From an uncultured Acidobacteriota bacterium (GTDB lineage: Bacteria; Acidobacteriota; Terriglobia; Terriglobales; Acidobacteriaceae): a stretch of DNA of 64,000 bases. The notes below the pieces were generated by a model that did no database searches, was not told the origin of the DNA, and saw only the letters and a program-made list of their open reading frames with translations. Location: contig CAWGSE010000016.1 in NCBI GenBank assembly GCA_963825205.1, positions 27,421-91,420 on the forward strand, read 5' to 3'. Of the stretch, positions 1 to 64,000 are shown piece after piece (positions within the stretch are counted from its first letter, which is position 1; each line of letters begins with the position of its first letter). A program made the translations under genes and the position numbers.

Positions 1-866
1 CAATCGGTGGTTCGGAACGGGTTATCGAAAACCAGCGCGCTGATGTTGTTCTGAAAAAACGATCCCGTATACCCGAATTGCACCCCCCATCGCTTCCGGG
101 TATGCTCTGCCATGATTTTTACGTTGTTACTGAAGTAGTCAATCGGCTCGGTAAGCTCGGCTCCGTACCCTCCCGTCAGCGAGGCACTGGGGCTGGTGTT
201 GAAAATCAGGCCAATGGGCCTGAAGCCGGTTTCGTGCTCGCGAGCGAAGGACGCCAGCAGGCCCCAGTGCGGCGTCAGTTCATAGCCGAACATCGCGGTT
301 CCGGCTCGGCGCTCAATACCGGGAACAACGAAGTTCATGCTCGGCACCAGTTGCGTCTGGATCGTGCCTGGCAGGCTCGTCGGATCCGTGGCGGCAAGAT
401 TTTGCAGCGTGCTCCGGGTCAGCAAGGGGATGGTGAAAACTCCCCGTCCGGTTTCGGCATATAGGGTACGGGTGGTATTCGAATAAATATGAGGGATCTC
501 GTCATATCGAAACTGCAGCTTGAACCGGTTCCATCGCCCAAAGGTCACCAGGTAACTCTGATCGCGATAAATCGACTTGTCCGATTGCGCATCGAGGAAA
601 TATTTCGAGCCCCCCAGCTCATCCATGTTCAGCCGGAACCGGCGTACGAATACTCCGTCTCGCAAGTCGCGATACTCGTCATATTTTGACGTTTTCAACG
701 CGGGCTGGAAGGGCAGGTCAGGACGGCCATACACGTCGCCCCAACTCCAGCGGCTGCCCAGTTCTACGATCCCACGCTGGGGCGGCTGGTCCTGGCCCAT
801 TCCAGCAGCCGGCGCTATCAGGAGTGCTAGCAGCAGAAACACGGTCTTCTCGATTGCTGTTCTCAT
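1..866 (-). CDS. MtrB/PioB-like outer-membrane beta-barrel protein, N-terminal part (gene continues beyond the window start)
   Basis: Absent from the ORF track because it runs off the window. My translation of the minus strand from ATG 866 (GGGAGA a few nt upstream) stays open to base 1: MRTAIEKTVFLLLALLIAPAAGMGQDQ...KTSKYDEYRDLRDGVFVRRFRLNMDELGGSKYFLDAQSDKSIYRDQSYLVTFGRWNRFKLQFRYDEIPHIYS... It has a signal peptide and starts 13 nt after the decaheme gene stop. The family resemblance is from memory. Confidence 0.6.
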   Translation of the reverse strand, partial: MRTAIEKTVFLLLALLIAPAAGMGQDQPPQRGIVELGSRWSWGDVYGRPDLPFQPALKTSKYDEYRDLRDGVFVRRFRLNMDELGGSKYFLDAQSDKSIYRDQSYLVTFGRWNRFKLQFRYDEIPHIYSNTTRTLYAETGRGVFTIPLLTRSTLQNLAATDPTSLPGTIQTQLVPSMNFVVPGIERRAGTAMFGYELTPHWGLLASFAREHETGFRPIGLIFNTSPSASLTGGYGAELTEPIDYFSNNVKIMAEHTRKRWGVQFGYTGSFFQNNISALVFDNPFRTTD

Positions 867-879
867 TGCTATCTCCCTT

Positions 880-1899
880 CTAACGCATGAAGAAGTTTCC
901 CGAGGGATGGTTCGATCCGTGGATCAGCGAGTGGCAATTGGTGCATCCCCGGTTGAAGTTCTTGATGGAACCGAGTGGCTGCGGCTGCGTCGGGTGGCGG
1001 CTGGCGACGTGGCAGGAATCGCAAACCCGAGGCATGCGCACTTTCAGCAACTGCGGGTTGCTGCTGCCGTGCGCCTCGTGACAGTTCGCGCAGTTCTCCA
1101 TGACCGGAGGATGCTCCCACAGGAACGGTCCCCGGCGTTCGGCATGGCAGCTATAACAATTCTCGTTGATGGTGCTTTGAATCAGCTGGCTCGGGTTGGG
1201 ACTGCCGTGCGGATTGTGACAACTGGTGCAGGTGACTTTGCCTTCCCGGTACGGCATGTGAGAGGAGCGCTGCAACTGTGCCCGCCGCATCTGATGGCAC
1301 TGGAGACACAACTCGGGTTGCGGCTTTTTAGTGCCCGCGTGTTCGGTCAGGGGCGCGCCGTAGCGTGATTCCGGAGCGAGTGCGGCATATCGCTCCGCGG
1401 GGCTGCCGTAGTGGACCAGATGACAATCCACGCAAGCCATGGCTCGCGATTCGTGCGGGCTGCCCCTCCAGAACATCTGGTTGCCTTTCGTATGGCAGGA
1501 CAGGCAAGCGGAATTCTGTTCCTCCACCGGGGTCGGAGAATCCTTGGTGAACCGGATGGGGATCGTCTCTTTGCCGCCGCCGGCATCGACGTGGGCTTTG
1601 CCTGGCCCGTGACAGGCTTCGCAGCCCCGCGCATCTAACGGGGTCTTGGGATGCGCCATCGCATTGCCCATGATGGTATGGACGAAGCTCTTGTGCTGTT
1701 CCGCGTGGCAGGTTACACAAACTTCGGAGCCCACATAATCGCCATCAGGCTGGGCCGCCGGTGGAGCAGCGTGGGAAAGTTCGCCGCCAGGTTCCTTTTT
1801 CTTCTCTTCCGCACTGCCCTGGTTCTGGGCCAAGGCGATGCTCCAGGTTCCGAGCGTGATGGCAAGGAGAATCAGCGTACACCCGAATTTCCGTGTCAA
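880..1899 (-). CDS. Decaheme c-type cytochrome, MtrA/DmsE/PioA family
   Basis: ORF 880..1977. Ten CxxCH motifs counted: CVTCH, CEACH, CLSCH, CVDCH, CLQCH, CTSCH, CYSCH, CANCH, CDSCH, CTNCH. Start placed at in-frame TTG 1899 (AGGA upstream), which gives the signal peptide LTRKFGCTLILLAITLGTWSIALA. ATG 1977 is also possible. Confidence 0.88.
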   Translation of the reverse strand: MTRKFGCTLILLAITLGTWSIALAQNQGSAEEKKKEPGGELSHAAPPAAQPDGDYVGSEVCVTCHAEQHKSFVHTIMGNAMAHPKTPLDARGCEACHGPGKAHVDAGGGKETIPIRFTKDSPTPVEEQNSACLSCHTKGNQMFWRGSPHESRAMACVDCHLVHYGSPAERYAALAPESRYGAPLTEHAGTKKPQPELCLQCHQMRRAQLQRSSHMPYREGKVTCTSCHNPHGSPNPSQLIQSTINENCYSCHAERRGPFLWEHPPVMENCANCHEAHGSSNPQLLKVRMPRVCDSCHVASRHPTQPQPLGSIKNFNRGCTNCHSLIHGSNHPSGNFFMR

Positions 1900-2095
1900 G
1901 GTTTTTTCCTCCGGCGAAAACCGACGCGTCGCCGTTAGATTCAACGCGCACTGCGTAGCTGAACCCGGGAACCGCAAGCAGCTCTAGAGCGCTCGCCGCC
2001 CGGGATTGTCCATGAATGTAGTGGGAATCTTACGCCAGCAACCTACCGAATTGTAGGGGATATTTTGCTCAGTCCCCGATTCCTCCTTCGCGCTC

Positions 2096-2857
2096 ATGAC
2101 ACCTGATGGTCTACTACCGGCCAAAGGAGTTGAACACAAAGTGGGGCGTGGTTCGATTGATGCAATTATGATCTGGAGCGCGGATCAAAGAGTCAAAGGA
2201 ACTGAGTTGTCCCAACTCAAGGAGCAGGGAACCGTGACCACGCGTCTACCCAAGGTTCAGACTCAACTCGGCCGAACCGCTGTCCAGATCTTTGCCGCCA
2301 ATGATCGGATGAACCAGATGGTTATCGAACATCTTGACCCTGCCGCCTGGAAAGCCAACCCGCCCGGCAAGGCCCGCACTATCGGGGCCATCTTCACGCA
2401 CCTGCACAATGTCCGCACCAAGTGGATCAGGCTTACCGCTCCGCACCTGAAGGTTCCCCGCCAGCTCAACCGCGCGCACTGCACGCCGCAGCAAGCCCAG
2501 GCGAGCTTGGCCGAGAGCGCTGCTCGCTGCGCCGAGCTGCTCGCCGAAGCGTTCGACGGTCGTGGGGGTCGCGTCGAGACGTTTCTCAGAGACGGCTGGG
2601 CCCGGCCTTGGCCGGTTGGCCTGGAGATGCTGTGCTACATGCTTTCTCACGAAGCCCACCACCGCGGGCAGGTGTGTATGCTCGCGCACCAGCTCGGGTT
2701 CCCGTTGCCGAGTGGGGTGGCGTCCGGAATCTGGAATTGGGAGAAACTGTGGAAGGAGTGCGGATCGCCCGCCGGCCCCGGCTACGACTCTCAAAAGATT
2801 CGTCAAAAGGCAAAGGCCGCGCGGGCCAGCCGTTCAAAACCCGGTCAACGGGCGTAA
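2096..2857 (+). CDS. DinB family (DinB_2-like) metal-dependent protein
   Basis: ORF track. C-terminal LSHEAHHRGQVCMLAHQLG motif is typical of the DinB/YfiT fold. The true start may be internal. Confidence 0.7.
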   Translation: MTPDGLLPAKGVEHKVGRGSIDAIMIWSADQRVKGTELSQLKEQGTVTTRLPKVQTQLGRTAVQIFAANDRMNQMVIEHLDPAAWKANPPGKARTIGAIFTHLHNVRTKWIRLTAPHLKVPRQLNRAHCTPQQAQASLAESAARCAELLAEAFDGRGGRVETFLRDGWARPWPVGLEMLCYMLSHEAHHRGQVCMLAHQLGFPLPSGVASGIWNWEKLWKECGSPAGPGYDSQKIRQKAKAARASRSKPGQRA

Positions 2858-2929
2858 TGATTCCATAACAATGTAGGCTCCGACCGCCGAGTAAACTTTG
2901 GTGGCGCGAACCTATCACGGGGCGCATGA

Positions 2930-3780
2930 ATGCTGAAAACGTTAACGCGTAGTGCGGTCCTGCTGACTCTCATCTTTGTCTGGTTCCCGCGTGCGCAGGC
3001 GCAGGAGTCACTCGAAGCGCTGCAAAAGCGTGCCGAGAAGGGCAGCCCGGAAGCTCAGACGGCCGTGGGTACGATGTACCGCAACGGTGAGGGCGTACAT
3101 CAGGACCTGGGAGAGGCGGTGCGGTGGTTTCGCCTGGCGGCCGTCCAGGGTTACGCCGAGGCCGAGAACAGCCTCGGGTTCCTCTACGATTACGGTGGCG
3201 GAGTTCCCATTGACCACCAGGAAGCGGCCCGCTGGTATCGCAAAGCCGCCGAGCAGGGCCATGCTGAGGCAGCCTTAAACCTGGGCTGGCTTTACGACAG
3301 CGGTCAGGATTTTCCAATTGACCATGCGGAGGCGCGCGCTGGTACCACAAGGCGGCCGAGCGGGGGAATGCAGACGCGGCCTTCGACCTGGGAGTGATTT
3401 ACGAGAATGCGCAAGGTGTCGAGCAGAATTACGTCGAGGCCATCCGCTGGTACCGCATGGCCGCAGACCAGGGAATGCACATTGCTCAGCTTAGCCTCGG
3501 CCGAATGTACGCCGGCGGCCGCGGCATCCTGAAGACAGATCCGGAATTCCAGAAACTTGTGCAGACCCTGAAGGCGAGAATTTCGCAAAAGCCCAGAGGT
3601 TCTGATGCGACCATCAAACACTTTGTGACCGTGCTCCGTCAGTTTTCGCGGATGAAGATGGCCTTCTTCGCGCTCTCGTGTTGCTTCCGCAGGGCACGGG
3701 CGGTATCGGCGAGGGGAGTGGTGGGACGCGGCGGCGGAGCCACTTCCCAGAGGGGCCGCTCGCCCTTCGCGGAACTGTAG
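2930..3780 (+). pseudogene. Sel1 (SLR) repeat protein with signal peptide, interrupted by a 1-nt frameshift in the GCGCGCGC run near 3331-3340
   Basis: ORFs 2930..3397 and 3394..3780 carry consecutive Sel1 repeats (AVRWFRLAAVQGYAEAENSLGFLY, AARWYRKAAEQGHAEAALNLGWLY, then AIRWYRMAADQG). The shifted frame reads RWYHKAAERGNADAAFDLGVIYENAQGVEQ across the junction. This could be a sequencing error. Confidence 0.8.
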
Positions 3781-3953
3781 GCGCTGGAGCCGAGCAGGCT
3801 CTTTTGTTCGGCCAAAGGAGCCGCACCGGCATGCTGGGGATTGCCGGTCAGGTGAAGCGGCTGGGGCTGACCGTTGACTACGGATGGGGTAATGGATTGT
3901 CCCCAAGTCAGCGAGGCAAAAAGGAGGAAGCACAGCAAGCCGGTCGTTTTCAT
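3639..3953 (-). CDS. Small secreted hypothetical protein
   Basis: Internal ATG 3953 of ORF 3639..4082 gives the signal peptide MKTTGLLCFLLFASLTWGQS, with GGAGA upstream. Confidence 0.55.
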   Translation of the reverse strand: MKTTGLLCFLLFASLTWGQSITPSVVNGQPQPLHLTGNPQHAGAAPLAEQKSLLGSSAYSSAKGERPLWEVAPPPRPTTPLADTARALRKQHESAKKAIFIREN

Positions 3954-4316
3954 CGCCAGAATCTCCAATTCTCCTGAACTTCCGAGCTCATCGGGCGCAA
4001 GCCTCTCAGCACAGAGTGCTACTGCCCGAACCGTTACCACGGGCCTGCGCTCAGGGCTCCCCTTAGTGATGGCAACCGGCATGCCAAAAGGGTGTGGGAC
4101 ATGTAGGCGGTTGCGCGACCGCTGCGGCTTGGAAGCGCAATAGTTTGCATAAATGCGGATACATGAGGGTAGGGCTAAGGATTGCGCCTGATGACTGCGT
4201 CAGCGCTATTGGGCACACTACAGCTTGCGCGATCACTGTCGACCTCGGCGTCAGAGCAGTCACAACTCCCGGTATGGCTCAGAACTTGTGAATGAGTGAA
4301 ATCGATGTTACGCCAA

Positions 4317-4808
4317 CTACCCTTGCCGGAGGACGACTGAGATGTATCCCAAGACAGCGCCGAGCGCACCATAAACAGCCGCACTCAAAGGAGCTAGACC
4401 TAACAGGACCGTCCCAAGCGAGGGCTCGACGGTAATTGTCAGCGCACACGCTGGACAGACAGAAAAAACAGACTGAGGGCTAGTGTGCCAGCTGTGCGGA
4501 GCAAAGGATAGCCCCACAACCACGAGATAAGAAACAGCTGCGAAGCCCGCAAGCATCTTGATGGGAAGGGACGACCGTTTGCCCGGTTCGATCTTGCGCG
4601 CCTTCTGAACCCATGACCCGGGTAGTAGGCCGATCAAGACAGAAGATACCCCCACCACCATCAGCGCTGCCGAATATAGCGACCAACTTCCGTGGGAGGC
4701 TGGATCAAAACCTCGCAGCGCGATATACATTCGACTCAGCGCAACAGAGATCAGTCCACACACAAGGAATGCAATGCGGGACGGTATTCCGATCAGCCTG
4801 CTCGCCAT
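4317..4808 (-). CDS. Hypothetical integral membrane protein
   Basis: ORF 4317..4871. Several hydrophobic segments. Start placed at MASRLIG (4808). Confidence 0.45.
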   Translation of the reverse strand: MASRLIGIPSRIAFLVCGLISVALSRMYIALRGFDPASHGSWSLYSAALMVVGVSSVLIGLLPGSWVQKARKIEPGKRSSLPIKMLAGFAAVSYLVVVGLSFAPHSWHTSPQSVFSVCPACALTITVEPSLGTVLLGLAPLSAAVYGALGAVLGYISVVLRQG

Positions 4809-4928
4809 GCGGGGAATTCTAGCAGCCGTCTCCGTTGGGGGGCGGACGATTGACGTAATCAGCGAGCACACTCACTAAGCTCAACGCCCTGGGGTGGAGA
4901 GAGGGGCACTCGGACGGTCCGGCAATCC

Positions 4929-5861
4929 TTAATTCGCGAGGCTTTCCAGGTTCTTCGGTGCCGGGGGCTTGTACCCCGGCGGAGCGCCCTTTTCGAGAAA
5001 AGGAATATCGTCGGGCACCTGAACCTCGACCCGGCCTTGCGGGGTTAATTTGTACGGACGCCCGGTCGGGTCCACGGGGATCGCGCGCAACAGGTTCGCC
5101 GCTACCAGGTCCGACATCGAGGACGGCAGTTGCCCGGTCTTCTGACCATACTGGGACACCAGCTCTTCCAGCGCGGTTACATCATCTTCAACCTGAATGG
5201 CGCGCAGGTGAGCGATGGCGTTGCCACGGATTTGCTTGTCCTGGGAACTTTGGTAGGTGGTTGTCCACAGGGCGCGCGCCATCTGGGTATCGCCGGCGTG
5301 CTGCGCCATCTGCGCCGCCATGACTTTCAGAAACGGATGCGCGTTCGGCGCCTGCGAGCCGCGCGCGAAAGCGTCCGCGGCCTTGCCATAGTTCTTCATG
5401 TCCATGTAGTAGACGAATCCCAGCTCGTAGTAGAGCTTCCAATCGTCGGGATTGTTCTGGATTCCGAATTCCACCAGTTGGACGGCTTTGTCCGGCATGC
5501 CGGCCCCGTTCGGCGGCTTCGGCGATAAAAAGTTCGCGCCGAACTGGTACGCCACCACCAGGTGCGGGTCGAGGCTGGTCGCGATTCCGAGCAGCGGCGC
5601 CAGCAGACGATAGTGGCTGGCCCCGGCCACGTGCCTTCCCCCGAAGTACTGCACGGCCCGCGTCCAGTAGATGTCCGCCAACAGCCCGTCATAGCCAAGG
5701 CTCAGCCGCTTCACGGTTTGCGGAGAGCTGATGAAGAGCACTTCCTCCAGGGTCGCGCCGGTGCGCAGTTGATCGATCTTCCTCAGAAAAAACACCGACC
5801 CCAGTAAGCAGGCGATCAGCATCCCGCTGGCCGCAATCGTTACTGTTCGCGAACGGTTCAT
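4929..5861 (-). CDS. Membrane-anchored TPR-like protein associated with the ABC-2 transporter
   Basis: ORF 4929..5900. ATG 5861 overlaps the permease stop (ATGA). An N-terminal TM segment is followed by a helical-repeat-like sequence. Confidence 0.65.
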   Translation of the reverse strand: MNRSRTVTIAASGMLIACLLGSVFFLRKIDQLRTGATLEEVLFISSPQTVKRLSLGYDGLLADIYWTRAVQYFGGRHVAGASHYRLLAPLLGIATSLDPHLVVAYQFGANFLSPKPPNGAGMPDKAVQLVEFGIQNNPDDWKLYYELGFVYYMDMKNYGKAADAFARGSQAPNAHPFLKVMAAQMAQHAGDTQMARALWTTTYQSSQDKQIRGNAIAHLRAIQVEDDVTALEELVSQYGQKTGQLPSSMSDLVAANLLRAIPVDPTGRPYKLTPQGRVEVQVPDDIPFLEKGAPPGYKPPAPKNLESLAN

Positions 5862-6634
5862 TTCAAATTGCGTCGCTGGAAAATGAGCACCGCCCCGCAC
5901 AAGGCCATGGTCGAATACAGCAGGGCGTAGACGGTGTTATAGAAAATCAACTGTCCGGAAACCGGCTGCGCGTGCGCCACCGAAGTGATGACGTTCAGCG
6001 CCGAGAAATTGGGTACCAGGTACGCGACGCCCGTGGCCAGCCACTTGGTGACTCCGGTCGCCATCGCCGCGAACCCGCGCAAGTCTTCCGAAAACGTCCC
6101 GATCACAAACAGCGAAAACGCGAATACCGCGGACAGCAACGGCGAGGAAAATGACGAGAACAGCAGCGCCAGGGAGCAGATGATCAGAAACTGCAGGATG
6201 ATGAAATACAGCGCCACCAGGATCCACCCGTCGGGCTTGTGAAACTTGTGCGCCACATAAAGCAGCGCGGCGAAGACGCCGATCGCCATGAAGAATGCAT
6301 TGACCACCAGGGTCCCGGCCAGGCCGAAGAATTTGCCCACGATAAATTCCCAACGCCGCACCGGCCGTGACAGCACCGTGTACAAGGTGCGTTTCTCAAT
6401 CTCCTTCGACACCAGCCCGATGCCGATGAAGATCGCAATCACCACCCCGAACAGCGAGACCGCCGTCAGGCCCAGGTTGATGACCACCAGTTTCTCAATG
6501 TCGATCGAAATCTGGCCCACCAGAATGGCGGCGCCCGACAACAACACCGCGAACGCGATCAGGTTGTAAAGGACGCGGTCCCGCACCGCTTCCCGGAAGG
6601 TGTTCGAGGCGATGCAAGCGATGCGGCTGTTCAT
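5858..6634 (-). CDS. ABC-2 type transporter permease
   Basis: ORF track. Six hydrophobic segments. Start overlaps the ATPase stop (ATGA), indicating translational coupling. Confidence 0.85.
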   Translation of the reverse strand: MNSRIACIASNTFREAVRDRVLYNLIAFAVLLSGAAILVGQISIDIEKLVVINLGLTAVSLFGVVIAIFIGIGLVSKEIEKRTLYTVLSRPVRRWEFIVGKFFGLAGTLVVNAFFMAIGVFAALLYVAHKFHKPDGWILVALYFIILQFLIICSLALLFSSFSSPLLSAVFAFSLFVIGTFSEDLRGFAAMATGVTKWLATGVAYLVPNFSALNVITSVAHAQPVSGQLIFYNTVYALLYSTMALCGAVLIFQRRNLK

Positions 6635-7572
6635 GCCATGCTCCCCGCGGTCTTTTCCGATCGCTTCAGTTTTTCCACGAAGTACTGCTCGAGGGTAGTG
6701 CGCAGCGGCACCAGCGAGACCAGGCGCAACCGCTCCCGTCGCAATGCATCAATGGCAAGGTCCTGGCTTTCGTCCGCGAGCACGGCGCGCACGGTGTCGC
6801 CGGTCACGTGACATTCCGCGCCCAGCGCCTTGATCGAGGCCGGCACGGTGGTGCCCTCCCAGACCATCTCGACTTTGCCCTGCACCCCGGAGGTCAGGTC
6901 TGCGACCGCTCCGACGGCGCGCAATTCTCCCAGATGAATGACCGCAACCCGATCGCACAGCGCCTCGGCATCGGAGAGAATGTGGGTGGAGAAGAATACC
7001 GTCTTGCCTTCGTGCTTCAACTCTTCCATCAGGTCGCGCACTTCGCGCCGCCCCATGGGGTCAAGTCCCGACATCGGCTCGTCAAAGAAAACGATTCGCG
7101 GCTCGTGCAGAATGGCCTGCGCGATTCCCACGCGCTGCAGCATGCCCTTTGAAAACTTGCGCAATTGCACGCCGGCGGCATCCGGCAGGCCGACCCTGCC
7201 CAGCACTTTCTCCACTCGCTGGGAAAGATCTTTTCCCACCACGCCCGAGAGCCGCCCGTAATACTCCAGCAATTCTTGCGCGGTGAGATAGTCGTAGAAG
7301 TAGGGCTGCTCGGGAAGGAACCCGATTTGCGCCTTCATCTCGGGATCGTTGAGATCCCTGCCCAGGATCCGCGCCGAACCGCCCGTCGGGAATACCAGCC
7401 CCATCAGCATCTTCAGCGTCGTGGTCTTGCCCGCGCCGTTTGGACCCAGGAACCCGAAAATCTCGCCCTCTTCGACATTCAGGTGAAGCGGGCGCAGGGC
7501 ACACTTGGGACGTTTACGCCAGAAGCCGACGCTGTATGTCTTCTCTAACCCCAGGATTTCTATGGCGTGCAT
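6631..7572 (-). CDS. ABC transporter ATP-binding protein
   Basis: Walker [10 protein letters not shown], signature LSKGMLQRV, Walker B IVFFDEP. Start placed at ATG 7572 ([13 protein letters not shown]). Confidence 0.93.
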
Positions 7573-7691
7573 GGCTTTTTCAAGAGTGACTGCGATTCCC
7601 TCAGAACCAAGGAAAGTATATAAAAACTTGCGGATCGGAGAGTAACAGGTGAGGCTCGCCGAGGTTCCTTTGGTAATCCCAAAATCTGCCC

Positions 7692-7725
7692 GCAAAAGAA
7701 AGCGGCCGAGACTTTCGTCCCGGCC
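7692..7725 (-). terminator. Intrinsic terminator downstream of pilin copy 1
   Basis: The minus-strand RNA reads GGCCGGGAC-GAAA-GUCUCGGCC followed by GCUUUCUUUUGC (one mismatch in the stem). Confidence 0.55.
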
Positions 7726-7810
7726 ACCCTCGGCTCATACCCTCCCCCAGGTATTTCGCCATTCGTAGAGCGCCGCGGGCGCTCAATCCTTGTTTATCTG
7801 CTGGCACCGC

Positions 7811-8333
7811 TTACTGTGCGATCGGATACGCTAAGCAGGCCGCGGTGGTGTTGACCGGAACCGTCGTCCCGTTCGGCAGCACCCGAAGTACGCCGTCATC
7901 GGTTGAGCAGAAGCTCCGGTTTCCGGTTGACTTGGGTGCGATGGGTGCGGCCCCCGCGACAAACGCCGCGTTAAATGTGCCGCCGCCTCCGCCCGTGAGC
8001 CCAGTAGCCAGAAATGTGTATCCGCTCTTGCCGGTCGATCCGGGTATCGCCTGTGCCAGCGCATCGTCCAGGAAACAGCCCGTCGCCGCCGACGGCGTGC
8101 AGGGCGACGCGCCCCCCAGGTTCGCGATCGAAATCGCATATCCCACCGTCGGGTAGGCCGAGCTATAGGCGATATTCCGAAGTTTTGATGGTCCGGAGCG
8201 AACTCGCTGCCGATGCTTCATTCGCCGCAATCTTCGCCTGCAAGAGGTTCGGAATCGCGATCGCCGCGATGATCAGGATGATCGCGACGACGATGAGCAA
8301 TTCGATCAACGAGAAGCCGTCTTGATGGCGCAT
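7811..8333 (-). pseudogene. Prepilin-type (type IV pilin / pseudopilin-like) gene, copy 1, frameshifted near 8170-8176
   Basis: My translation from ATG 8333: MRHQDGFSLIELLIVVAIILIIAAIAIPNLLQAKIAANEASAASSLRTIKTSEYRL*. The frame of ORF 7811..8230 continues NIAYSSAYPTVGYAISIANLGGASPC..., parallel to copy 2. One extra nt separates the two frames. Confidence 0.8.
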
Positions 8334-8399
8334 AAGATGTTCCTGCCCGCGTTTCCGGCTCTTGCCGGTTGGCGGACTCTCCTAAACACGTGTAAAGGT

Positions 8400-8415
8400 T
8401 GCACTCCGAGGGCCA
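8400..8415 (-). promoter_or_regulatory. Sigma-54 type (-24/-12) promoter candidate for pilin copy 1
   Basis: Minus strand reads TGGCCC-TCGGA-GTGCA (consensus TGGCAC-N5-TTGCW, GG-N10-GC spacing kept), 67-82 nt upstream of ATG 8333. Confidence 0.45.
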
Positions 8416-8567
8416 TCCGTCTGGCACTTGCCAACCCTCGCGTAACCATCGGAAACCACTGCAGTTCAATCGGTTTACACGTTGGTCGACAATGTCCCCC
8501 CAGGGGCTACCACGTCCCGCCGTGCGGCAGCGACAGAAACCGTCACTCCCCCGACAATCCCGGACAA

Positions 8568-8602
8568 GCAAAAGAAAAGGGCAGAAGCTTTCGCTTCTGC
8601 CC
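8568..8602 (-). terminator. Intrinsic terminator downstream of pilin copy 2
   Basis: The minus-strand RNA reads GGGCAGAAGC-GAAA-GCUUCUGCCC followed by UUUUCUUUUGC, 30 nt after the stop. Confidence 0.8.
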
Positions 8603-8631
8603 GGTTTGCCCTTGCGGGCGTTAAGTACGAG

Positions 8632-9144
8632 TTAGTTGTTGAGCGGCAGGAAGGCTGCGCAGGTATCGTGAACCGTAGAACCTGCACCCGCCGGATCCTG
8701 ACGAACCACCGCGTCTTCGGTCGAGCAGAAGGCGCGCGTACCGGTCTGCTGGAACACGATCGGTGAACCGTTGGCCGCGTACTGCGAGAGCAGGGCTCCG
8801 CCGCCGACCGCAGCCGCAACCGCTGCGAAGTTGTAACCGCTCTTACCAGCCGCGGCGCCGTTGGTGGCCAGGTTGTTGTCGATCAGGCAAGCATTGGCAA
8901 TCGCCGGCACGCAAGGTGAAGCCGCGCCGCCCAAAGCTGCCAGAGCCGCATACCCGGTCGCCGGATAGGTGGAGTAATAGGTGACTTCGGCCGTGTTGAT
9001 GGTACGAATGGAGCTGGCCGCGGACGACTCGTTAGCCGCCATACGCGCGCGCAGCAGGTTCGGAATAGCGATGGCCGCGATAATCAGGATGATCGCAACC
9101 ACGATCAGCAACTCGATCAGTGAGAAACCCTTTTGTTTCCGCAT
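8632..9144 (-). CDS. Prepilin-type N-terminal cleavage/methylation domain protein (type IV pilin-like), copy 2, intact
   Basis: ORF 8632..9162. MRKQKGFSLIELLIVVAIILIIAAIAIPNLLRARMAANE matches the prepilin leader plus hydrophobic helix. Start placed at the second ATG (9144), by analogy with copy 3. Confidence 0.9.
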   Translation of the reverse strand: MRKQKGFSLIELLIVVAIILIIAAIAIPNLLRARMAANESSAASSIRTINTAEVTYYSTYPATGYAALAALGGAASPCVPAIANACLIDNNLATNGAAAGKSGYNFAAVAAAVGGGALLSQYAANGSPIVFQQTGTRAFCSTEDAVVRQDPAGAGSTVHDTCAAFLPLNN

Positions 9145-9212
9145 CTCGTATTTTCCCCTCATCTCCGGTTACTGTGAACTGGCCTATGGAAGACCTAGCG
9201 TTGATGAATAAT

Positions 9213-9228
9213 CGCATCCCGAGGGCCA
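9213..9228 (-). promoter_or_regulatory. Sigma-54 type promoter candidate for pilin copy 2
   Basis: Minus strand reads TGGCCC-TCGGG-ATGCG, 69-84 nt upstream of ATG 9144. Position and core match copies 1 and 3. Confidence 0.4.
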
Positions 9229-9433
9229 GACGCGTACGTTACTAACGTAAGCCTGCCTCTCAAGCCTAAGACTCACATTTTCAATTATGCCCCATCCTTC
9301 GGTACCCAGGGGCATCTTCTCCTCCCCTGACAAGAACGGGCGACCAGTGACAATTTGCGTCGGTTTCTTGCCGACAAACCGTGTCACCCCGTACGGTGCG
9401 CGGCTGCCGAAGCCGGAAACCGCGAAAGCCCTT

Positions 9434-9474
9434 CAAAACAAAAAAGAAAAGCAGCGGAAGTTGTCTTCCGCTGC
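9434..9474 (-). terminator. Intrinsic terminator downstream of pilin copy 3
   Basis: The minus-strand RNA reads GCAGCGGAAG-ACAA-CUUCCGCUGC followed by UUUUCUUUUUUGUUUUG. Confidence 0.8.
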
Positions 9475-9516
9475 TTTCCGGCTTGTACCCTCCCCCAGGT
9501 ACTTGCCAACTGCAAA

Positions 9517-10028
9517 CTAGTTGTTCAGGGGGCAGGAAGGCAGGCAGGCGTCGGAGCTGCGGCCGCTGTACCTGTCGGATCAAAGCGCACGACCGCGTCT
9601 TCGGCGAGCAGAAGTCGCGGGTACCGGTCTGCTGGAATACGATCGGCATCCGTTGACCGAAATAGCGAGCGTTGATACCATTGCGACTGCAACCACGCCG
9701 CTGTGAAGGTGTAGCCGCTCTTGCCGCTGCTGGGAGGCGTGCCGTTCTGTGGCCAGGTTGTTGTCAATCAGGCAAGCTGGCAACTTGCCGGCGCGCAAGG
9801 CGAAGGCGCCGCCCAGAGCTGGCCAGAGCCGCATACCCGGTGCGCCGGATAGGCGGAGTAATAGCTGACTTCGGCTGTGTTGACGGTACGAATGGAGCTG
9901 GCCGCGGACGACTCGTTAGCCGCCATACGCGCGCGCAGCAGGTTCGGAATAGCGATGGCCGCGATAATCAGGATGATCGCAACCACGATCAGCAACTCGA
10001 TCAGTGAGAAACCCTTTTGTTTCCGCAT
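9517..10028 (-). pseudogene. Prepilin-type gene, copy 3, with multiple frameshifts
   Basis: ORF 9768..10028 starts with the same leader as copy 2. Pilin-like segments continue in other frames: ACLIDNNLAT in 9580..9834, SGKSGYTFTA and AEDAVVRFDP in 9525..9767, PIVFQQTGTRDFCS in 9281..9649. It ends ...PLNN* at 9517-9519. Confidence 0.75.
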
Positions 10029-10098
10029 TTCGTATTTTCCTCGTCTCTAGTGTTTTGACTTTCTGAACTTGGTCGCAATCGACCGACACCTGTTTGAT

Positions 10099-10114
10099 GG
10101 CACTTCCGGTGCCA
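10099..10114 (-). promoter_or_regulatory. Sigma-54 type promoter candidate for pilin copy 3
   Basis: Minus strand reads TGGCAC-CGGAA-GTGCC, 71-86 nt upstream of ATG 10028. Confidence 0.45.
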
Positions 10115-10368
10115 AATTTCCCGGTGACCTCAGTCTCCACCACCTAAAGGGGTTAAGGTCCGCCGTTTGAAAGATTCACCACCCTTTGGTAACCACTCCA
10201 TCCCCTCACTATTTCTCGCGCCGGTGCCGCTTCTTGACAATTTTCGTCAATCTCACCAACAAACCTTGTCGTTATTTTCTCTGTTTTCAGCGGACTGCTC
10301 CTGGAGCCCAAGCGAGCGTCCTGCCCGCGAAATCCATCCTTCCTGGGCGAGCTTCCAACCCATTCACG

Positions 10369-10403
10369 CAAAGAGAAAAGCAGCGGAAGTTTCCTTCCGC
10401 TGC
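10369..10403 (-). terminator. Intrinsic terminator (orphan copy of the pilin 3' module)
   Basis: The minus-strand RNA reads GCAGCGGAAG-GAAA-CUUCCGCUGC followed by UUUUCUCUUUG. It is nearly identical to the terminator at 9434-9474. Confidence 0.65.
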
Positions 10404-10453
10404 TTTCCGGCTTGTACCCTCCCCCAGGTACTTCGCCAGCTTGTTAGAAAGAT

Positions 10454-10687
10454 CTAAAACAACACTCGGACTGGTGGCACGTGCCATGCCAACCCTTCAT
10501 CCCTCTCCGGGTGCACGCATTCGCCGGTGTCGTCGAAGGAAATCACGAACTTAGCAGTCGTCACTGCGCGGTGCGCTCCCGTGGCACCCTCTTTGGGATG
10601 AAACGAAAGGGCGGGCGTGACAAGTTCCGTCAGTCAATTTGTGTCGGTAATGTCCGTAACCACGTTGCCAGAGGCATCCTCGATCAT
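10454..10687 (-). other. Possible small ORF (78 codons) with an in-frame TGA at 10634-10636; coding status uncertain
   Basis: My translation: MIEDASGNVVTDITDTN-TGA-LTELVTPALSFHPKEGATGAHRAVTTAKFVISFDDTGECVHPERDEGLAWHVPPVRVLF*. The stop lies 17 nt before the conserved stem-loop plus terminator module. Confidence 0.2.
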
Positions 10688-10755
10688 GACCCGCGTTCGC
10701 CTGAGGCGGTGCCCGGCAAGAAGCCGGCAAGCCTGCATCTTTACTTATAGGCTGG

Positions 10756-11916
10756 ATGACTCAGCCGCGATCGCTGACGTCGGGGCAACGCCTGTCTTAC
10801 AATGGCTGGCCCGTGACCCCGGACCCCATGACCCCGCCCCAGTCCTCGCTGATCGACGCCGATATCGCCCGCGCCTGGACCCTGCCGTCCCATCTCTACG
10901 TCGATCCCGCCGTCGCTGCACAGGAGAAAGACAGAATCTTTTCCCGTACCTGGCAGGTCATCGGACACCATGAGCAGGTTGCCGAGCCGGGTGACTATTT
11001 CACGACCCAACTGGTCGGCGAGCCGTTGCTCATCGTCCGCGGCGCCGATCACCAGCTGCGCGGCTTCTACAATGTCTGCCGCCATCGTGCCGGGCCGCCC
11101 GCCGAAGGCTGCGGATCGCGCAAGTTGTTCCGCTGCACCTATCACGGCTGGACCTACAATCTCGACGGCTCGCTCAACCATGCCACCGAGATCGATGGCG
11201 TCGAAGGATTCAGGCCCGAAGACTTCGCGCTCGCGCCCGTGCGCTGTGAGGAGTGGCTCAATCTCATCTTTGTAAATCTTGACGCCGATGCCGTCTCGCT
11301 GGTTGAAAGCCTCGGCGAACTCGCGCCACAAGCCGAGCGCTTCCCGTTCGCGACCATGAAACTTTTCGAGCGCCGCACCTACGACATGAAGTGCAACTGG
11401 AAAACCTACGTCGACAACTATCTCGAGGGCTATCACCTGCCTACCGTGCATCCCGGCCTGAACCGCGAGCTCGACTTCAACGCCTACACGGTCGAGCCTT
11501 ACGCGCACCACGTTCGCCAGTGGAGCCCGATCCGCGGAGCGCAGCCCGGGGACGCGACTCCGCGCCGCTACCAGGAAGCCCGTGAAGGCCTGACCACCGA
11601 CTATTTCTGGGCGTTCCCGAACTGGATGCTTAACTGCTATCCCGACAACGTCTCGCTGAACGTCGTGCTTCCGCTGGACGCAGAGCGCAGCCTGGCTATC
11701 TTTGAGTGGTATCTGCCCGAGAAGGAACTGGGAAGCGAAGCCGCCCAGGCCGCGGTGCGCTTCAGCGATGAAATTCAACTGGAAGACATTGCCATTTGCG
11801 AGGCGGTGCAGAAGAACCTGCGCTCGCGCAGCTACCAACGCGGCCGTTTCAGCGTGAAGCAAGAGAGGGGCGTCCACGCCTTTCACAGGATGTACGCCGC
11901 GGCGATGACCACGTAG
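10756..11916 (+). CDS. Rieske [2Fe-2S] aromatic-ring-hydroxylating oxygenase alpha-subunit-like protein
   Basis: Rieske motif CRHRAGP...CTYHGWTY. The C-terminal catalytic domain contains [14 protein letters not shown]. The start may be ATG 10828. Confidence 0.85.
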
Positions 11917-11917
11917 C

Positions 11918-11937
11918 GACAGACGCTCTCGTCTGTC
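11918..11937 (+). terminator. Hairpin after the Rieske gene (GACAGACG-CTCT-CGTCTGTC), no U-tract
   Basis: A perfect 8-bp stem immediately follows the stop at 11914-11916. It lacks a T-run, so it may be a repeat-type hairpin rather than a classic terminator. Confidence 0.3.
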
Positions 11938-12019
11938 CCCCGAACCATGTAGAAACGCCCTCGGGAGCTTGCGCGGACCGAGTGTGCAGCCGGGCGACAA
12001 CTCGGCAAGCGTTCATTCG

Positions 12020-13129
12020 ATGGAGGCACCAAACTTGAGGAATCCACGACTCTGGGCCGTAATCGCCACCTTCTTCCTTCTCGCCGCCGAAACCCTCGCC
12101 CAGTCTCCCGACCCGGTCGATGCCTACATCCACTCGGCCATGCAGCAGCGCCAGATCCCCGGCCTTGCCCTGCTCGTCGTCCGTGACGGACAGATCATCA
12201 AGTCCCAGGGATATGGTTTTTCGAACGTCGAACTCCAAGTCCCGGTTAAGCCCGAGACCATTTTTCAGTCCGGGTCCATGGGCAAGCAGTTCACCGCCAC
12301 TGCGGTCATGATGCTGGTGGAGGAAGGGAAGCTCGGGCTCGACGACCCGCTCACCAAATTCTTCCCGGACGCGCCCGCCGCCTGGGGCACCGTCAAAGTC
12401 CGCCACTTGCTCAGTCACACCGCAGGTTTCGGCGACTATCCCGAGAAGTTCGACTTCCGCCGCGACTACACCGAAGACGAGCTTTTGAAAATTGTGGAGA
12501 CCATCCCGCTCGCCTTTGCGCCCGGCTCGAAGTGGGCTTACAGCAACCTCGGCTATCTCACCCTCGGGGTGGTGATCCATCGCGTCTCCGGGCAGTTTTA
12601 CGGCGATTTCCTCCACGATCGCATCTTCCAGCCGCTCGGCATGAACACGCGCATCATGAACGAGGCGGACATCATTCCCAACCGTGCCGCCGGTTATCGC
12701 CTGGTGAAAGGCCAGCTCAAAAATCAGGAATGGGTCTCGCCCACGCTCAACACCACCGCCGACGGCTCCCTCTACTTCACCATCGTCGATCTCGCCAAGT
12801 GGGACGCCGCGCTCTTCACCGAAAAGCTTCTCAAGCGTTCCACCCTCGACCAGATGTGGACCCCCGTGAAACTCAGTGACGGCCGCCCCAATCCCGATCA
12901 TTACGGGTTCGGCTGGTTCATCAACGACGTGCATGGCCATCGCATCCTCGAGCACGCCGGAGCCTGGCAGGGCTTCAATACCAACATCTCACGCTACGTC
13001 GATGACAAGCTCACGATCGTAGTGCTGGCCAATCTCGCTGACTGCCATCCCGATGAAATCACCCATCACGTCGCCGGACTCTACCTTCCCGCTCTGACGC
13101 CACCGCCGAAAGCTGAGAAAACCAAGTGA
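12020..13129 (+). CDS. Serine hydrolase, beta-lactamase/PBP4* family
   Basis: SxxK motif (SMGK) and YSN motif (YSNLGY). Signal peptide from ATG 12020 ([29 protein letters not shown]). Confidence 0.85.
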
Positions 13130-13256
13130 GGGCACCCGGCAGTGCCTCCGCCCGGGAACGTGGCACCCGGCGGATCCGAGCCGAGTCACTCCCATCAGTG
13201 ATCACCGTCACATTGCCCGGGTCGCCCGCTCATCTATAAAAGACCCACTTCAAAAG

Positions 13257-13682
13257 GTGAGGCCAGACATGGGGACTCTCGTAGCGCCCAACGAACTCAA
13301 GGCACAACTCATCGCGATCGGCTCCCGAATCCGCAGTACGCGTGGCAGCTTCCTGTTCCATCGCGGGGACGCCGTCACCGGCATTTTCCTGGTCTCCACC
13401 GGCGCAGTCCAACTGGGACTTGCGGAGCGGCCCGCGGCATTTCTTTCGCGGCACGCAGGGCCGGGATCCGTTCTGGGGCTGCCGGCGGTGCTCTCCAACT
13501 CGCCTTACAGTCTCAGTGCCGAGGCTGTCAAGGATTCGGAACTGGTATACATCCCCCGCGAACGGTTGCTCGATCTGCTCCGCGACAAGCCGGACCTGTG
13601 CATGCTCGTCATCGAGGTCCTGACCGAGGAACTGTCTCAAACGCGCAGCGCTCTCGAACGCGCCCACAAGCTCGCCTGCTAG
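13257..13682 (+). CDS. Cyclic nucleotide-binding domain protein (no DNA-binding domain)
   Basis: FHRGDAVTGIFLVSTGAVQL...GPGSVLGLPAVL... is typical of a cNMP-binding beta-roll. Only 141 aa. Confidence 0.7.
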   Translation: MRPDMGTLVAPNELKAQLIAIGSRIRSTRGSFLFHRGDAVTGIFLVSTGAVQLGLAERPAAFLSRHAGPGSVLGLPAVLSNSPYSLSAEAVKDSELVYIPRERLLDLLRDKPDLCMLVIEVLTEELSQTRSALERAHKLAC

Positions 13683-13865
13683 ATGGAATAGATCGCGAGC
13701 ACCGCATCGCGCCAGGATCGCGGCGATGCCGACGTCGCTCAGTTCCTATGTCCTGCTGGTGACGCTCTTCACCTTCGATCAACTATCCCGAAATCGCCAA
13801 CCGATCTGACTACTTTCGCGTGACCCGGAATGCCCTCGGTCCATGCTTGGGTTCTTCGCAGGACG

Positions 13866-15110
13866 CTAGCGATCGTCCCGGGCCTTGACCCGGACCTCGG
13901 CCAATCGCCGTTCGAGGAATCGGCGCTCGGCGTCATTGCTGACCAGTGCGAGTGCCGTCGTGTAATCCGCTTCTGCCTCGCTCCAACGTCCCACGCGCCG
14001 TAACAGGTCGGCCCGCGCCGCGGGCAGCAGGTAGTAGCCGGCGAGCGCTTTGCGCCCTTCCAATTCGTCCAGCAAACGCAATCCTTCGGGAACGCCGTGC
14101 GCCATCGCCACGGCTACCGCCCGGTTTAATTCCACCACCGGCGAAGGCTGGATGTGCAACAGCAATTCATAGAGCGCCGCGATCTGGTGCCAGTCCGTCG
14201 CCTGCGCGCTCTCGGCTTGCGCGTGTAGCGCCGCGATCGCGGCCTGCAAGGCGTAGGGGCCTTTGGCTCCTCGCGCCAGCGAGTTCTCGACCAGTTCGAG
14301 GCCTTCTGCGATCTGTTCGCGATGCCAGCGGCTGCGATCCTGCTCTTCGAGCAGCACGATCTCTCCCGAGCCGGTGACCCGCGCATCCCACCGGGAATCA
14401 TGCAAGAGCATCAGTGCCAGCAGCGCCTGCGCCTCGGCCTGGCCGGGCATCAAGGCGTGCAGCAGGCGTCCCAGCCGGATCGCTTCATGGCAAAGCTCGC
14501 GCCGCACCAGAGCGTCGCCCGCGCTGGCGTTGTAGCCTTCGTTGAAGACGAGATACACCACCAGCAGCACGGTCTCCAGCCGCTCGGCCAGTTCTTCCTC
14601 CGCCGGAACCCGGTAGGGAATGCCCGCATCGCGAATCTTTTGCTTGGCGCGTACCAGTCGCTGCGCCATGGTGGGCAAGGGCACCAGGAAGGCACGGGCA
14701 ATTTCCTCCGTGCTCAGGCCGCAGAGCGTGCGCAATGTCAGAGGCACCTGCGCCTCCCGGGCCAGGGCCGGATGACAGCACGTAAAGATCAGCCGCAACC
14801 GGTCATCTTTGAGCATGGTCTCTTCCGGCGCCTCGGCCACCTGTTCCGCCAGCACCTTCAGCCGCGCCAGTTCGTCCCGCTTCGCTTCGAGAAAGGCCCG
14901 GCGCCGCAGCGCGTCGACCGCCTTGTTCCGCCCCGCGGAAACCAGCCATGCGCGCGGGTTCGCGGGCGTCCCCGTGTGCGGCCACTGCGCCAGCGCGAGG
15001 GCGAACGCCTCCTGCACCGCCTCCTCGGCCAGATCGAAGTCGCCGAGAAGGCGGATCAACGTGGCGAGGATCCTTCCGGATTCCTCGCGATAGATTTGCT
15101 CAATGGTCAT
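13866..15110 (-). CDS. ECF-type RNA polymerase sigma factor with long C-terminal helical extension
   Basis: ORF 13866..15152. Start placed at ATG 15110 (MTIEQIYREESGRILATLIRLLGDFDLAEEAVQEAF). Sigma-70 region 2 and 4-like segments. It is co-oriented with an upstream YciI gene, a pairing I recall for this sigma group. Confidence 0.8.
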   Translation of the reverse strand: MTIEQIYREESGRILATLIRLLGDFDLAEEAVQEAFALALAQWPHTGTPANPRAWLVSAGRNKAVDALRRRAFLEAKRDELARLKVLAEQVAEAPEETMLKDDRLRLIFTCCHPALAREAQVPLTLRTLCGLSTEEIARAFLVPLPTMAQRLVRAKQKIRDAGIPYRVPAEEELAERLETVLLVVYLVFNEGYNASAGDALVRRELCHEAIRLGRLLHALMPGQAEAQALLALMLLHDSRWDARVTGSGEIVLLEEQDRSRWHREQIAEGLELVENSLARGAKGPYALQAAIAALHAQAESAQATDWHQIAALYELLLHIQPSPVVELNRAVAVAMAHGVPEGLRLLDELEGRKALAGYYLLPAARADLLRRVGRWSEAEADYTTALALVSNDAERRFLERRLAEVRVKARDDR

Positions 15111-15262
15111 GCACCGCTTTCGCAGGCCGGGCTGGGCGCGGAGATTGCCCACTTCGCCTTCGGCTGCCAGCTCTCCTGATTCCAGTAATTGCGGAGGGCG
15201 CCGATAACCGAGAGCGGAACGATGAAGTTGAGCTCCGTCTCCCGCCGCGGCCCGGACTGAGT

Positions 15263-15619
15263 TTAGGGCCGGTCCCGGCCAACCAGTGGCCGAACCTCGA
15301 TCGACCCGAAACGCGCCGACGGGACCCGGGCTGCAATCGCCACCGCATCGTCCAGATCTTTCGCCTCGATCAGGTAGTAGCCGCCCAGCTGTTCCTTGGT
15401 TTCGGCAAAGGGGCCGTCGGTGACCAGTTTCTTCCCGTCGCGCACGCGTACGGTGGTGGCCTTCGACACGGGATGCAGTTGGCTGCCCGCGCGATAGTGT
15501 CCGCTCTGGTCGATGCTCTTGGAAAATTCCCCATATTCTTTCATCATGTTGCCCTGCTCGGCTTGGCTGAGCTTTCCCCAGTCGCTCTCCTTGTCATAGA
15601 TCAGCAGCAGATATTGCAT
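15263..15619 (-). CDS. YciI family protein
   Basis: Internal ATG 15619 (AAGGAGG upstream) gives MQYLLLIYDKESDW...VTDGPFAETKEQLGGYYLIEAKDLDDAV, typical of YciI. Confidence 0.85.
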   Translation of the reverse strand: MQYLLLIYDKESDWGKLSQAEQGNMMKEYGEFSKSIDQSGHYRAGSQLHPVSKATTVRVRDGKKLVTDGPFAETKEQLGGYYLIEAKDLDDAVAIAARVPSARFGSIEVRPLVGRDRP

Positions 15620-15908
15620 GTGGATCGGGCCTCCTTGCCCTTCACCGGTTAGTCGAACGGAGTCGCCCACGATCGACAGTCCGCCGTAACTATTTTCTCT
15701 CGGGAATCTCCCACCCGTTGTCACCCTGAGCAACGAGGCGTAAGCCGACCGCCGTCGAAGAACCCCTTATCTGCCGACGCTACCCGAGATCAGGAAAGGC
15801 ATTTTCGGCCCCGGGCCCGCTCTACGCCCAGCTTTGCCAAGCGGTTCCGATGATCGCTTCCTTGCGCGCACCTTCCCGCCTCATCCTCACATCCAATCAA
15901 ATGTATCT

Positions 15909-16943
15909 ATGAAAAACACCCGCGTCGTCATTACCGCACACGGTGGCCCCGAAGTTCTGAAAGTCATCGAAGAAGACCTCCCCGAGCCCGGTCGCGGAGA
16001 AGTCCGCCTGAAAGTACTGGCCACCGGCGTCGCCTTCGCCGACGTTCTCATGCGCTACGGCATGTATCCGAATACGCCGCCACTCCCATTTTCTCCCGGT
16101 TATGACGTGGTGGGTGTAATTGACAAGGTGGGAGAAGGCGTTTCGAACTGGGCTCCGGATGCGACTGTCGCCGCTCTCATAATGGTCGGTGGCTATTCCC
16201 AGTATGTTTGCGTTCCGGCCAGCGAACTCACGCACGTTCCCGCCGGCGTCGATCCCGCCGAGGCAGTCAGCCTGGTTCTGAATTACGTCACCGCGCTGCA
16301 GCTCATCCACCGCATCGCCATCCTGGAATCCGGACAGACGGTGCTCATTCATGGGGCCGCCGGAGGCGTAGGCACGGCCGCGCTCGAATTGGGGAGGCTG
16401 GCGGGGTTGAAGATGTTCGGCACAGCCTCCCGCGGGAAGCATGACCTGGTCACCGCACTCGGCGGTATCCCGATCGACTATAAGACCGATGACTTTGTGG
16501 CCCGCGTGCTCCAGATGACCCAGGGTGTCGGCGTCAATGCGGTGTTCGACGCGGTGGGCGGCAAGAACTGGTGGCGTTCGTACCAGACCTTGCGCGCGGG
16601 AGGAAAAACCTCCGGCGGAAAATTAATCGGCTACGGCATGTCTTCGGTCATCGATCAAGGCAAACCCAGCAAGCTCCGCGGCGGCGTCAGCTTCGCGCTG
16701 CTGGGATTGCTCAGCCTTCTTCCCGACGGAAAATCCGCCCGCTGGTACTCGATCACCACCGAGAAGAAGCGCCACCTCGAATGGTTCCGCGAAGATCTCG
16801 CGCATTTGCTCGACCTGCTCAGGGACAAGAAAATTCAGCCGCAGATCTCCGAGCGTCTGCCCCTGCGCGAAGCCCAGCGCGCCCACGACCTGATCGAGCA
16901 CTCCCGCGTTGCCGGCAAGATTGTCTTGCTACCCCAGCAATAG
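15909..16943 (+). CDS. Zinc-type alcohol dehydrogenase / quinone oxidoreductase (MDR superfamily)
   Basis: Start placed at ATG 15909 (MKNTRVVITAHGGPEVLK). Nucleotide-binding motif GAAGGVG. Confidence 0.85.
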   Translation: MKNTRVVITAHGGPEVLKVIEEDLPEPGRGEVRLKVLATGVAFADVLMRYGMYPNTPPLPFSPGYDVVGVIDKVGEGVSNWAPDATVAALIMVGGYSQYVCVPASELTHVPAGVDPAEAVSLVLNYVTALQLIHRIAILESGQTVLIHGAAGGVGTAALELGRLAGLKMFGTASRGKHDLVTALGGIPIDYKTDDFVARVLQMTQGVGVNAVFDAVGGKNWWRSYQTLRAGGKTSGGKLIGYGMSSVIDQGKPSKLRGGVSFALLGLLSLLPDGKSARWYSITTEKKRHLEWFREDLAHLLDLLRDKKIQPQISERLPLREAQRAHDLIEHSRVAGKIVLLPQQ

Positions 16944-17025
16944 CGCGGCAGAACCAGCCGAAAAGCCGGACCAGAAGTTTGCCATGTCCAGGCCGGAACC
17001 GGCACTCTCGTGAACCTTTGCGGAA

Positions 17026-18201
17026 TCAGACAACCTGGACCAGGAGACAGGTCACGTCGTCATGCTGCGGGGTGTTTCCCACAAACCCATCGAGATCCGC
17101 CAGGATGCGCTGCATCATCTGGGCAGGCTTCGTGTGAGTGCCGCCGGCGATTGCGGCCAGCAACCGCGGCTCGCCATACTCTTCACCGCGCGTGTTCATG
17201 GCCTCGACCACGCCGTCGGTGAAGATCACCAGCCAGTCCCCCGGCGCGAGCACTACGCTGCCCGACTGATAAGGCGCGTCCGCGCTGATCCCGATCGGCA
17301 ACCCGCCCGCATCCAGCCGTTCGAGCGCGCCTGATTTGCGGCACAGCATGGGCTGGTTGTGACCAGCGTTGATATAGCTGAGCGTGCGCGTCGTCGGATC
17401 GAATTCTCCCAGGAACGCCGTGGTGAAGCGAAGCCCACCCTGGCTGTTGGTGCAGGCGTAGCGGTTCATGCTGGTGATCAGTTCGATCAGCGATGACTGA
17501 GTGACCGAGAGCGTCCGCAGGCTGGCCTGAAAGGTTGCCATCAACATCGCTGCCGGAATGCTTTTGCCCGCAACGTCAGCCACGGCAAGCAGTACCCGGT
17601 TCTCCTCCGGCGTGCGTCCCGGACGCGCGAACACGTCGTAGTAATCGCCTGCCACCGTGTTCGCTGCGCGAGTTTGAAACGCGACTTCGATCCCGGGAAT
17701 CACCGGCGGCTGGTTCGGCAGCAGCCAGGTCTGGATCTCGCGCGCGATTTCAAGGTCGCGCTTCATCACCACCCGATCGCCCACTTCCAGAATCAATACC
17801 AGCAACAGCAGCAGACCGCCTAACAAGCGGAAATCGAAGCTGACGACGTGCATGCTTCCCGCTTGATCGTGCAAGCCGATTTGCGGATTGAACACCAGCA
17901 GCACCAACGACAGCAGCAGAAGCACGCGCCGCGCCGGACTCAGCTTCTCCAGCACCGCCCAGAAGAACTGCTGCGCCACATGCCAGACCTGGCGGCCGGG
18001 CCGCGCAACTTCGCTGCCTTTGGCCTCGAGGTCCCGGGAGTACAGCCGGTAACTGGCGCGCGCGTCTTTTTCGAACTGCGCCCAGAGCTGGTTCAGCGCC
18101 AGTCCTTCAGTCATTCGCAGCCAGAAGCGATTGAGCTTTTCCCGAAAACTCAGCCGGGGAGCGGGATGCGGCACCACCGAGGGTGGATAGGACGACGTCA
18201 T
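17026..18201 (-). CDS. PP2C/SpoIIE-family protein serine/threonine phosphatase with N-terminal membrane segments
   Basis: ORF track. AGDYYDVF, LAVADVAGKSIPAAMLMA and LVIFTDGVVEA motifs match an RsbU/SpoIIE-type PP2C domain. Confidence 0.85.
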   Translation of the reverse strand: MTSSYPPSVVPHPAPRLSFREKLNRFWLRMTEGLALNQLWAQFEKDARASYRLYSRDLEAKGSEVARPGRQVWHVAQQFFWAVLEKLSPARRVLLLLSLVLLVFNPQIGLHDQAGSMHVVSFDFRLLGGLLLLLVLILEVGDRVVMKRDLEIAREIQTWLLPNQPPVIPGIEVAFQTRAANTVAGDYYDVFARPGRTPEENRVLLAVADVAGKSIPAAMLMATFQASLRTLSVTQSSLIELITSMNRYACTNSQGGLRFTTAFLGEFDPTTRTLSYINAGHNQPMLCRKSGALERLDAGGLPIGISADAPYQSGSVVLAPGDWLVIFTDGVVEAMNTRGEEYGEPRLLAAIAGGTHTKPAQMMQRILADLDGFVGNTPQHDDVTCLLVQVV

Positions 18202-18374
18202 AAGTCACTTGCGATTATAGAGGTTGGCAAGGCTCGGCACTCGATCACGCGTTCGCGGGTTGAGTTGCACAGGCTTTGCTGTTTGCGCCATAGCTCCGGA
18301 CCTACTGGAAGCCCGATGCGTCGAGACTCCGTCTACCCGCCAGCAATATACGAATCTACAGATTAATCTTCATT

Positions 18375-19253
18375 GTGGAATCCCGCGGTCGCACGTACAT
18401 TGAGACAGCCTTCATGAGAAGAACAAGCACTAGGTCCAGGCCTCGCAGTTCCCCGATTCGTACTCGGGAGTATGAGGAAGCTGACCTTCCCATTTTGGGC
18501 GAGGTGCTTTGTGCGGCCGAGTTGCTTCTCCTGCATGCCGCACCTTTATATTACGGTCTAGGAATACCTCACGGCGATGGCTCGGCGGTGGTCCTTATCC
18601 CTGCTTTTCTGTGTCCCGATGCTTACCTGGCCCCTTTGCATCAATGGCTGGCGCGAATCGGATACAACCCCTTCTTCTCAGGAATCGGCTTCAACGCCGA
18701 GTGTCCCAACCTGCTAATTACGCGTCAATTGAACGAGACCATTGAGAAGGCGCTAGCCAAATCTGGCCGCAAGCTCCATCTCATCGGCCATAGTCTGGGC
18801 GGAATTATTGCCCGCGCGATCGCGGCGCAGCGGCCCGCGGATATAGCCTCGGTCATCACCCTGGGTGCTCCTTTTCGCGGTACGGTCGCACATCCCAGCA
18901 TTTTGCGTGCAGCCGGGATAGTCCGGCGACTCATCCTGGCAAAGCACGCCGGCGACGTGCTTCCCGACTGCTATACCGGTCATTGTACTTGCGACTTCCT
19001 GGGTTCCTTGCGGCACGCGATGCCGCTGTCGGTAACCGAAACCGCTCTCTACAGCGAGGGCGACGGCGTCGTTGACTGGCGATATTGCAAGACAGACCGC
19101 CAGGAAGCGGACTTCCGCGTCTCGGGAACCCATCTTGGGTTGGTCTTCAATCCCTCCGCATACTCCGTCATTGCAGCGCGTTTGGCTCAAGCCAGCTCCG
19201 GAGCGACGAAGTGGAAGCGCAACGCTAGAACATTACTGCAGCTGGATTCGTAA
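18375..19253 (+). CDS. Alpha/beta hydrolase (lipase/esterase-like)
   Basis: Nucleophile elbow GHSLGG. GTG start at 18375; ATG 18414 is an alternative. Confidence 0.75.
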   Translation: MESRGRTYIETAFMRRTSTRSRPRSSPIRTREYEEADLPILGEVLCAAELLLLHAAPLYYGLGIPHGDGSAVVLIPAFLCPDAYLAPLHQWLARIGYNPFFSGIGFNAECPNLLITRQLNETIEKALAKSGRKLHLIGHSLGGIIARAIAAQRPADIASVITLGAPFRGTVAHPSILRAAGIVRRLILAKHAGDVLPDCYTGHCTCDFLGSLRHAMPLSVTETALYSEGDGVVDWRYCKTDRQEADFRVSGTHLGLVFNPSAYSVIAARLAQASSGATKWKRNARTLLQLDS

Positions 19254-19507
19254 ACCAACCGCTCCGTCCTACCCGGCTAGGAGCAGTCTTTTGTTCGCCA
19301 ACGGAAGGTATGTTTCCGAATCGTCGCCAGGCTTGCCATCTACAACTCGGAAACATTCCCGCCAGCCTGCGGCTTTGCTGCTCCTTGCAAACCTGACGAA
19401 TGAGCCGTTAGGAAGCCTGGACTCTGCTCTGGAGCCGGGCCATGTTCGTCAAACTATCTCCCTAGCTGAGCATTAGTGCTCAGATTCCAATTGGACGCCG
19501 GCATAGG

Positions 19508-19696
19508 ATGGACCCTGTATCACGGAGGTTCCCCATAGTGACGCCTTCCACAAACAGCAACTGGGTTTCGATTGCAGAACAGGCCAGTGTAGAGACGGAT
19601 TCGGCGAAGCTCGCTATCCTGGTCGCGCAGCTCTGCAGTGCATTGGATGATCGTAAGAGAACCGCTTTGCCTTTAACCAGCAAGAGCAAATCCTAA
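19508..19696 (+). CDS. Small hypothetical protein (62 aa)
   Basis: ORF track only. Helical C-terminal part AKLAILVAQLCSALDDRKR. Weak support. Confidence 0.3.
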   Translation: MDPVSRRFPIVTPSTNSNWVSIAEQASVETDSAKLAILVAQLCSALDDRKRTALPLTSKSKS

Positions 19697-19926
19697 GAGC
19701 CGTTCGCTCCCCGCCTGCGCCTTCCGTTTTGCGATAAGTATTGAAACATCCCTATTTCACCAACGATGCCGATAGTAAATGGGTGAGAGGTTTTTCGGCC
19801 TCTTGACGGCACGTGTGCATTCGGCTCATAGAAGACCCGCGGGCAGAAATCGGACGAGCGCGCTATGTCAGTCGCGGGCATCTCGACATAACAAATCTTT
19901 CCGTTCTTGGTCGTGGGCGGCGGCAC
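19693..19926 (-). pseudogene. Remnant of a VOC/glyoxalase-family gene
   Basis: Only the N-terminal block NGKICYVEMPATDIARSSDF resembles VOC proteins. The rest of the 77-aa ORF does not. Confidence 0.4.
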
Positions 19927-19971
19927 TATCTTCCTTTCAGGCGGTCGTCATCCGATTTCCAGCCAGCATTT

Positions 19972-21016
19972 TTACCTTTTGCCGTGGTCGGGTGGCGCTT
20001 CATGTGCGCCGAACAGTCCTAGTTGCTCCACATCCTGGGTCGGGACCGGATGGGCGCGCCGCGCGTAGCGCTCGTACTCATGGTGGATGCCGTGCTTCGA
20101 GCGCAGTCGGGCCATGAGTTGTGAAAGCCGCTTGCCGAAAGCGGGCGGAAGGAAAGCACGCTGCTCGTAGCGCTCGCGATAACTTGCCACCAGGTGGGGA
20201 AATTCTTTTTCGAGAAACGGCAGGAAGACCGACGCTGAGCACGGCTTGAGAAACAGGGGATTCGCGAAAATAGATTTCGCGCCCGCCCGGGCAGCGGCTT
20301 CGACCAGGGCCTCCAGGTCGCGTGCTGCATCGGTGATGCCGGGAAGGACGGGAGCGCAGATGACTCCCGCGGCCACGCCCGCGAGGTTCAGCTGGTGAAC
20401 CGCCTCGAGACGAAGATCGGGACGCGGCGCGCGCGGCTCCAGAATGCGGGCGAGGTCGGTATTCACGGTGGTGATGGTGAGGTTCACGAAGATCCGGTTG
20501 TGCTCGCCGATTTCGCGCAGCAGGGCGGCGTCACGCACCACCAGGTTCGATTTGGTGACGATGCCCAGCTCGAATCCGCGATGGCGGGAGAATTCTTCCA
20601 GAATCGCGCGCGTAATTTCATAGCGCCGTTCGGCGGGCTGGTAGGGATCGGTGGCGGTGCCGATGGCGATCTCCTCGCCCGCCTTAACCTTCCTCAGTTC
20701 CTGGCGGAGGAGATTGGCGGCGTGCTGCTTGACGAAGATCTTGTGCTCAAAGTCGACGTCGCTCATCTCCATGAACTCGTGCGTATAGCGGGCATAGCAG
20801 TATTTGCAGGCGAATTCACAGCCGCGGTAGGGATTGATCGCCCAGGTGAAGGGCAATTGGCGGCCACTCACCACGCGGTTGAGCAGCGAGCGAGTGGGCA
20901 GGGTGAAGTATTCGACGTCATGGCCCTCGCGGATGGACTCTCCCTCTGCGGCGAGCCGGGCGATGCCAATGAGCTTGGTTTTTTTCGAATCAGGGAGCAG
21001 AGGGAAGGGTGGACAT
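19972..21016 (-). pseudogene. Radical SAM protein (SplB / PA0069-like), N-terminus displaced by a frameshift near 20990-21013
   Basis: CxxxCxxC motif (CEFACKYCYARY). The reading frame stays open upstream of the listed GTG (…DSKKTKLIGIARLAAEGESIREGHDVEYFTLPTRSLLNRV) but has no start codon. ATG 21016 (MSTLPSAP) is in another frame. This could be a sequencing error. Confidence 0.8.
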
Positions 21017-21256
21017 ATTCGCCTTTTGTTCGCCTATGGTAGCGGGAGAGCAGAAGGCATGTCAAGGCCTCGGCGGGATAGTACCTATCGGGAAAAATTC
21101 GGCTACCCCTGGCCCCCATTCCCGGCGGCGTTATCTCGTCGCCTTCACTTAGTGGCAAGCCTTGTTCGCGGCATTTCTAACCGTTGCAGTTCTTGGTGGC
21201 CTGCTGTCGATCTGGCTAGACGTCGACCGCCACTTCGGGCTCAAGGACCCCATCTA

Positions 21257-21511
21257 ATGACACTTCAGGCAGTCATCGAACTTCTTCAGTTGGTGAACAA
21301 GAGTCTGGAGGATTTGTGGACTGAGCGTGAGGCACTCCGTAATCAACTCCTTGCGGGCGGTTACACGATTGACCAGATAGACCAACTCCTGGGCGCTGCA
21401 AGATCCGATCCTCAATATCGCGAGCAAGCTCGGAAGATATACGCTGAAATGCGGGAGAACCTGGAGAAGGCGGCCAAAGAGGAGGCAAACCGAGTTAGCA
21501 ATGATTTCTGA
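21257..21511 (+). CDS. Hypothetical helical protein (84 aa) in lower-G+C segment
   Basis: Internal ATG of ORF 20834..21511: MTLQAVIELLQLVNKSLEDLWTEREALRNQLL... Confidence 0.4.
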   Translation: MTLQAVIELLQLVNKSLEDLWTEREALRNQLLAGGYTIDQIDQLLGAARSDPQYREQARKIYAEMRENLEKAAKEEANRVSNDF

Positions 21512-21688
21512 ATCTGATTCCACTGTCAACGGCTCCTCCATTCTAAAGAACATACCTACCTTACTCTAGGACATCCATTTTAAACTTGAGAGAAATATTG
21601 CTGCAATCTTCCACACCTTGGCAGCACATGTAGGATTTCCTGCTCCGTCATGTTCTCACCCCGTCGAACTTCGCGGCCGCCTTTCAGA

Positions 21689-22099
21689 TCAAGAAGCACC
21701 GTGGCAATGCTTATATTTCTTGCCACTGTTACATGGACACGGCTGATTTCTTCCCAGTTGCTTGCCCGATGGCAGCATAGGTTTGCCCCGGAGAAGCTTC
21801 GATAGTTCCTCTAGCTGCTGATCGGGCTCCCAAGGTTCTTTACTGAACACCAGAGCGTCGACGAGACGATTACTTGTGACAAGACAACCCAGACCGAGCC
21901 ATACGTCCGCTTTCGACTTATACTTTCCTAGCCTTGAGAGGCCTACCAGCTTTTTCTGTAGTTCCCCGGGGATTTCGGTTCCGACACAATCGTCATTCCA
22001 CCTTGCGCATCCGATAGCGGCAATCTGGCATCGTGAGACTTGTAATCGCTCGCTGATTTTCGCTTTAGCAGCTTCAGGGTTTGAATTAGGCCTAGTCAT
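21689..22099 (-). CDS. SEC-C motif domain protein (possibly the C-terminal fragment of a larger decayed gene)
   Basis: C-terminal [19 protein letters not shown] (SEC-C metal-binding motif). Confidence 0.6.
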
Positions 22100-22282
22100 A
22101 AAACTGGCATAGCTTGCGTCTCATCTTCGTCTAGCGGACTCAAATCAGCATCGGAAATGCAGCGGGCATTCGCCGTTCCGAGCCCTGAAGCACTCAGGAT
22201 TTCAATTGGTGTACGAGCTCTGGCTGCGTTGTCACTATGCTAAGCGTCGTAATGAACCGCCGTGATATGAGGCGATCATCGC

Positions 22283-23175
22283 CTAGAGCCCGTGGCTCTC
22301 GACAACATTAGCTCCAAGCGGGGCTGTTCGGCGTAGGCACGAACCGCTAGGATGTTGAATGCTAAATCGGAGGAGCACTGCAGTCACACGATCATTCGCC
22401 ATGGATAGACACATAGAAAGCAGTCTTGGGTGCGCGATGCAGCTCGTGAACTGGCCAGGCAACCGTAGGTCGGAATTTACCTTGCCGGGTATTAATGAAA
22501 AGGCCCGGACGAAAGCCTTAATGGGATCACTTCCGAATTTCTGAAGATCGCCTTCGCCAAAGGAAAAGATAGACAAGGCCGCCGTGCACAGCTTAGGGAA
22601 CTCTTCGGGTTTTATGGGGTCCTGAGAGTTGTACTTGCGCTCATGAAGGCTCTTCAACTCATGAGCAATCTGTCCCATTTGGGGGATATCAATGCCCGTG
22701 TGCTCACGAATCCACTTGCTATCGGCGGCATACTTCTGCGTAGCAAATTCTAGATATTGAAAGTCGTAGGCTCCAGAGCCTCCATAAAATATGGGCTCCG
22801 TCATCATCAGGCCGGAGCCGAATGTATTCCGATAATCCTCGTCGGGGTTAGTGGGATAAATCCCTTCTTTGACTCTAATCTTAAGTTGCTCAAAGAAATG
22901 TTCGTGATGTTCCGTATGGAGCTGGTCGAATAGTCTGTAAATCTCTTCAAACCATGCTGCTGAGTCAGCTTCTTTCGGAATGCTAAGGTCAATTTCCGCT
23001 TTGACGACGAGGCCCGCTAGGAATGTTAACTCCTGAAAGTTGAGGTGCTCGTGCCAATTGATATCGGCGGCGTCCTCAGGTGAAAGAAAAGATCACGCAG
23101 CAAGATTAAAGCGAACGTGTAGATGAATCCTGCCTGTCTTGTTACGGCTTCGATCTTATCGATAGTCGTTTTCAT
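22283..23175 (-). pseudogene. Hypothetical protein gene, frameshifted in a T-run near 23081-23090
   Basis: ATG 23175 gives MKTTIDKIEAVTRQAGFIYTFALILLRDLFF. Shifting by one nt yields SPEDAADINWHEHLNFQELTFLAGLVVKAEIDLSIPKEADSAAWFEEIYRLFDQLHTEHHEHFFEQLKIRVKEGIYPTNPDEDYRNTFGSGLMMTEPIFYGG..., which is continuous with ORF 22283..22807. Confidence 0.6.
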
Positions 23176-23774
23176 GTTGAATCCCACAGACGGCACGAGA
23201 ATTCTCCCGTCCAATCTTGAACTTCCGTTCGTTTGTCGGAATTCTATAGCGCCTCCGAACTCGCGCCTTACCATTATTGTGACTCAGGCCGCCGAAACAC
23301 TGACCAGCTTCGCCAGCGTCTCCCAGTGCCTCGGATGCGGGCGGCGTCGGCCCGAACGGACTAACGCAGGCGGGTGGCCCACCCAACTTGTTGGGTGCCC
23401 CATTCAATCGCGTTCTGTGCGATTGAGTTGGGAAACGATGCAGTCTGCCGTTCCCGTTTTCGCCCTCGTTCGACAACGCCCTTCTCCTGCAATACTGGCA
23501 CAGCCATGGCGGTGAAATGAATCGTAGAGGCATTTCGCCGACAAAGCACAATGATAAGCTGTTCCGAACTTTCAGGAGCTGGATTGAAGATATCAACTTG
23601 TAAGATGGGAGGGATTTGAGTTCTTGGGGATCGGCAGCATCGTAACCCCACTCAATCGCAAGGTGCGCGATGGAATGGGCCACCCTCGAGTTTTACCTGG
23701 GCCACCCGCCAAATTATTTCAACCGTCAAAAAGACAACGACGTATCATCGGGCTCCAAACGCCAAGGAGGCGAG

Positions 23775-24641
23775 ATGACATCCGTACTCATTACTGGAAC
23801 CAGCAAGGGAATTGGATTCGAGGCGGCGCTGGCTTTCGGCCGTGCGGGCCACAAGGTCCACGCCACCATGCGCAACCCTTCGCAGTCTCCGCAACTCGCG
23901 GAAATCGCGCAGCGGGAAAAACTGCCAATTACCGTCTCGACCCTGGATGTCGACTCGGACCAGTCGGTGAGCCATGCCATTGCGGCCATCCAGAAAGATC
24001 ACGGCCCGATTGACGTGCTGGTCAACAATGCCGGCGTGGAAAAAGGGGGTTCCGTGGAAGAGCTTCCAATGGCGGACTTCCGCGCCGTGATGGAGACGAA
24101 CTATTTCGGCGCCCTCCGTTGCATTCAGGCCGTGGTCCCGCACATGCGCCAACGCCGCAGCGGCTGCATCATCAATGTAAGTTCGGTGGCGGGACGTATT
24201 TCCTCTGCTCCGTTGACTCCCTACACCGCTACCAAGTGGGCCCTGGAAGCGTTGAGCGAAGGGCTGGCCGGGGAGATGAAGACCTTTAATGTCCGAGTGC
24301 TGATCGTCGAGCCCGGAATTATTGATACCGCCATGGCGCGCCGCATCACCGATGAGGGCACCGATTCGCCCTACCGGCAGCGTGCGCGTTTCGCGTCCCT
24401 TTTCCAGGCCGTGCTGCAGAATCCTGCGCCGCCCTCTCTGGTTGGACAGAAAATTCTGGAAATCGTGGAGAGCGGCACGTGGCAACTTCGCCATCCCGTG
24501 GGACCGGACGCTGTTCCTTTCCTGGAGTGGCGCCGGAAGATGACCGACGAGGAGTGGGTCAACCTGAGCGGCGGCGACGACGAAACCTGGTACCGCAATC
24601 TGCAGCGCGATTTCGGTTTGGATACCCGGCCGAAAAAATAG
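23775..24641 (+). CDS. Short-chain dehydrogenase/reductase (SDR)
   Basis: Start at ATG 23775 (AAGGAGG upstream). TGTSKGIG cofactor motif and YTATK catalytic motif. Confidence 0.9.
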   Translation: MTSVLITGTSKGIGFEAALAFGRAGHKVHATMRNPSQSPQLAEIAQREKLPITVSTLDVDSDQSVSHAIAAIQKDHGPIDVLVNNAGVEKGGSVEELPMADFRAVMETNYFGALRCIQAVVPHMRQRRSGCIINVSSVAGRISSAPLTPYTATKWALEALSEGLAGEMKTFNVRVLIVEPGIIDTAMARRITDEGTDSPYRQRARFASLFQAVLQNPAPPSLVGQKILEIVESGTWQLRHPVGPDAVPFLEWRRKMTDEEWVNLSGGDDETWYRNLQRDFGLDTRPKK

Positions 24642-24765
24642 TCTGTGTCCGGATCGCAGTCCTGCAGGGAGGAGCTTTCTCGGACAGAGCCCCCAACCCC
24701 TCAAGCTCCGACCGTCACCTTGAAGAACGTTGCATAAATCAACAGCTCTCATCAGGAAGGCGGCT

Positions 24766-24823
24766 TCCTAACGCAAAGTTTTTCTGAGCACTTTTCTGGG
24801 AAGTGAGTTTTTCAACAGCCACG
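24766..24823. repeat. Direct repeat copy 1 (57-58 bp) flanking the SnoaL-like gene
   Basis: TCCTAACGCAAAGTTTTTCTGAGCACTTTTCTGGGAAGTGAGTTTTTCAACAGCCACG, near-identical to 25572-25628. Confidence 0.85.
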
Positions 24824-24929
24824 CCTGTTTGCATCAGTGACGTGCGGATTGTGGCTGCGTGACCGACAATCCCTGGGACAGCAGCTTTCTGGATGTACAA
24901 TCGTTGCCGCTCTACGGAGGACATAACAC

Positions 24930-25385
24930 ATGACAACAAGAATCGTTATTGCCATCAGTCTGCTCTGCTGTGTGGCTCTCTGCATCAACCTTGACGCTCA
25001 GGCAGGCGGCGACGTCGCTGACCAGATCAGGCAACTGCAGCAGGAGTCCAGAGATGCGCAGATGAAAAACGACGCTTCATGGGCTCAGCAGCATCTGGCC
25101 GACGGATTCGTCGCGGGAAACAGCTGGGGAGATTGGGAAACCAAAGAGGGCTTCATCAAGGATTTGCAGAACAAGAAAAACAAGTGGAAGAGCGGCAACA
25201 TCAGCGACGTAAAGGTGGCGACCTTCGGCCCGAACGCCGCCGTGTCGCATTACACGTTCACCTACGATGCCGAACTCCAGGGCAAGCACCGGGCGCGAAC
25301 CGTTATCTGCAGCGATACCTGGGTCAATGACTCCGGCACATGGAAAACGGCTTCGACCCACTGCTCGCTGGTAAAGGGCGAATAG
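24930..25385 (+). CDS. Secreted SnoaL-like / DUF4440-type (NTF2 fold) protein
   Basis: ORF track. Signal peptide MTTRIVIAISLLCCVALCINLDAQA, with GGAGG upstream. The fold assignment is by resemblance. Confidence 0.65.
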   Translation: MTTRIVIAISLLCCVALCINLDAQAGGDVADQIRQLQQESRDAQMKNDASWAQQHLADGFVAGNSWGDWETKEGFIKDLQNKKNKWKSGNISDVKVATFGPNAAVSHYTFTYDAELQGKHRARTVICSDTWVNDSGTWKTASTHCSLVKGE

Positions 25386-25403
25386 CGGCGACAGCCACAA
25401 CCC

Positions 25404-25436
25404 AAAGGCTGGCCGCGAGGTCGGCCTTTTTCTTTC
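25404..25436 (+). terminator. Intrinsic terminator after the SnoaL-like gene
   Basis: AAAGGCTGGCC-GCGA-GGTCGGCCTTT followed by TTCTTTC. Confidence 0.7.
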
Positions 25437-25479
25437 GTAGTCGCTAAATGCGCACCCTGAATCTGTAGTCGACGAAAAA

Positions 25480-25500
25480 ACCCGTGGCTGTTGAAAAACT
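25480..25500. repeat. Inverted partner (21 bp, perfect) of the end of direct repeat copy 2
   Basis: CCCGTGGCTGTTGAAAAACTC is the reverse complement of 25610-25630. Confidence 0.85.
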
Positions 25501-25571
25501 CCGTTTTTCTCAAAACAGGCTGAATTCCGGGGATAGATGTCTACCCGAGGTGCGAACGTCGCTTGTAGGGC

Positions 25572-25628
25572 TCCTAACGCAAAGTTTTTCTGAGCACTTT
25601 TCTGGGAGCGAGTTTTTCAACAGCCACG
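25572..25628. repeat. Direct repeat copy 2
   Basis: TCCTAACGCAAAGTTTTTCTGAGCACTTTTCTGGGAGCGAGTTTTTCAACAGCCACG. Confidence 0.85.
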
Positions 25629-25837
25629 GGATTTTCGCCAACCTCGCCTAAAAGTGATGCATACTTTCGACTCGGAAGCCTCTGCAATGTCGTGATGATG
25701 TAGCTCACATGTATTACGGGAGTTTGAAGACGCTCAAAGCTCCCGCAGATTTGATCAGGTTCCTCGGGTCTCTTACCGGCGAGATGCCCGAAAACCCGGA
25801 GTCGCCATCTGGGAACGAGTGGTGCAAAGAAGCCGAT

Positions 25838-28154
25838 ATGAAGTCTCAGTGCTGGTTCAGCCTCTGCTGCGTGGTTAGGCTCATTTTCTGCGTGGGTGGA
25901 CTCGTTGTGGGTACCTGGGGAAAAACCGGGATACCAGTCGCAGGCGTCATCCCATCTAAAAGCACTCCAGTAAATGAATACGTCGACTCCCGGCTTTGCG
26001 CGGGTTGCCATAGTCGAATCTATGCAAACTATCGGCAGACGGGAATGGCCAAATCCCTGTTTAAGCCCGCTCCTGCGAACACAATCGAAGACTATAAAGG
26101 GAACACGCAGTTCTACCACGCCTTGTCTGACACGCACTTCTCGATGATTTTTCGCGACCAGGCCTATTACCAGAGACGGTGGCAAATCGGCTCCGACGGA
26201 AATGAGACGAATGTCGAAGAGATGAAAATTGACTACGTGATAGGTGCAGGCGACCACTCGAGGTCCTACCTACACCGTACCCCACGAGGAACGTTGATCG
26301 AACTTCCTCTGGGTTGGTATACGGAACGAGGTGGATATTGGGGCATGAGTCCAGGATTCGATTCCCGTCATCCGCAGACTCGGCGATTGGTTTCGTATGG
26401 ATGCGTATTTTGTCACGATGGATATCCGCAAGTGCCCTCCGGAAGCGATGCTCCGGGGGCTGATCCGGTCTTTACTGGGGACCTTCCTGAAGGGATTGAT
26501 TGTCAACGATGTCATGGTCCGGGCGGCCAACATGTTCGAGCAGCCCAGGCAGGCGCTGAGCTTCTCGGACATCAGTAGCAGAATTGTGAATCCAGCACGG
26601 CTCAGTTCAAAGCTCCAGATGGAACTCTGCATGCAATGCCACCTGGAGCCGACGAGCGGCCGCCTCCCAGCTTTAGTGAGACGATTTGGTCGCGGGATAT
26701 TTTCCTACATCCCAGGGCAACCCCTTGAAGACTATGTCCTGTACTTCGATCATGCCCCTAACACCGGATACGATGACAAATTTGAATTCGTGAGTGTTGC
26801 CTATCGACTTCGGAAATCTCGTTGCTTTCTAGAGAGCAAGGGGGCGCTGACCTGCCTGTCCTGCCATGATCCACATCGCAAGCTCCCCGTGGGCGAGGAA
26901 GCGACAAGCTACTATTCCGGACAATGCCGTCATTGTCATGAACCCGTCATTAGCACCTTGGTTGCCCAGGGCAAGCACCCGGATGCAGCGGACTGCGTTT
27001 CGTGCCACATGCCAAAAAGGAGAACTGAGGATGTAGTTCACGCACTTATCACGGACCATTTCATTCAGCGTAAGGTCCCAATGCGTGATCTTCAGGCAGA
27101 GCTTCAGGAACGTCATTTGACTGAGGCAGAGGAATACCACGGAGAAGTGGTCCCGTATTATCCGTCGCCGCTGCCGAAAACGAGCGAAAACAGCCGATAC
27201 CTTGCTGTAGCGCAAGTGGCTCGCCAGAACAATCTGAAGAAAGGAGTAGCCGACCTGGCCCGGGAAATGAACCAACATTTTCCTGGCGAGGAGGAGTTTT
27301 ACCTCGCACTTGGGGATGCCCAGAAAAACAGCGGAGATCCGACAGCGGCCGTTGAAGCGTTTGAACAGGCAGTTCGGATCGAGCCAAAATCTGTGACAGC
27401 ATTACGGTCCTTGGCCGCTAGTTTGAAAGCATCGGGGAATGTCTCACGAAGCGAGCAGGTATTGAACCGGGCGCTACACTTGGCACCTCTCGACGGTAGC
27501 ACCTGGAATCAATACGCGATGCTTGAGGCCGACCTTGGGCGAACCGGTCGCGCAATCGAGAAACTTCAGAAAGCGCTTGCGCTAGATCCAGATTTGCCGG
27601 AGGGAGACCTGAACCTTGCCACCCTCTTTGTCCGCGAAGCGCAGATGGAACCTGCCGAAACAGCCTTGAAACGCGCATTAAGCATTGATCCGTACGACGC
27701 GGCTGCTTACGATCTGATGGGGCGGGTGCTGGCAGGGAAGAATGAAATGTCTAGGGCTCTCGATAGCTTCCAAAAAGCAACGCATCTTCGTCCGGACTAT
27801 GGACCCTATCTTTATAACTATGCTCTGGCGCTGGTAGCCGCCCAGCGGTTAGACCAAGCGCGGACACAAGCGCGGGCCGCAGTGAACGCGGATCCTAATC
27901 TTGCTGAAGGCCACGAATTGTTGGGCGGACTTCTCGCTAGAGACCAGCGATTGGCGGAGGCGGTGAGCGAGTATCAGCAGGCGGTGAAACTACAGCCTGG
28001 TTTCAGTCGGGCACACCTGGACTTGGGGTTGGTTCTGGCCGCACAAGGAGATATGCGGAGCGCGACTGAACACCTACGCAAAGCCGCAGCCGGCAAAGAC
28101 CCGAATGTCGTCCGCCAAGCAGCCCAGGCCCTCCAGCGAATCAGCAATCATTAG
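25838..28154 (+). pseudogene. Multiheme (7 CxxCH) cytochrome c fused to a TPR domain, interrupted by a frameshift near 26555-26560
   Basis: ORFs 25709..26578 and 26397..28154. Heme motifs: CAGCH, CVFCH, CQRCH | CMQCH, CLSCH, CRHCH, CVSCH. Long TPR region. Signal/anchor from ATG 25838 (MKSQCWFSLCCVVRLIF). This could be a sequencing error. Confidence 0.8.
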
Positions 28155-28310
28155 GCTATTTCACTCACTGAGAATTGGGCGACTCGGGTCAATGACGCCA
28201 TCGCTCCCCCAAGGCCCCTCGGGCCGGGGGTGTAGCGTTTTGCCCTCGTGGCGTATACACCCCGGACATTCATTGACTTGCCTCCGGCCAAGCCCTAACA
28301 TGGCCGCCAC

Positions 28311-31074
28311 ATGATCGGGCTCACCATCTCCCATTACCGCATCACGGACAAACTCGGCGGCGGCGGAATGGGCGTGGTGTACCAGGCAGAGGACCAGCGT
28401 CTGGGCCGCCGCGTGGCGCTGAAGTTTCTTCCCGAGGAACTGGCCCAGGATCCCCAGGCACGCGAACGTTTCCAGCGGGAAGCGCGCGCGGCCTCGGCGC
28501 TCAACCATCCCAACATCTGCACCATTTACGACATCGGCGAATACCAGGACCGGCTGTTTATCGTCATGGAGTGCCTGGAAGGGACGACCCTGAGGCATCG
28601 GGTCGAGGGCAGGCCCATCCCGCTGGAGCAGTTGCTCGACATCGGAGTGCAGGTTGCCGATGCCCTCGAAGTGGCCCACGCCGCGGGGATTGTGCATCGC
28701 GACCTGAAACCGGCGAACCTGTTTCTCACCAAGCGCGGGCAAGCCAAGATTCTGGACTTCGGGCTGGCGAAACTCGCGTCTGGGCCAACCCCCGTACCCG
28801 AGACCGCGGCCGGCTCCATGCCCACCATGGCGGTGGATCAGGATCATCTCACCAGTCCCGGCAGCACGGTGGGCACGGTGGCTTACATGTCGCCGGAGCA
28901 GGCTCGCGGCGAAGAACTGGATGCGCGCACCGACCTTTTCTCCTTCGGCGCCGTTCTGTACGAGATGGCGACCGGAAAGCAGCCATTCACCGGAAACACC
29001 TCCGCGATTATTTTCGATGCCATCCTGAACAAGCCGCCGACCGCGCCGGTGCGAATCAACCCCGACCTTCCGGCCGCGCTCGAAGCGCTCATCAACAAGT
29101 GCCTGGAGAAAGATCGCGGCCTGCGCTACCAGACGGCTTCGGACCTGCGCGCTGACCTGCAACGTTTCAAGCGGGATACACAGTCGGCCAAGATCGCCGC
29201 GGTTTCCGGAACTACACCGGTGGCTGTCGCACCACCGGGTTCGCGGAACTGGACGAAGTGGGCGGCCGCTGCGGCGGCTGCCGTCGTCGTGGCGGTGCTG
29301 GCGGCCGGCTACCTGGCGGGATGGTTTGCCCGCTCGCAGCCCTACTCGCAGGCCGAGCTTAAGCCACAGCAGTTGACTGCCAACTCCTCGGAGGACCCGG
29401 TTGCGGTCACGTCAATCTCGCCCGACGGCAAGTATCTGCTCTACGCCGACCTGGAAGGATTGCACCTGCGGCTCATGGCGACCGGCGAGACCCAGTCGCT
29501 GCCCATCCCGGATGAGTTCTGCTTTCGTTGAGCTCGCATGGAATGGTCCCAGGATGGGACCAAGCTGCTGGTGAGCGGTCCGGTCGCGCAGGAGAAGCAA
29601 AGCATTTGGGTGATTTCCGTTATCGGTGCCACCCTGAAAGAAATTGCGCGACGATGCCCAGGGCGCGTCCCTTTCTCCGGATGGCTCGCAGATCGTCTTT
29701 CGCGATTCGATCACTCACGAAGTTTGGATCATGAACGCCGACGGCGGCCAGGCTAGACTCCTGCTCAAGCCGGATGCCGGATACCGTTTATTCGCACCCA
29801 CCTGGTTCCAGAACGGCCAACGCATTGTGTATTTGAAGTATCGCGCCGCAAACGGCGCCACCACGCTGGTAATCGAAAGCCGCGATCTCAAGGGTGGCGA
29901 CCCAGTGGCGCTTCTTTCCAATCCGCAACTGACGGATTTCTGCTGGGGAGGGCCCGGCCGGCTCGTCTACTCCGTGCGCGAGGCGCCGCCCAACCACTAC
30001 GATTCCAACCTCTGGGAAATTCGCTTTGATGAGAAGAGCGGCAAGCCGAGTGGATCGCCGCGACGTCTTACCGACTGGACTGGTTTCACCTTCGGCGATC
30101 CGGAATTGACCGCCGACGGAAAGCGCTTTGTCTTCCTCAACGGGCGGCAGCAGAGCGATGTCTATATCGGCGAGCTGAGTGGCGGGGCCAGCGAGTTCAA
30201 AGCTCCTCAGCGTCTCACCCTCGACGATCGGGTCGATTGGCCCGGCGGCTGGTCCAAGGACAGCAAGACCGTGTTCCTGTATTCCGACCGCAACGGGCAC
30301 TTCGACATCTACAAGCAGGGCGTCGGCGAGCGCAATGCCACCCCGGTCGTCACCGGGCCGGAAGAAAAGTGGGCGCCTCAGCTCAGCCCTGACGGCAAAT
30401 GGGTGCTCTACCTGCAATCACCCCGGACCATTGAAGGGGGCCCGGCAGTTTCGCCCAAGCTGATGCGCGCGCCGCTGGCGGGTGGCCCACCCGAACCCGT
30501 GATGGAGGTCAAGGGGAATCCGGCGATTCTATCCGGCAGCGACCCGACCTTCAGCGTAGGTGGTTTTCCGAGTTTTCATTGTTCCACGCAGGGAAGCACG
30601 ATTTGTGTGCTCGCCGAGTCCGATGAAAGCGAGGTCACATTCTCGGCGTTTGACCCTGTCCAGGGGCGTAAGGCAGAACTCGTGAAGGTTTCCAGTGACC
30701 CGGACCTGACGAGCTGGGATCTTTCTCCCGATGGAAGCAGGGTTGTCCTCGCCGTGTTCGACTACAAGGCCGCCGATATCAAGGTTATTTCGCTGGCCGA
30801 CAAGGCCACCACCAAATTGTCCGCCATGCCCTGGACCGAACTGACCACGGTTGCGTGGGCGGCGGATGGCAAGACCCAATTCCTGGGGAGCTATTCATCG
30901 CGGGGAACAACCATTGTCAGTATGGATCCAGCGGGTAAGACAAAACCGCTGTTCAAGCAGCCGAGCTGGGATATCTATTCGCTGGTGCCATCGCCCGATG
31001 GCCACTCCCTGGCTTTTGGTCCAGTCGTCTCGAATGCGAACGCCTGGACCATTGCTTCGTTTCCAAAAAAGTAG
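28311..31074 (+). pseudogene. Ser/Thr protein kinase with TM segment and TolB-like beta-propeller domain; in-frame TGA at 29529-29531 and a frameshift near 29636-29644
   Basis: Kinase motifs [17 protein letters not shown] 29538..29756 is in the same frame as 28311..29531. ORF 29644..31074 continues the WSPDG-type repeats (SLSPDGSQIVF, LSPDGKWVLY, LSPDGSRVVL). Confidence 0.8.
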
Positions 31075-31088
31075 CTGGACTGCCTAAG

Positions 31089-33293
31089 CTACTGCGCCGG
31101 CGGCGGCGGTCCTCCCGCGGGCTTTTCGAACAGCTTGGGGTCAACTTTGGGGTTCATTTGGACCTCGTTGAAGGTCACGACACTGGACTCCTTGCCGTCC
31201 TGCTTGTTGACGTGCCGGGTAGGGAACTTGACTCCATCGAAGGTCTTCCAATCGGAAAGATCGGTCTCACCGTGGAAAGGGCCCGAGGCGCCGGTCGCGG
31301 TGTAGGACTCGCGCAACAGCAGCCCGCTTTTCGCATCCACGTACCAGCGGATCGCCGTGCCATCCGCATTCACATCCAGAATTTTGGCGTCCACGTCGCC
31401 CACCTTCTCGGCGCCATTGGCGGTGAAGGTAAATTTTGGATCGTCCAGATGCGCCGCCACAAAAGTTGGGTCGCGCTTGATTTGTTGCAGACTTTCCTTC
31501 GCTCCCGAGGGAGGAATCGGGCGAACCTGTCCCTGCGCGGCCATGAATGCCCCGGCCGGGCTGAACACCACTGTCATCGGACCCATGGGGGAATCCATTG
31601 CCAGGCGCATGCGATCGGGATAGACGATCGTGATGTCGACCTGCGACGCGGGCTCGTCCTTCGATTGCTGCGTGAGCTTGGCTTGCATGGCGTGGATCGT
31701 CTTCAGTTTGGCGGGGCCGCCCATGCTCTCGACTACCTTCGCGGCTAGCGCTTTTCCTTCGGCATTCGAAGCAGCCGGAGCCGAGCCGGGGGCGGCGCCG
31801 GCCGGTGCAGATTCTCCCTGGGTTTCGCCGGGGGGCGGCGGAATGCTGATGTCGACGTTGTTGACGGCGCCGAGCGCGGAAAGCGGCTTGTCGAAATCCT
31901 TGGGATTGCCCACCACCAGCACCGCCAGCTGATCCCGGTGCAGATACTTCCCGGCGACGCGGTTGACGTCGGCCACGCTCGCCTTCTCGATGCCGGCGCG
32001 ATATTGTTCCAGGAAGTTCAGCGGGTAGCCGTAGAACTCATACGCCATCCGCTCGTGCAGCACTTTATCGGGCGTGTCGAAGTTGAAGATGAAGGAATTG
32101 AGAATGGAATCCTTGGCGCGTTTGATCTCGGCGTCGGTGATGGGATTCTTCTGCAGGTCGTCCACGTCCTGGTAAAGGGCCTGGATGGATTCGACGGTGC
32201 TTTCACTCTTGGTGCCGAGCACGAAGCGTGTCACGCCCGGATGGTCGAAGGCCGTGCCCACGCCGCCCCCGACCGAGTAGGCCAGTCCTCGCTTGGTCCG
32301 GATGTCCTGCACCAGGCGGGAGGAGAAGCCTCCGCCCATCACTTCATTGAATACTTCGATCGCAAAGTAGTCCGGATTCCGGCGATCGGTGCCGGGCGCG
32401 ACCATGCGCACATTGGATTGGTTGACGTCCTCTTTGCTGACCAAATAATAGCCGGGCTTGGCGGGATGAGCTTCGATCTTCGGCCGGGGCGCGGCCGGGC
32501 CTTTGGGCAGCGCGGCGAAGGCGGCTTTGAGCTTTGCCTCCATGGCGGCCGCATCGAAGTCGCCCGACACGCCCACGATCATGTTGTTGGCATGAACGTA
32601 GCTCTTGTGCCACTGAATCAGGTCATCGCGCTTCACCGCGAGCAGCGTGGCGTACTCCATCTGGCGGGCGTAGGGGCTGTTGGCGCCGTAGGCCAATTTG
32701 ATGGATTCGCGGGCGGCGATGGAGGCCGGGTTGTCGTTGCGCCGGGCGATCGCTTCTTCGTACTGGTTCTGCGCGAGCTCCAGCTTGTCGGCCCGGAATT
32801 CAGGCTCGCGAAGCAGCTCGACGACCAGCTTGAATACGTCGTCGAAGTCGCCTTTCAGACAAGACCATCCAAGGGAAGTGGAGTCGGCGCTGCCGCTGGT
32901 TTCGACTTTCGCGGCGCGGCTTTCGAGGTAGTCATCCATCTGGTCGCCCGTCTGCGACTTGGTCCCGCCAGTGCGCCAGACCTCGCCGTAGAGTTCGACC
33001 AGGCCAACCTTGGCCGCGGGTTCCTCGCGCGAGCCGCCGCGGATCCGGATCGACCCGTCAATCAGAGGAAGCTCATGGTCCTCCTGCAGGAAGATCACCA
33101 TGCCGTTGGGCAATTCGATGCGCTTGGGCTCGGCGGGATGAAATGGAGGGAGAGCGGGGATGGAAATTTTCTGCCAGTCGGTGGCCTGGGCATGGGAAGC
33201 GGGCACACTACCAAAGATCACCATCAGCAGCAGGGCCAGCGTCGCAAGCCATGTCCCACCCGTGCAATGGATCTTTACGATGCGGTTCATCAC
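31089..33293 (-). CDS. M16 family (pitrilysin-like) peptidase, non-catalytic-type subunit with extra C-terminal domain
   Basis: ORF track. M16 fold sequence without HxxEH. Signal peptide present. Overlaps the upstream partner gene. Confidence 0.8.
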   Translation of the reverse strand: MMNRIVKIHCTGGTWLATLALLLMVIFGSVPASHAQATDWQKISIPALPPFHPAEPKRIELPNGMVIFLQEDHELPLIDGSIRIRGGSREEPAAKVGLVELYGEVWRTGGTKSQTGDQMDDYLESRAAKVETSGSADSTSLGWSCLKGDFDDVFKLVVELLREPEFRADKLELAQNQYEEAIARRNDNPASIAARESIKLAYGANSPYARQMEYATLLAVKRDDLIQWHKSYVHANNMIVGVSGDFDAAAMEAKLKAAFAALPKGPAAPRPKIEAHPAKPGYYLVSKEDVNQSNVRMVAPGTDRRNPDYFAIEVFNEVMGGGFSSRLVQDIRTKRGLAYSVGGGVGTAFDHPGVTRFVLGTKSESTVESIQALYQDVDDLQKNPITDAEIKRAKDSILNSFIFNFDTPDKVLHERMAYEFYGYPLNFLEQYRAGIEKASVADVNRVAGKYLHRDQLAVLVVGNPKDFDKPLSALGAVNNVDISIPPPPGETQGESAPAGAAPGSAPAASNAEGKALAAKVVESMGGPAKLKTIHAMQAKLTQQSKDEPASQVDITIVYPDRMRLAMDSPMGPMTVVFSPAGAFMAAQGQVRPIPPSGAKESLQQIKRDPTFVAAHLDDPKFTFTANGAEKVGDVDAKILDVNADGTAIRWYVDAKSGLLLRESYTATGASGPFHGETDLSDWKTFDGVKFPTRHVNKQDGKESSVVTFNEVQMNPKVDPKLFEKPAGGPPPPAQ

Positions 33294-34810
33294 TGTGCAC
33301 CTCCTTGTGAGGCGCCGGCAGTCTTAATGGTTTCGTTGATGCCCACCGTACGGTTGTTCTCCGTGAAGGTCTGGTTGGCGACCCGGCGGATGTCGGCCTT
33401 GGTGACCTTGTCGATGCGGTCGACGGATTGGAATAACTCGCGCCAGTCTCCGTAGCGCGACTGGTAGATGGCAAGCTGCTGCGCCAGCCCGGAGTTGTCG
33501 GCCAGGCCACGGATCAGGTCCGCCTTGGCGCGCGTCTTGATCATCTTCAGTTCATCGTCGGTGATGTCTTCCTTCCGGATGCGGTCAATCTCGGCATGAA
33601 TCGCGTCCCCCAGTTCCTGCGGTGTGTGGCCGGGAACCGGGACTGCATAAAAGGAGAACAGGTGCGGGTACTTGTTGCCGGGCAGGCCGGAAAATCCCGC
33701 GGCGAAGGCGGCGATTTTCTTGTCTCGAACCAGCGCGCGGTAGAGCCGCGAGGTGCGCCCGTTCGACATCAGGTCCGAGATGGCGTCATACACGGCGTCG
33801 TCGGGACTGTGGTAGTCCGGGCGATGGTAGCCCTCGATGTAAAACGGCTGCGCTGCCCCGCGCAGGATCACGCGGCGCTCGGAATTCTGCGGTGGCTCGG
33901 TGGTGGTGCGCTCGTCCGGGACGGGCTTGGTGGGGAGACGGCCGAAATACTTTTCGATGATGGGCAGGGTCGCGGCGGCCTTCACGTCCCCCACCACGGC
34001 GATCACCATGTTTGAGGGAATGTAGTACTGGTCGAAAAAGTTTTGCGCGTCGCTGGCTGAAAATGAGTTCAGATCCGACATCCACCCCACCGTGGGACGC
34101 TGATAGGGATGCGCCTGGAACGAGGCGGTGATGAATTGTTCGACCAGGCGGCCGACCGGGTTGCTGTCGGTGCGCATGCGGCGCTCTTCGATGACCACGT
34201 CGCGCTCTTTGTAGAACTCGCGCATCACCGGGTGCAGGAAGCGCTCCGACTCGAGATACGCCCACAGCTCCAGCCGGTTGGTGGGGAAGGAATAGAAGTA
34301 ATTCGTCTCGTCGTCGCTGGTGTTGGCGTTCATGCCCTCGCCGCCCTCGCGCTCGACAATCTCGCCGAATTCGTTGGGCTTGACGTATTTCTGGGCTTCG
34401 GCGACCGCGTCTTTCCACGCCTTCTCAAGTTCCTTGAGCTTGTTCTCGTCGCGCCCGATGCGCTGGTCGCGCTCGCTGATGTATTTCGCGTAAGCCACTT
34501 CCACCTTGGCCAGCGCCGCTTTTTCGGCGGGATAATCGCTGGTGCCGATCTTATCGGTGCCCTTGAAGGCCATGTGCTCGAACATGTGGGCCAGGCCGGT
34601 TTTGCCCATGGGATCCTGCACTGAGCCCGCGTCCACGTGGGTGAAGAATGAGAACACCGGAGCCTCGGGACGCTCCAGAATCACGACCGTCAGGCCATTG
34701 GGGAGCGTCTTCACGGTGGTGCGCTTCTCAAACGAGCCAACATCCTGGGCCGCACCGGCGGCCGTAAGAAGGAAAAGAATTACAAGCGTGCAAACGGCTA
34801 AGCGTTTCAT
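33290..34810 (-). CDS. M16 family zinc peptidase (HxxEH)
   Basis: HMFEHMAFKG motif. Start placed at ATG 34810 (MKRLAVCTLVILFLL), with GGAGG upstream. Confidence 0.88.
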   Translation of the reverse strand: MKRLAVCTLVILFLLTAAGAAQDVGSFEKRTTVKTLPNGLTVVILERPEAPVFSFFTHVDAGSVQDPMGKTGLAHMFEHMAFKGTDKIGTSDYPAEKAALAKVEVAYAKYISERDQRIGRDENKLKELEKAWKDAVAEAQKYVKPNEFGEIVEREGGEGMNANTSDDETNYFYSFPTNRLELWAYLESERFLHPVMREFYKERDVVIEERRMRTDSNPVGRLVEQFITASFQAHPYQRPTVGWMSDLNSFSASDAQNFFDQYYIPSNMVIAVVGDVKAAATLPIIEKYFGRLPTKPVPDERTTTEPPQNSERRVILRGAAQPFYIEGYHRPDYHSPDDAVYDAISDLMSNGRTSRLYRALVRDKKIAAFAAGFSGLPGNKYPHLFSFYAVPVPGHTPQELGDAIHAEIDRIRKEDITDDELKMIKTRAKADLIRGLADNSGLAQQLAIYQSRYGDWRELFQSVDRIDKVTKADIRRVANQTFTENNRTVGINETIKTAGASQGGAQ

Positions 34811-34895
34811 CGAACCTCCACTGCAAGTGGGCATGGCTTGACGGATCGCATCCCTGGGTTGGACGGGCCAGAAACCGGGAAGAAATCCACACTAC

Positions 34896-36308
34896 GTGGG
34901 CGAAACCGGGATGTCAAACGCCGGCCCTTGCTCCGTGGCGGTGGGTCGTTCGCGGAACAATTTGATTCCCGCGGGCAGGCCGGCAGGCATCCTAGTGAAG
35001 TCCATCGCTATACTTAGCGGCGGCAGGGGAGTGACAGACGTGCCTAAGGGAGGCAGCTTGGCGATTTCGCCCGTCGTGGACGTGGAAGGCAAAAGACTGA
35101 ACCTGTCCAATCTGGACAAAGTGCTGTACCCCGCGGCCGGATTCACCAAGGGACAGGTCATCGACTACTACGCCCGCATCGCGCCCGCAATCCTGCCCCA
35201 CTTGCAGGGGCACCCGGTCACCATGAAGAGATATCCGAATGGCGTAGACAGCGAATTCTTCTACGAGAAAAACGCCCCCAAGCATCGCCCGGACTGGATG
35301 AAAACCGCACCCATCTGGAGCCACCACAATCGCCGCCACATCAACTATCTGCTGGTCAATGACCTGCCTACCTTGATCTGGCTGGCGAATCTGGCCTCCC
35401 TGGAGATTCATCCCTCGCTGGCCCTGGCCACCGACATTGATTGCCCCACCATGATGGTGTTTGACCTGGACCCCGGGCCGCCGGCAAACATCGTGCAATG
35501 CTCGCAGGTCGGAATCTGGCTGCGCGACATCTTCGATCATTGGGGACTGCAGTGTTTTCCGAAGACCTCGGGATCGAAAGGCCTGCAGGTTTATGTCCCC
35601 CTGCACACCCCGACTTCCTACGATGTGACCAAGCCGTTCGCGCACGCGCTGGCCCGGTTGCTGGAGCACGAGCATCCCGACCTGGTCGTTTCCGACATGA
35701 AGAAGGCGGTGCGCACCGGCAAGGTCTTCGTCGACTGGAGCCAGAACGACGAGCACAAGACCACGGTCTCGGTGTACTCCTTGCGCGCCCGCGAGCATCC
35801 CACCGCCTCCACGCCGGTGACGTGGGACGAGGTGGAACGGGCGCTCAAGAAGAAAGATGCCAGCCTGCTGGTGTTTGAGGCGCCGCAGGTAATCGAGCGT
35901 TTCGAAAAGATGGGCGACCTGCATGCCCCGGTTCTCGAGTTGAAGCAGAGGCTGCCTGATTTGCGCGGCGTTACTGCGGCCGCCGCGGCAGAGCCCGCAA
36001 CCGTCGATCTGGCGGCGCAAGTGGAGGATTCGCCGAAGGTGCGCACGAAACGCGTCGCCGCGAAGTCGCAGCCCGAGCGGCGGCCGGTCAAAGCGGGCCC
36101 TTCCGCCCGCAAGGCGACGGCGAAGAAGCGCAGTGAAGCCTGCGACGAAGAAAAGGCGGGCGGTATAATCCGCGGGCTATGGCGCAACTGTTCGCAGGCA
36201 CCTCGGGATGGGCGTATCCCAGTTGGAAGCCGGACTTCTACCCGCAGAAGCTGGCGCAGAAAAAATTCCTCAACCACTATGCCACCCAGCTCAATGCGGT
36301 CGAGGTGA
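34896..36308 (+). CDS. DNA ligase D polymerase/primase (LigD Pol) domain protein
   Basis: LSNLDKVLYPAAGFTKGQVIDYY, FDLDP, KTSGSKGLQVYVPL and VDWSQN blocks are typical of the NHEJ primase-polymerase. Start uncertain. The basic C-terminal tail overlaps the next gene. Confidence 0.82.
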   Translation: MGETGMSNAGPCSVAVGRSRNNLIPAGRPAGILVKSIAILSGGRGVTDVPKGGSLAISPVVDVEGKRLNLSNLDKVLYPAAGFTKGQVIDYYARIAPAILPHLQGHPVTMKRYPNGVDSEFFYEKNAPKHRPDWMKTAPIWSHHNRRHINYLLVNDLPTLIWLANLASLEIHPSLALATDIDCPTMMVFDLDPGPPANIVQCSQVGIWLRDIFDHWGLQCFPKTSGSKGLQVYVPLHTPTSYDVTKPFAHALARLLEHEHPDLVVSDMKKAVRTGKVFVDWSQNDEHKTTVSVYSLRAREHPTASTPVTWDEVERALKKKDASLLVFEAPQVIERFEKMGDLHAPVLELKQRLPDLRGVTAAAAAEPATVDLAAQVEDSPKVRTKRVAAKSQPERRPVKAGPSARKATAKKRSEACDEEKAGGIIRGLWRNCSQAPRDGRIPVGSRTSTRRSWRRKNSSTTMPPSSMRSR

Positions 36309-36892
36309 ACTTTACCTTCCGCCAATTGGTGAAGGAGTCGACCCTCCAGAACTGGCTGTCCGAGACGCCTCCGGCTTTTCGCTTCACCATCAAGGCCCAC
36401 CAGGTCATTACGCACATCAAGCGGCTGAAGGCGACAGAGGACTTCGTCCCACGCTTCCTGGCTACCATTGAGCCCTTGGCCAGCGCCGGCAAGCTTGGCT
36501 CAGTTTTGTTTCAGTTGCCGCCTAACCTTAAAGTAGATCACGAACTTCTCCGAGCCTTCTTGAATAGCCTGCCGAAACGACTGCCTTCGGCTTTCGAGTT
36601 CCGGAATACCTCGTGGTTCGGCGAAGAAACATACGACGCCCTGAAAGAACACAATGCCGCCTTGTGTGTCGCGGAAACGGAAGAAATGACCACGCCCGAG
36701 ATCGTGACCGCCGGCTTCATCTATTACCGCTTCCGCAAGCCGAACTATCCGCCGGACGAGAGGAAAGCCATGGTGGAGCGCATCGAGCAACACCTGGCCG
36801 CGGGCCGAGACGTCTTTGCCTACTTCAAGCACGAAGAAACCCCGGAAGGCGCGATGTACGCTCGCGAGTTGCTGGCAAGCTTTCAGAAGTAG
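36179..36892 (+). CDS. DUF72 family protein
   Basis: MAQLFAGTSGWAYPSWKPDFYP... is a characteristic DUF72 N-terminus. Confidence 0.8.
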   Translation: MAQLFAGTSGWAYPSWKPDFYPQKLAQKKFLNHYATQLNAVEVNFTFRQLVKESTLQNWLSETPPAFRFTIKAHQVITHIKRLKATEDFVPRFLATIEPLASAGKLGSVLFQLPPNLKVDHELLRAFLNSLPKRLPSAFEFRNTSWFGEETYDALKEHNAALCVAETEEMTTPEIVTAGFIYYRFRKPNYPPDERKAMVERIEQHLAAGRDVFAYFKHEETPEGAMYARELLASFQK

Positions 36893-37085
36893 TGTGGCGC
36901 GCACTCGTGACCGCGCGCCGGTATGCGCCTCCAGCGGAGCTTCACTTCATTCCCGCAAGTCATCGACTTGGAAGGCCTTCGGGGAGGGAATGTCCGTGCC
37001 GCAGGGGACCCTGACGCGACACTTTGCAGTGTCCGATAATGCGTATTACTCTTCAGGTTGACGGACAGGCGGGTCCGCCCCACAC

Positions 37086-38009
37086 ATGACTTCGGAAGCC
37101 AATGCGCGCGTGCTGTCTGTATTTCTCGACTACCTGAAGGTTGAGAAGGGCCTGGCGCCGCTGACGGTTTCGGCGTACACCACCGACATTTGCCAGTTCG
37201 CCGACTTCCTCGAAACCCGCAAACGCGCCTTTACGACCGCTCGACGCAACGATGTCCGCGACTTCATTCAGCAACTCTTTTCGAATTCCGTCGACGGGCG
37301 TTCGGTAGGGCGGAAACTCTCGGCCTTGCGCCACTTGTACCGGCACCTGCTGGTCGATTCGAAAATTGACCATGACCCCACCCTGAACATCGATTCGCCC
37401 CGGCAATGGAAAGTGCTGCCCAAGGCGCTGGCCCGGGACGAAATGGAGCAGACGCTGGCCGGCCCGCGGCCGGTTTCCGATTCGAAATTGGCGATCGCGC
37501 TCGCCGCCCGCGATCATGCCATGCTGGAAGTCTTCTACGCGGCAGCATTGCGGGTATCGGAAATTGTTAATGCAAAACTTGAAGATTTGAAGCTGGAGGC
37601 CGGTTACATGCTGGTGCGCGGCAAAGGTGACAAAGAGCGCATCGTGCCGCTGGGCCGATCGGCGCAAGCGGCCCTGGCGGAATACCTGGGCGCACCCCGC
37701 GCCACCCTTGCCGCCCGCAAAACTTCGCCCTTTCTTTTTCTGGCGCGCGGCGCGCATAAGCTCACCCGCCAGCGCGTCTGGCAGATGGTGAAGGCGGCCT
37801 CGCGCGTTTCCGGCCGGTCGGCTTCGCCGCACATGCTGCGGCATTCCTGCGCCACCCACATGGTCGAGAACGGCGCCGACCTGCGCACCGTCCAGACCAT
37901 CCTGGGGCACGCCGATATTTCCACCACCCAGGTCTATACGCACCTGGCGCTTGACCGCCTCAAAACGGTGTTTCAGAAACACCATCCCCGGGCGAAGGCG
38001 AAGGCTTGA
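37086..38009 (+). CDS. xerD: Site-specific tyrosine recombinase XerD
   Basis: HMLRHSCATHMVENGADLRTVQTILGHADISTTQVYTHL catalytic region, and an N-terminal SAM-like domain with LSALRHLYRHL. Confidence 0.85.
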   Translation: MTSEANARVLSVFLDYLKVEKGLAPLTVSAYTTDICQFADFLETRKRAFTTARRNDVRDFIQQLFSNSVDGRSVGRKLSALRHLYRHLLVDSKIDHDPTLNIDSPRQWKVLPKALARDEMEQTLAGPRPVSDSKLAIALAARDHAMLEVFYAAALRVSEIVNAKLEDLKLEAGYMLVRGKGDKERIVPLGRSAQAALAEYLGAPRATLAARKTSPFLFLARGAHKLTRQRVWQMVKAASRVSGRSASPHMLRHSCATHMVENGADLRTVQTILGHADISTTQVYTHLALDRLKTVFQKHHPRAKAKA

Positions 38010-38138
38010 TTCACCACCGAGACACAGAGGCAGCAAATGCGAAAGGCATGGTAAATGGCCGTCGCGGCGTATCCGCGTTCAAGTCAAGAATGAAAGAAGA
38101 ATTCGCTTTCCTCTGTGTCTCTGTGCCTCTGTGGTAAA
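38010..38138. repeat. Composite hairpin repeat (CACAGAG-type arms) between xerD and xerC
   Basis: The left arm TTCACCACCGAGACACAGAGGCAGC (38010-38034) pairs with the right arm CCTCTGTGTCTCTGTGCCTCTGTGGTAAA (38110-38138). The loop is about 75 nt. Confidence 0.8.
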
Positions 38139-38140
38139 GG

Positions 38141-39073
38141 ATGTTCGGCGATTGTATGAGCGAAAGATCCAATCAAAAGCGCACCACCGTCGAGAAAGCC
38201 ACCGACCAGTTTTTGGGAGTGCTGCGGCAGAGGAATGCCTCGACCCATACCATCAAGGCGTATGCGGGCGACCTGGAGAATTTTGCCAACTACATTGGCG
38301 CGCGCGGGTGGAGGAGCATTGACCACGTTGCGATCCGCGGATTTCTGTCGCACCTCTACGAAAAGGGACTCAGCAAGGCATCGGTAGCGCGGTCGCTGGC
38401 GGCCGTGCGGTCGCTGTACCGGTGGCTGGCGCAGGAAGGCGTGGTGGAACACAACCCGGCAAAACTGGTGGCCACGCCGAAGTTGCCCAAGAAACTGCCG
38501 CGGGTGCCGACCATCGAAGAGATGAATTCCGTTCTCGATGGAGCCATGCCCGAAGTGGCGGCCTTTCCCGAGCGCGACCGGCTCCTGCTCGAATTACTTT
38601 ACGGCTGCGGAATCCGAAACTCGGAGTTGATCGGCATCAACGTCGACGACATTCGAGTCAGCAACGAGGCCATCCTGATTCGCGGCAAAGGAAAGAAAGA
38701 GCGCTACGTCCCGTTTGGGGGATCGGCGGCCTCGGCCCTGCGGGCCTACTTGCCGGAGCGCCAGAAGGTTTTGGCGGACAAGAATAAAACAACCTCGGCG
38801 CTGCTGATTAACCAGCGCGGCGGGCGGCTGACCGTGCGCAGCGTCGGCCGCATTGTGAAGAAGATCGCTGTCGCCAAGGGGCTGTCACCGGATGTCCATC
38901 CGCACACTCTCCGCCATGCTTTCGGAACGCACATGCTGGAAGAGGGTGCCGACCTGCGCGCCATCCAGGAGATGCTGGGCCACGAGCGGCTCTCGACCAC
39001 CCAACGCTACACCCAGCTTTCCATGAAGCACGTGCTGGCGGTGTACGACCAGACGCATCCCCGGGCAAAATGA
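38141..39073 (+). CDS. xerC: Site-specific tyrosine recombinase XerC
   Basis: [39 protein letters not shown]. The XerC versus XerD assignment rests on sequence resemblance only. Confidence 0.8.
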
Positions 39074-39117
39074 GGGGCTGAGTAAAAACAGGGCCTCTCT
39101 CGCCTGGAATCTTCCAC

Positions 39118-41922
39118 TCAATCTGCAGCTTTCGAGAGTGGGCTCTCTTCCGCCGTTTCTCCCCGCAATTCGTGCCACAGATCGACCACCCGTTCCTTTA
39201 CCTGGGCAATAAGTCGCGCATAAGCTTCCTCCGACGCTTCCGCCTCGGGTGGCGGGTAAATCGGATCGCCGAACTTCATCTTTAACGGAGCAAATTTCTG
39301 GAAGCGCTTCCCGCGCGGCCAGGCTTCGTAGAAGCCATCGATCGCAATGGGAACGATGGGTACCTGCAGGTGCAGGGAAAGGATGGCTGCGCCCTTCTTG
39401 AAGGTTCGCGGTGTTCCATCGATGCTGCGCTCGCCCTCCGGGTAGAGGATGAGGTTGCGCCCGTGCCGCAGGCCGAAGGCGCCAGCCCGCATCGCCGGGA
39501 GCAGGTTAGCGTCCGGATCGACCACCACCACCCGCACTGCCCGGGCCAACTTCCGCATCAATCCAGCCCCGAAGATTTCGCTGGTGCCGACCGCGAACGA
39601 ATTGACGAACGCATCATGCGGCAGCACCGCCGACAGCACCACCGGATCCAGATAGCTCTGATGGTTCGAGGAGAGGATGAAGGTGCCTTCCTTCGGCAGC
39701 TTCTCCAGGCCGGAATATTTCAGCTGGAAGCGATCCCTGGCGATCACCTGGAAGACCCGCGTGACGAAGTACCAGAAGGCCTCGACCACCGGGTGAGGTT
39801 TTGCCAGCTCGAGAACGTCGGGATCGTCCGGGTCTTCGCGCAGCACCGCGCTCCAGCCGGCAAACTGCGCGCGCGAGATGGTCTTGCCGCTGGCGGAGCT
39901 CTCCAGAACCGCGTTCACCAGGTCGCGGACGGTATAGATTTCGGAGAGCTGGCCTTCTTCCACGTCTCCGCCCAGCTCCTTCTCGAGCCCGACCAGCAGC
40001 TCCACGCGCTGCATGGAGTCGAAGCCGAGGTCGAGTTCGAGATTGTCGGTGGGCCGGATCGTCTCCGGGGCATTGCGGGCGTTTTCGCGAATGATCTTCA
40101 GCCCGCGCTGGACGTTGGGCTGCTCGAGCCAGTCCTCGTCCTCGGGCGTCATGGAGCGCTCGGCGGCAACCTCCGCTTCACCCGAGAGTCCGCGCTTCTG
40201 GTTCGCCCGCACGCGCTTCTCGATTTCGAAGCGCTTCAGCTTGCGAGTGGTGGTGCGGGGCAGGTCCTCCTGCCAGATCTCGTAGCTTCCGATGCGCTTG
40301 GTCGACGCCATCTGCTGCGACAGGCCTTCGATGTCGAAGCGGATCACTTCCTTCGCGTTGACGATCTTGCGTTCCTTGAGCACGTCGAAGTTCGGCACCA
40401 CCACCGCGTACAGGCGCTCCGAACTGGGATCGCCCGGCTTGGCTTCGAGGCCCATCACGCAAATTTCCTTGATGAAGGGTGACTTCAGGTAGTGCCCCTC
40501 AATCTCTTCCGGATAAATGTTCTTCCCATTGGCGAGGACGATGAGTTCCTTGCGGCGCCCGGTGATGAACAGGTTGCCGCCCGAGTCGAAATATCCCAGG
40601 TCGCCGGTGTACAGCCAGCCGTCTTTGAGTGCTTCCGCGGTCGCGTCCGGACGGTTCCAGTAACCCTTCATGACGATCGCCCCGCGAATGACGATTTCGC
40701 CCGCCGGCTGGCCGCCTTCTTCCTGGGGCTGCGGGTCGAGGATTTTCGCTTCCACCGTCGGCAACGGCGGCCCTACCGACCCGATGATCACGTGCCCGGG
40801 CGGGTTGAGGAAGGCAGCGGCGGAAGTCTCCGTCAGGCCGTACGCGTTCAGCAGGTCGATGCCGAAGTCGTGAAAATCCCGCGCCACGACAGGATCGAAG
40901 CGTGAGCCGCCGGTAATGAGGTAGCGCATGTCCTTGCCCAGGGTGGCGTGAATCTTCCCGAAAAACAGCTTGCCCGCATTGAGCCCGAATTTGCGCAGGA
41001 AACCATTCACGCGCATCAGGTAGCGCAGCACCGACTCGGCGATTCTCCCGCGCTTGCCGACTTCTTTAAAAATACGCTCGTGGATCAGGTAGAAGAACTG
41101 CGGCACCACGGCGAAGATGGTGATCTGGCGCTCCTGCAGCGCCCGCAGCAGTTCCGTGGTGTTCAGAGTTTCGAGGTAGACCACGCGTGCGCCTTTCACC
41201 AGCGGCAGCAGCAGGTTCGCCATCTGCGCCAGCACGTGGAACATGGGGAGAATGCCCAGCACGGCGTCGGTCGGGCCGACCTGCAGCAAGCCGAAAACCG
41301 CATTCACTTCGCCCAGCAGGTTGGCATGGGTCAGTTCCACGCCCTTGGGATCCGCGGTCGTGCCCGAGGTGTAGAGCAGGGCCGCGACGTTATCCGCCGG
41401 TGCTTCCACCGCGCGGAAGTTGCCGGGGCCGGCCGCGAAGATAGCGTCCAGGTCCGAGATCCAATGCGGCGGGGCCGCGTTTTGCTTTTCTGGGGCCTTT
41501 TCTGCGCCTGCTTTCAAGGAGCCTGGGTCGATGAGGATCAGCTCGACGCCCAGTCCGGCGACCGCTTCCTGCGCCGTCGCGAGATGCTTCCCGTCGGTGA
41601 CCAGCAGGGTAGCGCCGCTGTTGTTCAGGAGCTTGGCGACCTGGTCGGCGTGGAAGGCGGTGTCGAGCGGCACCGCGGTGTAGCCGGCGGCAATGGCTCC
41701 CAGGTACGTCGCCACCCAGCGCGGATGGTTGTCGGCGAAGATGGCGACGCGCGCGCCCGCGGGCAACTTCTTCTCCGTCAGCCAGCGCCCCACGGATTCG
41801 GCCATCTTGCGGGTCTCGGCGTAGGTGCAGCTCTCGACCTGCTCCTTGCGCTGGATCTCAAGCGCAATCTTCTGGGGCCCGCGCTGTTCGGCTTCAACAA
41901 ACTGATCGTAGAAAGTGGGCAT
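39118..41922 (-). CDS. Tri-domain protein: AMP-dependent acyl synthetase, carrier (PP-binding) domain and PlsC-type acyltransferase (Aas-like, reversed domain order)
   Basis: Start placed at ATG 41922 (MPTFYDQFVEAEQ). AMP-binding motifs LLYTSGTTADPKGV and YTGDLG. Carrier motif LGFDSMQRVEL. Acyltransferase motifs SNHQSYLDP and YPEGERS. Confidence 0.85.
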   Translation of the reverse strand: MPTFYDQFVEAEQRGPQKIALEIQRKEQVESCTYAETRKMAESVGRWLTEKKLPAGARVAIFADNHPRWVATYLGAIAAGYTAVPLDTAFHADQVAKLLNNSGATLLVTDGKHLATAQEAVAGLGVELILIDPGSLKAGAEKAPEKQNAAPPHWISDLDAIFAAGPGNFRAVEAPADNVAALLYTSGTTADPKGVELTHANLLGEVNAVFGLLQVGPTDAVLGILPMFHVLAQMANLLLPLVKGARVVYLETLNTTELLRALQERQITIFAVVPQFFYLIHERIFKEVGKRGRIAESVLRYLMRVNGFLRKFGLNAGKLFFGKIHATLGKDMRYLITGGSRFDPVVARDFHDFGIDLLNAYGLTETSAAAFLNPPGHVIIGSVGPPLPTVEAKILDPQPQEEGGQPAGEIVIRGAIVMKGYWNRPDATAEALKDGWLYTGDLGYFDSGGNLFITGRRKELIVLANGKNIYPEEIEGHYLKSPFIKEICVMGLEAKPGDPSSERLYAVVVPNFDVLKERKIVNAKEVIRFDIEGLSQQMASTKRIGSYEIWQEDLPRTTTRKLKRFEIEKRVRANQKRGLSGEAEVAAERSMTPEDEDWLEQPNVQRGLKIIRENARNAPETIRPTDNLELDLGFDSMQRVELLVGLEKELGGDVEEGQLSEIYTVRDLVNAVLESSASGKTISRAQFAGWSAVLREDPDDPDVLELAKPHPVVEAFWYFVTRVFQVIARDRFQLKYSGLEKLPKEGTFILSSNHQSYLDPVVLSAVLPHDAFVNSFAVGTSEIFGAGLMRKLARAVRVVVVDPDANLLPAMRAGAFGLRHGRNLILYPEGERSIDGTPRTFKKGAAILSLHLQVPIVPIAIDGFYEAWPRGKRFQKFAPLKMKFGDPIYPPPEAEASEEAYARLIAQVKERVVDLWHELRGETAEESPLSKAAD

Positions 41923-42044
41923 GAGGGGCGGGGAAAATATACCTGAAGCCAAAGCCGGCCGGAAGCCTATCGCTGCTCGGAGAGGACCCTTTAAAATCAA
42001 TGGTTTGTATTCGCGCAAAACAGGCATGTCTTTACACTGAAATC

Positions 42045-42278
42045 GTGTACACTATATTCGTGCGAAACATAACCTTCAGCGCCGACCCAAACGCCATTGA
42101 GCGCGCTCGCGAGGTCGCCCGCGCCGAGCACAAAACCCTGAACGACGCGTTTCGGGAGTGGCTTGATTGGTATGCCTCCCGCACTGTCACCAGACAAGAG
42201 ATCGAAGCACTGTTCGAGAAATTGAGATACGCGGACGCTGGTCGGAAGTTCACGCGGGACGAGATGAATGAACGCTAA
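42045..42278 (+). CDS. VapB-type antitoxin (start uncertain)
   Basis: Small ORF overlapping the PIN toxin gene by 11 nt. Possible GTG starts at 42045 or 42060. The palindrome TACAC-N7-GTGTA at 42038-42054 is a possible operator. Confidence 0.6.
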   Translation: MYTIFVRNITFSADPNAIERAREVARAEHKTLNDAFREWLDWYASRTVTRQEIEALFEKLRYADAGRKFTRDEMNER

Positions 42279-42690
42279 AAGCTTTTTGGACACGAACGTG
42301 ATTGTTTATGCCTTCGACCGAACCAGTCCCAAAAAAGCCAAGGTTGCGCAGCGCTTGATTGCCGAAGGGGTCGCCGAGAAGCGAGCCATGGTCAGTTATC
42401 AAGTGGTTCAGGAATTCATCAATGTTGCGCTCCGCGGATTTCGGGTATCTATAGCGCGCTCTGACCTGGAGTCTTTCGTCCTTACCGCGCTGTTTCCCAT
42501 GGCGGCGGTATCTTGGTCGCCAGCGCTGACAATGCAAGGGCTGCGAATGCAAGCCGCGCACCAGTTTGGCTGGTATGACTCGCTCATCATCGCCGCGGCT
42601 CTGCAGGGAGGTTGCAAAGTCCTTTACAGCGAGGACATGCAACATGGGCAGCGACTGGGTGATCTGGTTGTAGAAAACCCGTTCCTATAG
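42268..42690 (+). CDS. vapC: PIN-domain toxin VapC
   Basis: FLDTNVIVYAF, QEF, YDSLIIAAA and SED acidic positions match a PIN domain. Confidence 0.85.
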   Translation: MNAKSFLDTNVIVYAFDRTSPKKAKVAQRLIAEGVAEKRAMVSYQVVQEFINVALRGFRVSIARSDLESFVLTALFPMAAVSWSPALTMQGLRMQAAHQFGWYDSLIIAAALQGGCKVLYSEDMQHGQRLGDLVVENPFL

Positions 42691-42792
42691 CAGAGTGGTA
42701 CACGTGCGCCAACCATTTCGCCGGCATCCAATATGCTAGGCTTAAATAGTTTTATACTATGGGGTACGTGTCCCCTCTGAAGGAAACCAGAT

Positions 42793-45818
<3,026 letters not shown>

Positions 45819-45996
45819 CAATCCACGGGAAGCCTGAACTGCACAACATTTTAGATTTCTCGCCCCGCGGTTGAGCCCAACGCGTCCTGAAACGGCACCC
45901 GTTTCCAGCCGCCGCGAAGCGCTCCGCCACAAAACTTCCGCCACCGGCTCCAATCGGAACTAAAATGGAAGAGCAGGCAGTGCGGGAGGTTTCCCC

Positions 45997-46440
45997 ATGA
46001 TTGCACTTCGCCTTGTCCACCTGATCGAGAGCCACTCCGAAGAACTGGCGGAAGGACTCACCAAAAAACTGCTTTCCTCCGAACGCACCCGCGATCTGCG
46101 CAAGGTGCCGGCCGATGAGTTGCATCATCGCTGTCATGAGATTTACCGCAATCTCAGCGACTGGCTCCTGAACAAAACCGAGCACGATATCGAAAGCGTG
46201 TACAAGGCTCTCGGAGCTCGCCGCGCAGGCCAGGGAGTGTCGGGTGCCTGTCTGACCTGGGCCATCCTGCTCACCAAGGAGCATCTGTGGACCTTTCTGG
46301 AGTGGGAAGGCGTGCACGGCGGCCTGCACAATGTTTTCGGAGAACTCGAGTTGCTGAGGCTGCTCGATCAATTCTTTGACCGGGCTGTCTACTACGCGGC
46401 GGAAGGGTACGAGGAAGCCATCGCGTCGCGGGTGGCATGA
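45997..46440 (+). CDS. Hypothetical all-helical protein (147 aa)
   Basis: ORF track. GGGAGG upstream. No family recognised with confidence. Confidence 0.55.
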   Translation: MIALRLVHLIESHSEELAEGLTKKLLSSERTRDLRKVPADELHHRCHEIYRNLSDWLLNKTEHDIESVYKALGARRAGQGVSGACLTWAILLTKEHLWTFLEWEGVHGGLHNVFGELELLRLLDQFFDRAVYYAAEGYEEAIASRVA

Positions 46441-46446
46441 GGGCAC

Positions 46447-46508
46447 AAGCTTTTTACCGCAGAGATCGCAGAGAAGGCCGCAGAGGACGCGGAGAAAACT
46501 CTTAACCG
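46447..46508. repeat. CCGCAGAG/GCGGAGAA-type repeat arm (left arm of an inverted pair)
   Basis: AAGCTTTTTACCGCAGAGATCGCAGAGAAGGCCGCAGAGGACGCGGAGAAAACTCTTAACCG matches the reverse complement of 46873-46935. Confidence 0.85.
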
Positions 46509-46579
46509 TTCAATTGCGTGACACCCGAGCTCGTGAAGGCCACCGGCTGCGAGTGCTGCTAAATCCCTCCGATCTGGAA

Positions 46580-46789
46580 GCTGTTGTGCGGTAGCTGCCG
46601 TGATTGAGCTGCCGTGATTGAGCTGCCGTGATTGAGCTGCCGTGATTGAACTGCCGTGATTGAGCCGCTGTGATTGAGCCGCTGTGATTGAGCTGCTGTG
46701 ATGTAGCTGCTGTGATGTAGCTGCTGTGATGGAAATGCTGTAATGGAAATGCTGTAATGGAAATGCTGTAATGGAAATGCTCTGTCCCT
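46580..46789. repeat. 14-bp tandem repeat array (13 clear units plus degenerate end units)
   Basis: Units from 46594: 4x GCTGCCGTGATTGA, ACTGCCGTGATTGA, 2x GCCGCTGTGATTGA, 2x GCTGCTGTGATGTA, GCTGCTGTGATGGA, 3x AATGCTGTAATGGA. Confidence 0.95.
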
Positions 46790-46872
46790 GCACTCGCAAG
46801 GGGAATTCGCTCGCTGAGCCTGCGTTCCCGGGGAAGTGCTGTTCATGCCTTAGCCCACTGGGTTTGCCTTAG

Positions 46873-46935
46873 CGGTTAAAGGATTTTCTCAGCGCCCTCT
46901 GCGAAGCCTCCGCGCCCTCTGCGGTAAAAGCTTTT
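46873..46935. repeat. CCGCAGAG/GCGGAGAA-type repeat arm (right arm, inverted)
   Basis: CGGTTAAAGGATTTTCTCAGCGCCCTCTGCGAAGCCTCCGCGCCCTCTGCGGTAAAAGCTTTT. It overlaps the last ~15 codons of the CYTH gene. Confidence 0.85.
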
Positions 46936-47494
46936 GCCCGCCGCCAATCGCCCGAAACGTCATTTCCATAGCGGAACTCCGGCTCTCGCGCTTCCATTTG
47001 AAAAATAAACCCGCGTACGTGTCAGCGATGTAGTCCTGGGTCGAGATTCCCAGGAGTTTCGCAGTACGGTCTATCCACCGCGCCGGCCCTTCGATCTCGC
47101 CGAATTCTCCAATCGGCGTCACATCCAGCACCAACTGGCCCCGCCCGTCGCTCCACTCCGCCCGGAGCTTCTCGTAACGGAAGCTCGGCCGGAACCGCAG
47201 CGCCAGCAGAATGGCCTCCATCTTCTCGCCGTCGGCCACTTTGGTTTCGGTTTCCATGCGTGTTTTGTGGCGGCCCACCGTGCCCTTCGCCTTGTGCGTC
47301 AGCACCCAATCCTTCCCGTATTTGCGAAGCCGCAGCAGCTCGCCGCGCTTGCGCAGGGGCTGTCCCGGCAAATCGTAAAGCGTGTTCATTTCATGAGTGC
47401 GCGGCGTGACCAGTCGAAACTTCGCCGCCCGCAGCCGGCGTGTGAGTGCACGCAAGTTTGTAATCCGAAACTTGATCTCGATTTCTTTGGGCAT
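46889..47494 (-). CDS. CYTH domain protein (CyaB-like class IV adenylate cyclase / triphosphatase fold)
   Basis: N-terminal MPKEIEIKFRI (ExExK). The C-terminal tail QKLLPQRARRLRRGR is encoded by the repeat arm. Confidence 0.8.
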   Translation of the reverse strand: MPKEIEIKFRITNLRALTRRLRAAKFRLVTPRTHEMNTLYDLPGQPLRKRGELLRLRKYGKDWVLTHKAKGTVGRHKTRMETETKVADGEKMEAILLALRFRPSFRYEKLRAEWSDGRGQLVLDVTPIGEFGEIEGPARWIDRTAKLLGISTQDYIADTYAGLFFKWKRESRSSAMEMTFRAIGGGQKLLPQRARRLRRGR

Positions 47495-47502
47495 GGGGAC
47501 AA

Positions 47503-47647
47503 GGCTCTAGGCTTTAGGCTCTCGCAACTTTTCCGGCTGCGCCAACAGAATTTCACATTGCGCGTTGCGAGCCAGAAGCGGCCGCAAAACACGAGAGCCA
47601 GAGCCTAGAGCCTAGAGCCTAAGCCTAAAGCCTAGAGTCCAAAGCCC
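47503..47647. repeat. Composite hairpin repeat with 7-nt GGCTYTA-type arms
   Basis: The left arm GGCTCTAGGCTTTAGGCTCTCG pairs with the right arm CGAGAGCCAGAGCCTAGAGCCTAGAGCCTAAGCCTAAAGCCTAGAG. An inner 8-bp stem CTCGCAAC/GTTGCGAG is also present. It lies between the DedA-rhodanese stop and the CYTH start. Confidence 0.8.
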
Positions 47648-47653
47648 GCCCTG

Positions 47654-48634
47654 CTAACCAAACGTCGGCAACTTCACCAGATCCTCGCGCGGCACCGACT
47701 CCAGCGGTTGTCCCGCCTTGCGCCACGCCGCCAGCCCGCCGACAATGATAAACGCGTTGAATCCCTTTTCCCGCAGCATGTGCGCCACCCGGGCGCTGGT
47801 GCCTTCGCGCACTCAAGTGCAGTAGAGATAGATATCTCGATCCTTCGGAAGTTTCTTGAGTTCTTCCTCGAAGTTGTTGGGTTCGATGCGGATCGAGCCC
47901 TTGATGCGCGCCATCTCCGCGTCATAATAGCCGTGGCTGCGGACGTCCACCACCAAAACCCTCTCCGCTTCCGCCGAGGCCAGCTTCTCAATCAGTTCCT
48001 GCACCTGCACGCGCGGCACCACCCGGTACACTCGGTTCTTCCGGACCAGCCACAGCCGGTACGCGACGTACACCACGACGCCCACAAGCAGGACTTCTTC
48101 AATGGCACGTCCCGCGGTCTGGAAGGTGCGGCTGATGGCCTTGAGGAAGTCGCGACCCAGCAGCCCCAGCAGGAAATAGGCAAGCACGTACAGCGCGGCG
48201 CCCGCCAGGTCGAATCGCAGGAACTGGGAAAAGGGCATCTTCATGCTGCCCGCCAGGGGAGGCCCCATGGTGTTCACGCCGGGAATGAACTTGGCCACGA
48301 CCAGCGTGCTCTTGCCGCGCTTGTAGAACGACTCGGCGGAGCGCAGGATGCAGGTCTCGGGATTGGCCGACACTTTGCACAGGAATCCGAGAAGCGCCCA
48401 GCCCGAATGCCGGCCGGCAAAGAATAATAGGGTATCGCCCAGCACCATCGCGGCCAATGCGAGTGGCAACAGAACGGGAGCGCTCAACAGGTGCCCGGCG
48501 GCCGCCGCACCCGCGACAACCAGACCCAGGGCCGCGGGCACGGGTAGCCCAATCGCCTCCGCGAAGACCATCGCGACGACAATGCTGTATCCGTGCCGGG
48601 AGATCAACGAAACCAGGTCCGCCATGCGCTTCAA
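47654..48634 (-). CDS. DedA-family membrane domain fused to a rhodanese domain; in-frame TGA (47813-47815) at the expected catalytic Cys position, candidate selenocysteine
   Basis: ORF 47813..48634 ends ...KDRDIYLYCT-TGA. The same frame continues VREGTSARVAHMLREKGFNAFIIVGGLAAWRKAGQPLESVPREDLVKLPTFG to TAG 47654-47656, which completes the rhodanese domain. Confidence 0.6.
47780..47812 (-). promoter_or_regulatory. SECIS-like hairpin immediately 3' of the in-frame UGA
   Basis: The RNA can fold as GUGCGC-GAAGG-CACC-AGCGCCCG-GGUG-GCGCAC. An alternative fold is GCGCC-CGGGU-GGCGC, starting 16 nt after the UGA. Confidence 0.4.
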
Positions 48635-48750
48635 GCTAGATTAACGGGGATTGGAAGCGCAGTCCAGCCGGACGCAGGCCACGAAATGCGGAATCCGCGC
48701 CGGGTTCGCCATCATCCAACCAGAAAATCCATTCGTTCTTTCGAGGTGCT

Positions 48751-49152
48751 ATGTCCAGTTCAATAGCGACTGCCACACGCCGCCACATCAACCTTCCCGG
48801 CCGTACCTCGGCACTTCCTTTCAGCGATGCCGTGCTGGTGGGAGAGACACTTTACCTGGCTGGCCGGATCGGCCTCGACCCGGTGACCGGCCGCGCCCCC
48901 GCCGACGTGAGTGCCGAGATCCAACTGCTCCTCGATGGCGTCGAGGCCGTGCTGGCCGAGGCCGGCATGAAAATGGACGACCTGGTGTCGGTGCAGATAT
49001 TTTCTCCCGACCTTTCGCTGTGGGAGCCTTTCAACGCGGCGTATGTGAAGCGCTTTTCGAAAGAATTGCCGGCGCGGGCGTTTATCGGGTCCGGACCGTT
49101 GTTGCTGGGCGGGCGCTTCGAGTTGATTGGCATGGCGGTGCGAAGATCTTAA
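48751..49152 (+). CDS. RidA/YjgF family reactive-intermediate deaminase-like protein
   Basis: ORF track. FSDAVLVGETLYLAGRIGLDPVTG...ARAFIGSGPLLLGGRFELIGMA. The stop TAA lies inside the left terminal inverted repeat of the next element. Confidence 0.8.
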   Translation: MSSSIATATRRHINLPGRTSALPFSDAVLVGETLYLAGRIGLDPVTGRAPADVSAEIQLLLDGVEAVLAEAGMKMDDLVSVQIFSPDLSLWEPFNAAYVKRFSKELPARAFIGSGPLLLGGRFELIGMAVRRS

Positions 49153-49247
49153 ACCGCAGAGGGCGCGGAGAACGGCCGCAGAGCACGCAGAGAAACTCCC
49201 AGGAGAGTTCTGACACCGGGAAAGGTCCGAGGAAAAGCGCGGCCGCC

Positions 49248-49413
49248 TCAGCGATCTCTGCGGCAGTTCTCGGCGCACTCTGCGGTGGGCTCGTCTTCCC
49301 GATAGTCATTCACCATCCGCCGAACCCCGTCCCGCAACAGAACCACGTGGAAGTTGATCACCAGCCCAACCTGCAGGCCGAGCAGCCTGAGATGGGAGAG
49401 CAATTGTGCCTCG
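49248..49413 (-). pseudogene. 3' fragment of a GxxExxY gene created by a 244-bp tandem duplication
   Basis: ORF 49248..49553 contains HLVDEAQLLSHLRLLGLQVGLVINFHVVLLRDGVRRMVNDYREDEPTAECAENCRRDR, which duplicates the C-terminus of ORF 49492..49977. Confidence 0.8.
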
Positions 49414-49491
49414 TCAACCAGATGCTGGGAGCCTTCAAACTTCCAGGAGAGTTCTGACACCGGGAAAGGTCCGAGGAAAAGCGCGGCCGCC

Positions 49492-49914
49492 TCAGCGATC
49501 TCTGCGGCAGTTCTCGGCGCACTCTGCGGTGGGCTCGTCTTCCCGATAGTCATTCACCATCCGCCGAACCCCGTCCCGCAACAGAACCACGTGGAAGTTG
49601 AGCAGCAGCCCAACCTGCAGGCCGAGCAGCCTGAGATGGGAGAGCAATTGTGCCTCGTCAACCGGATGCAACTGATCCTTGCATTTCAATTCAACCACAA
49701 CCCGGCTATCTACCAGCAGATCCGCGCGAAACCCACACTCCAGCTTCACGCCTTCGTAAATTAAAGGCACACTCTTCTGTTGAATCACGCTGAGCCCTTG
49801 CGTCTTAAGTTCATAAGCGAGACACGCCTCATAGGCGGACTCCAGCAAGCCAGGACCGAGGCGGCGATGAATCTTGATTGCCGCTCCGATGATTCGATCG
49901 GTCAATTGAAACAT
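49492..49914 (-). CDS. GxxExxY family protein
   Basis: Start placed at ATG 49914 (MFQLTDRIIGAAIKIHRRLGPGLLESAYEACLAYELKTQG). The GLLESAY motif matches GxxExxY. The C-terminal tail is encoded by a repeat arm. Confidence 0.85.
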   Translation of the reverse strand: MFQLTDRIIGAAIKIHRRLGPGLLESAYEACLAYELKTQGLSVIQQKSVPLIYEGVKLECGFRADLLVDSRVVVELKCKDQLHPVDEAQLLSHLRLLGLQVGLLLNFHVVLLRDGVRRMVNDYREDEPTAECAENCRRDR

Positions 49915-50050
49915 CGGGATTCGGCCAGTCCGCTGCGAAATGGGCTGCAGGCTACGGGATGCAAGGGGAAGGCTCATGAAGCCGACGTTAGAGCAGGAAA
50001 TATGCGAGGTCTGTAACGGTTGTCACGCGAACACGTGAGCCCTTCTGGAT

Positions 50051-50197
50051 TTTCTCTGCGAACTCCACGGTAGTTCTCCGCGAACGCTGCGGCAGTTCTC
50101 CCCGAACTCCAGGCAGTTCTCCGCGAACTTTGCGGCAGTTCTCCGCGACTTTACGGCGGTTCTCTGCGCCCTCTCCGCGCCCTCTGCGGTTTAAGAT
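50051..50197. repeat. Six to seven tandem 21-22-nt units (TTCTCCGCGAACTNTGCGGCAG type) forming the right arm of the element
   Basis: Units read from 50051: TTCTCTGCGAACTCCACGGTAG, TTCTCCGCGAACGCTGCGGCAG, TTCTCCCCGAACTCCAGGCAG, TTCTCCGCGAACTTTGCGGCAG, TTCTCCGCGACTTTACGGCGG, and TTCTCTGCGCCCTCTCCGCGCCCTCTGCGGTTTAAGAT. Confidence 0.9.
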
Positions 50198-50201
50198 GTT
50201 G

Positions 50202-51209
50202 CTACTTCTCCCGCGCCACGACAAACTCGGGAGCCCACAGCAAAGCCCGCTTGATCTCCGAGTCAGGAAATGTGCAGATCGCCTTGCGCGCTGCTTCCGC
50301 GTAGTGCGTGGCCCGGGCATGCGCGGCTTCGAGGGCGCCGTAGCGGCTCAAAATTGCCAGGATATCCGCGTGGGTCACGCCGTTAAAGGCGCGATCGCGC
50401 AGCACGGTCGCGATTTTCTCGCGCTCCGCCGGCGTGCAGCGCTCCAGCGCGTAGATCACCGCCATGGTGACCTTGCCCTCGCGCAGGTCGCTGGCCACAG
50501 GCTTGCCCAGCACACTCTCCGAAGCGGTCAGGTCGAGTACGTCGTCCACGATCTGGAATGCCATGCCCAGGTTGCGGCCGTAGGAACCGGCAGCCTCTTC
50601 CTGCTCCGGGGTCGCTTCCCCCAGAATCGCGCCCAGCCGCATGCACACCGAAAACAGGCACGCGGTCTTGCGGAAGATCAGGTCGAAGTGCTCGTCGAGC
50701 GTGATCAACTTGCCCAGCTTTTCCATCTGCAGAAGTTCACCTTCGACCATCTGCTGGGTGAGTTCGATCAAGGTGTCAAGCACGCGGAAGTTGCGCTCCT
50801 GAACCGCGATCTTGAAGGACTGCATGTAGAGCCAGTCGCCGGCCAGCACGCACTTGGAGTTCCCCCAGCGGGTGTTCGCCGCGGGTCGGCCACGCCGGGT
50901 CTGGGCTTCGTCGATGATGTCGTCGTGGACGAGCGTGGCCGTATGAATGATCTCCACCACGGCTCCCAGGCGCACGGCCCCGGTGCCTTTGTACTGAAAA
51001 AGCTTCGCCGCCAGCAGCAGAAGCGCCGGCCGAATGCGCTTACCGCCGCCTTCCCGCAGGTACTCGCCAATCTCGGTGATGGCGGACACGTCGGAGACAG
51101 TGTCCTGCCCGAATTCCGCCTCGATGGCCAGCAGGTCATCGTGCAGCAGTTCGAAAATCTCTTTCCCGTTGATGGCTGAGGGTGTACTCAATCCGCCGCT
51201 TTCACTCAA
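50202..51209 (-). CDS. Polyprenyl diphosphate synthase (trans-isoprenyl, IspB-like)
   Basis: Aspartate-rich motifs LVHDDIIDE and FQIVDDVLD. Confidence 0.9.
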   Translation of the reverse strand: MSESGGLSTPSAINGKEIFELLHDDLLAIEAEFGQDTVSDVSAITEIGEYLREGGGKRIRPALLLLAAKLFQYKGTGAVRLGAVVEIIHTATLVHDDIIDEAQTRRGRPAANTRWGNSKCVLAGDWLYMQSFKIAVQERNFRVLDTLIELTQQMVEGELLQMEKLGKLITLDEHFDLIFRKTACLFSVCMRLGAILGEATPEQEEAAGSYGRNLGMAFQIVDDVLDLTASESVLGKPVASDLREGKVTMAVIYALERCTPAEREKIATVLRDRAFNGVTHADILAILSRYGALEAAHARATHYAEAARKAICTFPDSEIKRALLWAPEFVVAREK

Positions 51210-51217
51210 AATGATCT

Positions 51218-51340
51218 TTCACCACAGAGTCACAGAGACTCGGAGAAAATCGTTTCTAAATTCCAAATCCTCGATCGTGATGCTCGCCCGTACTTCAGAA
51301 TCCTGAGCCCCGATTTTCTTCTCCGTGCCTCGGTGGTGAA
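51218..51340. repeat. Composite hairpin repeat (CACAGAG-type arms) between yajQ and the polyprenyl synthase gene
   Basis: TTCACCACAGAGTCACAGAGACTCGGAGAAAATCG (51218-51252) pairs with CGATTTTCTTCTCCGTGCCTCGGTGGTGAA (51311-51340). Confidence 0.85.
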
Positions 51341-51348
51341 TTGACTCT

Positions 51349-51846
51349 TCAATTCGACCGGTAATTCGTAAACTGCAAATCGATGCCGAAATCGCGCGAC
51401 TTCAGCAGGGCAATGATTTCCTGCAGGGTGTCGCGATCCTTGCCGCTAATCCGAACCAGGTCGCCCTGGATCGACGCCTGCGCCTTCTTCTTCGAGTCCT
51501 TCACCAGCTTTACGATTTCGCGTGCTTTCTCGATAGCGATGCCTTGCTGGATCGTGATCTTCTGTTTGGCCGTGCCGCCCGCTGCCGGCTCCACCGGACC
51601 ATAGGTCAGGCCCTTGAGCGAAATGCCGCGCTTCACCAGTTTCTGCTGCAGGATATCGTTTACGGCCTTGAGCTTGTACTCGTCGGCCGAGTGCAGCAGG
51701 ATGGCGTCCTTGCCCTCCATCTCGATCCTCGACTTGGAGTCCTTCAGATCGAAACGGGTGGTCACTTCCTTCATGGCCTGCTGGATGGCATTGGAGGCCT
51801 CCTGCAGGTCAACTTTGCTGACGATATCGAAAGTATTCTCGGGCAT
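51349..51846 (-). CDS. yajQ: YajQ family nucleotide (cyclic-di-GMP)-binding protein
   Basis: MPENTFDIVSKVDLQEASNAIQQAMKEVTTRFDLKDS... is a characteristic UPF0234/YajQ sequence. Confidence 0.88.
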   Translation of the reverse strand: MPENTFDIVSKVDLQEASNAIQQAMKEVTTRFDLKDSKSRIEMEGKDAILLHSADEYKLKAVNDILQQKLVKRGISLKGLTYGPVEPAAGGTAKQKITIQQGIAIEKAREIVKLVKDSKKKAQASIQGDLVRISGKDRDTLQEIIALLKSRDFGIDLQFTNYRSN

Positions 51847-51907
51847 GATTCGCTACCTGATCAGATTCGCATTTCCCCGCGAAAGTCGCAGCTTACAAGC
51901 TAAACGG

Positions 51908-52711
51908 TCATGCGGTTTTCGTGAAGGGAAAAGAAGCTATGGAAATTTTGCGTAGTCTGTACACCGATTTCCTCCGCGGAGAGACCCCGCAATTCGCCCA
52001 GTGCCGCGCGACCTCTTTGACGAATGCCGGCTCATTGCGCTTGCCGCGATGCGGCACCGGCGCCAGGAATGGGGAATCGGTCTCGATCAGCAGGCGGTCG
52101 AGCGGCACTTCAAGCGCGGCGTCGCGAATCTGCTGCGCCTTCGGGAAGGTGATATTTCCGGCAAAAGAGACCATAAACCCCATGTCGAGCGCGCGCCTGG
52201 CTTGCGCCACGTTGCCGGTGAAGCAGTGCAGGATGCCACCCAGTCCGGCGGGCGCCCATTGTTCCTGAATCAGCCGCAGGCAATCGTCCCAGGCGTCTTC
52301 GCTGCCCTCCGATGGACGGCAATGAATCACGATGGGCAGCTTCGCGCTGCGGGCCAGTTCCATCTGCTTGACGAAGACTCCCTGCTGCACTTCGCGCGGA
52401 GAGTGATCGTAATAGTAATCCAGGCCGATTTCTCCCCAGGCTATGACCTTGGGTCGCTTGGCCATTTGTTCCATGCGCTCGAAGGCGGCCTGGTCTGCGA
52501 GTTTGGCTTCATGCGGATGGATGCCGATGGTCGCATAGATGAACTCGTACTTCTCGGCCAACTGGATGCCGCACTCGAAGTTCACCGGCCCATCGCCATT
52601 GCCGATGGCGACAATTGTGTCCACGCCCGCCTCGCGAGCCCGCGCGATCACCTGCTCGCGATCGGAGTCGAAGCGGTGGCCTTCGAGATGGGCGTGGGAA
52701 TCTACGAACAT
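51908..52711 (-). CDS. tatD: TatD family metal-dependent hydrolase
   Basis: MFVDSHAHL, plus the conserved HCF and ETDSPFL blocks. Confidence 0.9.
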   Translation of the reverse strand: MFVDSHAHLEGHRFDSDREQVIARAREAGVDTIVAIGNGDGPVNFECGIQLAEKYEFIYATIGIHPHEAKLADQAAFERMEQMAKRPKVIAWGEIGLDYYYDHSPREVQQGVFVKQMELARSAKLPIVIHCRPSEGSEDAWDDCLRLIQEQWAPAGLGGILHCFTGNVAQARRALDMGFMVSFAGNITFPKAQQIRDAALEVPLDRLLIETDSPFLAPVPHRGKRNEPAFVKEVARHWANCGVSPRRKSVYRLRKISIASFPFTKTA

Positions 52712-52897
52712 AGTCGCTGGTCGTTAGTCGTCAGTCGTTGGCAAAACCCGCGTAGGGACAGACGCCGTCTTTTGTCCAGACCGAGCGATAGCTCGGCTAG
52801 CTATCTGGGCAACGGTGAACAGCGCTCGGCCAACGTCTAACTCTTTTCCCCCGACGACTGGCGACGTTCTTCCCTGACGACTGAAGACTGAAGACTG
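52712..52897. repeat. Composite hairpin repeat with 7-nt GTCGTYR / CAGTCKT-type arms between metG and tatD
   Basis: The left arm AGTCGCTGGTCGTTAGTCGTCAGTCGTTGGC (52712-52742) pairs with the right arm CCCGACGACTGGCGACGTTCTTCCCTGACGACTGAAGACTGAAGACTG (52849-52897). The loop contains the small hairpin CCGAGC-GATA-GCTCGG. Confidence 0.8.
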
Positions 52898-52899
52898 TT

Positions 52900-54906
52900 C
52901 TATTTCAGCCGAGCTCCCACCGGCACATCCTCAAGAAATCCCGCCAACACGGGTTGCCCACCCTCAAGCGATGCCGCCACGATCATGCCATTCGACTCCA
53001 GGCCGCGCAGCTTGCGGGGCGCGAGGTTGGCGACGATGACCACTTTGCGGCCGACCAGCGTTTCGGGTGCGTAGGCTTCGGCGATCCCGGCCACGATCTG
53101 GCGCACTTCCGTCCCGATGTCGACTTCGAGACGCAGCAACTTGTCGGCATTCTTCACCTTCTCTGCGACTTTCACCACGCCAACCCGCAACTCAACCTTC
53201 ACGAAATCGTCGATGGTGATCTTGCCATCGGGCGTGGCTGCCGGCGGCTTCTGAGCGGGTATGACCGGGCGCAATGCAACCGGGGGCGCGAGTTCAGGTT
53301 TCGTTTCTTCCTCGACCGCTGCCGCGGGGCGTCCTTGCTCTTCCATCTTCTGCATCCTTTCCACGGCGCTCTTGTCGGCGCGCGGGAACACGGGCTGAAC
53401 CTCGCCCAGCCTGGTGCCCAGGCGAAGCTGTCCCCATTTCAATTCGCCCAGGGCGACGGTCTTGATATCTCCCAGGCCCAACTGCGTCCAGATTCTGGCG
53501 GTTGCGTCCGGAATGACCGGGTGTGCCAGCACAGTGACGATGCGCAGCGCTTCGGCAGCCGTATACAGAACGGTGGCCAGGCGGGCGCGGCTATCCTCAT
53601 CCTGCTTTTCTCCCAGCGCCCACGGCTCGTTTTCGACAATGTACTTGTCGACCGCCGCCACCAGCGTCCACGCCACTTCCAGGGCCTTGGAGAACTGGAA
53701 CTGGTCAAACAGGACGTTATAGTTCGCAATCACGTCGCGCGCGATCTCGGCAATCGCATCATCGGCGGGCGTGTGCGACGCGGTGTGCGAGGGATACGGC
53801 ACCTCACCCTTGAAATAGCGGGTGATCATGGTCAGGGTGCGGCTGGCCAGGTTGCCAATCCCATTGGCGAGATCGGAGTTGTAGCGCTGCACCAGGGCAT
53901 CGAATGAAAACGAGCCGTCCGAGCCAAACACCACCTCGCGCAAAAGAAAATAACGCAGCGCGTCGGCGCCGAGCACGTCGAGAATCGTTTCCGCGCGCAC
54001 GATGTTGCCGCGCGACTTCGACATCTTGTTCTCTTCGAACAGCAGCCAGCCGTGCGCCATGATGCCTTTGGGCAACGGCAGTCCCGCAGCCATCAGGAAC
54101 GCCGGCCAGTAGACGCAGTGGAAGCGGACAATTTCCTTGCCGATCATCTGCACGTCGGCCGGCCAGTACTTGTCGTACTTGGCCGTGTCCGGCGACCCGT
54201 AACCGAGCGCGGTAATGTAGTTGGCCAGCGCGTCCAGCCAGACATAGATCACGTGCTTGGGATCGTCGGGCACGGGAATGCCCCAGGAGAACGTGCTGCG
54301 GCTGATGGAAAGATCCTTTAATCCTCCCTTGACGAACGAGATTACTTCGTTGCGGCGCGTCTCCGGGCGGATCCAATTGGGCTGGTCGGTATAGAGCTGC
54401 AGCAACTTGTCCGCGAACGCCGAAAGCTTGAAGAAATAGTTTTCTTCGTGCACGGTTTCGGTGATGCGGCCGCACTCCGGACAGGGCTCACCCGGCCCGA
54501 CATCGACGTACATCTCGTCGGAAACGCAATACTGTCCGGTATAGCTGCCTTTGTAGATGTAGCCGTTCTCGTTAAGCTTGCGGAACAGCGCCTGCACGCT
54601 TTTCTTGTGACGATCTTCGGTGGTGCGGATGAAGTCGTTGTGGGTGAGCCCCATGCGCTTCCAAAGCGCGCGAAATTCGCCGGAAACTTCATCGGCAAAT
54701 TGCTGCGGGGTCTTCCCGGCAGCGGCGGCGGCCCGTTCGATCTTCTGCCCGTGTTCATCGGTGCCGGTCAGGAAATAGGTGTCGTCGCCCAGCATGCGGT
54801 GGCGGCGCGCGATGGTGTCGCAGGCTATGGTCGTGTAGGCGTGTCCGATATGAGGACGCGCGTTGACGTAATAAATCGGGGTCGTGATGTAGAACTTCTT
54901 GCTCAT
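52900..54906 (-). CDS. metG: Methionine--tRNA ligase with C-terminal tRNA-binding domain
   Basis: HIGHAYT and KMSKS motifs, plus the zinc knuckle CPECG. Confidence 0.95.
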   Translation of the reverse strand: MSKKFYITTPIYYVNARPHIGHAYTTIACDTIARRHRMLGDDTYFLTGTDEHGQKIERAAAAAGKTPQQFADEVSGEFRALWKRMGLTHNDFIRTTEDRHKKSVQALFRKLNENGYIYKGSYTGQYCVSDEMYVDVGPGEPCPECGRITETVHEENYFFKLSAFADKLLQLYTDQPNWIRPETRRNEVISFVKGGLKDLSISRSTFSWGIPVPDDPKHVIYVWLDALANYITALGYGSPDTAKYDKYWPADVQMIGKEIVRFHCVYWPAFLMAAGLPLPKGIMAHGWLLFEENKMSKSRGNIVRAETILDVLGADALRYFLLREVVFGSDGSFSFDALVQRYNSDLANGIGNLASRTLTMITRYFKGEVPYPSHTASHTPADDAIAEIARDVIANYNVLFDQFQFSKALEVAWTLVAAVDKYIVENEPWALGEKQDEDSRARLATVLYTAAEALRIVTVLAHPVIPDATARIWTQLGLGDIKTVALGELKWGQLRLGTRLGEVQPVFPRADKSAVERMQKMEEQGRPAAAVEEETKPELAPPVALRPVIPAQKPPAATPDGKITIDDFVKVELRVGVVKVAEKVKNADKLLRLEVDIGTEVRQIVAGIAEAYAPETLVGRKVVIVANLAPRKLRGLESNGMIVAASLEGGQPVLAGFLEDVPVGARLK

Positions 54907-54943
54907 GAGAACTTGAAACCCAGCGGCTGCAAAAGGCGCGAAA

Positions 54944-55000
54944 GTAACCCGAAGGATAACAGGCCGCGCTTCCTTCGTGCTTTCCCGGTGTCCTTCGTGG
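54944..55000. repeat. Hairpin repeat with CACGAAGG-type arms between larC and metG
   Basis: CCGAAGGA (54949-54956) pairs with TCCTTCG (54971-54977). The long arm CTTCCTTCGTGCTTTCCCGGTGTCCTTCGTGG ends at the larC stop. Confidence 0.7.
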
Positions 55001-56407
55001 CTAAGCTTTTTTGCCGGCCGCGCTCAGCAGGTAAGCCTGCGTCGCTTCCTGCATAACGGTTTTCAGCGGTACCCGATGCTGGGCGGCGATGCGGCGGCAA
55101 TCCTCGTACTCAGGCGCGCAGTTGGTCACGGTGCCGTTCATGCTGGCAATTTTCATGCGTACATCGCCCCAGGAAGTCGCTACGGTGACCCAGCGCCGGG
55201 CGAGCGTGTTGCGCTGTTCCTGGCGCTGCCGCACTCCCAGGGTCGTGGTCTCGGCAAAAATGATTTGCGTAAGCTTGGCGGCGTCTGCGGGCTTGCACAG
55301 AACCGTCAGCAGCGTGCCGGGCCGGCTCTTTTTCATTTGCACCGGCATCCCGAAGACGTCCAGCGCGCCCTCTTCGAGCAGGCGGTCGAGCACGTAGCCG
55401 AAGACCTGCGGGTTCAAATCATCCAGGTTCGCCTCCAGCACCGAAATGGTTTCCTGGGCGGTTTTGGAGGCGAGGGCGGAAGCTGCTTCGCCGATCGTGA
55501 TGCGGACCACGTTGGCGTGTCCGGGAAAATCGCGGGTGCCGGCTCCATAGCCGCTGCGCTCAATCTTCATTTCTGGAAATGCTCCGAAGCGGGTGGCCAG
55601 CACCTTCACGATGGCGGCACCCGTAGGGGTGAGCAACTCGGCCTGGATTCCCGAGGAAAAGACCGGCGCATTCTGCAGCAGTTCCACCGTGGCGGGTGCA
55701 GGCACCGGAAACACTCCGTGCGCGCACTTCACTGTACCGCCGCCCAGGTTGAGCGCTGAGCAGACAATTTCTTCCACCCCCAGCGCCTCCGCGCCCACGG
55801 CCGCGCCCACGATGTCGACCATCGCGTCGACCGCGCCCACCTCGTGGAAGTGCACCGCCTCCATGTCCATGTTGTGAATCTTGGCTTCGGCCGCACCCAG
55901 AGCTTCGAAAATGGCAATCGCGGTCTGCTTTGCAGAATCGCTGATTGCCGTGCCCGCGATGATCCGCTTGATCTGCTTCAGGCTGCGACCGTGCTCATGC
56001 AGGCTCCCGCTCCGCGAAGAAGCCGGCGAGTGCGAATGACCGTGCGGATTCTCGTCGAGCGGTGCCGGACCGTGCGAGTGAGCCTGCGCCGGATCGTGTG
56101 AATGCACCGGTGCGGGATCGTGCAGGTGAGCCTGCGCAGGATCGTGCGAATGCGCGTGATCATGCGCAGTTTCGCGCTGCGCCCAAAACTCCTCCCGCGG
56201 CAATTCCTTCTCACCATGGACCAGCACATCCACCTTGGTCGCCGTGATCCCGCTGCGGTTGACCTTCGAGATCTCCAACCGAGCTCCGATGTTGAGCGCC
56301 GCGACGGTTTTCTCCAGCACGTCGGGGGACACCCCGGAGTCGATCAGGGCGCCCAGGAACATGTCGCCGCTCATGCCGGAAAAACAATCAAGGTATGCGA
56401 TCTTCAT
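55001..56407 (-). CDS. larC: LarC-type nickel insertion protein (nickel-pincer cofactor biosynthesis; DUF111)
   Basis: Start placed at ATG 56407 (MKIAYLDCFSGMSGDMFLGALIDSG). His-rich segment HDHAHSHDPAQAHLHDPAPVHSHDPAQAHSHGP. Confidence 0.88.
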   Translation of the reverse strand: MKIAYLDCFSGMSGDMFLGALIDSGVSPDVLEKTVAALNIGARLEISKVNRSGITATKVDVLVHGEKELPREEFWAQRETAHDHAHSHDPAQAHLHDPAPVHSHDPAQAHSHGPAPLDENPHGHSHSPASSRSGSLHEHGRSLKQIKRIIAGTAISDSAKQTAIAIFEALGAAEAKIHNMDMEAVHFHEVGAVDAMVDIVGAAVGAEALGVEEIVCSALNLGGGTVKCAHGVFPVPAPATVELLQNAPVFSSGIQAELLTPTGAAIVKVLATRFGAFPEMKIERSGYGAGTRDFPGHANVVRITIGEAASALASKTAQETISVLEANLDDLNPQVFGYVLDRLLEEGALDVFGMPVQMKKSRPGTLLTVLCKPADAAKLTQIIFAETTTLGVRQRQEQRNTLARRWVTVATSWGDVRMKIASMNGTVTNCAPEYEDCRRIAAQHRVPLKTVMQEATQAYLLSAAGKKA

Positions 56408-56411
56408 CAGG

Positions 56412-56450
56412 ACTTTCTTCACCACAAAAGACACGAAGTACCGAACGAGG
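56412..56450. repeat. Solo repeat arm (TTCACCAC...CACGAAG type)
   Basis: CTTTCTTCACCACAAAAGACACGAAGTACCGAACGAGGG resembles the reverse complement of 54969-55000. Confidence 0.55.
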
Positions 56451-56512
56451 GATCGCGCAGGCTCTTCGGGCCGCGCCGTTCCAGACTAGGGCGCCTCTCA
56501 ACCACGGGCACC

Positions 56513-56690
56513 GCTCAGCGCCCTCTACGGCAGTTCTCCCCGAACTCTGCGGTAGTTCTCCCCGAACTCTGCGGCAGCCCTCCGCGAACTCTGCGGTAGT
56601 CGTCCGTGCACTTTGCGGCAAGTTCTCCCCGAACTCTACGGCAGTTCTCCGCGCCCTCTGCGGTAGTTCTCCGCGAACTCTGCGGTAACA
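56513..56690. repeat. Eight tandem ~22-nt units (TTCTCCCCGAACTCTGCGGYAG type)
   Basis: Contiguous units read from the sequence. The array ends CTGCGGTAACAGCTC, like the terminus at 46921-46935. Confidence 0.9.
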
Positions 56691-56822
56691 GCTCTTCCCC
56701 ACCTTCTCCCCGAAACAAAACTCAAACTTCATGATAGGGAACACAAGTATCCAGCGTCAAACCAGCCGCGCTCTCCCCTTTTGCTACAATCACTAGTTTA
56801 ATCAACAAGTTAGAGGGGCCTT

Positions 56823-58923
56823 GTGTATCGCACGCTGGAACGCCGTTTAATCCATCACGTTAGAGATTTCCTGCGCCGCACCTACGACCTCGATCTCCCG
56901 AAAATCGTGGTGGAGCAACCGCCCAAGGTCGAACTGGGCGAGTACGCCATGCCGCTTGCCTTTGAGCTGGCCAAGAAACTGCGTAAGGCGCCGCGCAAGA
57001 TTGCCGAGGAAATCGTGGCCGGGATCGAGCCGATTGCAGGATTTGAGAAGCTGGAAGTCGCCGGGGCCGGCTACATCAATGCCCGCGTGCACCGCGGCGC
57101 GGTAGCTGCGGGGTTGCTGGCCGACGAGAATCCCCAAGTCGACGTGCCCGCCGGCAAAATTCTGGTCGAGCACTCCAGCATCAACCCCAACAAGGCCGCG
57201 CACATCGGCCACCTGCGCAATGCGATTCTGGGCGACACGTTTGTCCGGTTGCTTCGTTTTGCCGGCAGGGAAGTCGATGTTCAGAACTACATTGACAACA
57301 CCGGCGTACAGGTGGCCGACGTGGTCGTGGGCTTTCTCTATCTCGAGAAGAAATCCCGGGCTGAGATCGAACGGCTTGCCGCTCAGCCGCGCTTTGACTA
57401 CGAGTGCTGGGACCTCTACGCGCGCGCCTCGCAGTGGTATGCCGAGGACAAGCAGAACCAGCAGGCACGGCTTAAGACCCTGCACGAAATCGAAGCCGGC
57501 GGAAACGAAGTCGCTGCCATCGCCGACCTGATTTCGGTGGCGGTGCTTCGCCGCCACCTCGAGACCATGGACCGGCTCGATATCGAATACGACTTCCTGC
57601 CGCGGGAGAGCGAAATTCTGCATTTGCATTTCTGGGACGCCGCTTTTGCGAAGCTAAAAGACGCGGGGGTGCTGTTCTACGAGACGGAAGGGAAGAACAA
57701 GGGCTGCTGGGTGATGCGGCGAGCGGGCACTGCGAAAAAATCTGAAACCGCAGAGGTCGCGGAGAACGCCGCAGAGGACGCGGAGCAGGCTGCAGAGGAG
57801 GCGGAGAAAGCTGCAAAGGACGCGGAGAAGCCAGCAGGGGACGCCGAGAAGCCAGCCAAGGACGCCGAGTCTCCCGATGTGGTCTCTGCGGAAGATCAGA
57901 AAGTGATTGTCCGGTCCAACGGTACCGTCGGCTACGTGGGCAAGGACATCGCCTACCACATGTGGAAGTTCGGGCTGCTCGGACGCGACTTCGAATACTG
58001 CAGGTTTTACAAATATCCGAACCAGCACCAGGTGCTGGATTTCGGCGGCCCAGGGCGAGCAAGACCATCCTCATTTCGGCGACGTGGCTGAAATCTATAA
58101 CGTCATTGACGCGCGCCAGGCGGAGGCGCAGAACACCGTCATCGAAGCCCTGCGCGGGCTCGGCCACAACGACGCCGCCGACCATTACACCCATTTTTCC
58201 TACGAGATGGTTGCGCTGACTCCGCGCTGCGCCGCCGAACTGGGCTACCAGTTGTCGGACGAGGATAAGGCCCGGCCCTACATCGAAGTCTCGGGCCGCA
58301 AAGGCTTTGGCGTGAAAGCGGATGACCTGCTCGACCGCCTCATCGCGTCCGCAAAAGCGGAAGTCGATCCGCGCCATCCCCAGTTGAGCGACCAGGAGCG
58401 GCGCAGCATCGCCACCCAGATCGCCATCGGAGCTTTGCGCTACTTCATGCTGAAGTACACCAAGCCATCGGTCATCGCCTTCGACTTCAAAGATGCGTTG
58501 AGCTTCGAGGGCGAAACCGGGCCCTACGCGCAATATGCCGTGGTGCGCGCCACTAACATTTTCCGCAAAGGGGGATTCGATCCCGACAAGTTCAGCCAGG
58601 ACACGTCCAACCATCTCTCGGCGGAGGACTTCGGGAAGTCATTGGCGGGCGAATCGGGCAACGAAATCTGGGAGCTCTGGTTAGCCGCGGCCAAGACTGC
58701 GTACGTGGTGGACCAGTGCATTGCGACCACGGAGCCCGCGTATCTCGCCAAGCACGCATTTCAACTGGCCCAGCTCTTTAACTACTTTTACCACCGCCAT
58801 CCCATCTTGAATGAAGCCGATGAGGGCCGGAAGAAATTTCTGCTGGCCACGGTAGCGGTGGTGCGCCGCGAACTGATGCGTACGCTGGTGGTCCTGGGTA
58901 TCACTGTCCCGCCAGTGATGTAG
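56823..58923 (+). CDS. argS: Arginine--tRNA ligase, interrupted as given by one extra nt at about 58035, and carrying an in-frame repeat-derived insertion
   Basis: ORFs 56823..58091 and 57907..58923. HIGH-type motif AAHIGHLRNAILGD. The frame switch is at YPNQHQV|WISAAQGEQDHPHFGDVAEIYNVIDARQ. The gene is essential, so the frameshift is probably a sequence error. Confidence 0.92.
57740..57896. repeat. CCGCAGAG/GCGGAGAA-type element inserted in frame within argS
   Basis: ATCTGAAACCGCAGAGGTCGCGGAGAACGCCGCAGAGGACGCGGAG...TCTCTGCGGAAGAT. Both ends resemble the 26-bp TIR of the 49146-50197 element. It is translated as SETAEVAENAAEDAEQAAEEAEKAAKDAEKPAGDAEKPAKDAESPDVVSAED. Confidence 0.75.
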
Positions 58924-59014
58924 TCGCCAGCAGCACGAGTTGAGATTTCTAACCGCGCCGGGCTGAGCACAGCCCGGACTCTCTTGCTGCTCAAGAAGTT
59001 GGCGTCCGTTTCAA

Positions 59015-59213
59015 TAGCTTACAGATAACGAAATCGATTTCCGCGACAGGATGCCCCGTAGCGCGTCGCTGCGCGCGGCAGGGACTCTCAGGTCCTCCCG
59101 GTGTCAGCATGGAGCCTATAGGCCTGTTTACGGCATCGCAATGGGCATCGTAGAGGAGCTCCGAACCCCGCCGACGCTCCTTTTCAAGCGTCCAGTGTAT
59201 TATCTGTAAGCTA
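59015..59213. repeat. 199-bp segment bounded by a perfect 14-bp inverted repeat (MITE-like or structured RNA)
   Basis: TAGCTTACAGATAA at 59015-59028 pairs with TTATCTGTAAGCTA at 59200-59213. Internal palindromes are GAAATCGATTTC (59030-59041) and GCCTATAGGC. Confidence 0.7.
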
Positions 59214-59305
59214 ACAACTCGACGCTTTCCGGAATGTTCCCGCCCCGGACTTTGGCAACCGCCACCCACGGTTGGGCATCTAATACGTAGAAGGCAGGGA
59301 ACTTT

Positions 59306-59749
59306 ATGCGGAAGTTTTGGGTTGGAATTGGCGTGATGCTGTTGCTGGCCGGGGCGGCCCTCGCCGCGCCAAAGCCTGCGCGCAGTGAGGATCGGCCCTT
59401 TCCCGCCATCTTGAAGAACGCTCGCTTCGTATATGTAGCCGCTTACGACGGAGATCAGTTCAATCCCGGATTGCTGTCGGAGGATCGCGCCGCGATCGCA
59501 GCGGTAGAAGACTCGATCCGCAAGTGGGGCAAGCTGACCATCGTTTTCCGGCCGTCGGAGGCGGACATCATTCTGCTGGTCCAGAGCCGTCCGTCGGAAG
59601 ATGTGCTGGCGGTTTATGACGCGCATTTCCGGGGTGGGCAGTACTTGTGGCGGGCCATGGGCCGCGACGGTTTGCAGACTGGCGAGACGCCATTCGCGAC
59701 CGAGTTTGAAAAGGGCTTCGATGCAGTGCAGGGCAAGTCGGGGAAGTAA
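59306..59749 (+). CDS. Secreted hypothetical protein (147 aa)
   Basis: ORF track. Signal peptide MRKFWVGIGVMLLLAGAALAAP. Confidence 0.6.
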   Translation: MRKFWVGIGVMLLLAGAALAAPKPARSEDRPFPAILKNARFVYVAAYDGDQFNPGLLSEDRAAIAAVEDSIRKWGKLTIVFRPSEADIILLVQSRPSEDVLAVYDAHFRGGQYLWRAMGRDGLQTGETPFATEFEKGFDAVQGKSGK

Positions 59750-60046
59750 GGGGTAAGTCCAACAAGTTGCAGTAAGCGGACACGGACGTCGCATCTACCC
59801 AGGGTTTCGAACCTGATCCCAGGTGGATGCGAGCCGTGTTTTCGCCTTTCAGGGCGCATTTCGGACGACGATATTCGGCGCCGAAGGTGACTGGCCGGGC
59901 CCTTCCCATAACCTCAATCCATAACGTACGTGGTTCTTTGCGCGTGCCCACCCGTTACCTCTGTAACCTTTCCCAGGCGAATTGCCGCGGTTGCAAGGAA
60001 CGAAATTGTCACAATGAGCAGACCCTCTTCCATAGAAGGGAAGCTC

Positions 60047-60946
60047 ATGAGAATACGGCTCATCCTGGCCACGGTTGCCTGTGCGCTGATCGGCTCCGCC
60101 GGAGCGCAGCAAGTTCCCCCCATGACCTTCGGCTGGGTTCGCGCCAGTGACGAGGTCGTGCAACTGGACCCGGCCGACTATCACGGTGGGCGAGTTTATC
60201 GTCCCGGATCGGATGGCGGGAACATGCACATCATCCTCCAGGCCAGGCGACCCGTGACCGTGGCCATGGTAGGGACGGAGGAGTGGAACTCCGTCCAGCA
60301 GCACCCGGAGGCGTGGGGCAAGCTTGAGTTCCGCTGCATGCGCGAGCACGTGAGCAGCACCACCTACGAATGCCATCTCCCGCCGAACCAGCCCATGACG
60401 CTGGTCATTCACGACGAACGCACCCCCGAGCGCGCGCTCGTGCAGGGGATTGGAGCGATTCTCGGCAGGGACGCAACCCGGGCGTTCATCTCTCCCAACG
60501 ATGTGCAGATCACGTATCACAGCTGGTCCTGCGTCGCCAATTGCACTCAGCCGGAGTTTCAGTGGGTGCGGCTGGTGAAGGAAAAATACGAGCTGACGCC
60601 GGTGCCGAAGCTCTACAGCATCCTGACGCCCGAACAAGACGGGCAGAAGCTGTGGATGAAAATCAAGGCGCCGGTGCCGATGACGCTCGCGGTGCTGCCG
60701 TCGGCAACCGCGGATCAGATATACGACAAGCCCGATCAGCTAGGCGCAGCCCTGGCGCAGACTTCGTGCAAACAGCGCGGCGTGCAGACCATGGAGTTCG
60801 ATTGCCTGTTCAACCTGGCCGACGGGCCGCAGTCGCTGTTGATCGTCCCCAACGTAAAGTCGCACAAGAAAGCCGAGATCGACGTGCAGACTTACAAGTG
60901 CGTGGAAAATTGCGATCTGCTGAACGTGGGCGGCACGCAGCCGTAG
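60047..60946 (+). CDS. Secreted hypothetical protein
   Basis: Internal ATG 60047 of ORF 59930..60946 (GAAGGGA upstream). Signal peptide MRIRLILATVACALIGSAGAQQ. Confidence 0.6.
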   Translation: MRIRLILATVACALIGSAGAQQVPPMTFGWVRASDEVVQLDPADYHGGRVYRPGSDGGNMHIILQARRPVTVAMVGTEEWNSVQQHPEAWGKLEFRCMREHVSSTTYECHLPPNQPMTLVIHDERTPERALVQGIGAILGRDATRAFISPNDVQITYHSWSCVANCTQPEFQWVRLVKEKYELTPVPKLYSILTPEQDGQKLWMKIKAPVPMTLAVLPSATADQIYDKPDQLGAALAQTSCKQRGVQTMEFDCLFNLADGPQSLLIVPNVKSHKKAEIDVQTYKCVENCDLLNVGGTQP

Positions 60947-61000
60947 CTAAATGAGTGGTGGGGATTCGGGTGTCGCCCATGGCATCGTGGATTCAGACTT

Positions 61001-62491
61001 CTAAGCCTTGAAGTCCTTCACGAATTCCACCAAGCTCCGCACCGCGATCCCCGACGGGCCCTTGGCGATCCATGGCTTGGCTTCTTCTGTCCAGGCGGTT
61101 CCGGCGATGTCGAGGTGCAGCCAGGGCGTGTCTTCCGCAAATTCTTTCAGGAACATGGCGGCGGTGATGGCGCCGCCCCAGCGGCCGCCGGAGTTGACCA
61201 TGTCGGCGATGCCGGAGCGGATGACCTCTTTGTATTCGTCGTCGAGCGGCATGCGCCAGAATTTTTCGCCGGCCTGGTCTTCGGCCTTGCTGAAGCGCTC
61301 ATACATCTGGTCGTCGTTGGCGAAGATGCCGGCATTCACGTAGCCGAGCGCGACCACGACGGCACCGGTGAGCGTGGCCGCATCGACCAGGTGGGTGCAG
61401 CCGAGCTGACGGGCGTAGAACAGGCCATCGGCGAGGACGAGGCGGCCTTCCGCGTCGGTATTGATGATCTCGATGGACTTGCCCGACATGGCGATCTGCA
61501 CGTCGCCAGGTTTCTGCGCCTTGCCGGAAGGCATGTTCTCGGTGGCGCAGACGATGGCGGTGACTTTCACGTTGGGCTTGAGCAGCGCGATCGCGCGCAT
61601 GGCGCCCAGCATGGCGGCGCCGCCGGCCATGTCGTATTTCATCTTCTCCATGCCGTCGGCGGGCTTGATGGAAATGCCGCCGGTATCGAAGGTAATTCCT
61701 TTACCGACCAGGCCGAGCACGGGCTTCTCAGGCGCACCTGCCGGTTCGTAACGCAGGACGATGAGGGCGGGCGGTTCGTCCGATCCCTGGGCCACGCTCC
61801 AGAACGCACCCATCTTGAGTTCCTTGATCTTTTCGGCGCCGTACACTTCGCATTTCAGGCCGACTTCCTGCGCCATCTTCTTGGCTTGATTGGCAAGCAT
61901 GGTCGGGGTCATCCGGTTTGAGGGTTCGTTCACCAGGTCCCGGGTGAAGTTCTGCGACTCGCCAATCACGCGCGCATCCTCGAGCGCGGACTGCAACTTG
62001 CCTGTATCTCCACCGGCGATCACGGTCAGTTCATCGATCTTCTGATCCTTGCGATCGCTCTTGTAGGTGTCGGCCTCGAAGTTGCCGACGAAGGCGCCTT
62101 CCACGATGGCCTTGATGGCCTGCTCGGCGGGCATGCCGGCCGGCGGAGCCGCGAAGGCGAAGCTGCGCAAGCCGCGGGCCTTCAGGGTGCGCACCGCGGT
62201 TCCGGCCATGCGCCGCAACTCGAAGCCGGAGAATGCCTGGGCCTTGCCGCCTCCGATCAGCAGCAGACGCTTGGCCTTCAGGCCGGCAGGATGGTGCAGC
62301 AGGGTGACTTCGCAACTCTTGCCGGTTAATTCACCGTTGGCAATGACTTCGGCGGCGGCCTTCTTGACGGCGTCGTCGGCGGTCTCGACCGTGACCTCCG
62401 GTTTGTCTTTCGGGCCGCGATCGAGCACCACTGCGACCAGGCATTCCGTTTCCAACTGAGCAGGACGGGCAGAAGAGAGTGTGGTTTTCAT
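61001..62491 (-). CDS. pepA: Leucyl aminopeptidase (M17)
   Basis: NTDAEGRLVLAD and VGKGITFDTGG motifs. Start placed at ATG 62491 (MKTTLSSARPAQLE), with GGGGAGG upstream. Confidence 0.92.
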   Translation of the reverse strand: MKTTLSSARPAQLETECLVAVVLDRGPKDKPEVTVETADDAVKKAAAEVIANGELTGKSCEVTLLHHPAGLKAKRLLLIGGGKAQAFSGFELRRMAGTAVRTLKARGLRSFAFAAPPAGMPAEQAIKAIVEGAFVGNFEADTYKSDRKDQKIDELTVIAGGDTGKLQSALEDARVIGESQNFTRDLVNEPSNRMTPTMLANQAKKMAQEVGLKCEVYGAEKIKELKMGAFWSVAQGSDEPPALIVLRYEPAGAPEKPVLGLVGKGITFDTGGISIKPADGMEKMKYDMAGGAAMLGAMRAIALLKPNVKVTAIVCATENMPSGKAQKPGDVQIAMSGKSIEIINTDAEGRLVLADGLFYARQLGCTHLVDAATLTGAVVVALGYVNAGIFANDDQMYERFSKAEDQAGEKFWRMPLDDEYKEVIRSGIADMVNSGGRWGGAITAAMFLKEFAEDTPWLHLDIAGTAWTEEAKPWIAKGPSGIAVRSLVEFVKDFKA

Positions 62492-62785
62492 GAGCCTCCC
62501 CATTCTCTTCGGCGGCGCAGGAAACTGCAAGGCGGCCATGGTGGATTGCCGGGCAGCCGCCGAAAAAAATCCGCGGGCGGACAGAGGAGGGCGTCTGTCC
62601 CTGCGTGGGCGCATGGGGAAGCTTGTCACCAATCTGTCAACAAACGGTGACACCGCGAAAGCGAAGGTTTTACGCGGCGCAGACAGAAGGATGACAACTG
62701 CGTTGGCGGGCATGGCTACGCTCTTATCAACCTTAAGACATACCCGTTGCCCCGGGGCTTCGAAAATTGGACGGAGGAGACAGCG

Positions 62786-64000
62786 GTGAAGAAAATCACT
62801 TTGAATTTTATTCTGGGGGCCTTGGCGCTTTGCGCCACGACAGCGGCCTACGCCCAGCAGACGAGCTACGCGCAAACCAACCTGGTGGCGAACCAGGCAG
62901 GCGTGGCGAACCACACCGATGCGCAACTATCGAACCCCTGGGGAATTTCGTTCGTACCCGGCGACGTTTTCTGGATTGCCAACAACAATGGCGGCACCTC
63001 GACCACGTATGACGCCGCCGGCAACAAACAAACCATCACGACCGGGATTCCGGTAGCGAGCAACAACCCCTGCAACCCGGGCTGTCCGACGGGAACGGTC
63101 GCCAACTCGAGCACGGACTTCGGAGGCGCGCTGTTCCTGTTCGATACCGAGGACGGCATCCTGGCGAGTTGGAAGGGCACCTTGAACGCCACGAAAGTGG
63201 TGGATAACTCCGGGGCCAACGCGGTGTACAAGGGCCTGGCCCTGGTCAGCAACGCGGCTGGAAATTTTCTGCTGGCGGCAAATTTCCGCAGCGGCGCAGT
63301 TGACGTTTTCGACCGCAACTTCCAGGCCGCGACCCTGAGCGGCGGCACGTTTACGGACCCGAATTTGCCGGCCGGCTACGCCTCCCCACGGAATCCACGT
63401 GATTAACGGCAAGGTTTTCGTGGCCTATGCGATGCAGGATGCTCCCGAGCACGATCCCGTCCTGGGCGCTGGGCTGGGCGTGGTCGACGCTTTTGATACG
63501 GATGGGAAATTTTTCAAGCGCGTGGCCACCGGCGGCACGCTGAACGCTCCCTGGGGTGTGGCCGTGGCATCGGCCAACTTCGGAGTGTTCTCGAACGACT
63601 TCCTGATCGGCAATTTCGGCGACGGCAAGATCTTCGCCTATGACACGTCCCTGAATCCTCTCGGGCCCGTGGTCGACAGCAACAACGCGGCGATCACCAA
63701 CCCGGGATTGTGGGACATGGTGTTTGGAGCCGGCGGAACAGGAGATCCGAACACGCTGTACATCACGGCCGGGGGTGCGGCCCAAACGTCGGGACTGTTT
63801 GCGGCGCTGGTTCCGGCCGCGGCAGCCGGGACGGATTTCTCGCTCACGCTGTCGTCGCCCAGCGCTACGGTGACGCGGGGAGGATCGGCGGACGTCAATA
63901 TTGATGCCAGCGCCACGGGTGGCTTCAACAGCCCGATCAATCTTTCCTGCACCGGTCTGCCGGCGGGCGTGACGTGCGCGTTCAACCCGGCGACTATTAC
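62786..64000 (+). pseudogene. TIGR03118-like beta-propeller protein with C-terminal Ig-like region; frameshift near 63381-63387; 3' end outside the window
   Basis: GTG 62786 (GGAGGAG upstream) gives the signal peptide VKKITLNFILGALALCATTAAYAQQ. NLVANQAGVANHTDAQLSNPWGISF is also present. After the frameshift, my translation continues PPHGIHVINGKVFVAYAMQDAPEHDPVLGAGLGVVDAFDTDGKFFKRVATGGTLNAPWGVAVA... and is open to the window end. This could be a sequencing error. Confidence 0.75.

Follow-up and report, generated by a model that had tools for sequence, protein, structure and literature searches.

Multi-flavour palindromic repeats at gene junctions of a Terriglobales bacterium, with likeness to REP and STRR elements

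Introduction

What are the repeats that occupy most junctions of a 12-kb stretch in the genome of a Terriglobales bacterium from soil, and how might they have come to lie there? Acidobacteriota rank with the most abundant bacteria of soils, and their non-coding DNA is almost undescribed. A window of 64,000 nucleotides was analysed, and all coordinates below refer to it. A sequence-only reading had listed composite hairpins of several flavours in this DNA, with arms made of short tandem repeats. For comparison we used seven related genomes, one of them sampled twice, which gave eight loci (L001-L004 and L194-L197) from independent NCBI, JGI and ENA assemblies; TatD of these relatives is 83-96% identical to the window's protein, and the same junctions bear such hairpins in them.

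Repeat elements of the window

All of the sequences previously listed were found where they had been placed, although not all of them are hairpins. Six sites are true hairpins (A, B, C, D, F and G), with arms of tandem 7-, 8- or 11/22-nt units. Solo or degenerate arms lie at four further sites (50047-50200, 54944-55000, 56412-56695 and 57737-57892); several of these are solo arrays, and the one listed as a hairpin at 57740-57896 is coding sequence of argS. The elements and the features associated with them are as follows.

38010-38138, hairpin A, 8-nt CACAGAG flavour, TTCACCACCGAGACACAGAGG ... CCTCTGTGTCTCTGTGCCTCTGTGGTAA
46447-46498, + strand, hairpin B left arm, CCGCAGAG flavour (nhmmer E 9e-13)
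46579-46781, hairpin B loop, 14-nt tandem arrays of AGCTGCTGTGATTG (10.6 copies), then TGCTGTAATGGAAA (4.3 copies)
46882-46935, - strand, hairpin B right arm (E 5e-9)
47502-47647, hairpin C, 7-nt GGCTYTA flavour
49144-49286, hairpin D, CCGCAGAG flavour (arm 49144-49197, loop, arm 49247-49286)
49193-49669, tandem duplication (244 bp, 2.0 copies, 98%) of the hairpin D right arm, loop and GxxExxY 3' end
49492-49977, - strand, GxxExxY / PDDEXK_3 nuclease-family gene (Pfam 1.6e-38, TIGR04256 2e-40)
49999-50026, - strand, sigma-70-like promoter match GTGACA-16-CATATT (consensus match only)
50047-50200, - strand, array E, about six units of the 22-nt repeat TTCTCCGCGAACTCTGCGGCAG
51218-51340, hairpin F, CACAGAG flavour, TTCACCAC...GTGGTGAA, yajQ-polyprenyl synthase (pps) junction
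52712-52897, hairpin G, 7-nt GTCGTYR flavour, filling the metG-tatD junction
54944-55000, element H, CACGAAGG flavour, larC-metG junction, degenerate in the window
56412-56450, solo CACGAAG-type arm, TTCACCACAAAAGACACGAAG, larC/argS divergent region
56514-56695, - strand, array I, 7.4 units of the array E repeat, without an inverted partner nearby
57737-57892, + strand, element J, complete left end (AAAAAATCTGAAACCGCAGAG...) and six units of 21 nt

The elements sit at gene junctions, often abutting or providing a stop codon. Hairpin A occupies the gap from the xerD-like stop (38009) to the xerC-like start (38141), the left arm of hairpin B begins 7 nt past the stop of an RsbRD_N-like gene (46440), and the CYTH gene (46889-47494, - strand) draws its final ~15 codons and its TGA stop from the right arm. 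Hairpin C separates the CYTH start from the end of a VTT/rhodanese gene, a junction at which L002, L003 and L195 also carry the GGCTYTA flavour. In the run larC-metG-tatD-yajQ-pps, three of the four junctions bear different flavours abutting stop and start codons, as had been described. The loop of hairpin G contains two small conserved hairpins (52755-52796), and the decayed element H has orthologues in L001, L002 and L003 that form a clean hairpin with 31-nt arms. Integrons pair an integrase with an array of promoterless cassettes, each bearing attC at its 3' end. An integron attC origin was rejected: by score, the window's two tyrosine recombinases are XerD-like and XerC-like, far below IntI cut-offs, and the flanked genes are housekeeping genes.

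The GxxExxY gene is embedded in arms. Hairpin D, on the - strand, is the 3' hairpin of this unit; the TTAA of its arm end supplies the ridA stop TAA (49150-49152), and the C-terminal ~13 codons and stop of the GxxExxY gene fall in the arm at 49491-49530. Upstream, the sigma-70-like match lies between the arm array and the GxxExxY start and is kept in L002. This upstream array, E, ends in CTCTGCGGTTTAAG, 1-2 nt from the pps stop (50202-50204), and its inverted partner is the hairpin D arm at 49144-49197, 1 kb off across the gene. The outermost ends of the unit (49143-49171 and 50172-50200) are 29 nt long and 97% complementary.

Motif excess and folding

The CCGCAGAG motif occurs 20 times in the window as against 3.9 +/- 2.1 in shuffles, and 18 of these copies fall within 46.4-57.9 kb. 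For TTCACCAC the excess is weaker (7 against 1.5 expected, a count of 7 being reached by one in 100 shuffles). Folding was assessed as RNAfold z against dinucleotide shuffles, with the following values on the + and - strands.

A, 38005-38140, -2.8 (+) and -4.7 (-)
B, 46440-46940, -4.6 (+) and -6.1 (-)
C, 47495-47650, -4.2 (+) and -3.6 (-)
D, 49143-49292, -5.7 (+) and -5.6 (-)
F, 51210-51345, -2.2 (+) and -3.2 (-)
G, 52708-52900, -3.2 (+) and -0.5 (-)

Folded by themselves, the four other sites are not hairpins: the one-sided array of about six units at 50040-50200 gave z -0.7; the 7.4-unit one-sided array with its solo CACGAAG arm (56405-56700) gave -0.2 and -1.4; the copy at 54907-55000, decayed in the window, gave -0.8; and at 57735-57900 (z -0.9) only the outermost ~18 nt pair.

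The elements are not canonical intrinsic terminators: they lack the short GC stem with a 3-8-nt loop and T-run, and the 11 terminator-like matches in 45.5-58.2 kb, a count not above shuffles, all lie apart from them. Among 72 hairpins at gene 3' ends the sense-strand fold is not favoured (25 versus 47, p = 0.08), so that a role at the RNA level is putative.

Anatomy and arrangement of the arms

The earlier proposal that the flavours have one common architecture is supported. An arm consists of an outer end (AAAGnCTTTAA-CC or TTCACC), two to seven tandem units of CRCRGAGn (8 nt), CCGCAGAGnnCGCnGAGAAnnn (11/22 nt) or a heptamer (for example GTCGTYR, GGCTYTA), and, in the CRCRGAGn and CCGCAGAGnnCGCnGAGAAnnn flavours, the inner end GAGAAAA. 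Arms of the CCGCAGAG flavour have defined ends, AAAGnCTTTAA outside and GAGAAAA inside. A position matrix from 113 copies on at least 109 genomic stretches reads aAAAa.CTTtAA-CCGCAGAG..CGC.GAGAAc.g-CCGCAGAGa.CGC.GAGAAaa.C, and in these copies no conservation was found outside this consensus. The claim that the CACAGAG and CACGAAG-type arms both start with TTCACCAC holds at 38010, 51218 and 56418, whereas 54944-55000 ends in TTAGCCAC. In related loci we also found 24 heptamer-armed inverted repeats, of many flavours.

Arms occur solo or as inverted pairs of either polarity about an unrelated spacer, and either DNA strand, or a transcript, can therefore fold, into a stem of 20-45 bp that is interrupted by mismatches where the unit spacers lie. 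Pairs of the X..rcX kind number 22 (gaps of up to 150 nt) and those of the rcX..X kind 31 (gaps of -9 to 35 nt), while 40 of the 114 sequences scanned (loci plus window) hold a single arm. Compared with random segments, arms are rarer in long ORFs (0.41 versus 0.82) and commoner within 60 nt of ORF stop ends (0.52 versus 0.29).

Turnover at orthologous junctions

The elements expand, contract, change flavour, collapse or vanish, and unit number, flavour and presence differ from genome to genome. Hairpin F is present in L001-L004, L196 and L197 and cleanly lost in L194 and L195, which are less distant than L196 and L197. Five states of the pps-ridA junction were seen among the genomes compared, and two flavour types at argS-larC, where the site of array I holds two units in L001 and heptamer arrays or hairpins in L002, L003, L195, L196 and L197. 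The GxxExxY gene is present in the window, L002 and L003, and in L001 its place is taken by a one-unit mini-hairpin.

Loops turn over faster than synonymous sites, while the arms are kept. At the yajQ-pps junction the arms are 78-82% identical and the loops 42% (shuffled loops 39%), with yajQ third codon positions at 70%. Compensatory changes in the arms of this junction occur in L196 (TCACCAC/GTGGTGA to TCGCCAC/GTGGCGA) and in L002 (CAGAG/CTCTG to CGGAG/CTCCG).

In argS, one element has settled in a coding loop without breaking the reading frame. The arm and its outer end are in frame in the window, L001 and L002, with 27 aa added in the window; element J is translated as ...KKSETAEVAENAAEDAEQAAEEAEKAAKDAEK..., with a period of 21 rather than 22 nt, and its right end is a short remnant, CTCTGCGG (57884-57891).

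Distribution across phyla and phages

Beyond the window and its relatives, elements were seen on more than 100 contigs, and the CCGCAGAG arm is known from at least six phyla. Exact two-unit arms occur in Acidobacteriota, Dormiibacterota, Binatia, Gemmatimonadota, Chloroflexota and Bacteroidota (contigs of 44-46% GC), and arms identical over 44 nt, with conserved outer and inner ends, are found in six phyla, the low-GC Bacteroidota among them. Some cross-phylum matches (L045, L058, L065) are explained by AE-rich coding repeats that are not elements. CACAGAG hairpins lie between phage structural genes, on 26 IMG/VR stretches, where they adjoin a T7-type portal gene and an HK97 gp10-like gene.

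Association with a GxxExxY nuclease clade

The GxxExxY protein of the window scores 137.7 bits against TIGR04256 (cut-off 35) and 132.1 bits against PF13366 (cut-off 22). The function of GxxExxY proteins is unknown (PMC3424549). The anticipated association of repeats with this family is strong: in one GxxExxY (PD-(D/E)XK) clade, 68 of 80 loci have at least four CCGCAGAG/CCGCAAAG arm motifs in their flanks, and inverted arms flank 52 of 72 testable genes, against none of 72 shuffles. Flavour tracks protein similarity, the nearest-neighbour protein agreeing in flavour for 62 of 68 genes versus 51% expected, a signal confounded with host phylogeny. An association with four-helix-bundle (IVS-type) genes had also been suggested, and none was seen in any locus examined. 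From the side of the arms, a GxxExxY gene is present in just 2 of 109 loci, a proportion that resembles the REP:RAYT ratio. For the CACAGAG and heptamer flavours neither a cargo gene nor an enzyme came to light, and no RAYT was seen in the arm neighbourhoods examined.

The GxxExxY nuclease may be the enzyme of the family, as judged from this association, which could equally be read as a gene inserting into, or bringing along, such hairpins. A stronger version, which we put forward tentatively and think somewhat improbable, would make GxxExxY proteins (TIGR04256/PDDEXK_3) dedicated nucleases of cross-phylum repeat-armed palindromes, a PD-(D/E)XK counterpart of RAYT-REP with clade-specific flavours, whose non-autonomous progeny would be the gene-less hairpins at junctions, in phages and in coding loops.

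Discussion

We favour, with moderate confidence, a multi-flavour family of extragenic palindromic repeats, REP/BIME/REPIN- and STRR-like, which would spread at the DNA level and form junction hairpins, with the nuclease as its putative enzyme. Arms would spread and homogenise as DNA, units being added by slippage and arm likeness being kept by hairpin-templated copying or transposition. At junctions the hairpin would act once transcribed, whether as a 3'-end structure, in processing or as an insulator, from which its being tolerated or retained there would follow. The GxxExxY clade found among CCGCAGAG/CCGCAAAG arms would recognise or mobilise them, as RAYT does REPs.

REP units are imperfect palindromes of 20-40 bp with a terminal GTAG or CGTC tag (PMC3733652), and REP/BIME/REPIN elements are associated with the RAYT (Y1 HUH) transposase (PMC3733652; PMC3116915). 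The REP/BIME-like behaviour first proposed is borne out: the present elements are likewise short, extragenic and high-copy, occur singly or as inverted doublets of both polarities (HH, TT) able to form larger hairpins, and vary in presence and copy number among relatives. They are intergenic with occasional intragenic copies, several families coexist in one genome, and a small nuclease-type gene lies between inverted copies, with the majority of copies gene-less. Unlike a REP, a single arm here is a tandem array without self-complementarity, ends in AAAGnCTTTAACC or TTCACC and has no GTAG or CGTC tag; unlike REP-RAYT, the flanked gene is a PD-(D/E)XK (GxxExxY) member of a multi-copy family and not a Y1 HUH transposase, and mobility is inferred.

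Heterocyst-forming cyanobacteria carry STRR1-3, with units CCCCAGT, TTGGTCA and CAACAGT. STRR heptamers are tandem, intergenic and described as hairpins between genes such as hupS-hupL, so that the statement that this architecture has no formal description was too strong; their function is unknown, transcript stability or termination having been proposed (PMC2670836). A 1997 work by Vioque on STRR is cited by title in PMC2858038. The GTCGTYR and GGCTYTA arms resemble STRR as intergenic, hairpin-capable tandem heptamers of many flavours. They differ in phylum (Acidobacteriota and others) and in unit sequence from STRR1-3; the 8-nt and 11/22-nt flavours have fixed sequences on both sides of the arm, outer and inner, and cross-phylum identity, the nuclease-gene link and in-frame coding copies also set the present family apart.

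Some palindromic repeats of Rickettsia lie in frame in essential protein-coding genes without destroying them. These Rickettsia palindromic elements (RPE) are mentioned in PMC3733652. The in-frame insertion in argS is comparable by analogy only, the sequences being unrelated, and the coding copy, unlike RPE, has exchanged its 22-nt period for one of 21 nt and grows a whole unit at a time. In 23S rRNA intervening sequences, a small ORF of four-helix-bundle type lies inside long inverted arms that are excised by RNase III. The GxxExxY unit likewise has a small ORF of a dispersed, multi-copy family within long inverted arms; here, however, the ORF is GxxExxY and the element is not in rRNA, an Rfam search of the window having found no rRNA or other Rfam family. 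TAACTGA-type heptamers are tandem repeats that cluster between genes and are common to distant phyla, but nearly all are direct repeats upstream of start codons, with one inverted set among 170 (PMC4679880), whereas inverted pairing is the rule here.

It is unlikely, in our judgement, that the hairpins are local structural signals only, that is, a host terminator, RNase III site or stabiliser grown by slippage and quasi-palindrome correction, with nothing mobile, no enzyme, and GxxExxY genes using the signal as their own terminator or insulator. Such signals would account for phages retaining hairpins between structural genes, in the way T7 keeps its RNase III sites, for the conservation of junction hairpins across relatives at these TatD distances, for slippage-like unit changes (arrays E and I expand a unit already present at the L001 sites) and for the many different heptamer flavours. 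They fit poorly with identical 44-nt arms, both ends included, in six phyla, with a full arm end in frame within argS, with loop replacement outpacing synonymous sites, with up to five states at one junction, and with the lack of preference for sense-strand folding.

Distinctly unlikely is a cassette origin, in which the nuclease gene and its flanking arms form the mobile unit, the arms are its footprints and insulators, and gene-less hairpins and solo arms are left over once palindrome collapse has deleted the gene. The almost constant flanking of the GxxExxY clade by arms, the L001 mini-hairpin exactly at the gene site and the tandem duplication of a partial gene with its arm in the window agree with this. 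Yet in most hairpins without the gene the loop measures 0-150 nt and retains nothing of GxxExxY, arm pairs 0.5-2.6 kb apart enclose ordinary host genes, and no GxxExxY gene lies near the Bacteroidota and phage copies.

Classical MITEs, non-autonomous derivatives of a cut-and-paste DNA transposon, are a very improbable explanation, and the MITE-like nature once considered is contradicted on several points. The 29-nt ends around a gene are terminal inverted repeats, arm ends are conserved, and relatives differ in presence and absence. Against this, comparison of junctions with and without an element reveals no target-site duplication, and TTAA is part of the palindrome, belonging at ridA to the native stop region and present even in the arm-less L196. 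Internal sequences are unrelated between copies, even orthologues (the 42% of the yajQ-pps loops being about the random level), unit number varies, arms also occur single or tail-to-tail, and no transposase gene with these ends was seen. Assembly artefacts of low-complexity reads, which the secA and argS frameshifts in the window (suggestive of indel errors) and the differing unit numbers might bring to mind, are already refuted for the existence of the elements, so remote has that chance become now that eight independent assemblies agree in having them at these orthologous junctions and the further contigs have them too; the unit counts alone are uncertain, as differences among assemblies may partly reflect repeat collapse in short-read MAGs.

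The family shapes gene ends, to which it contributes stop codons and C-terminal tails, and it has changed an aminoacyl-tRNA synthetase that is essential. In metagenome assemblies, mis-called ORFs and collapsed repeats are a likely consequence. Arms common to distant phyla, together with a related phage flavour, can usefully mark horizontal exchange. The nearly constant tie to one GxxExxY clade offers a first testable lead on what this huge family of orphan nucleases does, and it may indicate a second, independent solution to the repeat-enzyme partnership of the REP-RAYT type.

Repeat-armed elements in the window

Between 36 and 59 kb the window encodes, in order, XerD-like and XerC-like recombinases, an acyl-ligase/acyltransferase, SecA and an RsbRD_N-like protein, then CYTH (-), a VTT/rhodanese protein (-), RidA (+) and GxxExxY/PDDEXK_3 (-), a co-directional minus-strand run of polyprenyl synthase (pps), YajQ/DUF520, TatD, MetRS and LarC, and finally ArgRS (+). 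All the repeat sequences quoted in the sequence-only reading were recovered in place. The motif CCGCAGAG occurs 20 times in the window, compared with 3.9 +/- 2.1 times in shuffles, and 18 of these copies lie within 46.4-57.9 kb. Tandem Repeats Finder (TRF) returned periods of 7, 8, 21 and 22 nt. Of the sites listed in that reading as a family of hairpin repeats, six (A, B, C, D, F and G) are upheld by folding z-scores against dinucleotide shuffles, calculated on both strands, while E, H, I and J do not form hairpins on their own.

Repeat-armed elements of the window, with folding z-scores (+ / - strand) for hairpins
A, 38005-38140: hairpin, z -2.8 / -4.7
B, 46440-46940: hairpin, z -4.6 / -6.1
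C, 47495-47650: hairpin, z -4.2 / -3.6
D, 49143-49292: hairpin, z -5.7 / -5.6
E, 50047-50200: one-sided array, about six units of 22-nt TTCTCCGCGAACTCTGCGGCAG
F, 51210-51345: hairpin, z -2.2 / -3.2
G, 52708-52900: hairpin, z -3.2 / -0.5
H, 54944-55000: decayed copy
Solo CACGAAG-type arm, 56412-56450: adjoins array I
I, 56514-56695: one-sided array, 7.4 units of the same 22-nt repeat as E
J, 57737-57892: coding

The CYTH gene ends inside the right arm of hairpin B. The 365-nt loop of B consists mostly of 14-nt tandem arrays (46579-46781, AGCTGCTGTGATTG x10.6 followed by TGCTGTAATGGAAA x4.3), which are missing at the equivalent junction of relatives. The secA (~44295-44320) and argS (~58035-58040) genes are each broken by a single frameshift and are intact in all relatives; these are probably assembly indel errors rather than pseudogenes, and the base-level accuracy of the window is thus imperfect.

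Arm anatomy and distribution

Scanning 185,579 species, each represented by a single genome, with two consecutive arm units (24 specified bases, for which we estimate ~0.01 chance matches) identified at least 109 matching stretches. Among the matches listed, most are from Acidobacteriota, with clear copies also in Dormiibacterota, Binatia, Gemmatimonadales and Anaerolineae, and on two Bacteroidota contigs of 44-46% GC, where they are GC-rich hairpins between ordinary genes. The cross-phylum matches come from MAGs, and the GC check against contamination covers the Bacteroidota contigs, for which the low contig GC argues against it. Matches in three loci (L045, L058 and L065) are AE-rich coding repeats and probably coincidental.

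The match-aligned consensus of 113 copies reads aAAAa.CTTtAA-CCGCAGAG..CGC.GAGAAc.g-CCGCAGAGa.CGC.GAGAAaa.C, beyond which conservation ends. A typical arm therefore consists of a pair of 22-nt units, bounded on the outside by the palindrome AAAGnCTTT(AA) and on the inside by GAGAAAA; in the CACAGAG flavour the equivalent ends are TTCACC ... GAGAAAATC. Arm partners were sought with an arm HMM and an ungapped inverted-repeat census; a partner search with TRF consensus units was dropped as too strict for degenerate arrays, since it missed known partners. The HMM gave 234 matches, with adjacent inverted pairs of both polarities: 22 of arm followed by its reverse complement (gap of at most 150 nt) and 31 of the opposite order (gaps of -9 to 35 nt), the latter sharing a central TTAAAGnCTTTAA. 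A single arm is present in 40 of the 114 scanned sequences (loci plus window), and arm pairs 0.5-2.6 kb apart merely flank ordinary genes. The elements are placed at gene junctions: by a crude ORF test, arms are under-represented in the interior of long ORFs (0.41 vs 0.82) and over-represented at distances of up to 60 nt from ORF stop ends (0.52 vs 0.29).

Orthologous junctions in relatives

The nearest TatD homologues share 96% and 95% identity with the window protein, the named ones being annotated ‘Terriglobales bacterium’; a look-up of the window's own YajQ found no record. Junctions were compared in eight syntenic loci of seven relatives (L001-L004 and L194-L197), L003 and L004 being two assemblies that share their TatD protein and have identical junctions.

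Junction states in the window and relatives
larC-metG: CACGAAGG hairpin in the window (decayed), L001, L002, L003 and L195 (left arm truncated); CACAGAGG type in L196; only the left arm of CACAGAGG type in L197
metG-tatD: heptamer hairpin in most genomes; in L003 both arms switched to a mixed AGCTGAT/GGTCRTT pattern, around a loop core also found in the window, L001 and L197
yajQ-pps: TTCACCAC...GTGGTGAA hairpin in the window, L001-L004, L196 and L197, and also in L114-L119; a 23-24-nt junction in its place in L194 and L195
pps-ridA: five states, namely GxxExxY unit (window, L002, L003/L004), one-unit mini-hairpin (L001), solo arm (L195), heptamer hairpin (L194) and nothing (L196)
argS-larC: CCGCAGAG arrays in the window and L001; heptamer arrays or hairpins in L002, L003, L195, L196 and L197

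The elements persist vertically, and individual junctions change flavour or lose their element. The short yajQ-pps junction of L194 and L195 is a clean loss, because L196 and L197, which keep the hairpin, are more distant relatives. Arrays also expand and contract by whole units, as at argS-larC (seven units in the window, two in L001), although counts in the window and in short-read assemblies may differ for technical reasons.

Loops turn over rapidly. Between yajQ-pps orthologues the left and right arms are 78% and 82% identical and the loops 42%, against 39% for shuffled loops, with 70% identity at third codon positions of the adjacent yajQ. The arms are therefore maintained or homogenised, and loop replacement outpaces neutral point substitution. 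Pairing is preserved through two compensatory changes, in L196 (TCACCAC/GTGGTGA to TCGCCAC/GTGGCGA) and L002 (CAGAG/CTCTG to CGGAG/CTCCG), in a small sample of mostly orthologous and so not independent copies. A purine-purine mismatch conserved at the unit spacer of this hairpin is not seen in phage copies and was set aside.

The loop of hairpin G (52755-52796) contains a pair of small perfect hairpins, GGACAGACG...CGTCTGTCC and CCGAGC...GCTCGG, which are kept in L001, L003 and L197 despite differences in the arms around them, suggesting a nested module that is conserved separately. The tatD-yajQ junction (51847-51907) is the only hairpin-free one of the run; it is short (54-61 nt) and its sequence is highly conserved in every relative, pointing to a conventional signal for regulation or translation.

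Coding copies and phage copies

In ArgRS of the window, L001 and L002, GCGAAAAAATCTGAAACCGCAGAG... is present in frame at a single common site. The window protein has 27 extra residues, about four additional 21-nt units, which are AE-rich and presumably form a tolerated surface loop, and the shift in period from 22 to 21 nt fits selection for reading frame. Rickettsia palindromic elements are a precedent for in-frame insertion. At the same site, ArgRS of L003 has a different insert with two small perfect hairpins. Another palindromic repeat family, CGGTGGAGCGGCGGGCGTC..., recurs among the relatives, at L002:18619-18675, L003:5165-5219 and 19524-19581, and L016:4804-4861, one copy sitting within the L003 insert.

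The CACAGAG flavour has also spread to phages, occurring in 26 IMG/VR stretches, often with 2-4 copies per contig, and built as in the window (TTCACCAC, three 8-nt units, GAGAAAA). One copy directly follows a T7-type portal gene and another adjoins an HK97 gp10-like gene. The viral scan gave no matches to the CCGCAGAG arm in viral contigs, and no confirmed matches to the GxxExxY clade.

Association with GxxExxY nuclease genes

The left arm of hairpin D pairs over 1 kb with array E, and the 29-nt ends (49143-49171 and 50172-50200), which are 97% complementary, enclose the GxxExxY gene.

Gene-bearing unit, in minus-strand order
Array E
50026-49999 (-): promoter-like GTGACA-16-CATATT, a consensus match only
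49977-49492 (-): GxxExxY ORF, its last ~13 codons and stop within an arm
Loop
Inverted arm

The ORF with its 3' arm, the loop and the inverted arm together form hairpin D, and the TTAA of the arm end supplies the RidA stop codon TAA. A 244-bp tandem duplication (49193-49669, 98%) copies one D arm, the loop and the GxxExxY 3' end.

Among the matches listed, a GxxExxY homologue is present in two of 109 loci selected by arm. In the opposite direction the association is almost complete in the 80 listed metagenomic loci that encode relatives (62-81% identity) of the window protein. Inverted arms are found in the 350-nt flanks of 52 of 72 testable genes, a score attained by no shuffle, and among the loci listed at least four arm motifs surround 68 of 80 genes, which bears out the association raised in the sequence-only reading. 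By flavour, 39 of the 68 are of CCGCAGAG type and 29 of CCGCAAAG/CCGCGAAG type. Flavour tracks protein similarity, in a relationship confounded with host phylogeny: in 62 of 68 cases a protein and its nearest neighbour share their flavour (51% expected; the observed difference was reached in 0 of 2000 permutations). A search of every fetched locus found no divergent GxxExxY genes beside the other flavours.

The family is listed as of unknown function, with multiple horizontal transfers (PMC3424549). The AlphaFold model of the GxxExxY protein has a pLDDT of 62 and no Foldseek match in the PDB at E < 0.1; a sequence search of the PDB also gave no match.

Other features of the window

The VTT-domain/rhodanese gene (47656-48634, -) has an in-frame TGA at 47813-47815, followed by a GC-rich hairpin (GTGCGCGAAGG...GGCGCAC) and by ~52 conserved codons up to a TAG. 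The TGA and downstream frame are also present in L194, L195 and L196, making this a candidate selenocysteine or read-through site. A long hairpin at 23393-23685 (z -8.5 / -7.0) has 49-nt arms, 82% complementary, each with a small palindrome; they are not micro-repeats and have no Rfam match. In the region 24760-25635, a ~65-nt direct repeat (24760-24823 and 25565-25628, with an inverted partial copy at 25476-25501) brackets a small gene (24931-25385) with the look of a secreted protein. A palindromic hairpin, AAAGCAGCGGAAG-NNNN-CTTCCGCTGCTTT, is found at 9448-9477 and 10377-10406, either side of a ~900-nt gene.

Relation to known repeats and possible roles

We file the elements with the REP/STRR kind, as a variant. 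Arrangement and genomic behaviour are like those of REP/BIME/REPIN (PMC3733652, PMC3116915), whereas unit structure, tag and associated enzyme class all differ. The architecture had been thought to lack a formal description, but cyanobacterial STRR heptamers, which are reported to form intergenic hairpins of unknown function (PMC2670836), precede it, so it is not unprecedented. TAACTGA repeats are direct (PMC4679880), unlike the inverted arms here. For MITE, attC and intrinsic terminator, at least one defining feature was tested and failed in each case; the integron/attC idea was rejected because the adjoining recombinases are XerC/XerD-like. No canonical terminators coincide with the elements, and Rfam at gathering threshold has no matches in the whole window. 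In the literature searched we found no description of the nuclease association or of the cross-phylum arm identity; a published passage naming GxxExxY is not about repeats.

The elements may be propagated or homogenised at the DNA level: units would accumulate through slippage, and the arms would stay alike through either hairpin-templated copying or transposition. By analogy to REP-flanked RAYT genes, the GxxExxY nuclease may be the cognate enzyme of the arms. Sense folds of 72 gene-3' hairpins are not more stable than antisense folds. From position alone, we infer that the elements may also act at the transcript level, as 3'-end, processing or insulating hairpins, a role that would explain why they are retained at junctions within operons and in phage genomes, compact as these are.

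Follow-up and report, generated by a model that had tools for sequence, protein, structure and literature searches.

The window, i.e., the whole 64-kb stretch of DNA that was analysed, carries on its minus strand an open reading frame that runs from a TTG to an in-frame TGA and ends in ...KDRDIYLYCT. The initial annotation, made from the letters alone, had described it as a DedA domain followed by a rhodanese domain, and both the coordinates and the Pfam domains agree with this description. When a Cys is placed at the TGA, VTT_dom (DedA) scores 38.6 bits (cutoff 33.9) in the N-terminal part and rhodanese (PF00581) scores 44.7 bits (cutoff 22.2) in the C-terminal part of one and the same polypeptide, and the rhodanese match extends across the TGA. 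As had also been proposed, the frame stays open for 52 further codons past the TGA (VREGTSARVAHMLREKGFNAFIIVGGLAAWRKAGQPLESVPREDLVKLPTFG) up to a TAG; only read-through of the TGA yields a complete rhodanese domain. The positions of these features are collected in Table 1. A repeat element had been noted just beyond the TAG, and a 7-nt repeat array is indeed found 3′ of it (47594–47646); the region around the gene is rich in repeat elements.

The NCBI and JGI entries hold only a truncated product of 270 residues, annotated as 'VTT/DedA', and the same holds for every gene caller. Many genes of the window end in TGA as their ordinary stop codon, and the one treated here is the only in-frame TGA with coding-like sequence on either side; by a crude test of G+C content at codon positions no other gene with an in-frame TGA in the window resembled a real gene. 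SecA and ArgRS are each split over two frames in the window, which points to indel errors. Because of these apparent errors the sequence of the window is not trustworthy when taken alone, and the case made below rests on other genomes.

Table 1. Features of the DedA-rhodanese gene and their positions in the window.
Feature	Position	Strand	Basis or remark
Complete DedA-rhodanese selenoprotein gene (predicted)	47654..48625	-	323 codons plus TAG stop
Likely start ATG	48625	-	Homologue N-termini M[TA]DL[IV]SLI; mechanical ORF start is TTG 48634
DedA / VTT membrane domain, residues 40-154	48164..48508	-	Pfam PF09335, YqjA alignment
CX8C insert, Cys83...Cys92, FLCKVSANPETCIL	48350..48379	-	Specific to the rhodanese-fused DedA family
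Rhodanese domain, residues 219-303, spans the TGA	47717..47971	-	Pfam PF00581; sequence and fold matches to solved rhodaneses
Cys269 codon TGC, Cys of the CxU motif	47819..47821	-	Invariant in all homologues
In-frame TGA, predicted selenocysteine 271	47813..47815	-	TGA/TGC distribution; Cys at this column in 323-aa homologues
SECIS-type hairpin GCGCC-CGGGU-GGCGC	47782..47796	-	5-bp stem, 5-nt loop, 16-nt spacer after UGA
True stop TAG	47654..47656	-	Same end point in homologues, ...LPTF[SG]*

Rhodanese active site and DedA domain

The active-site loop of the protein reads Cys269-Thr-Sec271, where Sec is predicted, i.e., a CxU motif. In an ungapped alignment to domain 1 of 6MXV the U falls on the catalytic Cys of CGGGFRS, and in a gapped alignment to domain 2 of the same structure it is Cys269, not U271, that falls on the catalytic position. 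In the AF2 model of a Cys orthologue (P0027) a strand ends at C269 and a helix begins at residue 274, and this model matches solved rhodaneses with a match probability of 1.00. The best NCBIfam match is NF041203 (rhodanese_LYCAU), a CxU '(seleno)protein' family, for which the window protein scores 85.2 bits and four other family members 76–92 bits, while the curated cutoff is 115 bits. NF041203, which corresponds to the rhodanese-like 'form 3' or COG0607 form 2 of published surveys (PMC13188914, PMC9312934), is the best NCBIfam match for all tested members of the DedA-rhodanese family and shares with them the L-Y-C-x-U loop motif and the occurrence of Sec/Cys pairs. It models, however, a free-standing protein about 126 residues long, whereas here the domain forms the C-terminal portion of a DedA protein of 323 residues. 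The statement in the initial annotation that Sec rhodaneses are already listed in surveys is borne out by this CxU family (PMC13188914). A Sec rhodanese fused to an integral membrane domain is also found in TsoB (rhodanese/DsbD fusion-like, NF045694; PMC13188914), but there the membrane domain is DsbD-like, two Sec are present in a UxxxxU motif and the proteins are not homologous overall; the match of the TsoB model NF045694 to the window protein is weak (24.5 bits).

The CX8C insert of the DedA domain has both Cys invariant in the homologue alignments A1 and A2, and it is present in relatives of 32–36% identity and absent from YqjA. A comparison with the PDB gave no match for the DedA domain, and only the rhodanese part matches solved structures. 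The undecaprenyl-phosphate flippases UptA and YqjA/YghB belong to the same DedA fold family, but they differ from the rhodanese-fused family in that the latter has the extra CX8C insert. The UptA models give 44 bits against cutoffs of 250–300, which leaves the protein outside the UptA/YqjA equivalogs. E39 and D51 are reportedly essential in YqjA (work of the Doerrler laboratory); a glutamate is retained at the position of E39, with Asp in its place in some members, whereas D51 aligns to Ala, Leu or other non-acidic residues. Two arginines of YqjA, R130 and R136, are also named essential (PMC10127716), and the position of the former is occupied by Lys, whereas the latter aligns to Asn, Ser, Gly, Ala or Leu.

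Fusions of an N-terminal PF09335 and a C-terminal PF00581 domain with a similar length (311–330 aa) have been described among COG0586 proteins of the P. aeruginosa PA1209 type (PMC10127716, PMC12893004), and for these DedA-rhodanese fusions it was remarked that the 'connection to UndP is unclear' (PMC10127716). Members of that family have a CxC(PNE) loop. The PA1209-type fusions described so far carry Cys (C-x-C-P-N-E); in the window protein and the majority of its Terriglobia orthologues a UGA stands in place of the second Cys (C-T-U-x-R-E). The Cys loop YCTCPNEATSARVA, to which the TGA had initially been compared, is real in distant members of the family.

Distribution of TGA and Cys forms

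The initial annotation had suggested that orthologues be checked for Cys or Sec at the TGA column, and both TGA and Cys codons occur there. Among 80 genomes, taken as GTDB species representatives of Terriglobia/Acidobacteriota that are closest at the species level, the codon is TGA in 76 and TGC in 4, and the Cys forms occupy the same syntenic locus as the TGA forms. More than 80 homologues with 77–91% identity are called as proteins of exactly 270 aa, and homologues of 323 aa at the same locus have a Cys exactly at the TGA column, in the motif CTC. A CxC motif is present in 64 of the best 150 cluster representatives. The same TGA is also found in many metagenome contigs that originate from different projects and different sequencing technologies. 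Among the carriers of the TGA form are the closed MAG chromosome OY969776.1 (L024), CAVOSN010000004.1, CAVTEO010000011.1, and GCA_046724635.1.

The pattern extends to remote members of the family. Five relatives with 32–36% identity (L089, L090, L093, L094, and L095) have the TGA, an open and conserved frame behind it and the same hairpin in the same place, and they carry the gene at different genomic loci. The motif in distant members is YCA-U, YCS-U, or YCV-U, where the window has LYCT-U.

The hairpin downstream of the TGA

Two alternative folds of the RNA just after the UGA had been put forward in the initial annotation, and only the shorter one is conserved. The stem of this GCGCC-CGGGU-GGCGC hairpin pairs in 100% of the cells of an alignment of 65 distinct sequences; among these there is a single C-to-U change, by which a wobble pair is kept, and a second such change is seen in L094. 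The hairpin hardly varies, and no compensatory double changes were found among the 65 sequences. The longer fold (GUGCGC...GCGCAC with CACC/GGUG) pairs in 74% of cells, no better than shuffles, and was rejected. A search with RNAalifold found no lower stem below the short hairpin.

A scan for synonymous constraint in 73 distinct TGA genes covered 185 conserved degenerate codon columns (mean heterozygosity 0.50), and only five of these are frozen, with a heterozygosity of 0.05 or less, namely codons -1, +6, +7, +9, and +10 relative to the TGA, and the last four spell GCGCC-CGKGU-GGCGC. Each of the 60 distinct TGA forms scored has the hairpin, and so do 2 of 8 Cys forms; the other six have lost it (Fisher p = 2.6e-7, a value that ignores the kinship between sequences). 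In one Cys form (L092) the same TSARVA peptide is encoded by different codons and there is no hairpin. These comparisons indicate selection on the hairpin at the RNA level.

In its dimensions the hairpin resembles known bacterial SECIS elements. The stem begins 16 nt and the loop 21 nt after the UGA, the 5-nt loop reads CGKGY, with G at position 2 and G or U at position 3, and the centroid energy is -9.1 kcal/mol. The published bSECIS model describes a loop of 3–9 nt, a stem of 4–16 bp, a G as the first or second loop nucleotide, 16–37 nt from UGA to loop and an energy of -7.5 kcal/mol or lower (PMC13188914), and the hairpin lies within all of these limits; the initial annotation was correct in placing the distance of 21 nt within the bacterial range. 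As in bacterial SECIS elements of the E. coli fdhF type, the hairpin is located in the coding sequence just after the UGA and agrees with the consensus, but it is very short and without a conserved lower stem; binding of SelB to it is a prediction. For the window sequence alone the folding z-score is +1.23, i.e., not thermodynamically unusual, and the 15-nt pattern, which is expected 0.3 times per window, occurs once, which taken alone is chance level. The significance of the hairpin derives only from the comparison with other genomes.

Decoding of the TGA and possible function

Taken together, the comparative sequence data make it highly probable that this is a genuine selenoprotein gene, in which UGA 271 is read as Sec via SelB and the hairpin to give a DedA-rhodanese protein of 323 residues. 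The initial reading as a candidate selenoprotein is supported by the retention of the TGA, the purifying selection downstream of it and the freezing of the hairpin at synonymous sites. By the standard bacterial mechanism SelB with Sec-tRNA(Sec) would bind the hairpin 16 nt past the UGA, and the ribosome would insert selenocysteine instead of terminating and so complete the 323-residue product. Without selenium, translation would end at the UGA, and a protein of 270 residues without a complete rhodanese domain would result.

Recoding of the UGA by a system other than Sec, i.e., by a suppressor tRNA (Cys, Ser, or Ala) or by a Cys insertion like that of SelC*/SelB*, is the alternative that survives best and is improbable. 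It would agree with the content of the 64-kb window, where none of the genes selA, selB, selD, or tRNA-Sec is located: Pfam scans found no SelA, SelB, or SelD among 40 large ORFs of the window, and in the entire window ARAGORN found no tRNA and no Rfam family was found. In 593 kb of related loci ARAGORN found no tRNA-Sec and only a single tRNA-Glu, and no sel genes are present in flanks of up to 10 kb of the related loci with genes listed. Acidobacteria possess irregular allo-tRNAs that can act as nonsense suppressors, and a selC* tRNA-Cys that mimics tRNA-Sec is known in other phyla, but the same paper reports none for Acidobacteria (PMC5389517). On the other hand, Sec use is documented for Occallatibacter riparius, a member of the Terriglobales (PMC12013277 supplement), and for Acidobacteria generally (PMC1794560). 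A general suppressor would have no need of a frozen hairpin specific to one gene, TGC would supply Cys at no cost, and the Sec/Cys pattern combined with a hairpin is the classical signature of a selenoprotein.

It is very improbable that the TGA is a true stop, such that a DedA protein of 270 residues with a disrupted rhodanese is made and the downstream codons are a decaying remnant or a separate small ORF. This would explain the 270-aa product of all gene callers and databases, and in the window a GTG, a potential start, directly follows the TGA. In most species, however, codon +1 is GCG or GCA, which is not a start codon. Moreover, amino acids are retained over the 52 downstream codons although 4-fold sites show a codon heterozygosity of about 0.5–0.7, i.e., this stretch is under clear purifying selection, both in more than 70 species and in the relatives of 32–36% identity. 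A rhodanese interrupted within the active-site loop would have no use, and yet the whole fold is conserved.

It is hardly credible that the GCGCC-N5-GGCGC palindrome is an element acting at the DNA level, a protein-binding site or a repeat, that has nothing to do with decoding. It is a perfect inverted repeat in a region where repeat elements abound, but it is part of a coding region and keeps a constant distance to the UGA, tracks the TGA forms as opposed to the TGC forms, survives in the distant relatives at their different loci and is single-copy in the window. Finally, an artefact of sequencing or assembly, or a TGC/TGT-to-TGA mutation that arose recently in this genome alone (pseudogene), which the initial annotation had kept as its alternative and which the split SecA and ArgRS frames might recommend, is effectively refuted by the comparative data already, as 76 of 80 independent species genomes have the same TGA, and so do many metagenome contigs and the five distant relatives.

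In a protein made by Sec insertion the DedA (VTT) membrane domain would come first and the rhodanese would follow the last membrane helix, probably on the cytoplasmic side. The CxU motif would constitute a selenol/thiol centre that may take up or pass on a sulfur or selenium atom, or that may cycle through a selenenyl-sulfide, and it may be assisted by the CX8C pair, which lies in a basic, probably likewise cytoplasmic loop of the DedA domain. Conceivably, this chemistry is linked to the movement of the DedA domain's substrate, be it across the membrane or within it.

According to reviews, prokaryotes have no known high-affinity transporter dedicated to selenium (PMC9312934). It is tempting to speculate, doubtful as this is, that DedA and the Sec-rhodanese make up one chalcogen-capture machine at the membrane or, as a variant equally compatible with the data, that a DedA lipid-carrier flippase is gated by the selenol acting as a redox switch. 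For chalcogen capture, DedA would bring selenite or reactive sulfur/selenium species to the cytoplasmic face, where CxU and CX8C would trap them as selenotrisulfide or perselenide and hand them on, e.g., towards selenophosphate synthesis. DedA proteins have reportedly been linked to selenite uptake, in work on Ralstonia metallidurans. Together with the lack of a known prokaryotic selenium transporter this makes a link to selenium/sulfur trafficking testable. If true, chalcogen capture would represent the dedicated prokaryotic system for selenium uptake and trafficking that recent reviews describe as missing, and it would itself be selenium-dependent.

The author of the initial annotation was not aware of a described DedA-rhodanese with Sec, and no description of the Sec form was found among the papers listed for DedA with selenoproteins and rhodanese; this holds for the Sec form only, as Cys-type fusions have been described (PMC10127716, PMC12893004). 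What is new is the combination of the DedA-rhodanese fusion with a CxU Sec-rhodanese, each of which was already described separately. The family is absent from the 2026 catalogue (PMC13188914). Because databases list the truncated 270-residue protein, present counts of selenoproteins overlook the family. In soil, Terriglobia rank among the most abundant bacteria. The predicted protein would be a rare instance of an integral membrane selenoprotein. Sec at the CxU motif would mark the chemically active centre of DedA-rhodanese fusions, and it would offer a direct experimental handle on them through U-to-C and C-to-S variants and through selenium dependence.

Reading frame across the TGA

The ORF, its TGA and the 52-codon open extension were correctly described in the initial annotation, as ORF and Pfam analysis confirmed. 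With Cys put at the TGA, the DedA/VTT domain spans residues 40–154 and the rhodanese domain residues 219–303, the latter match crossing the TGA. In a large protein collection more than 80 relatives of 77–91% identity were every one called as exactly 270 residues, with the same cut point, and relatives of 64–69% identity have a length of 323 residues. The 323-residue proteins read YLYCT-C-xREATSARVA in the alignment, with Cys exactly in the TGA column, which bears out the earlier proposal that the TGA stands at a Cys position. One full-length homologue (P0086, from a single 1.3-kb ENA contig) carries Arg in this column (YCT-R-AREATS), which may reflect mutation of TGA to CGA or an error in the reads.

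Among 80 loci surveyed with one genome per species (GTDB representatives), nearly all from Terriglobia or other Acidobacteriota MAGs, codon 271 was TGA in 76 and TGC in 4, and in all 80 an open, conserved frame led on to ...LPTF[S/G/N]-stop. The shared neighbourhood comprises MetRS, TatD, YajQ, polyprenyl synthase, RidA, the DedA-rhodanese gene and CYTH, followed by SecA in most loci. As the locus of the Cys forms is identical to that of the TGA forms, the two are orthologues. The amino acids of the 52 codons following the TGA are kept among 73 distinct TGA genes, and codon heterozygosity at the invariant 4-fold Gly, Ala and Pro codons is about 0.5–0.7, i.e., ordinary synonymous diversity; this combination marks a translated frame. 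Most species have GCG or GCA as codon +1 (numbered from the TGA), and a separate start there is therefore not conserved. Genome-wide reassignment of TGA was rejected, as many genes in the window use TGA as their ordinary stop and, by a crude test, no other in-frame TGA there has sequence of coding character on either side of it.

Features of the gene and of the surrounding window
Feature	Position	Strand	Detail
ORF	48634 (TTG) to TGA 47813-47815	minus	ends ...KDRDIYLYCT
Likely real start	ATG 48625	minus	in place of TTG 48634
Frame continuation past TGA	52 codons, to TAG 47654-47656	minus	open frame
CX8C insert	48350-48379	minus	Cys83, Cys92
Codon -1	47816-47818	minus	ACT, 70/71
Codons +2, +3	47804-47809	minus	CGC, GAA
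Hairpin, codons +6 to +10	47782-47796	minus	GCGCC-CGKGU-GGCGC
Codon +6			AGC, 72/73
Codon +7			GCC, 73/73
Codon +9			GTG, 73/73
Codon +10			GCG, 73/73
Intergenic repeats	46457-46781, 47485-47646, 49143-50202		dense
14-nt tandem array	46579-46781		
7-nt array (AGAGCCT)	47594-47646		directly after the TAG; inverted partner 47485-47525
244-nt tandem duplication	49193-49669		
22-nt array	50052-50168		
29-nt inverted repeat	49143-49171 / 50172-50200		flanks ~1 kb insert
PD-(D/E)XK-like ORF	49492-49977		within insert
SecA	42781-45818	plus	frames 42781-44319 and 44271-45818
ArgRS	56814-58923	plus	frames 56814-58091 and 57907-58923
Sel1-repeat gene	2930-3780	plus	split
Multihaem c-type cytochrome	883-1983	minus	paired CXXCH motifs
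TPR protein	26349-28151	plus	weak CXXCH match

Repeats are dense around the gene; at the position of the PD-(D/E)XK-like ORF the related locus L002 has no gene and another, L086, has a PDDEXK_3 gene. The overlapping frames of SecA and ArgRS and the split Sel1-repeat gene look like long-read assembly indel errors, or pseudogenes. The cytochrome and the TPR protein are unrelated to the selenoprotein finding.

Hairpin downstream of the TGA

A scan of silent sites across the entire gene covered the 185 codon columns in which a degenerate amino acid is conserved (mean codon heterozygosity 0.50), and a heterozygosity of 0.05 or less was found in only five of them, codons -1, +6, +7, +9, and +10. Codon +8 is CGG or CGT with no other variation. 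The five pairs of the stem were formed in 100% of cells across 65 distinct sequences, the sole stem change being a C to U that retains a wobble pair, and the loop holds the one freely varying synonymous site of the hairpin. This is the shorter of two folds initially proposed (GCGCC-CGGGU-GGCGC) and the only hairpin returned by RNAalifold; the longer fold did not hold, since 74% of its cells pair, no better than in shuffles. No double compensatory changes were found in the 65 sequences and classical covariation is therefore absent; what supports the predicted hairpin is that silent sites are frozen locally. Folded on its own, the hairpin is thermodynamically ordinary (z = +1.23), and the 15-nt pattern has a chance expectation of 0.3 per window. 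The bacterial SECIS model has a loop of 3–9 nt, a stem of 4–16 bp and a UGA-to-loop distance of 16–37 nt, with a G among the first two loop nucleotides, then G or U, and folds at -7.5 kcal/mol or below (PMC13188914). The hairpin fits this published model in all four constraints, with a UGA-to-loop distance of 21 nt and an energy of -9.1 kcal/mol. Codons +2 and +3 are also nearly frozen at silent sites, like codon -1; no conserved pairing partner was found for these three, and their freeze may be a UGA context effect.

The stem was present in 60 of 60 distinct TGA forms scored versus 2 of 8 Cys forms (Fisher p = 2.6e-7, indicative only as the sequences are related). Cys forms with an identical SARVA peptide use different codons, e.g., AGC GCG CGC GTC GCT in L065 and AGT GCA CGT GTG GCA in L092. 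The Cys (TGC) orthologue of L086 (6001-6972, protein P0115) has an intact hairpin and retains the ACT codon before the TGC, and looks like a recent Sec-to-Cys switch. The Cys form of L039 retains the stem, with a loop of AAGGU in which the loop G's are lost.

A wider survey took the 150 top-ranking representatives of clusters built at 50% identity: 33 of them stop exactly at ...YC[T/S/A/V/D], and 64 extend to full length and have a CxC loop, in most cases C-x-C-P-N-E-x-[ST]-[SA]. DNA was compared for five short representatives that share 32–36% identity with the query, the Cys orthologue P0027, and all five have the TGA, an open conserved frame (PNEASSARAA...GG[IFL]xxW...) and the hairpin at the same codons, with one further C-to-U change that retains pairing in L094. 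The predicted Sec form is therefore old and widespread rather than the quirk of a single clade. Database entries of these short proteins are all truncated 'DedA' proteins. A further match, P0129, is a giant multi-rhodanese repeat protein of 2327 residues with 16 separate stretches matching the rhodanese part of the query.

Protein anatomy and known relatives

The AlphaFold2 model of P0027 (mean pLDDT 77) consists of eight helices and, after them, an alpha/beta rhodanese domain. Here Cys269 closes the active-site strand and residue 274 opens the following helix; only the rhodanese part matches solved structures. When the sequence is aligned without gaps to 6MXV domain 1, the catalytic Cys of CGGGFRS falls in the Sec column, whereas a gapped alignment with domain 2 pairs that catalytic position with Cys269 and not with the Sec column. 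Both positions are invariant and together make a CxU pair. The CX8C insert lies in a basic loop and is common to all Sec and Cys family members in the protein alignment. It is absent from E. coli YqjA, whose E39 and D51 are regarded as essential residues. YqjA residues R130 and R136 are essential as well (PMC10127716). Relative to YqjA, the DedA-rhodanese family has kept E39 and has Lys for R130, whereas D51 and R136 are not conserved. As UptA models also score far below their cutoffs on the protein, the DedA domain is probably not a standard undecaprenyl-phosphate flippase; the CX8C insert and the divergence at D51 and R136 suggest a different substrate or a thiol relay. The last membrane helix is followed by RKNRVYRVVPR, with five basic residues, from which we infer by the positive-inside rule that the rhodanese domain and the CX8C loop are cytoplasmic.

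Among NCBIfam models the rhodanese part matches NF041203 ('rhodanese_LYCAU, rhodanese-related (seleno)protein') best, with 85 bits where the cutoff is 115; scores of 76–92 bits were obtained for four further family members. NF041203 is a stand-alone CxU family of about 126 residues, whereas the protein studied here carries a comparable rhodanese part within a DedA fusion. As the initial annotation stated, selenoproteome surveys do list Sec-containing rhodaneses, this family appearing as 'rhodanese-like form 3, CxU' (PMC13188914) and 'COG0607 form 2, CxU' (PMC9312934). Cys-type DedA-rhodanese fusions have been described for the COG0586 DedA subfamily (PMC10127716), as has P. aeruginosa PA1209 (PMC12893004), function being left open in both. 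A DedA selenoprotein is absent from the reviews PMC13188914 and PMC9312934 and none was found by literature text searches, so the initial impression that no DedA-rhodanese(Sec) had been described stands. The novelty is a new architecture for a known kind of selenoprotein; it can just as well be seen as a fusion already known with Cys that here occurs in a Sec form.

Probable recoding of the UGA to Sec

The comparisons demonstrate, at the level of sequence, that the UGA is read through, that the hairpin is under selection jointly with it and that Sec and Cys orthologues exist. Recoding to Sec is highly probable. The Terriglobales member Occallatibacter riparius has three known selenoproteins (PMC12013277 and supplement), Acidobacteria have been scored as Sec users (PMC1794560) and hydrogenases containing Sec have been reported in Acidobacteriota (PMC13582414), which is support at the level of the lineage. 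The 64-kb window contains no sel gene and no tRNA-Sec, and there was none among the annotated genes flanking related loci, which were covered to a distance of up to 10 kb. Recoding of the UGA through suppression, or through a SelC*-like system that inserts Cys, is unlikely. Still less probable is a true stop, which the comparative data contradict, and they leave even less room for the hairpin being a DNA-level palindrome. Sequence error or a TGC/TGT-to-TGA substitution, raised in the initial annotation, is excluded as an error or pseudogene private to this genome by the TGA at the same locus in those 76 species genomes, and error is the least credible reading of all.

The gene very probably encodes a genuine, widespread and unannotated Sec form of the DedA-rhodanese fusion. 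SelB loaded with Sec-tRNA(Sec) would recognise the hairpin and place Sec at codon 271. On the cytoplasmic side of the membrane, the resulting CxU centre would transfer sulfur or selenium, or take part in redox reactions of the selenenyl-sulfide type. The DedA domain would be coupled to these reactions, possibly by relay through the CX8C pair.

Follow-up and report, generated by a model that had tools for sequence, protein, structure and literature searches.

A GxxExxY gene cassette within opposed arrays of a dispersed bacterial repeat: a tentative analogue of REPIN/RAYT systems

Introduction

Why does a small gene of the GxxExxY family lie, enclosed by perfect inverted repeats, precisely between two convergent stop codons, and is the unit that carries it mobile? 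The question is raised by a contig of an uncultured bacterium of the Acidobacteriaceae (Acidobacteriota, Terriglobales; assembly GCA_963825205.1, contig CAWGSE010000016.1), of which a stretch of 64,000 nt, hereafter the window, was analyzed. An earlier note, made from the DNA letters of the window, had proposed that the unit is a mobile or formerly mobile element, and that hairpins sharing its terminus are its non-autonomous relatives.

The family, PF13366/TIGR04256, has ~35,000 clusters at 50% identity and is among the larger bacterial families without an assigned function. A 2012 survey of PD-(D/E)XK proteins enters it as 'Unknown' (PMC3424549), and a cas4 gene was labelled as a GxxExxY domain by a published pipeline (PMC8934634). 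In our full-text search of 8 million papers, the family name was present in just three, and in none of these did we find the function of PF13366/TIGR04256 discussed.

Organization of the cassette

The GxxExxY gene and its own upstream block are bracketed by two opposed CCGCAGAG arrays, with AAAATCTTAAA outermost (Table 1). The perfect 26-bp inverted repeats reported in the earlier note were confirmed: positions 49146-49171 (ATCTTAAACCGCAGAGGGCGCGGAGA), the first 26 nt of the left array, and 50172-50197, the final 26 nt of the upstream array, are exact reverse complements (26/26). The match extends to 29 nt at 97%, and dinucleotide-preserving shuffles gave 0 matches like it. Both flanking genes end where that note had placed their stops, that of RidA (TAA, 49150-49152) within the left repeat terminus TCTTAAAC and that of the synthase (50202-50204) just past the right repeat, with 4 nt between. 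The left terminus agrees with the consensus aAAatCTTAAAtCGCAGAGnnCGCGGAGAAcngCCGCaGAGnncGCnGAG from the 72 metagenomic copies listed. The tandem units seen upstream of the gene were recovered by TRF with a 22-nt period (5.4 copies, 50052-50168) and an 11-nt period (50161-50185), and repeat units also reach into the coding sequence, where they encode the last ~14 GxxExxY residues (49491-49530).

The hairpin that had been noted on the left side has arms of 40 nt (49153-49192 and 49247-49286) that are 85% complementary, and the region 49146-49292 folds at -77.9 kcal/mol (z = -5.6, both strands). The truncated GxxExxY fragment is likewise real: tblastn placed residues 97-161 at 49251-49445, within one copy of a 244-bp tandem duplication that doubled the 3' end of the gene and the sequence downstream thereof. 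The fragment is a by-product of this duplication. On the other side of the gene, a palindrome that is kept in 14 Terriglobales units overlaps a sigma-70-like match (GTGACA-16 nt-CATATT; promoter scan 9/12). The conserved block is probably a promoter or operator travelling with the cassette, an assignment that is tentative because the -10 hexamer varies among units.

Table 1. Repeat arrays, cassette components and flanking genes in the window
Feature	Position	Strand	Evidence
Gene-less inverted arrays (AAGCTTTTTACCGCAGAG...CTCTGCGGTAAAAGCTT) around a 14-nt tandem-repeat loop	46447..46935	.	Tandem-repeat and array searches
RidA-family gene (flank)	48751..49152	+	PF01042, E = 1.5e-18
Left terminus and left array	49146..49196	+	AAGATCTTAAA, then two 22-nt units in CCGCAGAG orientation
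Local hairpin, left array with inverted array ending truncated gene copy	49146..49292	.	Arms and folding
244-bp tandem duplication	49193..49669	.	Copies 49193-49425 and 49437-49669, 98% identical
Truncated GxxExxY 3' fragment, residues ~97-161	49248..49445	-	tblastn, 86% identity
Intact GxxExxY/PDDEXK_3 gene	49492..49977	-	Pfam and NCBIfam matches
Conserved upstream block	49999..50026	-	Palindrome GTGAC-N4-GTYAC at 50013-50026
Upstream array, ~6.5 units of 22 nt, opposed to left array	50047..50197	+	Repeat searches
Polyprenyl diphosphate synthase gene (flank), convergent with RidA	50202..51209	-	PF00348, E = 9.6e-73
Gene-less array, 7.4 units of 22 nt, upstream of argS	56514..56687	+	Tandem-repeat search and unit scan
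Terminus and six 21-nt units, in frame in argS catalytic domain	57740..57869	+	Tandem-repeat search and match

A dispersed family of repeat arrays

The inverted ends had been read as terminal repeats of a mobile unit. They belong to a repeat family with an 11/22-nt unit CCGCAGAGnnCGCGGAGAAnnn and terminus AAAATCTTAAA, 21 units of which are present in the window (0.1 expected) at 5 sites, together with a single GxxExxY gene in the 64 kb. Rather than unique element ends, these 'terminal inverted repeats' are the units that lie outermost in a pair of opposed arrays. The recurrence of the terminus at 57740 inside argS, also reported earlier, holds, with 2 mismatches, and this copy begins the in-frame array. 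Another gene-less unit (46447-46935) sits between convergent RsbRD_N-like and CYTH genes; its derivation from the gene-carrying unit by deletion was considered and rejected, as the arrays alone align, and an 8-mer common to both (GCGTGACA) was not significant. No Rfam family matched over positions 46000-58500.

We also scanned metagenomes for the terminus followed by an array; figures given here are among the matches listed, of which 57 had at least 1 kb of inward sequence. One of these 57 contained the gene, 6 were hairpins and the rest were solo arrays. Approximately 98% of the metagenomic repeat copies listed had no adjoining gene (gene-less to gene-bearing, ~50:1), and most gene-less copies were solo, one-armed arrays of 45 nt (88% among the matches listed). 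The TAA of the terminus was the stop codon of the upstream gene in 11 of the 81 metagenomic arrays listed, and most of the arrays listed adjoined the 3' end of a gene or separated two convergent genes. The great excess of gene-less over gene-bearing arrays fits the proposed division into an autonomous unit and non-autonomous relatives, but most gene-less copies are solo arrays and not hairpins.

Solo arrays had no advantage in folding over shuffled sequence (z = -0.9 and -1.2), on which ground a solo array acting as an RNA hairpin or terminator was rejected. The sole inverted array pairs spaced 530-650 nt apart were those enclosing a GxxExxY gene. The idea of other cargo was dropped, as same-orientation pairs 800-2500 nt apart hold ordinary host genes (SnoaL, ABC permease, 2OG oxygenase, CMD, aldo-keto reductase and GNAT). 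A viral origin was also rejected: a 15-mer of the terminus gave 31 matches in IMG/VR, which we regard as chance because all were without arrays.

The GxxExxY protein as a predicted nuclease

The ORF at 49492-49977 encodes 161 aa, with the conserved core beginning at M22 (49914), and matched both PF13366 (E = 1.6e-38, 132.1 bits, cut-off 22) and TIGR04256 (E = 2.1e-40, 137.7 bits, cut-off 35), in agreement with the complete gene and GLLESAY motif of the earlier note. In the 140-aa numbering, the motif is G22-L-L-E25-S-A-Y28 and is accompanied by D65, E75-x-K77 and Q89. Multiple alignment of 60 sequences from several phyla showed that the motif and these residues are invariant (E, D, ExK and QxxxY pattern), and E25, D65, E75, K77 and Q89 are the predicted catalytic residues.

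An AlphaFold2 model built on a deeper alignment had a pLDDT of 89.3 and a pTM of 0.81; values were below 50 for residues 127-140, and disorder is predicted for the ~14 C-terminal residues. Top Foldseek matches were all PD-(D/E)XK nucleases, including LHK-Exo, Cas4 SSO0001 and lambda exonuclease (probability 0.97-1.00, TM ~0.45-0.48, best E-value 2.3e-3), with no match at E <= 0.001. The protein thus models as a minimal Cas4/lambda-exonuclease-like PD-(D/E)XK nuclease. The PD-(D/E)XK-like fold that the earlier note had attributed to the family is supported by the complete motif and this confident nuclease-like model, which replaced a first model from a shallow alignment (pLDDT 57, weak Hjc/RecU-type matches). 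The best structural neighbours act as end-processing exonucleases, and none of them is known as a mobility enzyme. No solved structure was found by sequence in single-protein or profile searches of PDB. The PD-(D/E)XK core with E, D, ExK and QxxxY is shared with Cas4, lambda exonuclease and the RecB family (PDB 4ic1, 3syy, 3slp). However, at ~125 aa the GxxExxY protein has roughly 60% of the length of Cas4, and it lacks the Fe-S cysteine cluster, CRISPR or recombination partner genes and any sequence-level PDB match.

The gene is under strong purifying selection (dN/dS 0.05-0.07), and its GC3 is low (0.50-0.64 vs 0.70-0.82 in the neighbouring gene). PDDEXK_3/GxxExxY was the sole domain detected by Pfam and NCBIfam, with no DDE, HUH or recombinase domain and no recognised transposase family. 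PADLOC and PHROGs models left the window protein unmatched, tblastn against 50,697 phage records gave no match, and a single-protein scan for viral relatives found none; a profile scan recovered 7 distant viral relatives, which served as extra flank examples.

Insertion and inheritance in Terriglobales

We fetched 80 orthologous loci by means of the polyprenyl synthase gene. GxxExxY was present at the junction of synthase and RidA in ~6 of the 80 species (L034, L039, L068, L083, L085 and L095), with an occupancy that was patchy on the synthase tree. The empty sites in relatives that the earlier note had suggested looking for do exist: in L030, L035 and L074, 7 nt separate the two genes. Across species the junction was empty or held a solo array, a hairpin or the gene, and the cassette is an insertion relative to the empty junctions of sister species. 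The cassette is also present, with the same termini, at another locus (L096; protein 80% identical, termini AAAATCTTAAACCGC...GCGGTTTAAGG), and the outer consensus TCTTAAACCGC recurs at L001, L011, L015 and L096.

The perfect 26-nt identity is lineage-specific, because L276, at the same locus and with a GxxExxY protein 97% identical, has 2 upstream units and lacks the outer CCGCAGAGGGCGCGGAGA unit; the 244-bp duplication is lineage-specific too, because it is absent from the orthologous unit of L277. Both are recent local rearrangements. The cassette itself is old and vertically inherited in the window's clade, and its arrays expand and contract.

One explanation of the inverted ends is a classical transposon, i.e., a 1,052-bp insertion sequence moved by cut-and-paste with GxxExxY as transposase and with the arm-only hairpins as MITEs. 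The presence at two unrelated loci of inverted termini whose outer sequence is conserved, the empty sites, the many gene-less relatives with the same terminus and the TTAA at both ends all fit such an element, and yet we judge it improbable. No consistent target-site duplication, which the earlier note had asked for, was found between filled and empty junctions, the species being too diverged for base-by-base alignment. TTAA alone is common to both cassette ends, but it is palindromic, part of the repeat and missing at the inner end of solo arrays; L001 and L083 have long and variable flank duplications. PF13366 is the only domain of the protein, and we know of no transposase that is a lone 125-aa PD-(D/E)XK domain; TnsA needs TnsB. 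The one-armed copies, 88% of the gene-less ones among the matches listed, would not be mobilisable by a transposase acting on terminal inverted repeats, the perfect repeats are lineage-specific, and the ends of the cassette are tandem repeats of variable number. We found no pair of nearly identical copies at separate loci. For the closest copy that is not orthologous, dN is 0.115 and synonymous sites are saturated, which gives no indication that transposition was recent. Active transposition is thus without support, neither a recent copy nor a target-site duplication having been found in its favour.

Repeat-bracketed GxxExxY genes in other phyla

We compared the flanks of 22 GxxExxY genes with 264 control placements. 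For 17 of the 22, from seven phyla, the flank match exceeded the 95th percentile of controls (median score 16.5; control mean 8.6, control maximum 14), with inverted repeats in six of the phyla; several distant family members had direct, not inverted, flanking repeats. GxxExxY genes in seven phyla are bracketed by dispersed repeat arrays of their own genome, and the flank repeat was also found dispersed in Bacteroides and Sphingomonas genomes. The expectation that other family members would have matching flanks was borne out in this form, direct repeats in some distant members included. The hypothesis of the earlier note is partly supported overall: matching flanks elsewhere, empty sites in relatives and a nuclease-like active site, on whose lack it was to fail, were all found.

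The same comparison bears on a further account, that an ordinary chromosomal gene happens to have common intergenic repeats on both sides. Arrays do occur at several gene-less intergenic sites of the window, and the gene is stably inherited in clades, both that of the window and that of Bacteroides, in which the GxxExxY gene at the radA locus is present in thousands of contigs. However, in addition to the flank test, arrays flank both sides in 12 of the 12 Terriglobales units examined (degenerate in L085), whereas only ~5 intergenic regions of the window bear an array; the sole inverted pairs 530-650 nt apart enclose the gene; and empty sites are array-free. Coincidence is strongly disfavoured and, in our view, extremely improbable.

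In Sphingomonas, Bacteroides and Chamaesiphon, arms of 25-43 nt that are 90-93% complementary abut the ORF in operon-like contexts, and the upstream arm of Sphingomonas, which has a GAGGA Shine-Dalgarno-like motif, stops 3 nt short of the start codon. Such an arrangement is consistent with an RNA-level insulator, in which the arms pair in a read-through transcript and the stem, cut by RNase III or blocking translation, leads to excision or silencing of the cassette in mRNA, with local hairpins as bidirectional terminators; mobility would be a separate question. A known parallel is provided by 23S rRNA intervening sequences, which carry an S23p/four-helix-bundle ORF and are excised by RNase III. 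Both have a small ORF of a multi-copy family in inverted repeats that form a long stem in a transcribed host region, but the host context of GxxExxY is mRNA operons and intergenic spacers, not rRNA, and the protein family differs. In the window, the left hairpin begins at the RidA stop and ends with GCGGUUUAAGAU on the strand of the gene, and the usual position of the arrays listed, next to the 3' end of a gene or amid a convergent pair, would also fit. A terminator would fit the strong hairpin and its A/T-rich outer flanks (TTTAAGAT), but the consensus terminator scan made no call and solo arrays are stemless. Furthermore, Terriglobales units have the conserved promoter-like block downstream of the upstream array, so the upstream arm may lie outside the mRNA of the gene, and no compensatory changes between arms were observed in Terriglobales units or Bacteroides orthologues (few compared). 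No Rfam family matched, and the dispersal of gene-less arrays would be left unexplained. We regard an insulator as the main role of the arrays as very unlikely. Four-helix-bundle (TIGR02436) genes may have flanks of the same kind as GxxExxY genes.

Gemmatirosa has at least 79 hairpin copies over two replicons and 3 gene matches, all on one replicon; on plasmid 2, at least 39 hairpins occur without any GxxExxY gene. Replicons with many arrays and no gene would be expected if the arrays were independent (REP- or terminator-like) and the gene were a selfish, homing-like nuclease that cuts arrays and is copied in by repair, and which would therefore sit in a hairpin loop (inverted flanks) or in a single array (direct flanks). 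Both kinds of flank exist, and in L068 the gene lies between two same-orientation arrays. Patchy occupancy of one junction, seen empty or with a solo array, hairpin or gene, resembles that of homing endonuclease genes. Free-standing genes of this kind include the PD-(D/E)XK type I-Ssp6803I and the Vsr-like I-Bth0305I; they resemble GxxExxY in being small nuclease genes squeezed in among conserved host genes, in being present or absent at one site in related genomes and in having, as in Gemmatirosa, pseudogenised copies. In the window's clade, pS of the GxxExxY gene was 0.77-0.91 vs 0.51-0.73 in both flanking genes, hinting at allele replacement, although its weak codon bias may be part of the reason. 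Several observations do not fit. In Sphingomonas, arrays and gene form a cassette inserted between fabD and fabG of an operon, but the empty site of a relative is array-free, which means that arrays and gene came in jointly or one after the other. There is no intron or intein context, GxxExxY is always accompanied by repeat arrays, and by fold the protein is closest to Cas4 and lambda exonuclease and not to known homing endonucleases, its match to I-Bth0305I (PDB 3r3p, E ~1) being insignificant. We consider homing of this kind rather unlikely.

Comparison with REPIN/RAYT systems

REPIN/RAYT systems consist of REP sequences and REP-associated tyrosine transposases, and their properties were compared using published descriptions (PMC3116915, PMC3337134, PMC5581495). 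As in these systems, a single small enzyme gene lies between opposed copies of a short repeat, and the same repeat, whose sequence is lineage-specific, is dispersed intergenically tens to hundreds of times as singlets and inverted doublets. The gene is few-copy, largely vertical and under purifying selection, and repeat copies far exceed gene copies (at least 79 vs 3 in Gemmatirosa). In contrast, the GxxExxY enzyme is of the PD-(D/E)XK type, whereas RAYT is an IS200/IS605-like HUH Y1 tyrosine transposase, and ~11-nt tandem units with an A/T-rich terminus take the place of the 20-40-nt REP palindrome with its GTAG or CGTC tag. Solo arrays are unfolded here, some members have direct flanks and the link between protein and repeat is putative. 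The GxxExxY cassette is an analogue of REPIN/RAYT, not a member of the family. An insertion sequence with its MITEs is similar in that a unit with inverted ends carries the gene, numerous short units without a gene have the same terminus, and relatives have empty sites; it differs in the points given above (no recognised transposase, target-site duplication or recent copies; mostly one-armed gene-less copies; variable ends).

The explanation we favour, at a little under an even chance, is that a GxxExxY nuclease cassette within REP-like dispersed arrays works, or once worked, in the manner of REPIN/RAYT on the basis of a different enzyme. The putative nuclease would recognise and cut the DNA of its cognate arrays, probably as single strands or hairpins. 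New intergenic sites, for the most part immediately behind stop codons, might then receive array copies through replication or repair by the host, and the gene-bearing version would be copied rarely. Several observations count against this explanation: solo arrays have no significant fold (z ~-1), unlike palindromic REPs; flanks are direct in several distant members and arms show no compensatory changes; neither a target-site duplication nor near-identical copies at two loci were found; the fold neighbours are exonucleases, none of them at Foldseek E <= 0.001; and causation may run from arrays to gene, with the gene just inserting where arrays already exist.

A broader proposal, possible but doubtful, is that GxxExxY proteins are the enzymes of an unrecognised cross-phylum class of repeat-plus-nuclease systems, making, spreading or maintaining genome-specific arrays of ~11-nt units. 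If so, the class would represent a second, non-HUH solution to the REP/RAYT lifestyle and would account for widespread intergenic repeats of short tandem units in Acidobacteriota, Gemmatimonadota, Bacteroidota, Cyanobacteriota and Proteobacteria. The systematic bracketing by the dispersed repeat of the host provides a first testable hypothesis for the family, a nuclease acting on repeats, and would give a candidate enzyme to intergenic repeats of a class for which there is none so far.

The arrays also have consequences for annotation. They distort gene calls by supplying stop codons, C-terminal tails and, in argS, an in-frame insertion, and they break short-read assemblies. Array copy number differs between close relatives, and arrays could therefore serve as strain markers.

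Anatomy of the GxxExxY cassette and its repeat

We confirmed that the GxxExxY cassette (49146-50197) has the perfect 26-bp inverted ends that the earlier note had claimed: reverse-complementing 49146-49171 reproduces 50172-50197 exactly, a match that grows to 29 nt at 97% and that no shuffle of the window equalled. As proposed, the left copy contains the RidA stop codon (TAA, 49150-49152), and beyond the right copy, after a gap of 4 nt, comes the stop codon of the polyprenyl synthase (50202-50204). The suggested hairpin, comprising the left units, spacer and inverted arm, folded at -77.9 kcal/mol (z = -5.6). The complete gene was recovered as an intact ORF with significant family matches, next to the expected truncated copy of its 3' end (residues 97-161), which was produced by a 244-bp tandem duplication; the six to seven tandem units counted previously correspond to the upstream array. 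An upstream block common to all Terriglobales units contained a palindrome, GTGAC-N4-GTYAC, which in the window overlaps a sigma-70-like match.

Repeat-associated features of the window
Feature	Position	Strand	Details
Left array, two 22-nt repeat units	49153-49196	+ (reading)	
Inverted arm	49247-49286		54-nt spacer before arm; 85% complementary
Tandem duplication, 244 bp	49193-49425 and 49437-49669		98% identical
Intact GxxExxY gene	49492-49977	minus	PF13366 E = 1.6e-38; TIGR04256 E = 2.1e-40
Upstream array	50047-50197		~6.5 units of 22-nt repeat
Second inverted-array pair, AAGCTTTTTACCGCAGAG...CTCTGCGGTAAAAGCTT	46447-46935		between convergent RsbRD_N-like and CYTH genes
Loop of second pair, 14-nt tandem repeat AGCTGCTGTGATTG	46579-46781		x10.6
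Array of 22-nt repeat	56514-56687		7.4 units; divergent region, LarC-like nickel-insertion gene (55001-56434, minus) / argS

The term "terminal inverted repeats" held only in part: the inverted identity is real, but the ends are units of a repeat, CCGCAGAGnnCGCnGAG, found 21 times in the window (0.1 expected). Its five sites are the cassette, 46447-46935, 56514-56687, argS (57740-57869) and the gene's own 3' end. The 46447-46935 unit had nothing in common with the gene-carrying unit except the arrays; the CYTH ORF extends into its array. The terminus copy noticed at 57740 opens an array that stays in frame, its six units each being 21 nt long against 22 nt outside coding sequence; the array encodes AEDAEKA-type heptads and sits in the ArgS catalytic domain, where the Pfam match ends at residue 282. 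argS (56823-58923) is split into two overlapping frames (56823-58091 and 57907-58923), owing to a frameshift or a sequencing error. A different family of short-tandem-repeat hairpins occurs nearby as opposed heptamer arrays, (AGGCTCT)x3 at 47502-47522 and (AGAGCCT)x6.6 at 47594-47646.

Metagenomes were scanned with the terminus plus array, CTTAAAYCGCWGAGNNNGCSGAGAA, and the following figures cover the matches listed. The consensus of 72 distinct copies was aAAatCTTAAAtCGCAGAGnnCGCGGAGAAcngCCGCaGAGnncGCnGAG. Fifty-seven matches extended 1 kb or more inward; one of these had a GxxExxY gene, six had a partner in inverted orientation no more than 300 nt away, and approximately 50 were solo 45-nt arrays. 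Arrays were placed at the 3' ends of genes, in many cases where two genes converge, and the terminus TAA served as the stop codon of the upstream gene in 11 of 81. A classical transposon with terminal inverted repeats would fit the paired ends, but it is improbable, as the junctions compared gave no consistent target-site duplication, no known transposase was found, and gene-less copies were mostly one-armed. Solo arrays folded no better than shuffled sequence, and an Rfam search of the repeat region gave no family match; a purely RNA-level role of the arms is likewise improbable, and an RNA-level role may exist as an added layer.

Filled and empty sites at the synthase-RidA junction

The closest homologues (80-89% identical) had the same place and termini, metG-tatD-yajQ-polyprenyl synthase > GxxExxY < RidA. 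A synthase scan (one genome per species) yielded 80 orthologous loci from metagenome-assembled Terriglobales / Ca. Sulfotelmatobacter, and the gene was downstream of the synthase in six, spread over the synthase tree. Empty sites, a check proposed in the earlier note, were found in relatives: three loci (L030, L035, L074) lacked any array, with 7 nt from the last synthase codon to the RidA end and overlapping stop codons. In other species the junction was occupied by one array alone, by a scar-like mini-hairpin (L022, L025) or by unrelated short-tandem-repeat hairpins. The cassette at this junction is an old and patchy insertion.

The unrelated inverted arrays (GGTCGTTGG, GCTTCTAGC and CAGTTCTC types) were located at the junction, about 4990-5180 in each of L016, L021, L027, L049, L066, L073 and L081; short-tandem-unit hairpins seem typical of intergenic regions between convergent genes in Terriglobales. 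At a different locus (L096, hypothetical gene / Tricorn/PD40 gene), a GxxExxY protein 80% identical to that of the window was present in a cassette with the same ends, AAAATCTTAAACCGCTGAG...CTCTGCGGTTTAAGG. In the Terriglobales data, opposed array pairs 530-650 nt apart occurred only around a GxxExxY gene, and same-orientation pairs at wider spacing enclosed ordinary host genes.

Sequence comparison indicates that the window's perfect ends and 244-bp duplication are recent. In L276 (same locus, protein 97% identical) there were only two upstream units, and the outer CCGCAGAGGGCGCGGAGA unit, the source of the 26-nt identity, was missing; the duplication was absent from L277 (protein 89% identical). 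In L001, L011, L015 and L096, the outer TCTTAAACCGCAGAG was common to both arms and variable positions differed between them, which, together with the missing unit of L276, shows that the arrays behave like variable-number repeats. The perfect ends look like local conversion or expansion.

In L001, a ~48-nt copy of the synthase 3' end was repeated beyond the cassette (3780-3825 and 4560-4607), the displaced copy being closer to relatives than the gene-attached one. This duplicate looks like a trace of Campbell-type or recombinational insertion. L083 likewise had ~20 nt of the RidA 3' end in duplicate.

The GxxExxY protein and gene

Residues invariant across phyla were G..LLE..Y (E25), D65, E75-x-K77 and H..Q89xxxY. 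Structure prediction, also proposed earlier, gave a model with pLDDT 89.3 and pTM 0.81 (AlphaFold2, 60-sequence alignment), in which the repeat-encoded tail (residues 127-140) was predicted to be disordered. The top Foldseek neighbours were the lambda-exonuclease-type LHK-Exo, Cas4 SSO0001, lambda exonuclease and MGME1 (probabilities 0.8-1.0, TM about 0.35-0.48), with zero matches at E <= 0.001; a PDB sequence search detected no relative. PDDEXK_3 was listed as "Unknown" in a 2012 PD-(D/E)XK survey (PMC3424549), and the three papers that mention GxxExxY in the literature covered concerned neither function nor flanks.

The family comprised 35,104 clusters at 50% identity (E <= 1e-3); some members (P0241-P0254, about 270-295 aa) had two tandem domains. 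Where measurable, dN/dS of the gene was 0.05-0.07. Its GC3 was 0.50-0.64, versus 0.70-0.82 for the neighbouring synthase (window, L001, L011). Within the window's clade its synonymous sites were saturated, and flanking-gene dS was 0.85-0.93 (synthase) and 1.25-2.7 (RidA); between sister species, the flanking genes were at about 0.9-1.7. This saturation could reflect replacement of alleles, or no more than a weak codon bias.

Array-flanked genes across phyla

Genes from further phyla were collected by tblastn on plasmid/chromid records, an IMG/VR profile scan and contig look-ups.

Arms flanking GxxExxY genes in other organisms
Organism (locus)	Location	Arms
Gemmatirosa (L253)	intergenic	two perfect hairpin modules, TGAACCGCAGAGGACGCAGAGGGCCGCAGAGGA
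Bacteroides (L255, L275)	after radA, thousands of contigs	TTCACCACAGAGGAC... / ...GTCCTCTGTGGTGAA, 30 nt, 90-93%
Bernardetia (L254)	after ade	CACAGAG-type, 28 nt
Sphingomonas (L256)	between fabD and fabG	TTCACGCGAAGGCGCGAGGACGCGA / inverse, 92%
Chamaesiphon (L268)	between two flavodiiron genes	43 nt, 91%
Treponema (L267)	before a Fic gene	16 nt

Copies in Fusobacteria, Prevotella and Persicobacter had short-unit arrays on their flanks in direct, not inverted, orientation. With a simple, ungapped flank score, 22 genes had a median of 16.5, versus a mean of 8.6 (95th percentile 11, maximum 14) for 264 placements drawn at random within those loci. The expectation that other GxxExxY genes are similarly flanked was borne out, since 17 of the 22 exceeded the control 95th percentile. 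The array-flanked layout is family-wide, and coincidence is hardly credible. We found no description of this layout in the literature covered.

In the three genera compared, the repeat on the flanks of the gene is one that is dispersed through the genome itself. Of the 96-nt Gemmatirosa hairpin, one ~1-Mb replicon had at least 40 copies and another at least 39, with GxxExxY matches at three places in one of the two and none in the other. The Bacteroides arm occurred at numerous sites, most of them unannotated, in B. finegoldii records and cross-matched Gemmatirosa and cyanobacterial arrays, and the Sphingomonas arm was repeated across S. parapaucimobilis replicons. A homing-like selfish nuclease gene inserting into arrays already present, the main rival, would account for flanks of both orientations, direct and inverted, and for replicons with arrays and no gene, and we consider it rather unlikely. 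The fabD-fabG junction of S. paeninsulae was empty, a ~35-nt spacer without an array, so in that case the insertion consists of the arrays plus the gene.

We tentatively favour a partnership of a nuclease with its cognate repeat, in which the protein would be linked to the repeat, because anatomy, gene-to-repeat ratio, lineage-specific repeat sequence and mostly vertical inheritance under selection resemble REPIN/RAYT systems (PMC3116915, PMC5581495); the enzyme class and repeat type of the GxxExxY cassette differ from theirs. In Gemmatirosa kalamazoonensis plasmid 1 (L253, 2489-2866), the copy between the two hairpin modules was a frameshifted pseudogene, in which DxK replaces ExK.

Follow-up and report, generated by a model that had tools for sequence, protein, structure and literature searches.

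The acidic stretch encoded inside the arginine–tRNA ligase gene (argS) analysed here is very likely one arm, i.e. a terminal motif followed by tandem units, of a MITE-like, minisatellite-bearing repeat family of the Terriglobales. The window, i.e. the whole stretch of DNA that was analysed, comprises 64,000 nucleotides from an uncultured Acidobacteriaceae bacterium, and it was compared with related Terriglobales loci, denoted L001, L002 and so on. An initial annotation had described positions 57740-57896, which lie in frame in the first ORF of argS and code for SETAEVAENAAEDAEQAAEEAEKAAKDAEKPAGDAEKPAKDAESPDVVSAED, as a repeat element with both of its terminal TAA stops neutralised. That description is partly supported: the core idea was right, the details of the right end and of the two stops were wrong, and a break in the reading frame was missed.

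Repeat units in argS and the dispersed family

The repeat-derived codons of argS occupy 57735-57872 and consist of a left terminus and six units.

57735..57756, plus strand: left repeat terminus (AAAAAATCTGAAACCGCAGAGG), read K-K-S-E-T-A-E; G at 57744, T (TAA) in two intergenic termini
57747..57872, plus strand: six tandem 21-nt units, all in CCGCAGAG orientation, from Tandem Repeats Finder (TRF), a unit table and blastn to the intergenic arrays

The units begin at 57747, 57768, 57789, 57810, 57831 and 57852 and read, in register, TAEVAEN, AAEDAEQ, AAEEAEK, AAKDAEK, PAGDAEK and PAKDAES; TRF reports 6.1 copies of the 21-nt unit at 57744-57869. Any two units differ at 3-9 of 21 nt, and a CCA codon common to the last two would fit duplication in place. 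The frame used in argS gives acidic residues, and the other frames would give arginine-rich peptides. The predicted product is a loop of low complexity, rich in alanine and glutamate, which the enzyme most likely tolerates without benefit; we infer that it is translated, and the predicted peptides include SETAEVAENAAEDAEQAAEEAEK.

As the initial annotation had stated, the left end at 57740-57756 (ATCTGAAACCGCAGAGG) is a single base, at 57744, away from ATCTTAAACCGCAGAGG (16/17), and the argS frame there reads AAA TCT GAA. The sequence ATCTTAAACCGCAGAGG itself is found exactly at 49146 (plus strand) and 50197 (minus strand), and with up to three mismatches it has four matches in the window, compared with 0.06 expected. 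The likeness extends beyond the terminus. By blastn, the argS insert matches 46456-46494 over 39 nt (92%, E = 1.5e-8), 49146-49188 over 43 nt (91%) and 56647-56686 over 40 nt (90%), with E values for the three copies ranging from 1.5e-8 to 2e-4. Moreover, 57737-57767 has an inverted match in the array upstream of argS (56488-56709), being 84-95% complementary to it (95% over 21 nt). The claim that the acidic segment is built in frame from units of a dispersed repeat is thus confirmed.

The family, built from CCGCAGAG / GCGGAGAA units, is present at four sites in the window, namely the argS copy and the three intergenic ones listed here with their neighbouring genes; in the 80 related loci, dozens more places in the flanks carry its termini.

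56488..56709, minus strand: intergenic array of ~8 units of 22 nt between larC and argS, with terminus CTGTTACCGCAGAG
49146..50197, unstranded: composite element with perfect 17-nt inverted termini, flanked by the convergent genes for RidA and polyprenyl synthase
49492-49977, minus strand: GxxExxY / PDDEXK_3 gene within the 49146-50197 element (PF13366, 1.5e-38; TIGR04256, 2.1e-40)
46449..46937, unstranded: second element, ended on both sides by AAGCTTTT(T)ACCGCAGAG termini; its arms are made of 21-nt units, and its middle holds an unrelated minisatellite of 14 nt
48751..49152, plus strand: RidA gene, with its stop TAA (49150-49152) inside the terminus of the element at 49146

A period of 22 nt was found by TRF at 56523-56685 (7.4 copies) and at 50052-50168 (5.4 copies). 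The composite element has arms at 49146-49200, 49255-49290 and 50040-50197 and a 244-nt internal duplication; AAGAT stands at both of its ends, overlapping the palindrome AAGATCTT, and empty RidA-IspB sites leave its junctions unfixed. Two of the elements reach into coding sequence. RidA ends AGA TCT TAA, with the TCT-TAA of the repeat terminus serving as its last two codons in the same frame as in argS, as had been claimed, and the protein ends ..AVRRS* in the window compared with the native ..AVRR* of L004. The right end of the 46449-46937 element codes for the last ~16 codons of a CYTH gene (46889-47494, minus strand). Searches of Rfam gave no match, either for the whole window at gathering thresholds or for 46300-58000 at E up to 1.

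By its architecture the family resembles MITEs. Terminal inverted repeats bound the elements at 49146-50197 and 46449-46937, and copies are many, small and without a transposase of their own, those at 46449-46937 and 56488-56709 being geneless and that at 49146-50197 carrying the PDDEXK_3 gene only. The argS copy departs from this plan in having the left terminus only and six units in one orientation; it is to be read as one-armed, like the array at 50040-50197 with its terminus.

The spacer between RidA and IspB appears to be another hot spot: it measures 7 nt in L040 and 1056 nt in the window, and in L020 it is 688 nt long and contains a GxxExxY gene; most related loci have 7-110 nt. GxxExxY genes adjoin these repeats in three other loci as well.

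Acidic low-complexity loops can also grow by replication slippage, and the native flank GAGGAGATC faintly resembles the unit GCGGAGAA. The acidic heptads might then have arisen from native argS sequence, their likeness to the intergenic repeats being due to chance or to intergenic copies derived from argS. However, the match takes in the terminal motif, which is not repetitive, and each of three separate intergenic copies is matched over 39-43 nt (90-92%); intergenic sites of the family number in the dozens across 80 other genomes, and basal argS alleles are without repeats. Slippage as the origin of the heptads is strongly disfavoured and hardly credible, and we retain derivation of the segment from the dispersed family.

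The segment is also extra to ArgRS. In alignments of the window ArgRS with its best PDB relatives, 2zue (Pyrococcus horikoshii) and 1iq0 (Thermus thermophilus), the match stops at query residue 299 and restarts at 361 and 350, respectively, leaving ~48-50 window residues without a counterpart. From GCWVM to KV-IVRSNGT there are mostly 8-20 residues in 84 diverse ArgRS members of the same type, compared with 61 in the window, and the loop in those members usually closes with (L)ED(P)DKV. We take this loop to be a surface hairpin, followed a little further on by the arginine-contacting SDG-T..Y...D motif. Mapping on a structure had been proposed as a check; the two PDB alignments place the extra residues after residue 299. 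AlphaFold, run on the N-terminal 404 residues, gave too poor a model (mean pLDDT 50, with a low-confidence helix at 312-333 of the insert) for loop placement. Alignment with orthologues, proposed likewise, identifies the segment as an insertion: outside the order, the loop of related enzymes is short and the segment is missing from it, so that the acidic counterpart in repeat-free genomes that was named as a refutation did not turn up. On these comparisons the acidic segment is judged to be extra to ArgRS and derived from the dispersed repeat family.

Reading frame of argS

The argS ORF is broken in this sequence: one extra base at ~58033-58035 shifts the frame by +1 and splits the gene.

56823..58923, plus strand: argS (arginine–tRNA ligase), in two overlapping ORFs (56823-58091 and 57907-58923) owing to a 1-nt insertion
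58032..58036, plus strand: frameshift site, CAGGTGCTGG compared with CAGGTCTGG (H-Q-V-W) in L002, one base extra by DNA alignment

The first ORF (422 codons) contains the Arg_tRNA_synt_N and tRNA-synt_1d domains and the second DALR_1 (Pfam), and the translation shows AHIGH, so the N domain, HIGH core and DALR domain of a class I arginine–tRNA ligase are all present. After repair the window ArgRS has 699 aa and is 89% identical to a 671-aa Terriglobales ArgRS; its closest orthologues (78-89% identical) are, every one, from Terriglobales.

The extra base places the C-terminal 338 codons in another frame, which is open throughout, and identities to L001 at codon positions 1/2/3 are 94/97/71% past the frameshift and 94/97/69% before it. 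Because this shifted frame is open and its codon-position identities are the same as those upstream, argS would have been under purifying selection until very recently. The gene secA is also split (42793-44319 and 44352-45818), one G having been lost from a GGGG run. Since secA also has a single-base indel and the C-terminal half of argS keeps coding-type conservation, the argS frameshift is probably an assembly error and not decay. A programmed frameshift at 58035 was considered and dropped, since the indel in secA is an ordinary homopolymer one.

If the frameshift were real, argS might be a decaying pseudogene in which the long array and an E-to-A change reflect relaxed constraint. The split itself would agree with this, the window array is the longest pure one among all alleles seen, and the window has A at a residue that is nearly always E elsewhere. 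Yet decay of argS would not account for the split in secA, another single-copy essential gene, nor for a C-terminal frame that has stayed open with the upstream pattern of codon-position identity, and the window holds no second argS. We regard a pseudogene as very improbable and the break as a probable error of assembly. The earlier statement that an essential synthetase tolerates the insert needs qualifying, as the gene is frameshifted here, most likely through that error.

The two ends of the segment and its age

A terminus-pattern search of 81 loci (the 80 related Terriglobales loci with their flanks, and the window) returned 60 matches, 23 of them argS copies in one codon phase. Most of the remaining matches are intergenic and bear the A-rich terminus AAAA.C[CT]T(T/G or T/A)AACC[GA]CAGAG(G). 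In argS the terminus takes two forms: many alleles read NCT-TTA-ACC-ACA-GAG (K.LTTE), in which the TAA is out of frame, and the window's clade reads NCT-GAA-ACC-GCN-GAG (K.ETAE). Intergenic three-A copies (TTAAACC) occur in the window, L003 and L006, and would read TAA in the argS phase. A stop avoided by T-to-G is a plausible account of which copies can survive in argS; because the sister genomes already have the G, the change is not demonstrated as a mutation in the window lineage. There is also an alternative route, since the NCT-TTA-ACC variant simply puts the TAA out of frame. With this alternative beside it, the left half of the claim that both TAA stops had been neutralised is plausible; the right half is not supported, the sequence there being native.

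57873..57899, plus strand: native right flank, P-D-V-V-S-A-E-D-Q, holding CTCTGCGGAAGAT (57884-57896), earlier taken as the right terminus

The string CTCTGCGGAAGAT is indeed present, as the initial annotation said, but as native V-S-A-E-D codons and not as a repeat terminus. Codon for codon, S-P-D-V-V-S-A-E-D-Q of the window corresponds to S-G-D-A-V-S-E-E-D-Q in L007 and S-V-G-D-V-S-E-E-D-Q in L001. The motif [IV][STA]EEDQ followed by KVIVRSNGT is found in nearly all of 79 loci and 120 listed proteins (~200 orthologues), among them the two alleles with no repeat to be recognised, L058 (KRAGVAAGEEIADEDQ, basal in the tree) and L048; insert-free Terriglobales alleles read EEIADEDQ or QLSEEDQ. 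The residues ED align with the (L)ED(P)DKV of distant ArgRS relatives and are present across the wider family. Hence CTCTGCGG-AAGAT appears to lie in native codons, with GAAGAT as the ancestral E-D.

A complete two-ended element in argS, which lost its left TAA by T-to-G and its right TAA by loss of TTT, would make CTCTGCGG-AAGAT the relic of its right terminus. Besides the string CTCTGCGGAAGAT itself, such an element would explain why the 8-mer CTCTGCGG has 0 mismatches in the window alone and 2-5 in the 79 other loci, which is unlikely by chance alone, and AAGAT stands also at both ends of the 49146-50197 element. However, the ten codons of the flank align without gaps to those of sister alleles, their [IV][STA]EEDQ ending recurs in almost every Terriglobales ArgRS seen, the insert-free ones included, and the ED matches that of distant relatives. 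At this end the sister alleles with the same insertion read TTCCGAGG or TGCCGACG, and the unit table shows no inverted-orientation unit ahead of the 8-mer. We consider the two-ended element unlikely; a native right flank is preferred. Read as native codons, the 8-mer would need three changes from GTT TCC GAG, two of them synonymous and one replacing E by A. Pure chance explains its perfection only moderately well, and a short patch copied from a repeat into the right end is a doubtful addition, to which we give low weight. A model with AAGAT as a target-site duplication at argS was dropped, as the junction would fall in codons that are native to insert-free alleles.

The insertion did not happen recently in the window genome. 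The two sister genomes fetched with DNA, L001 (87% nt identity) and L002 (83%), are both syntenic, with larC upstream, and both carry AAAAAATCTGAAACCGCAGAG, with the same G and in the same codon (TCT-GAA) as the window. Their arrays have two units compared with six in the window, and the gap is exactly 84 nt (4 x 21). Because the sisters have the same insert at the same site with the same G, the insertion is judged old, and only the four-unit tandem expansion appears specific to the window. Of the related loci, L058 and L048 are free of the insert, and these two sisters carry it. Over the repeat part common to the window, L001 and L002, third positions are identical in 14 of 17 codons, compared with 54-57% in native argS, a weak hint of constraint at the DNA level or of homogenisation.

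A possible course of events is as follows. Early in the Terriglobales, transposition or illegitimate recombination would have placed a repeat copy in frame between GCWVMRRAGT and [IV][STA]EEDQKVIVRSNGT, in a hairpin loop of the catalytic domain of ArgRS that varies naturally. The window lineage would have inherited a copy already free of the stop (TCT-GAA-ACC), and its array would later have lengthened from two to six units by tandem duplication in situ; in argS only 21-nt steps would survive, and intergenic arrays consist of 22-nt units. Across the order the loop may have gone on changing, whether through exchange with copies elsewhere in the genome, through renewed insertion or through other small repeats nesting within it. 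For the original argS insertion, neither a target-site duplication nor an empty-site pair was found, and the left junction AAAAAATCTGAAACCGCAGAG, when sought in metagenomes, gave as its sole match a chance one in an ABC-transporter gene. The argS tree is a neighbour-joining tree made without bootstrap, and it does not cleanly separate a single ancient insertion followed by turnover from several insertions.

The loop across Terriglobales and comparable systems

The inserts found in other lineages have matches among intergenic repeats, either in the same genome or in another, for example in L028 (98% over 56 nt). Genomes whose argS flanks are 86-94% identical nevertheless have different repeat flavours, as in L012/L030 compared with L016 and L017/L026 compared with L035/L036/L028. 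Between L015 and its sister L018 there is a 24-nt in-frame nested insertion of GACCCTTCGGCTTCGCTCAGGGCAGGCTC, a repeat that is also intergenic in L012, L013, L045 and L018 itself. Comparison of the argS flavour with the flavour of the flanking repeats showed no significant relation (p = 0.10, Mann-Whitney; p = 0.22, Fisher), and a matrix of the 11-mers that each argS insert shares with its own flanks of 20 kb had too much noise to be read. We suggest tentatively, at somewhat less than even confidence, that the GCWVM-KVIVRSNGT loop of Terriglobales ArgRS is a recurrent landing pad that keeps exchanging sequence with the mobile repeats of the genome.

In some orthologues the loop holds a fragment of release-factor domain 3 lacking exactly the GGQ segment (Pfam RF-1, 43-47 bits; 2fvo, E = 5.6e-12).

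In-frame residence in housekeeping genes is described as a hallmark of the Rickettsia palindromic elements (RPE) in PMC10969869 (citing Ogata et al. 2000, 2002). As portrayed there, RPE and the argS repeat are alike in being small, dispersed and intergenic as well as in frame in housekeeping genes (unrelated ones for RPE), in adding a peptide at a place compatible with the fold, and in having insertions common to related species. The argS copy is a dispersed repeat lying in frame and free of stops in a conserved housekeeping ORF, between flanks that are invariant in 120 orthologues. On the same portrayal (PMC10969869), RPE are ~150-bp palindromes with a conserved peptide, whereas the argS element is one arm made of a terminal motif and a 21/22-nt minisatellite. 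Unlike that of RPE, its peptide is of low complexity and variable length, and insertion or remodelling has struck one and the same loop many times in the order. The likeness is one of architecture, not of compared sequences, a relation in sequence is not to be expected, and the unit of the window family is not a long palindrome.

The BrickBuilt MITE of Porphyromonas gingivalis, a 23-nt head-to-tail minisatellite reported to be always intergenic (PMC4596501), resembles the window family in its spacer-less minisatellite (23 compared with 22 nt), its leader and tail with small inverted ends and its many copies per genome (PMC4596501). The window family likewise has a spacer-less ~22-23-nt tandem repeat between leader and tail ends, but it is not solely intergenic, with one copy in argS and others overlapping the 3' ends of RidA and CYTH. 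It belongs to another phylum, some of its copies adjoin a GxxExxY / PDDEXK_3 gene, and here too the likeness is by architecture. ERIC/RU of enterobacteria and QMITE1 of Coxiella are MITE-like, have open frames and form in-frame fusions or new C-termini (PMC2759123, PMC5896051, PMC10969869), with which the RidA stop codon and the CYTH tail in the window may be compared; they are different families from the window repeat and have different hosts. Variation in the number of tandem units inside an essential enzyme is not described for them in these sources, and our literature search found no description of the Acidobacteria repeat family or of the ArgRS loop. The kind of event is thus already known, as in Rickettsia, and what is particular here is that one loop appears to be refilled repeatedly by different mobile sequences in related species.

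For annotation, a repeat can be the source of an acidic low-complexity insert or of an odd C-terminus in Acidobacteria, and the window assembly probably has indel errors in essential genes, which is a further warning. With this finding, a soil phylum and a minisatellite-type element would join the few known cases of selfish repeats translated inside essential genes. The roughly 200 alleles of this loop, which span 16 to about 100 residues, form a natural series with which one may follow the insertions tolerated by a class I synthetase, copy-number change in multiples of three under selection, and homogenisation of coding copies with genomic copies. If the loop is indeed a recurrent landing pad, small mobile repeats would keep supplying an essential enzyme of translation with grafted peptides and domains, and those of acidic or RF-like type might even have a role at the interface with the ribosome or tRNA.

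Foreign segments in the ArgRS loop and the state of the assembly

In some orthologues, the ArgRS loop that holds the repeat insert in the window is occupied by a piece of release-factor domain 3, 55-65 aa long, which matches Pfam RF-1 with 42.9 and 46.8 bits (cut-off 35) and has RF1 2fvo as its top PDB match (E 5.6e-12). This fragment has a deletion of ~10 residues, which coincides exactly with the GGQ segment. In four related Terriglobales loci (L015, L024, L028 and L069), the argS loop has a second small dispersed repeat, GACCCTTCG[AG]CTTCGCTCAGGGCAGGCTC, nested within it in frame and encoding the peptide DPSASLRAGS. This second repeat is missing from argS of L018, the sister allele of L015.

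ArgRS proteins P0006, P0019, P0059, P0066, P0071, P0093, P0103 and P0109, and locus L043, 10895-11128: alleles with the release-factor domain 3 fragment
L015, 10950-10985 (argS, compared with L018); L012, L013, L045 and L018 (at 3795): second small repeat
Window 42793-45818: secA, two ORFs in different frames, break near 44295-44300

At the secA break, AAAAAGGGATCAAG reads like a GGGG run short of one G, and the occurrence of this break together with the argS shift suggests that the assembly has indel errors.

Repeats at gene ends and within larC

Window 48751-49152: RidA gene
Window 49146-50197: composite element between the convergent RidA and IspB genes
Loci L004, L040, L020 and L023: compared for RidA and the RidA-IspB spacer

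The stop codon of RidA in the window is a TAA within the terminus of the composite element, and the protein ends in ..AVRRS*, compared with ..AVRR* for the native C-terminus. The RidA-IspB spacer is 1056 nt in the window versus 7-110 nt in most relatives, and the 688-nt spacer of L020 has a GxxExxY gene and repeats inside. In the CYTH-domain gene (window 46889-47494, minus strand), the final ~16 codons (..QKLLPQRARRLRRGR*) come from the right arm of element 46449-46937, the middle of which contains an unrelated 14-nt minisatellite (46579-46781). Since this arm encodes the gene end, the C-terminus and stop of the CYTH-domain gene are repeat-derived. In larC (55001-56434, minus strand), 24/48-nt tandem repeats lie in frame at 56060-56153 and code for a His/Pro-rich stretch, perhaps an expansion of a His-rich region native to the protein; LarC has 477 aa in the window versus 444 aa in L001 and L002.

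GxxExxY / PDDEXK_3 genes beside the repeats

Window 49492-49977, minus strand: GxxExxY / PDDEXK_3 gene
L020, ~3164-3568; L033, ~3169-3540; L049, ~3342-3758: GxxExxY / PDDEXK_3 genes

A 244-nt tandem duplication (window 49193-49669, 98% identical) spans the 3'-terminal part of the GxxExxY gene together with the inverted repeat arm beside it. At all sites found, units of the repeat family lie <400 nt from the GxxExxY / PDDEXK_3 gene, the background density being 0.10 units per 400 nt. Because of this adjacency at each site, the gene may be the repeat family's partner, whether autonomous or a helper.
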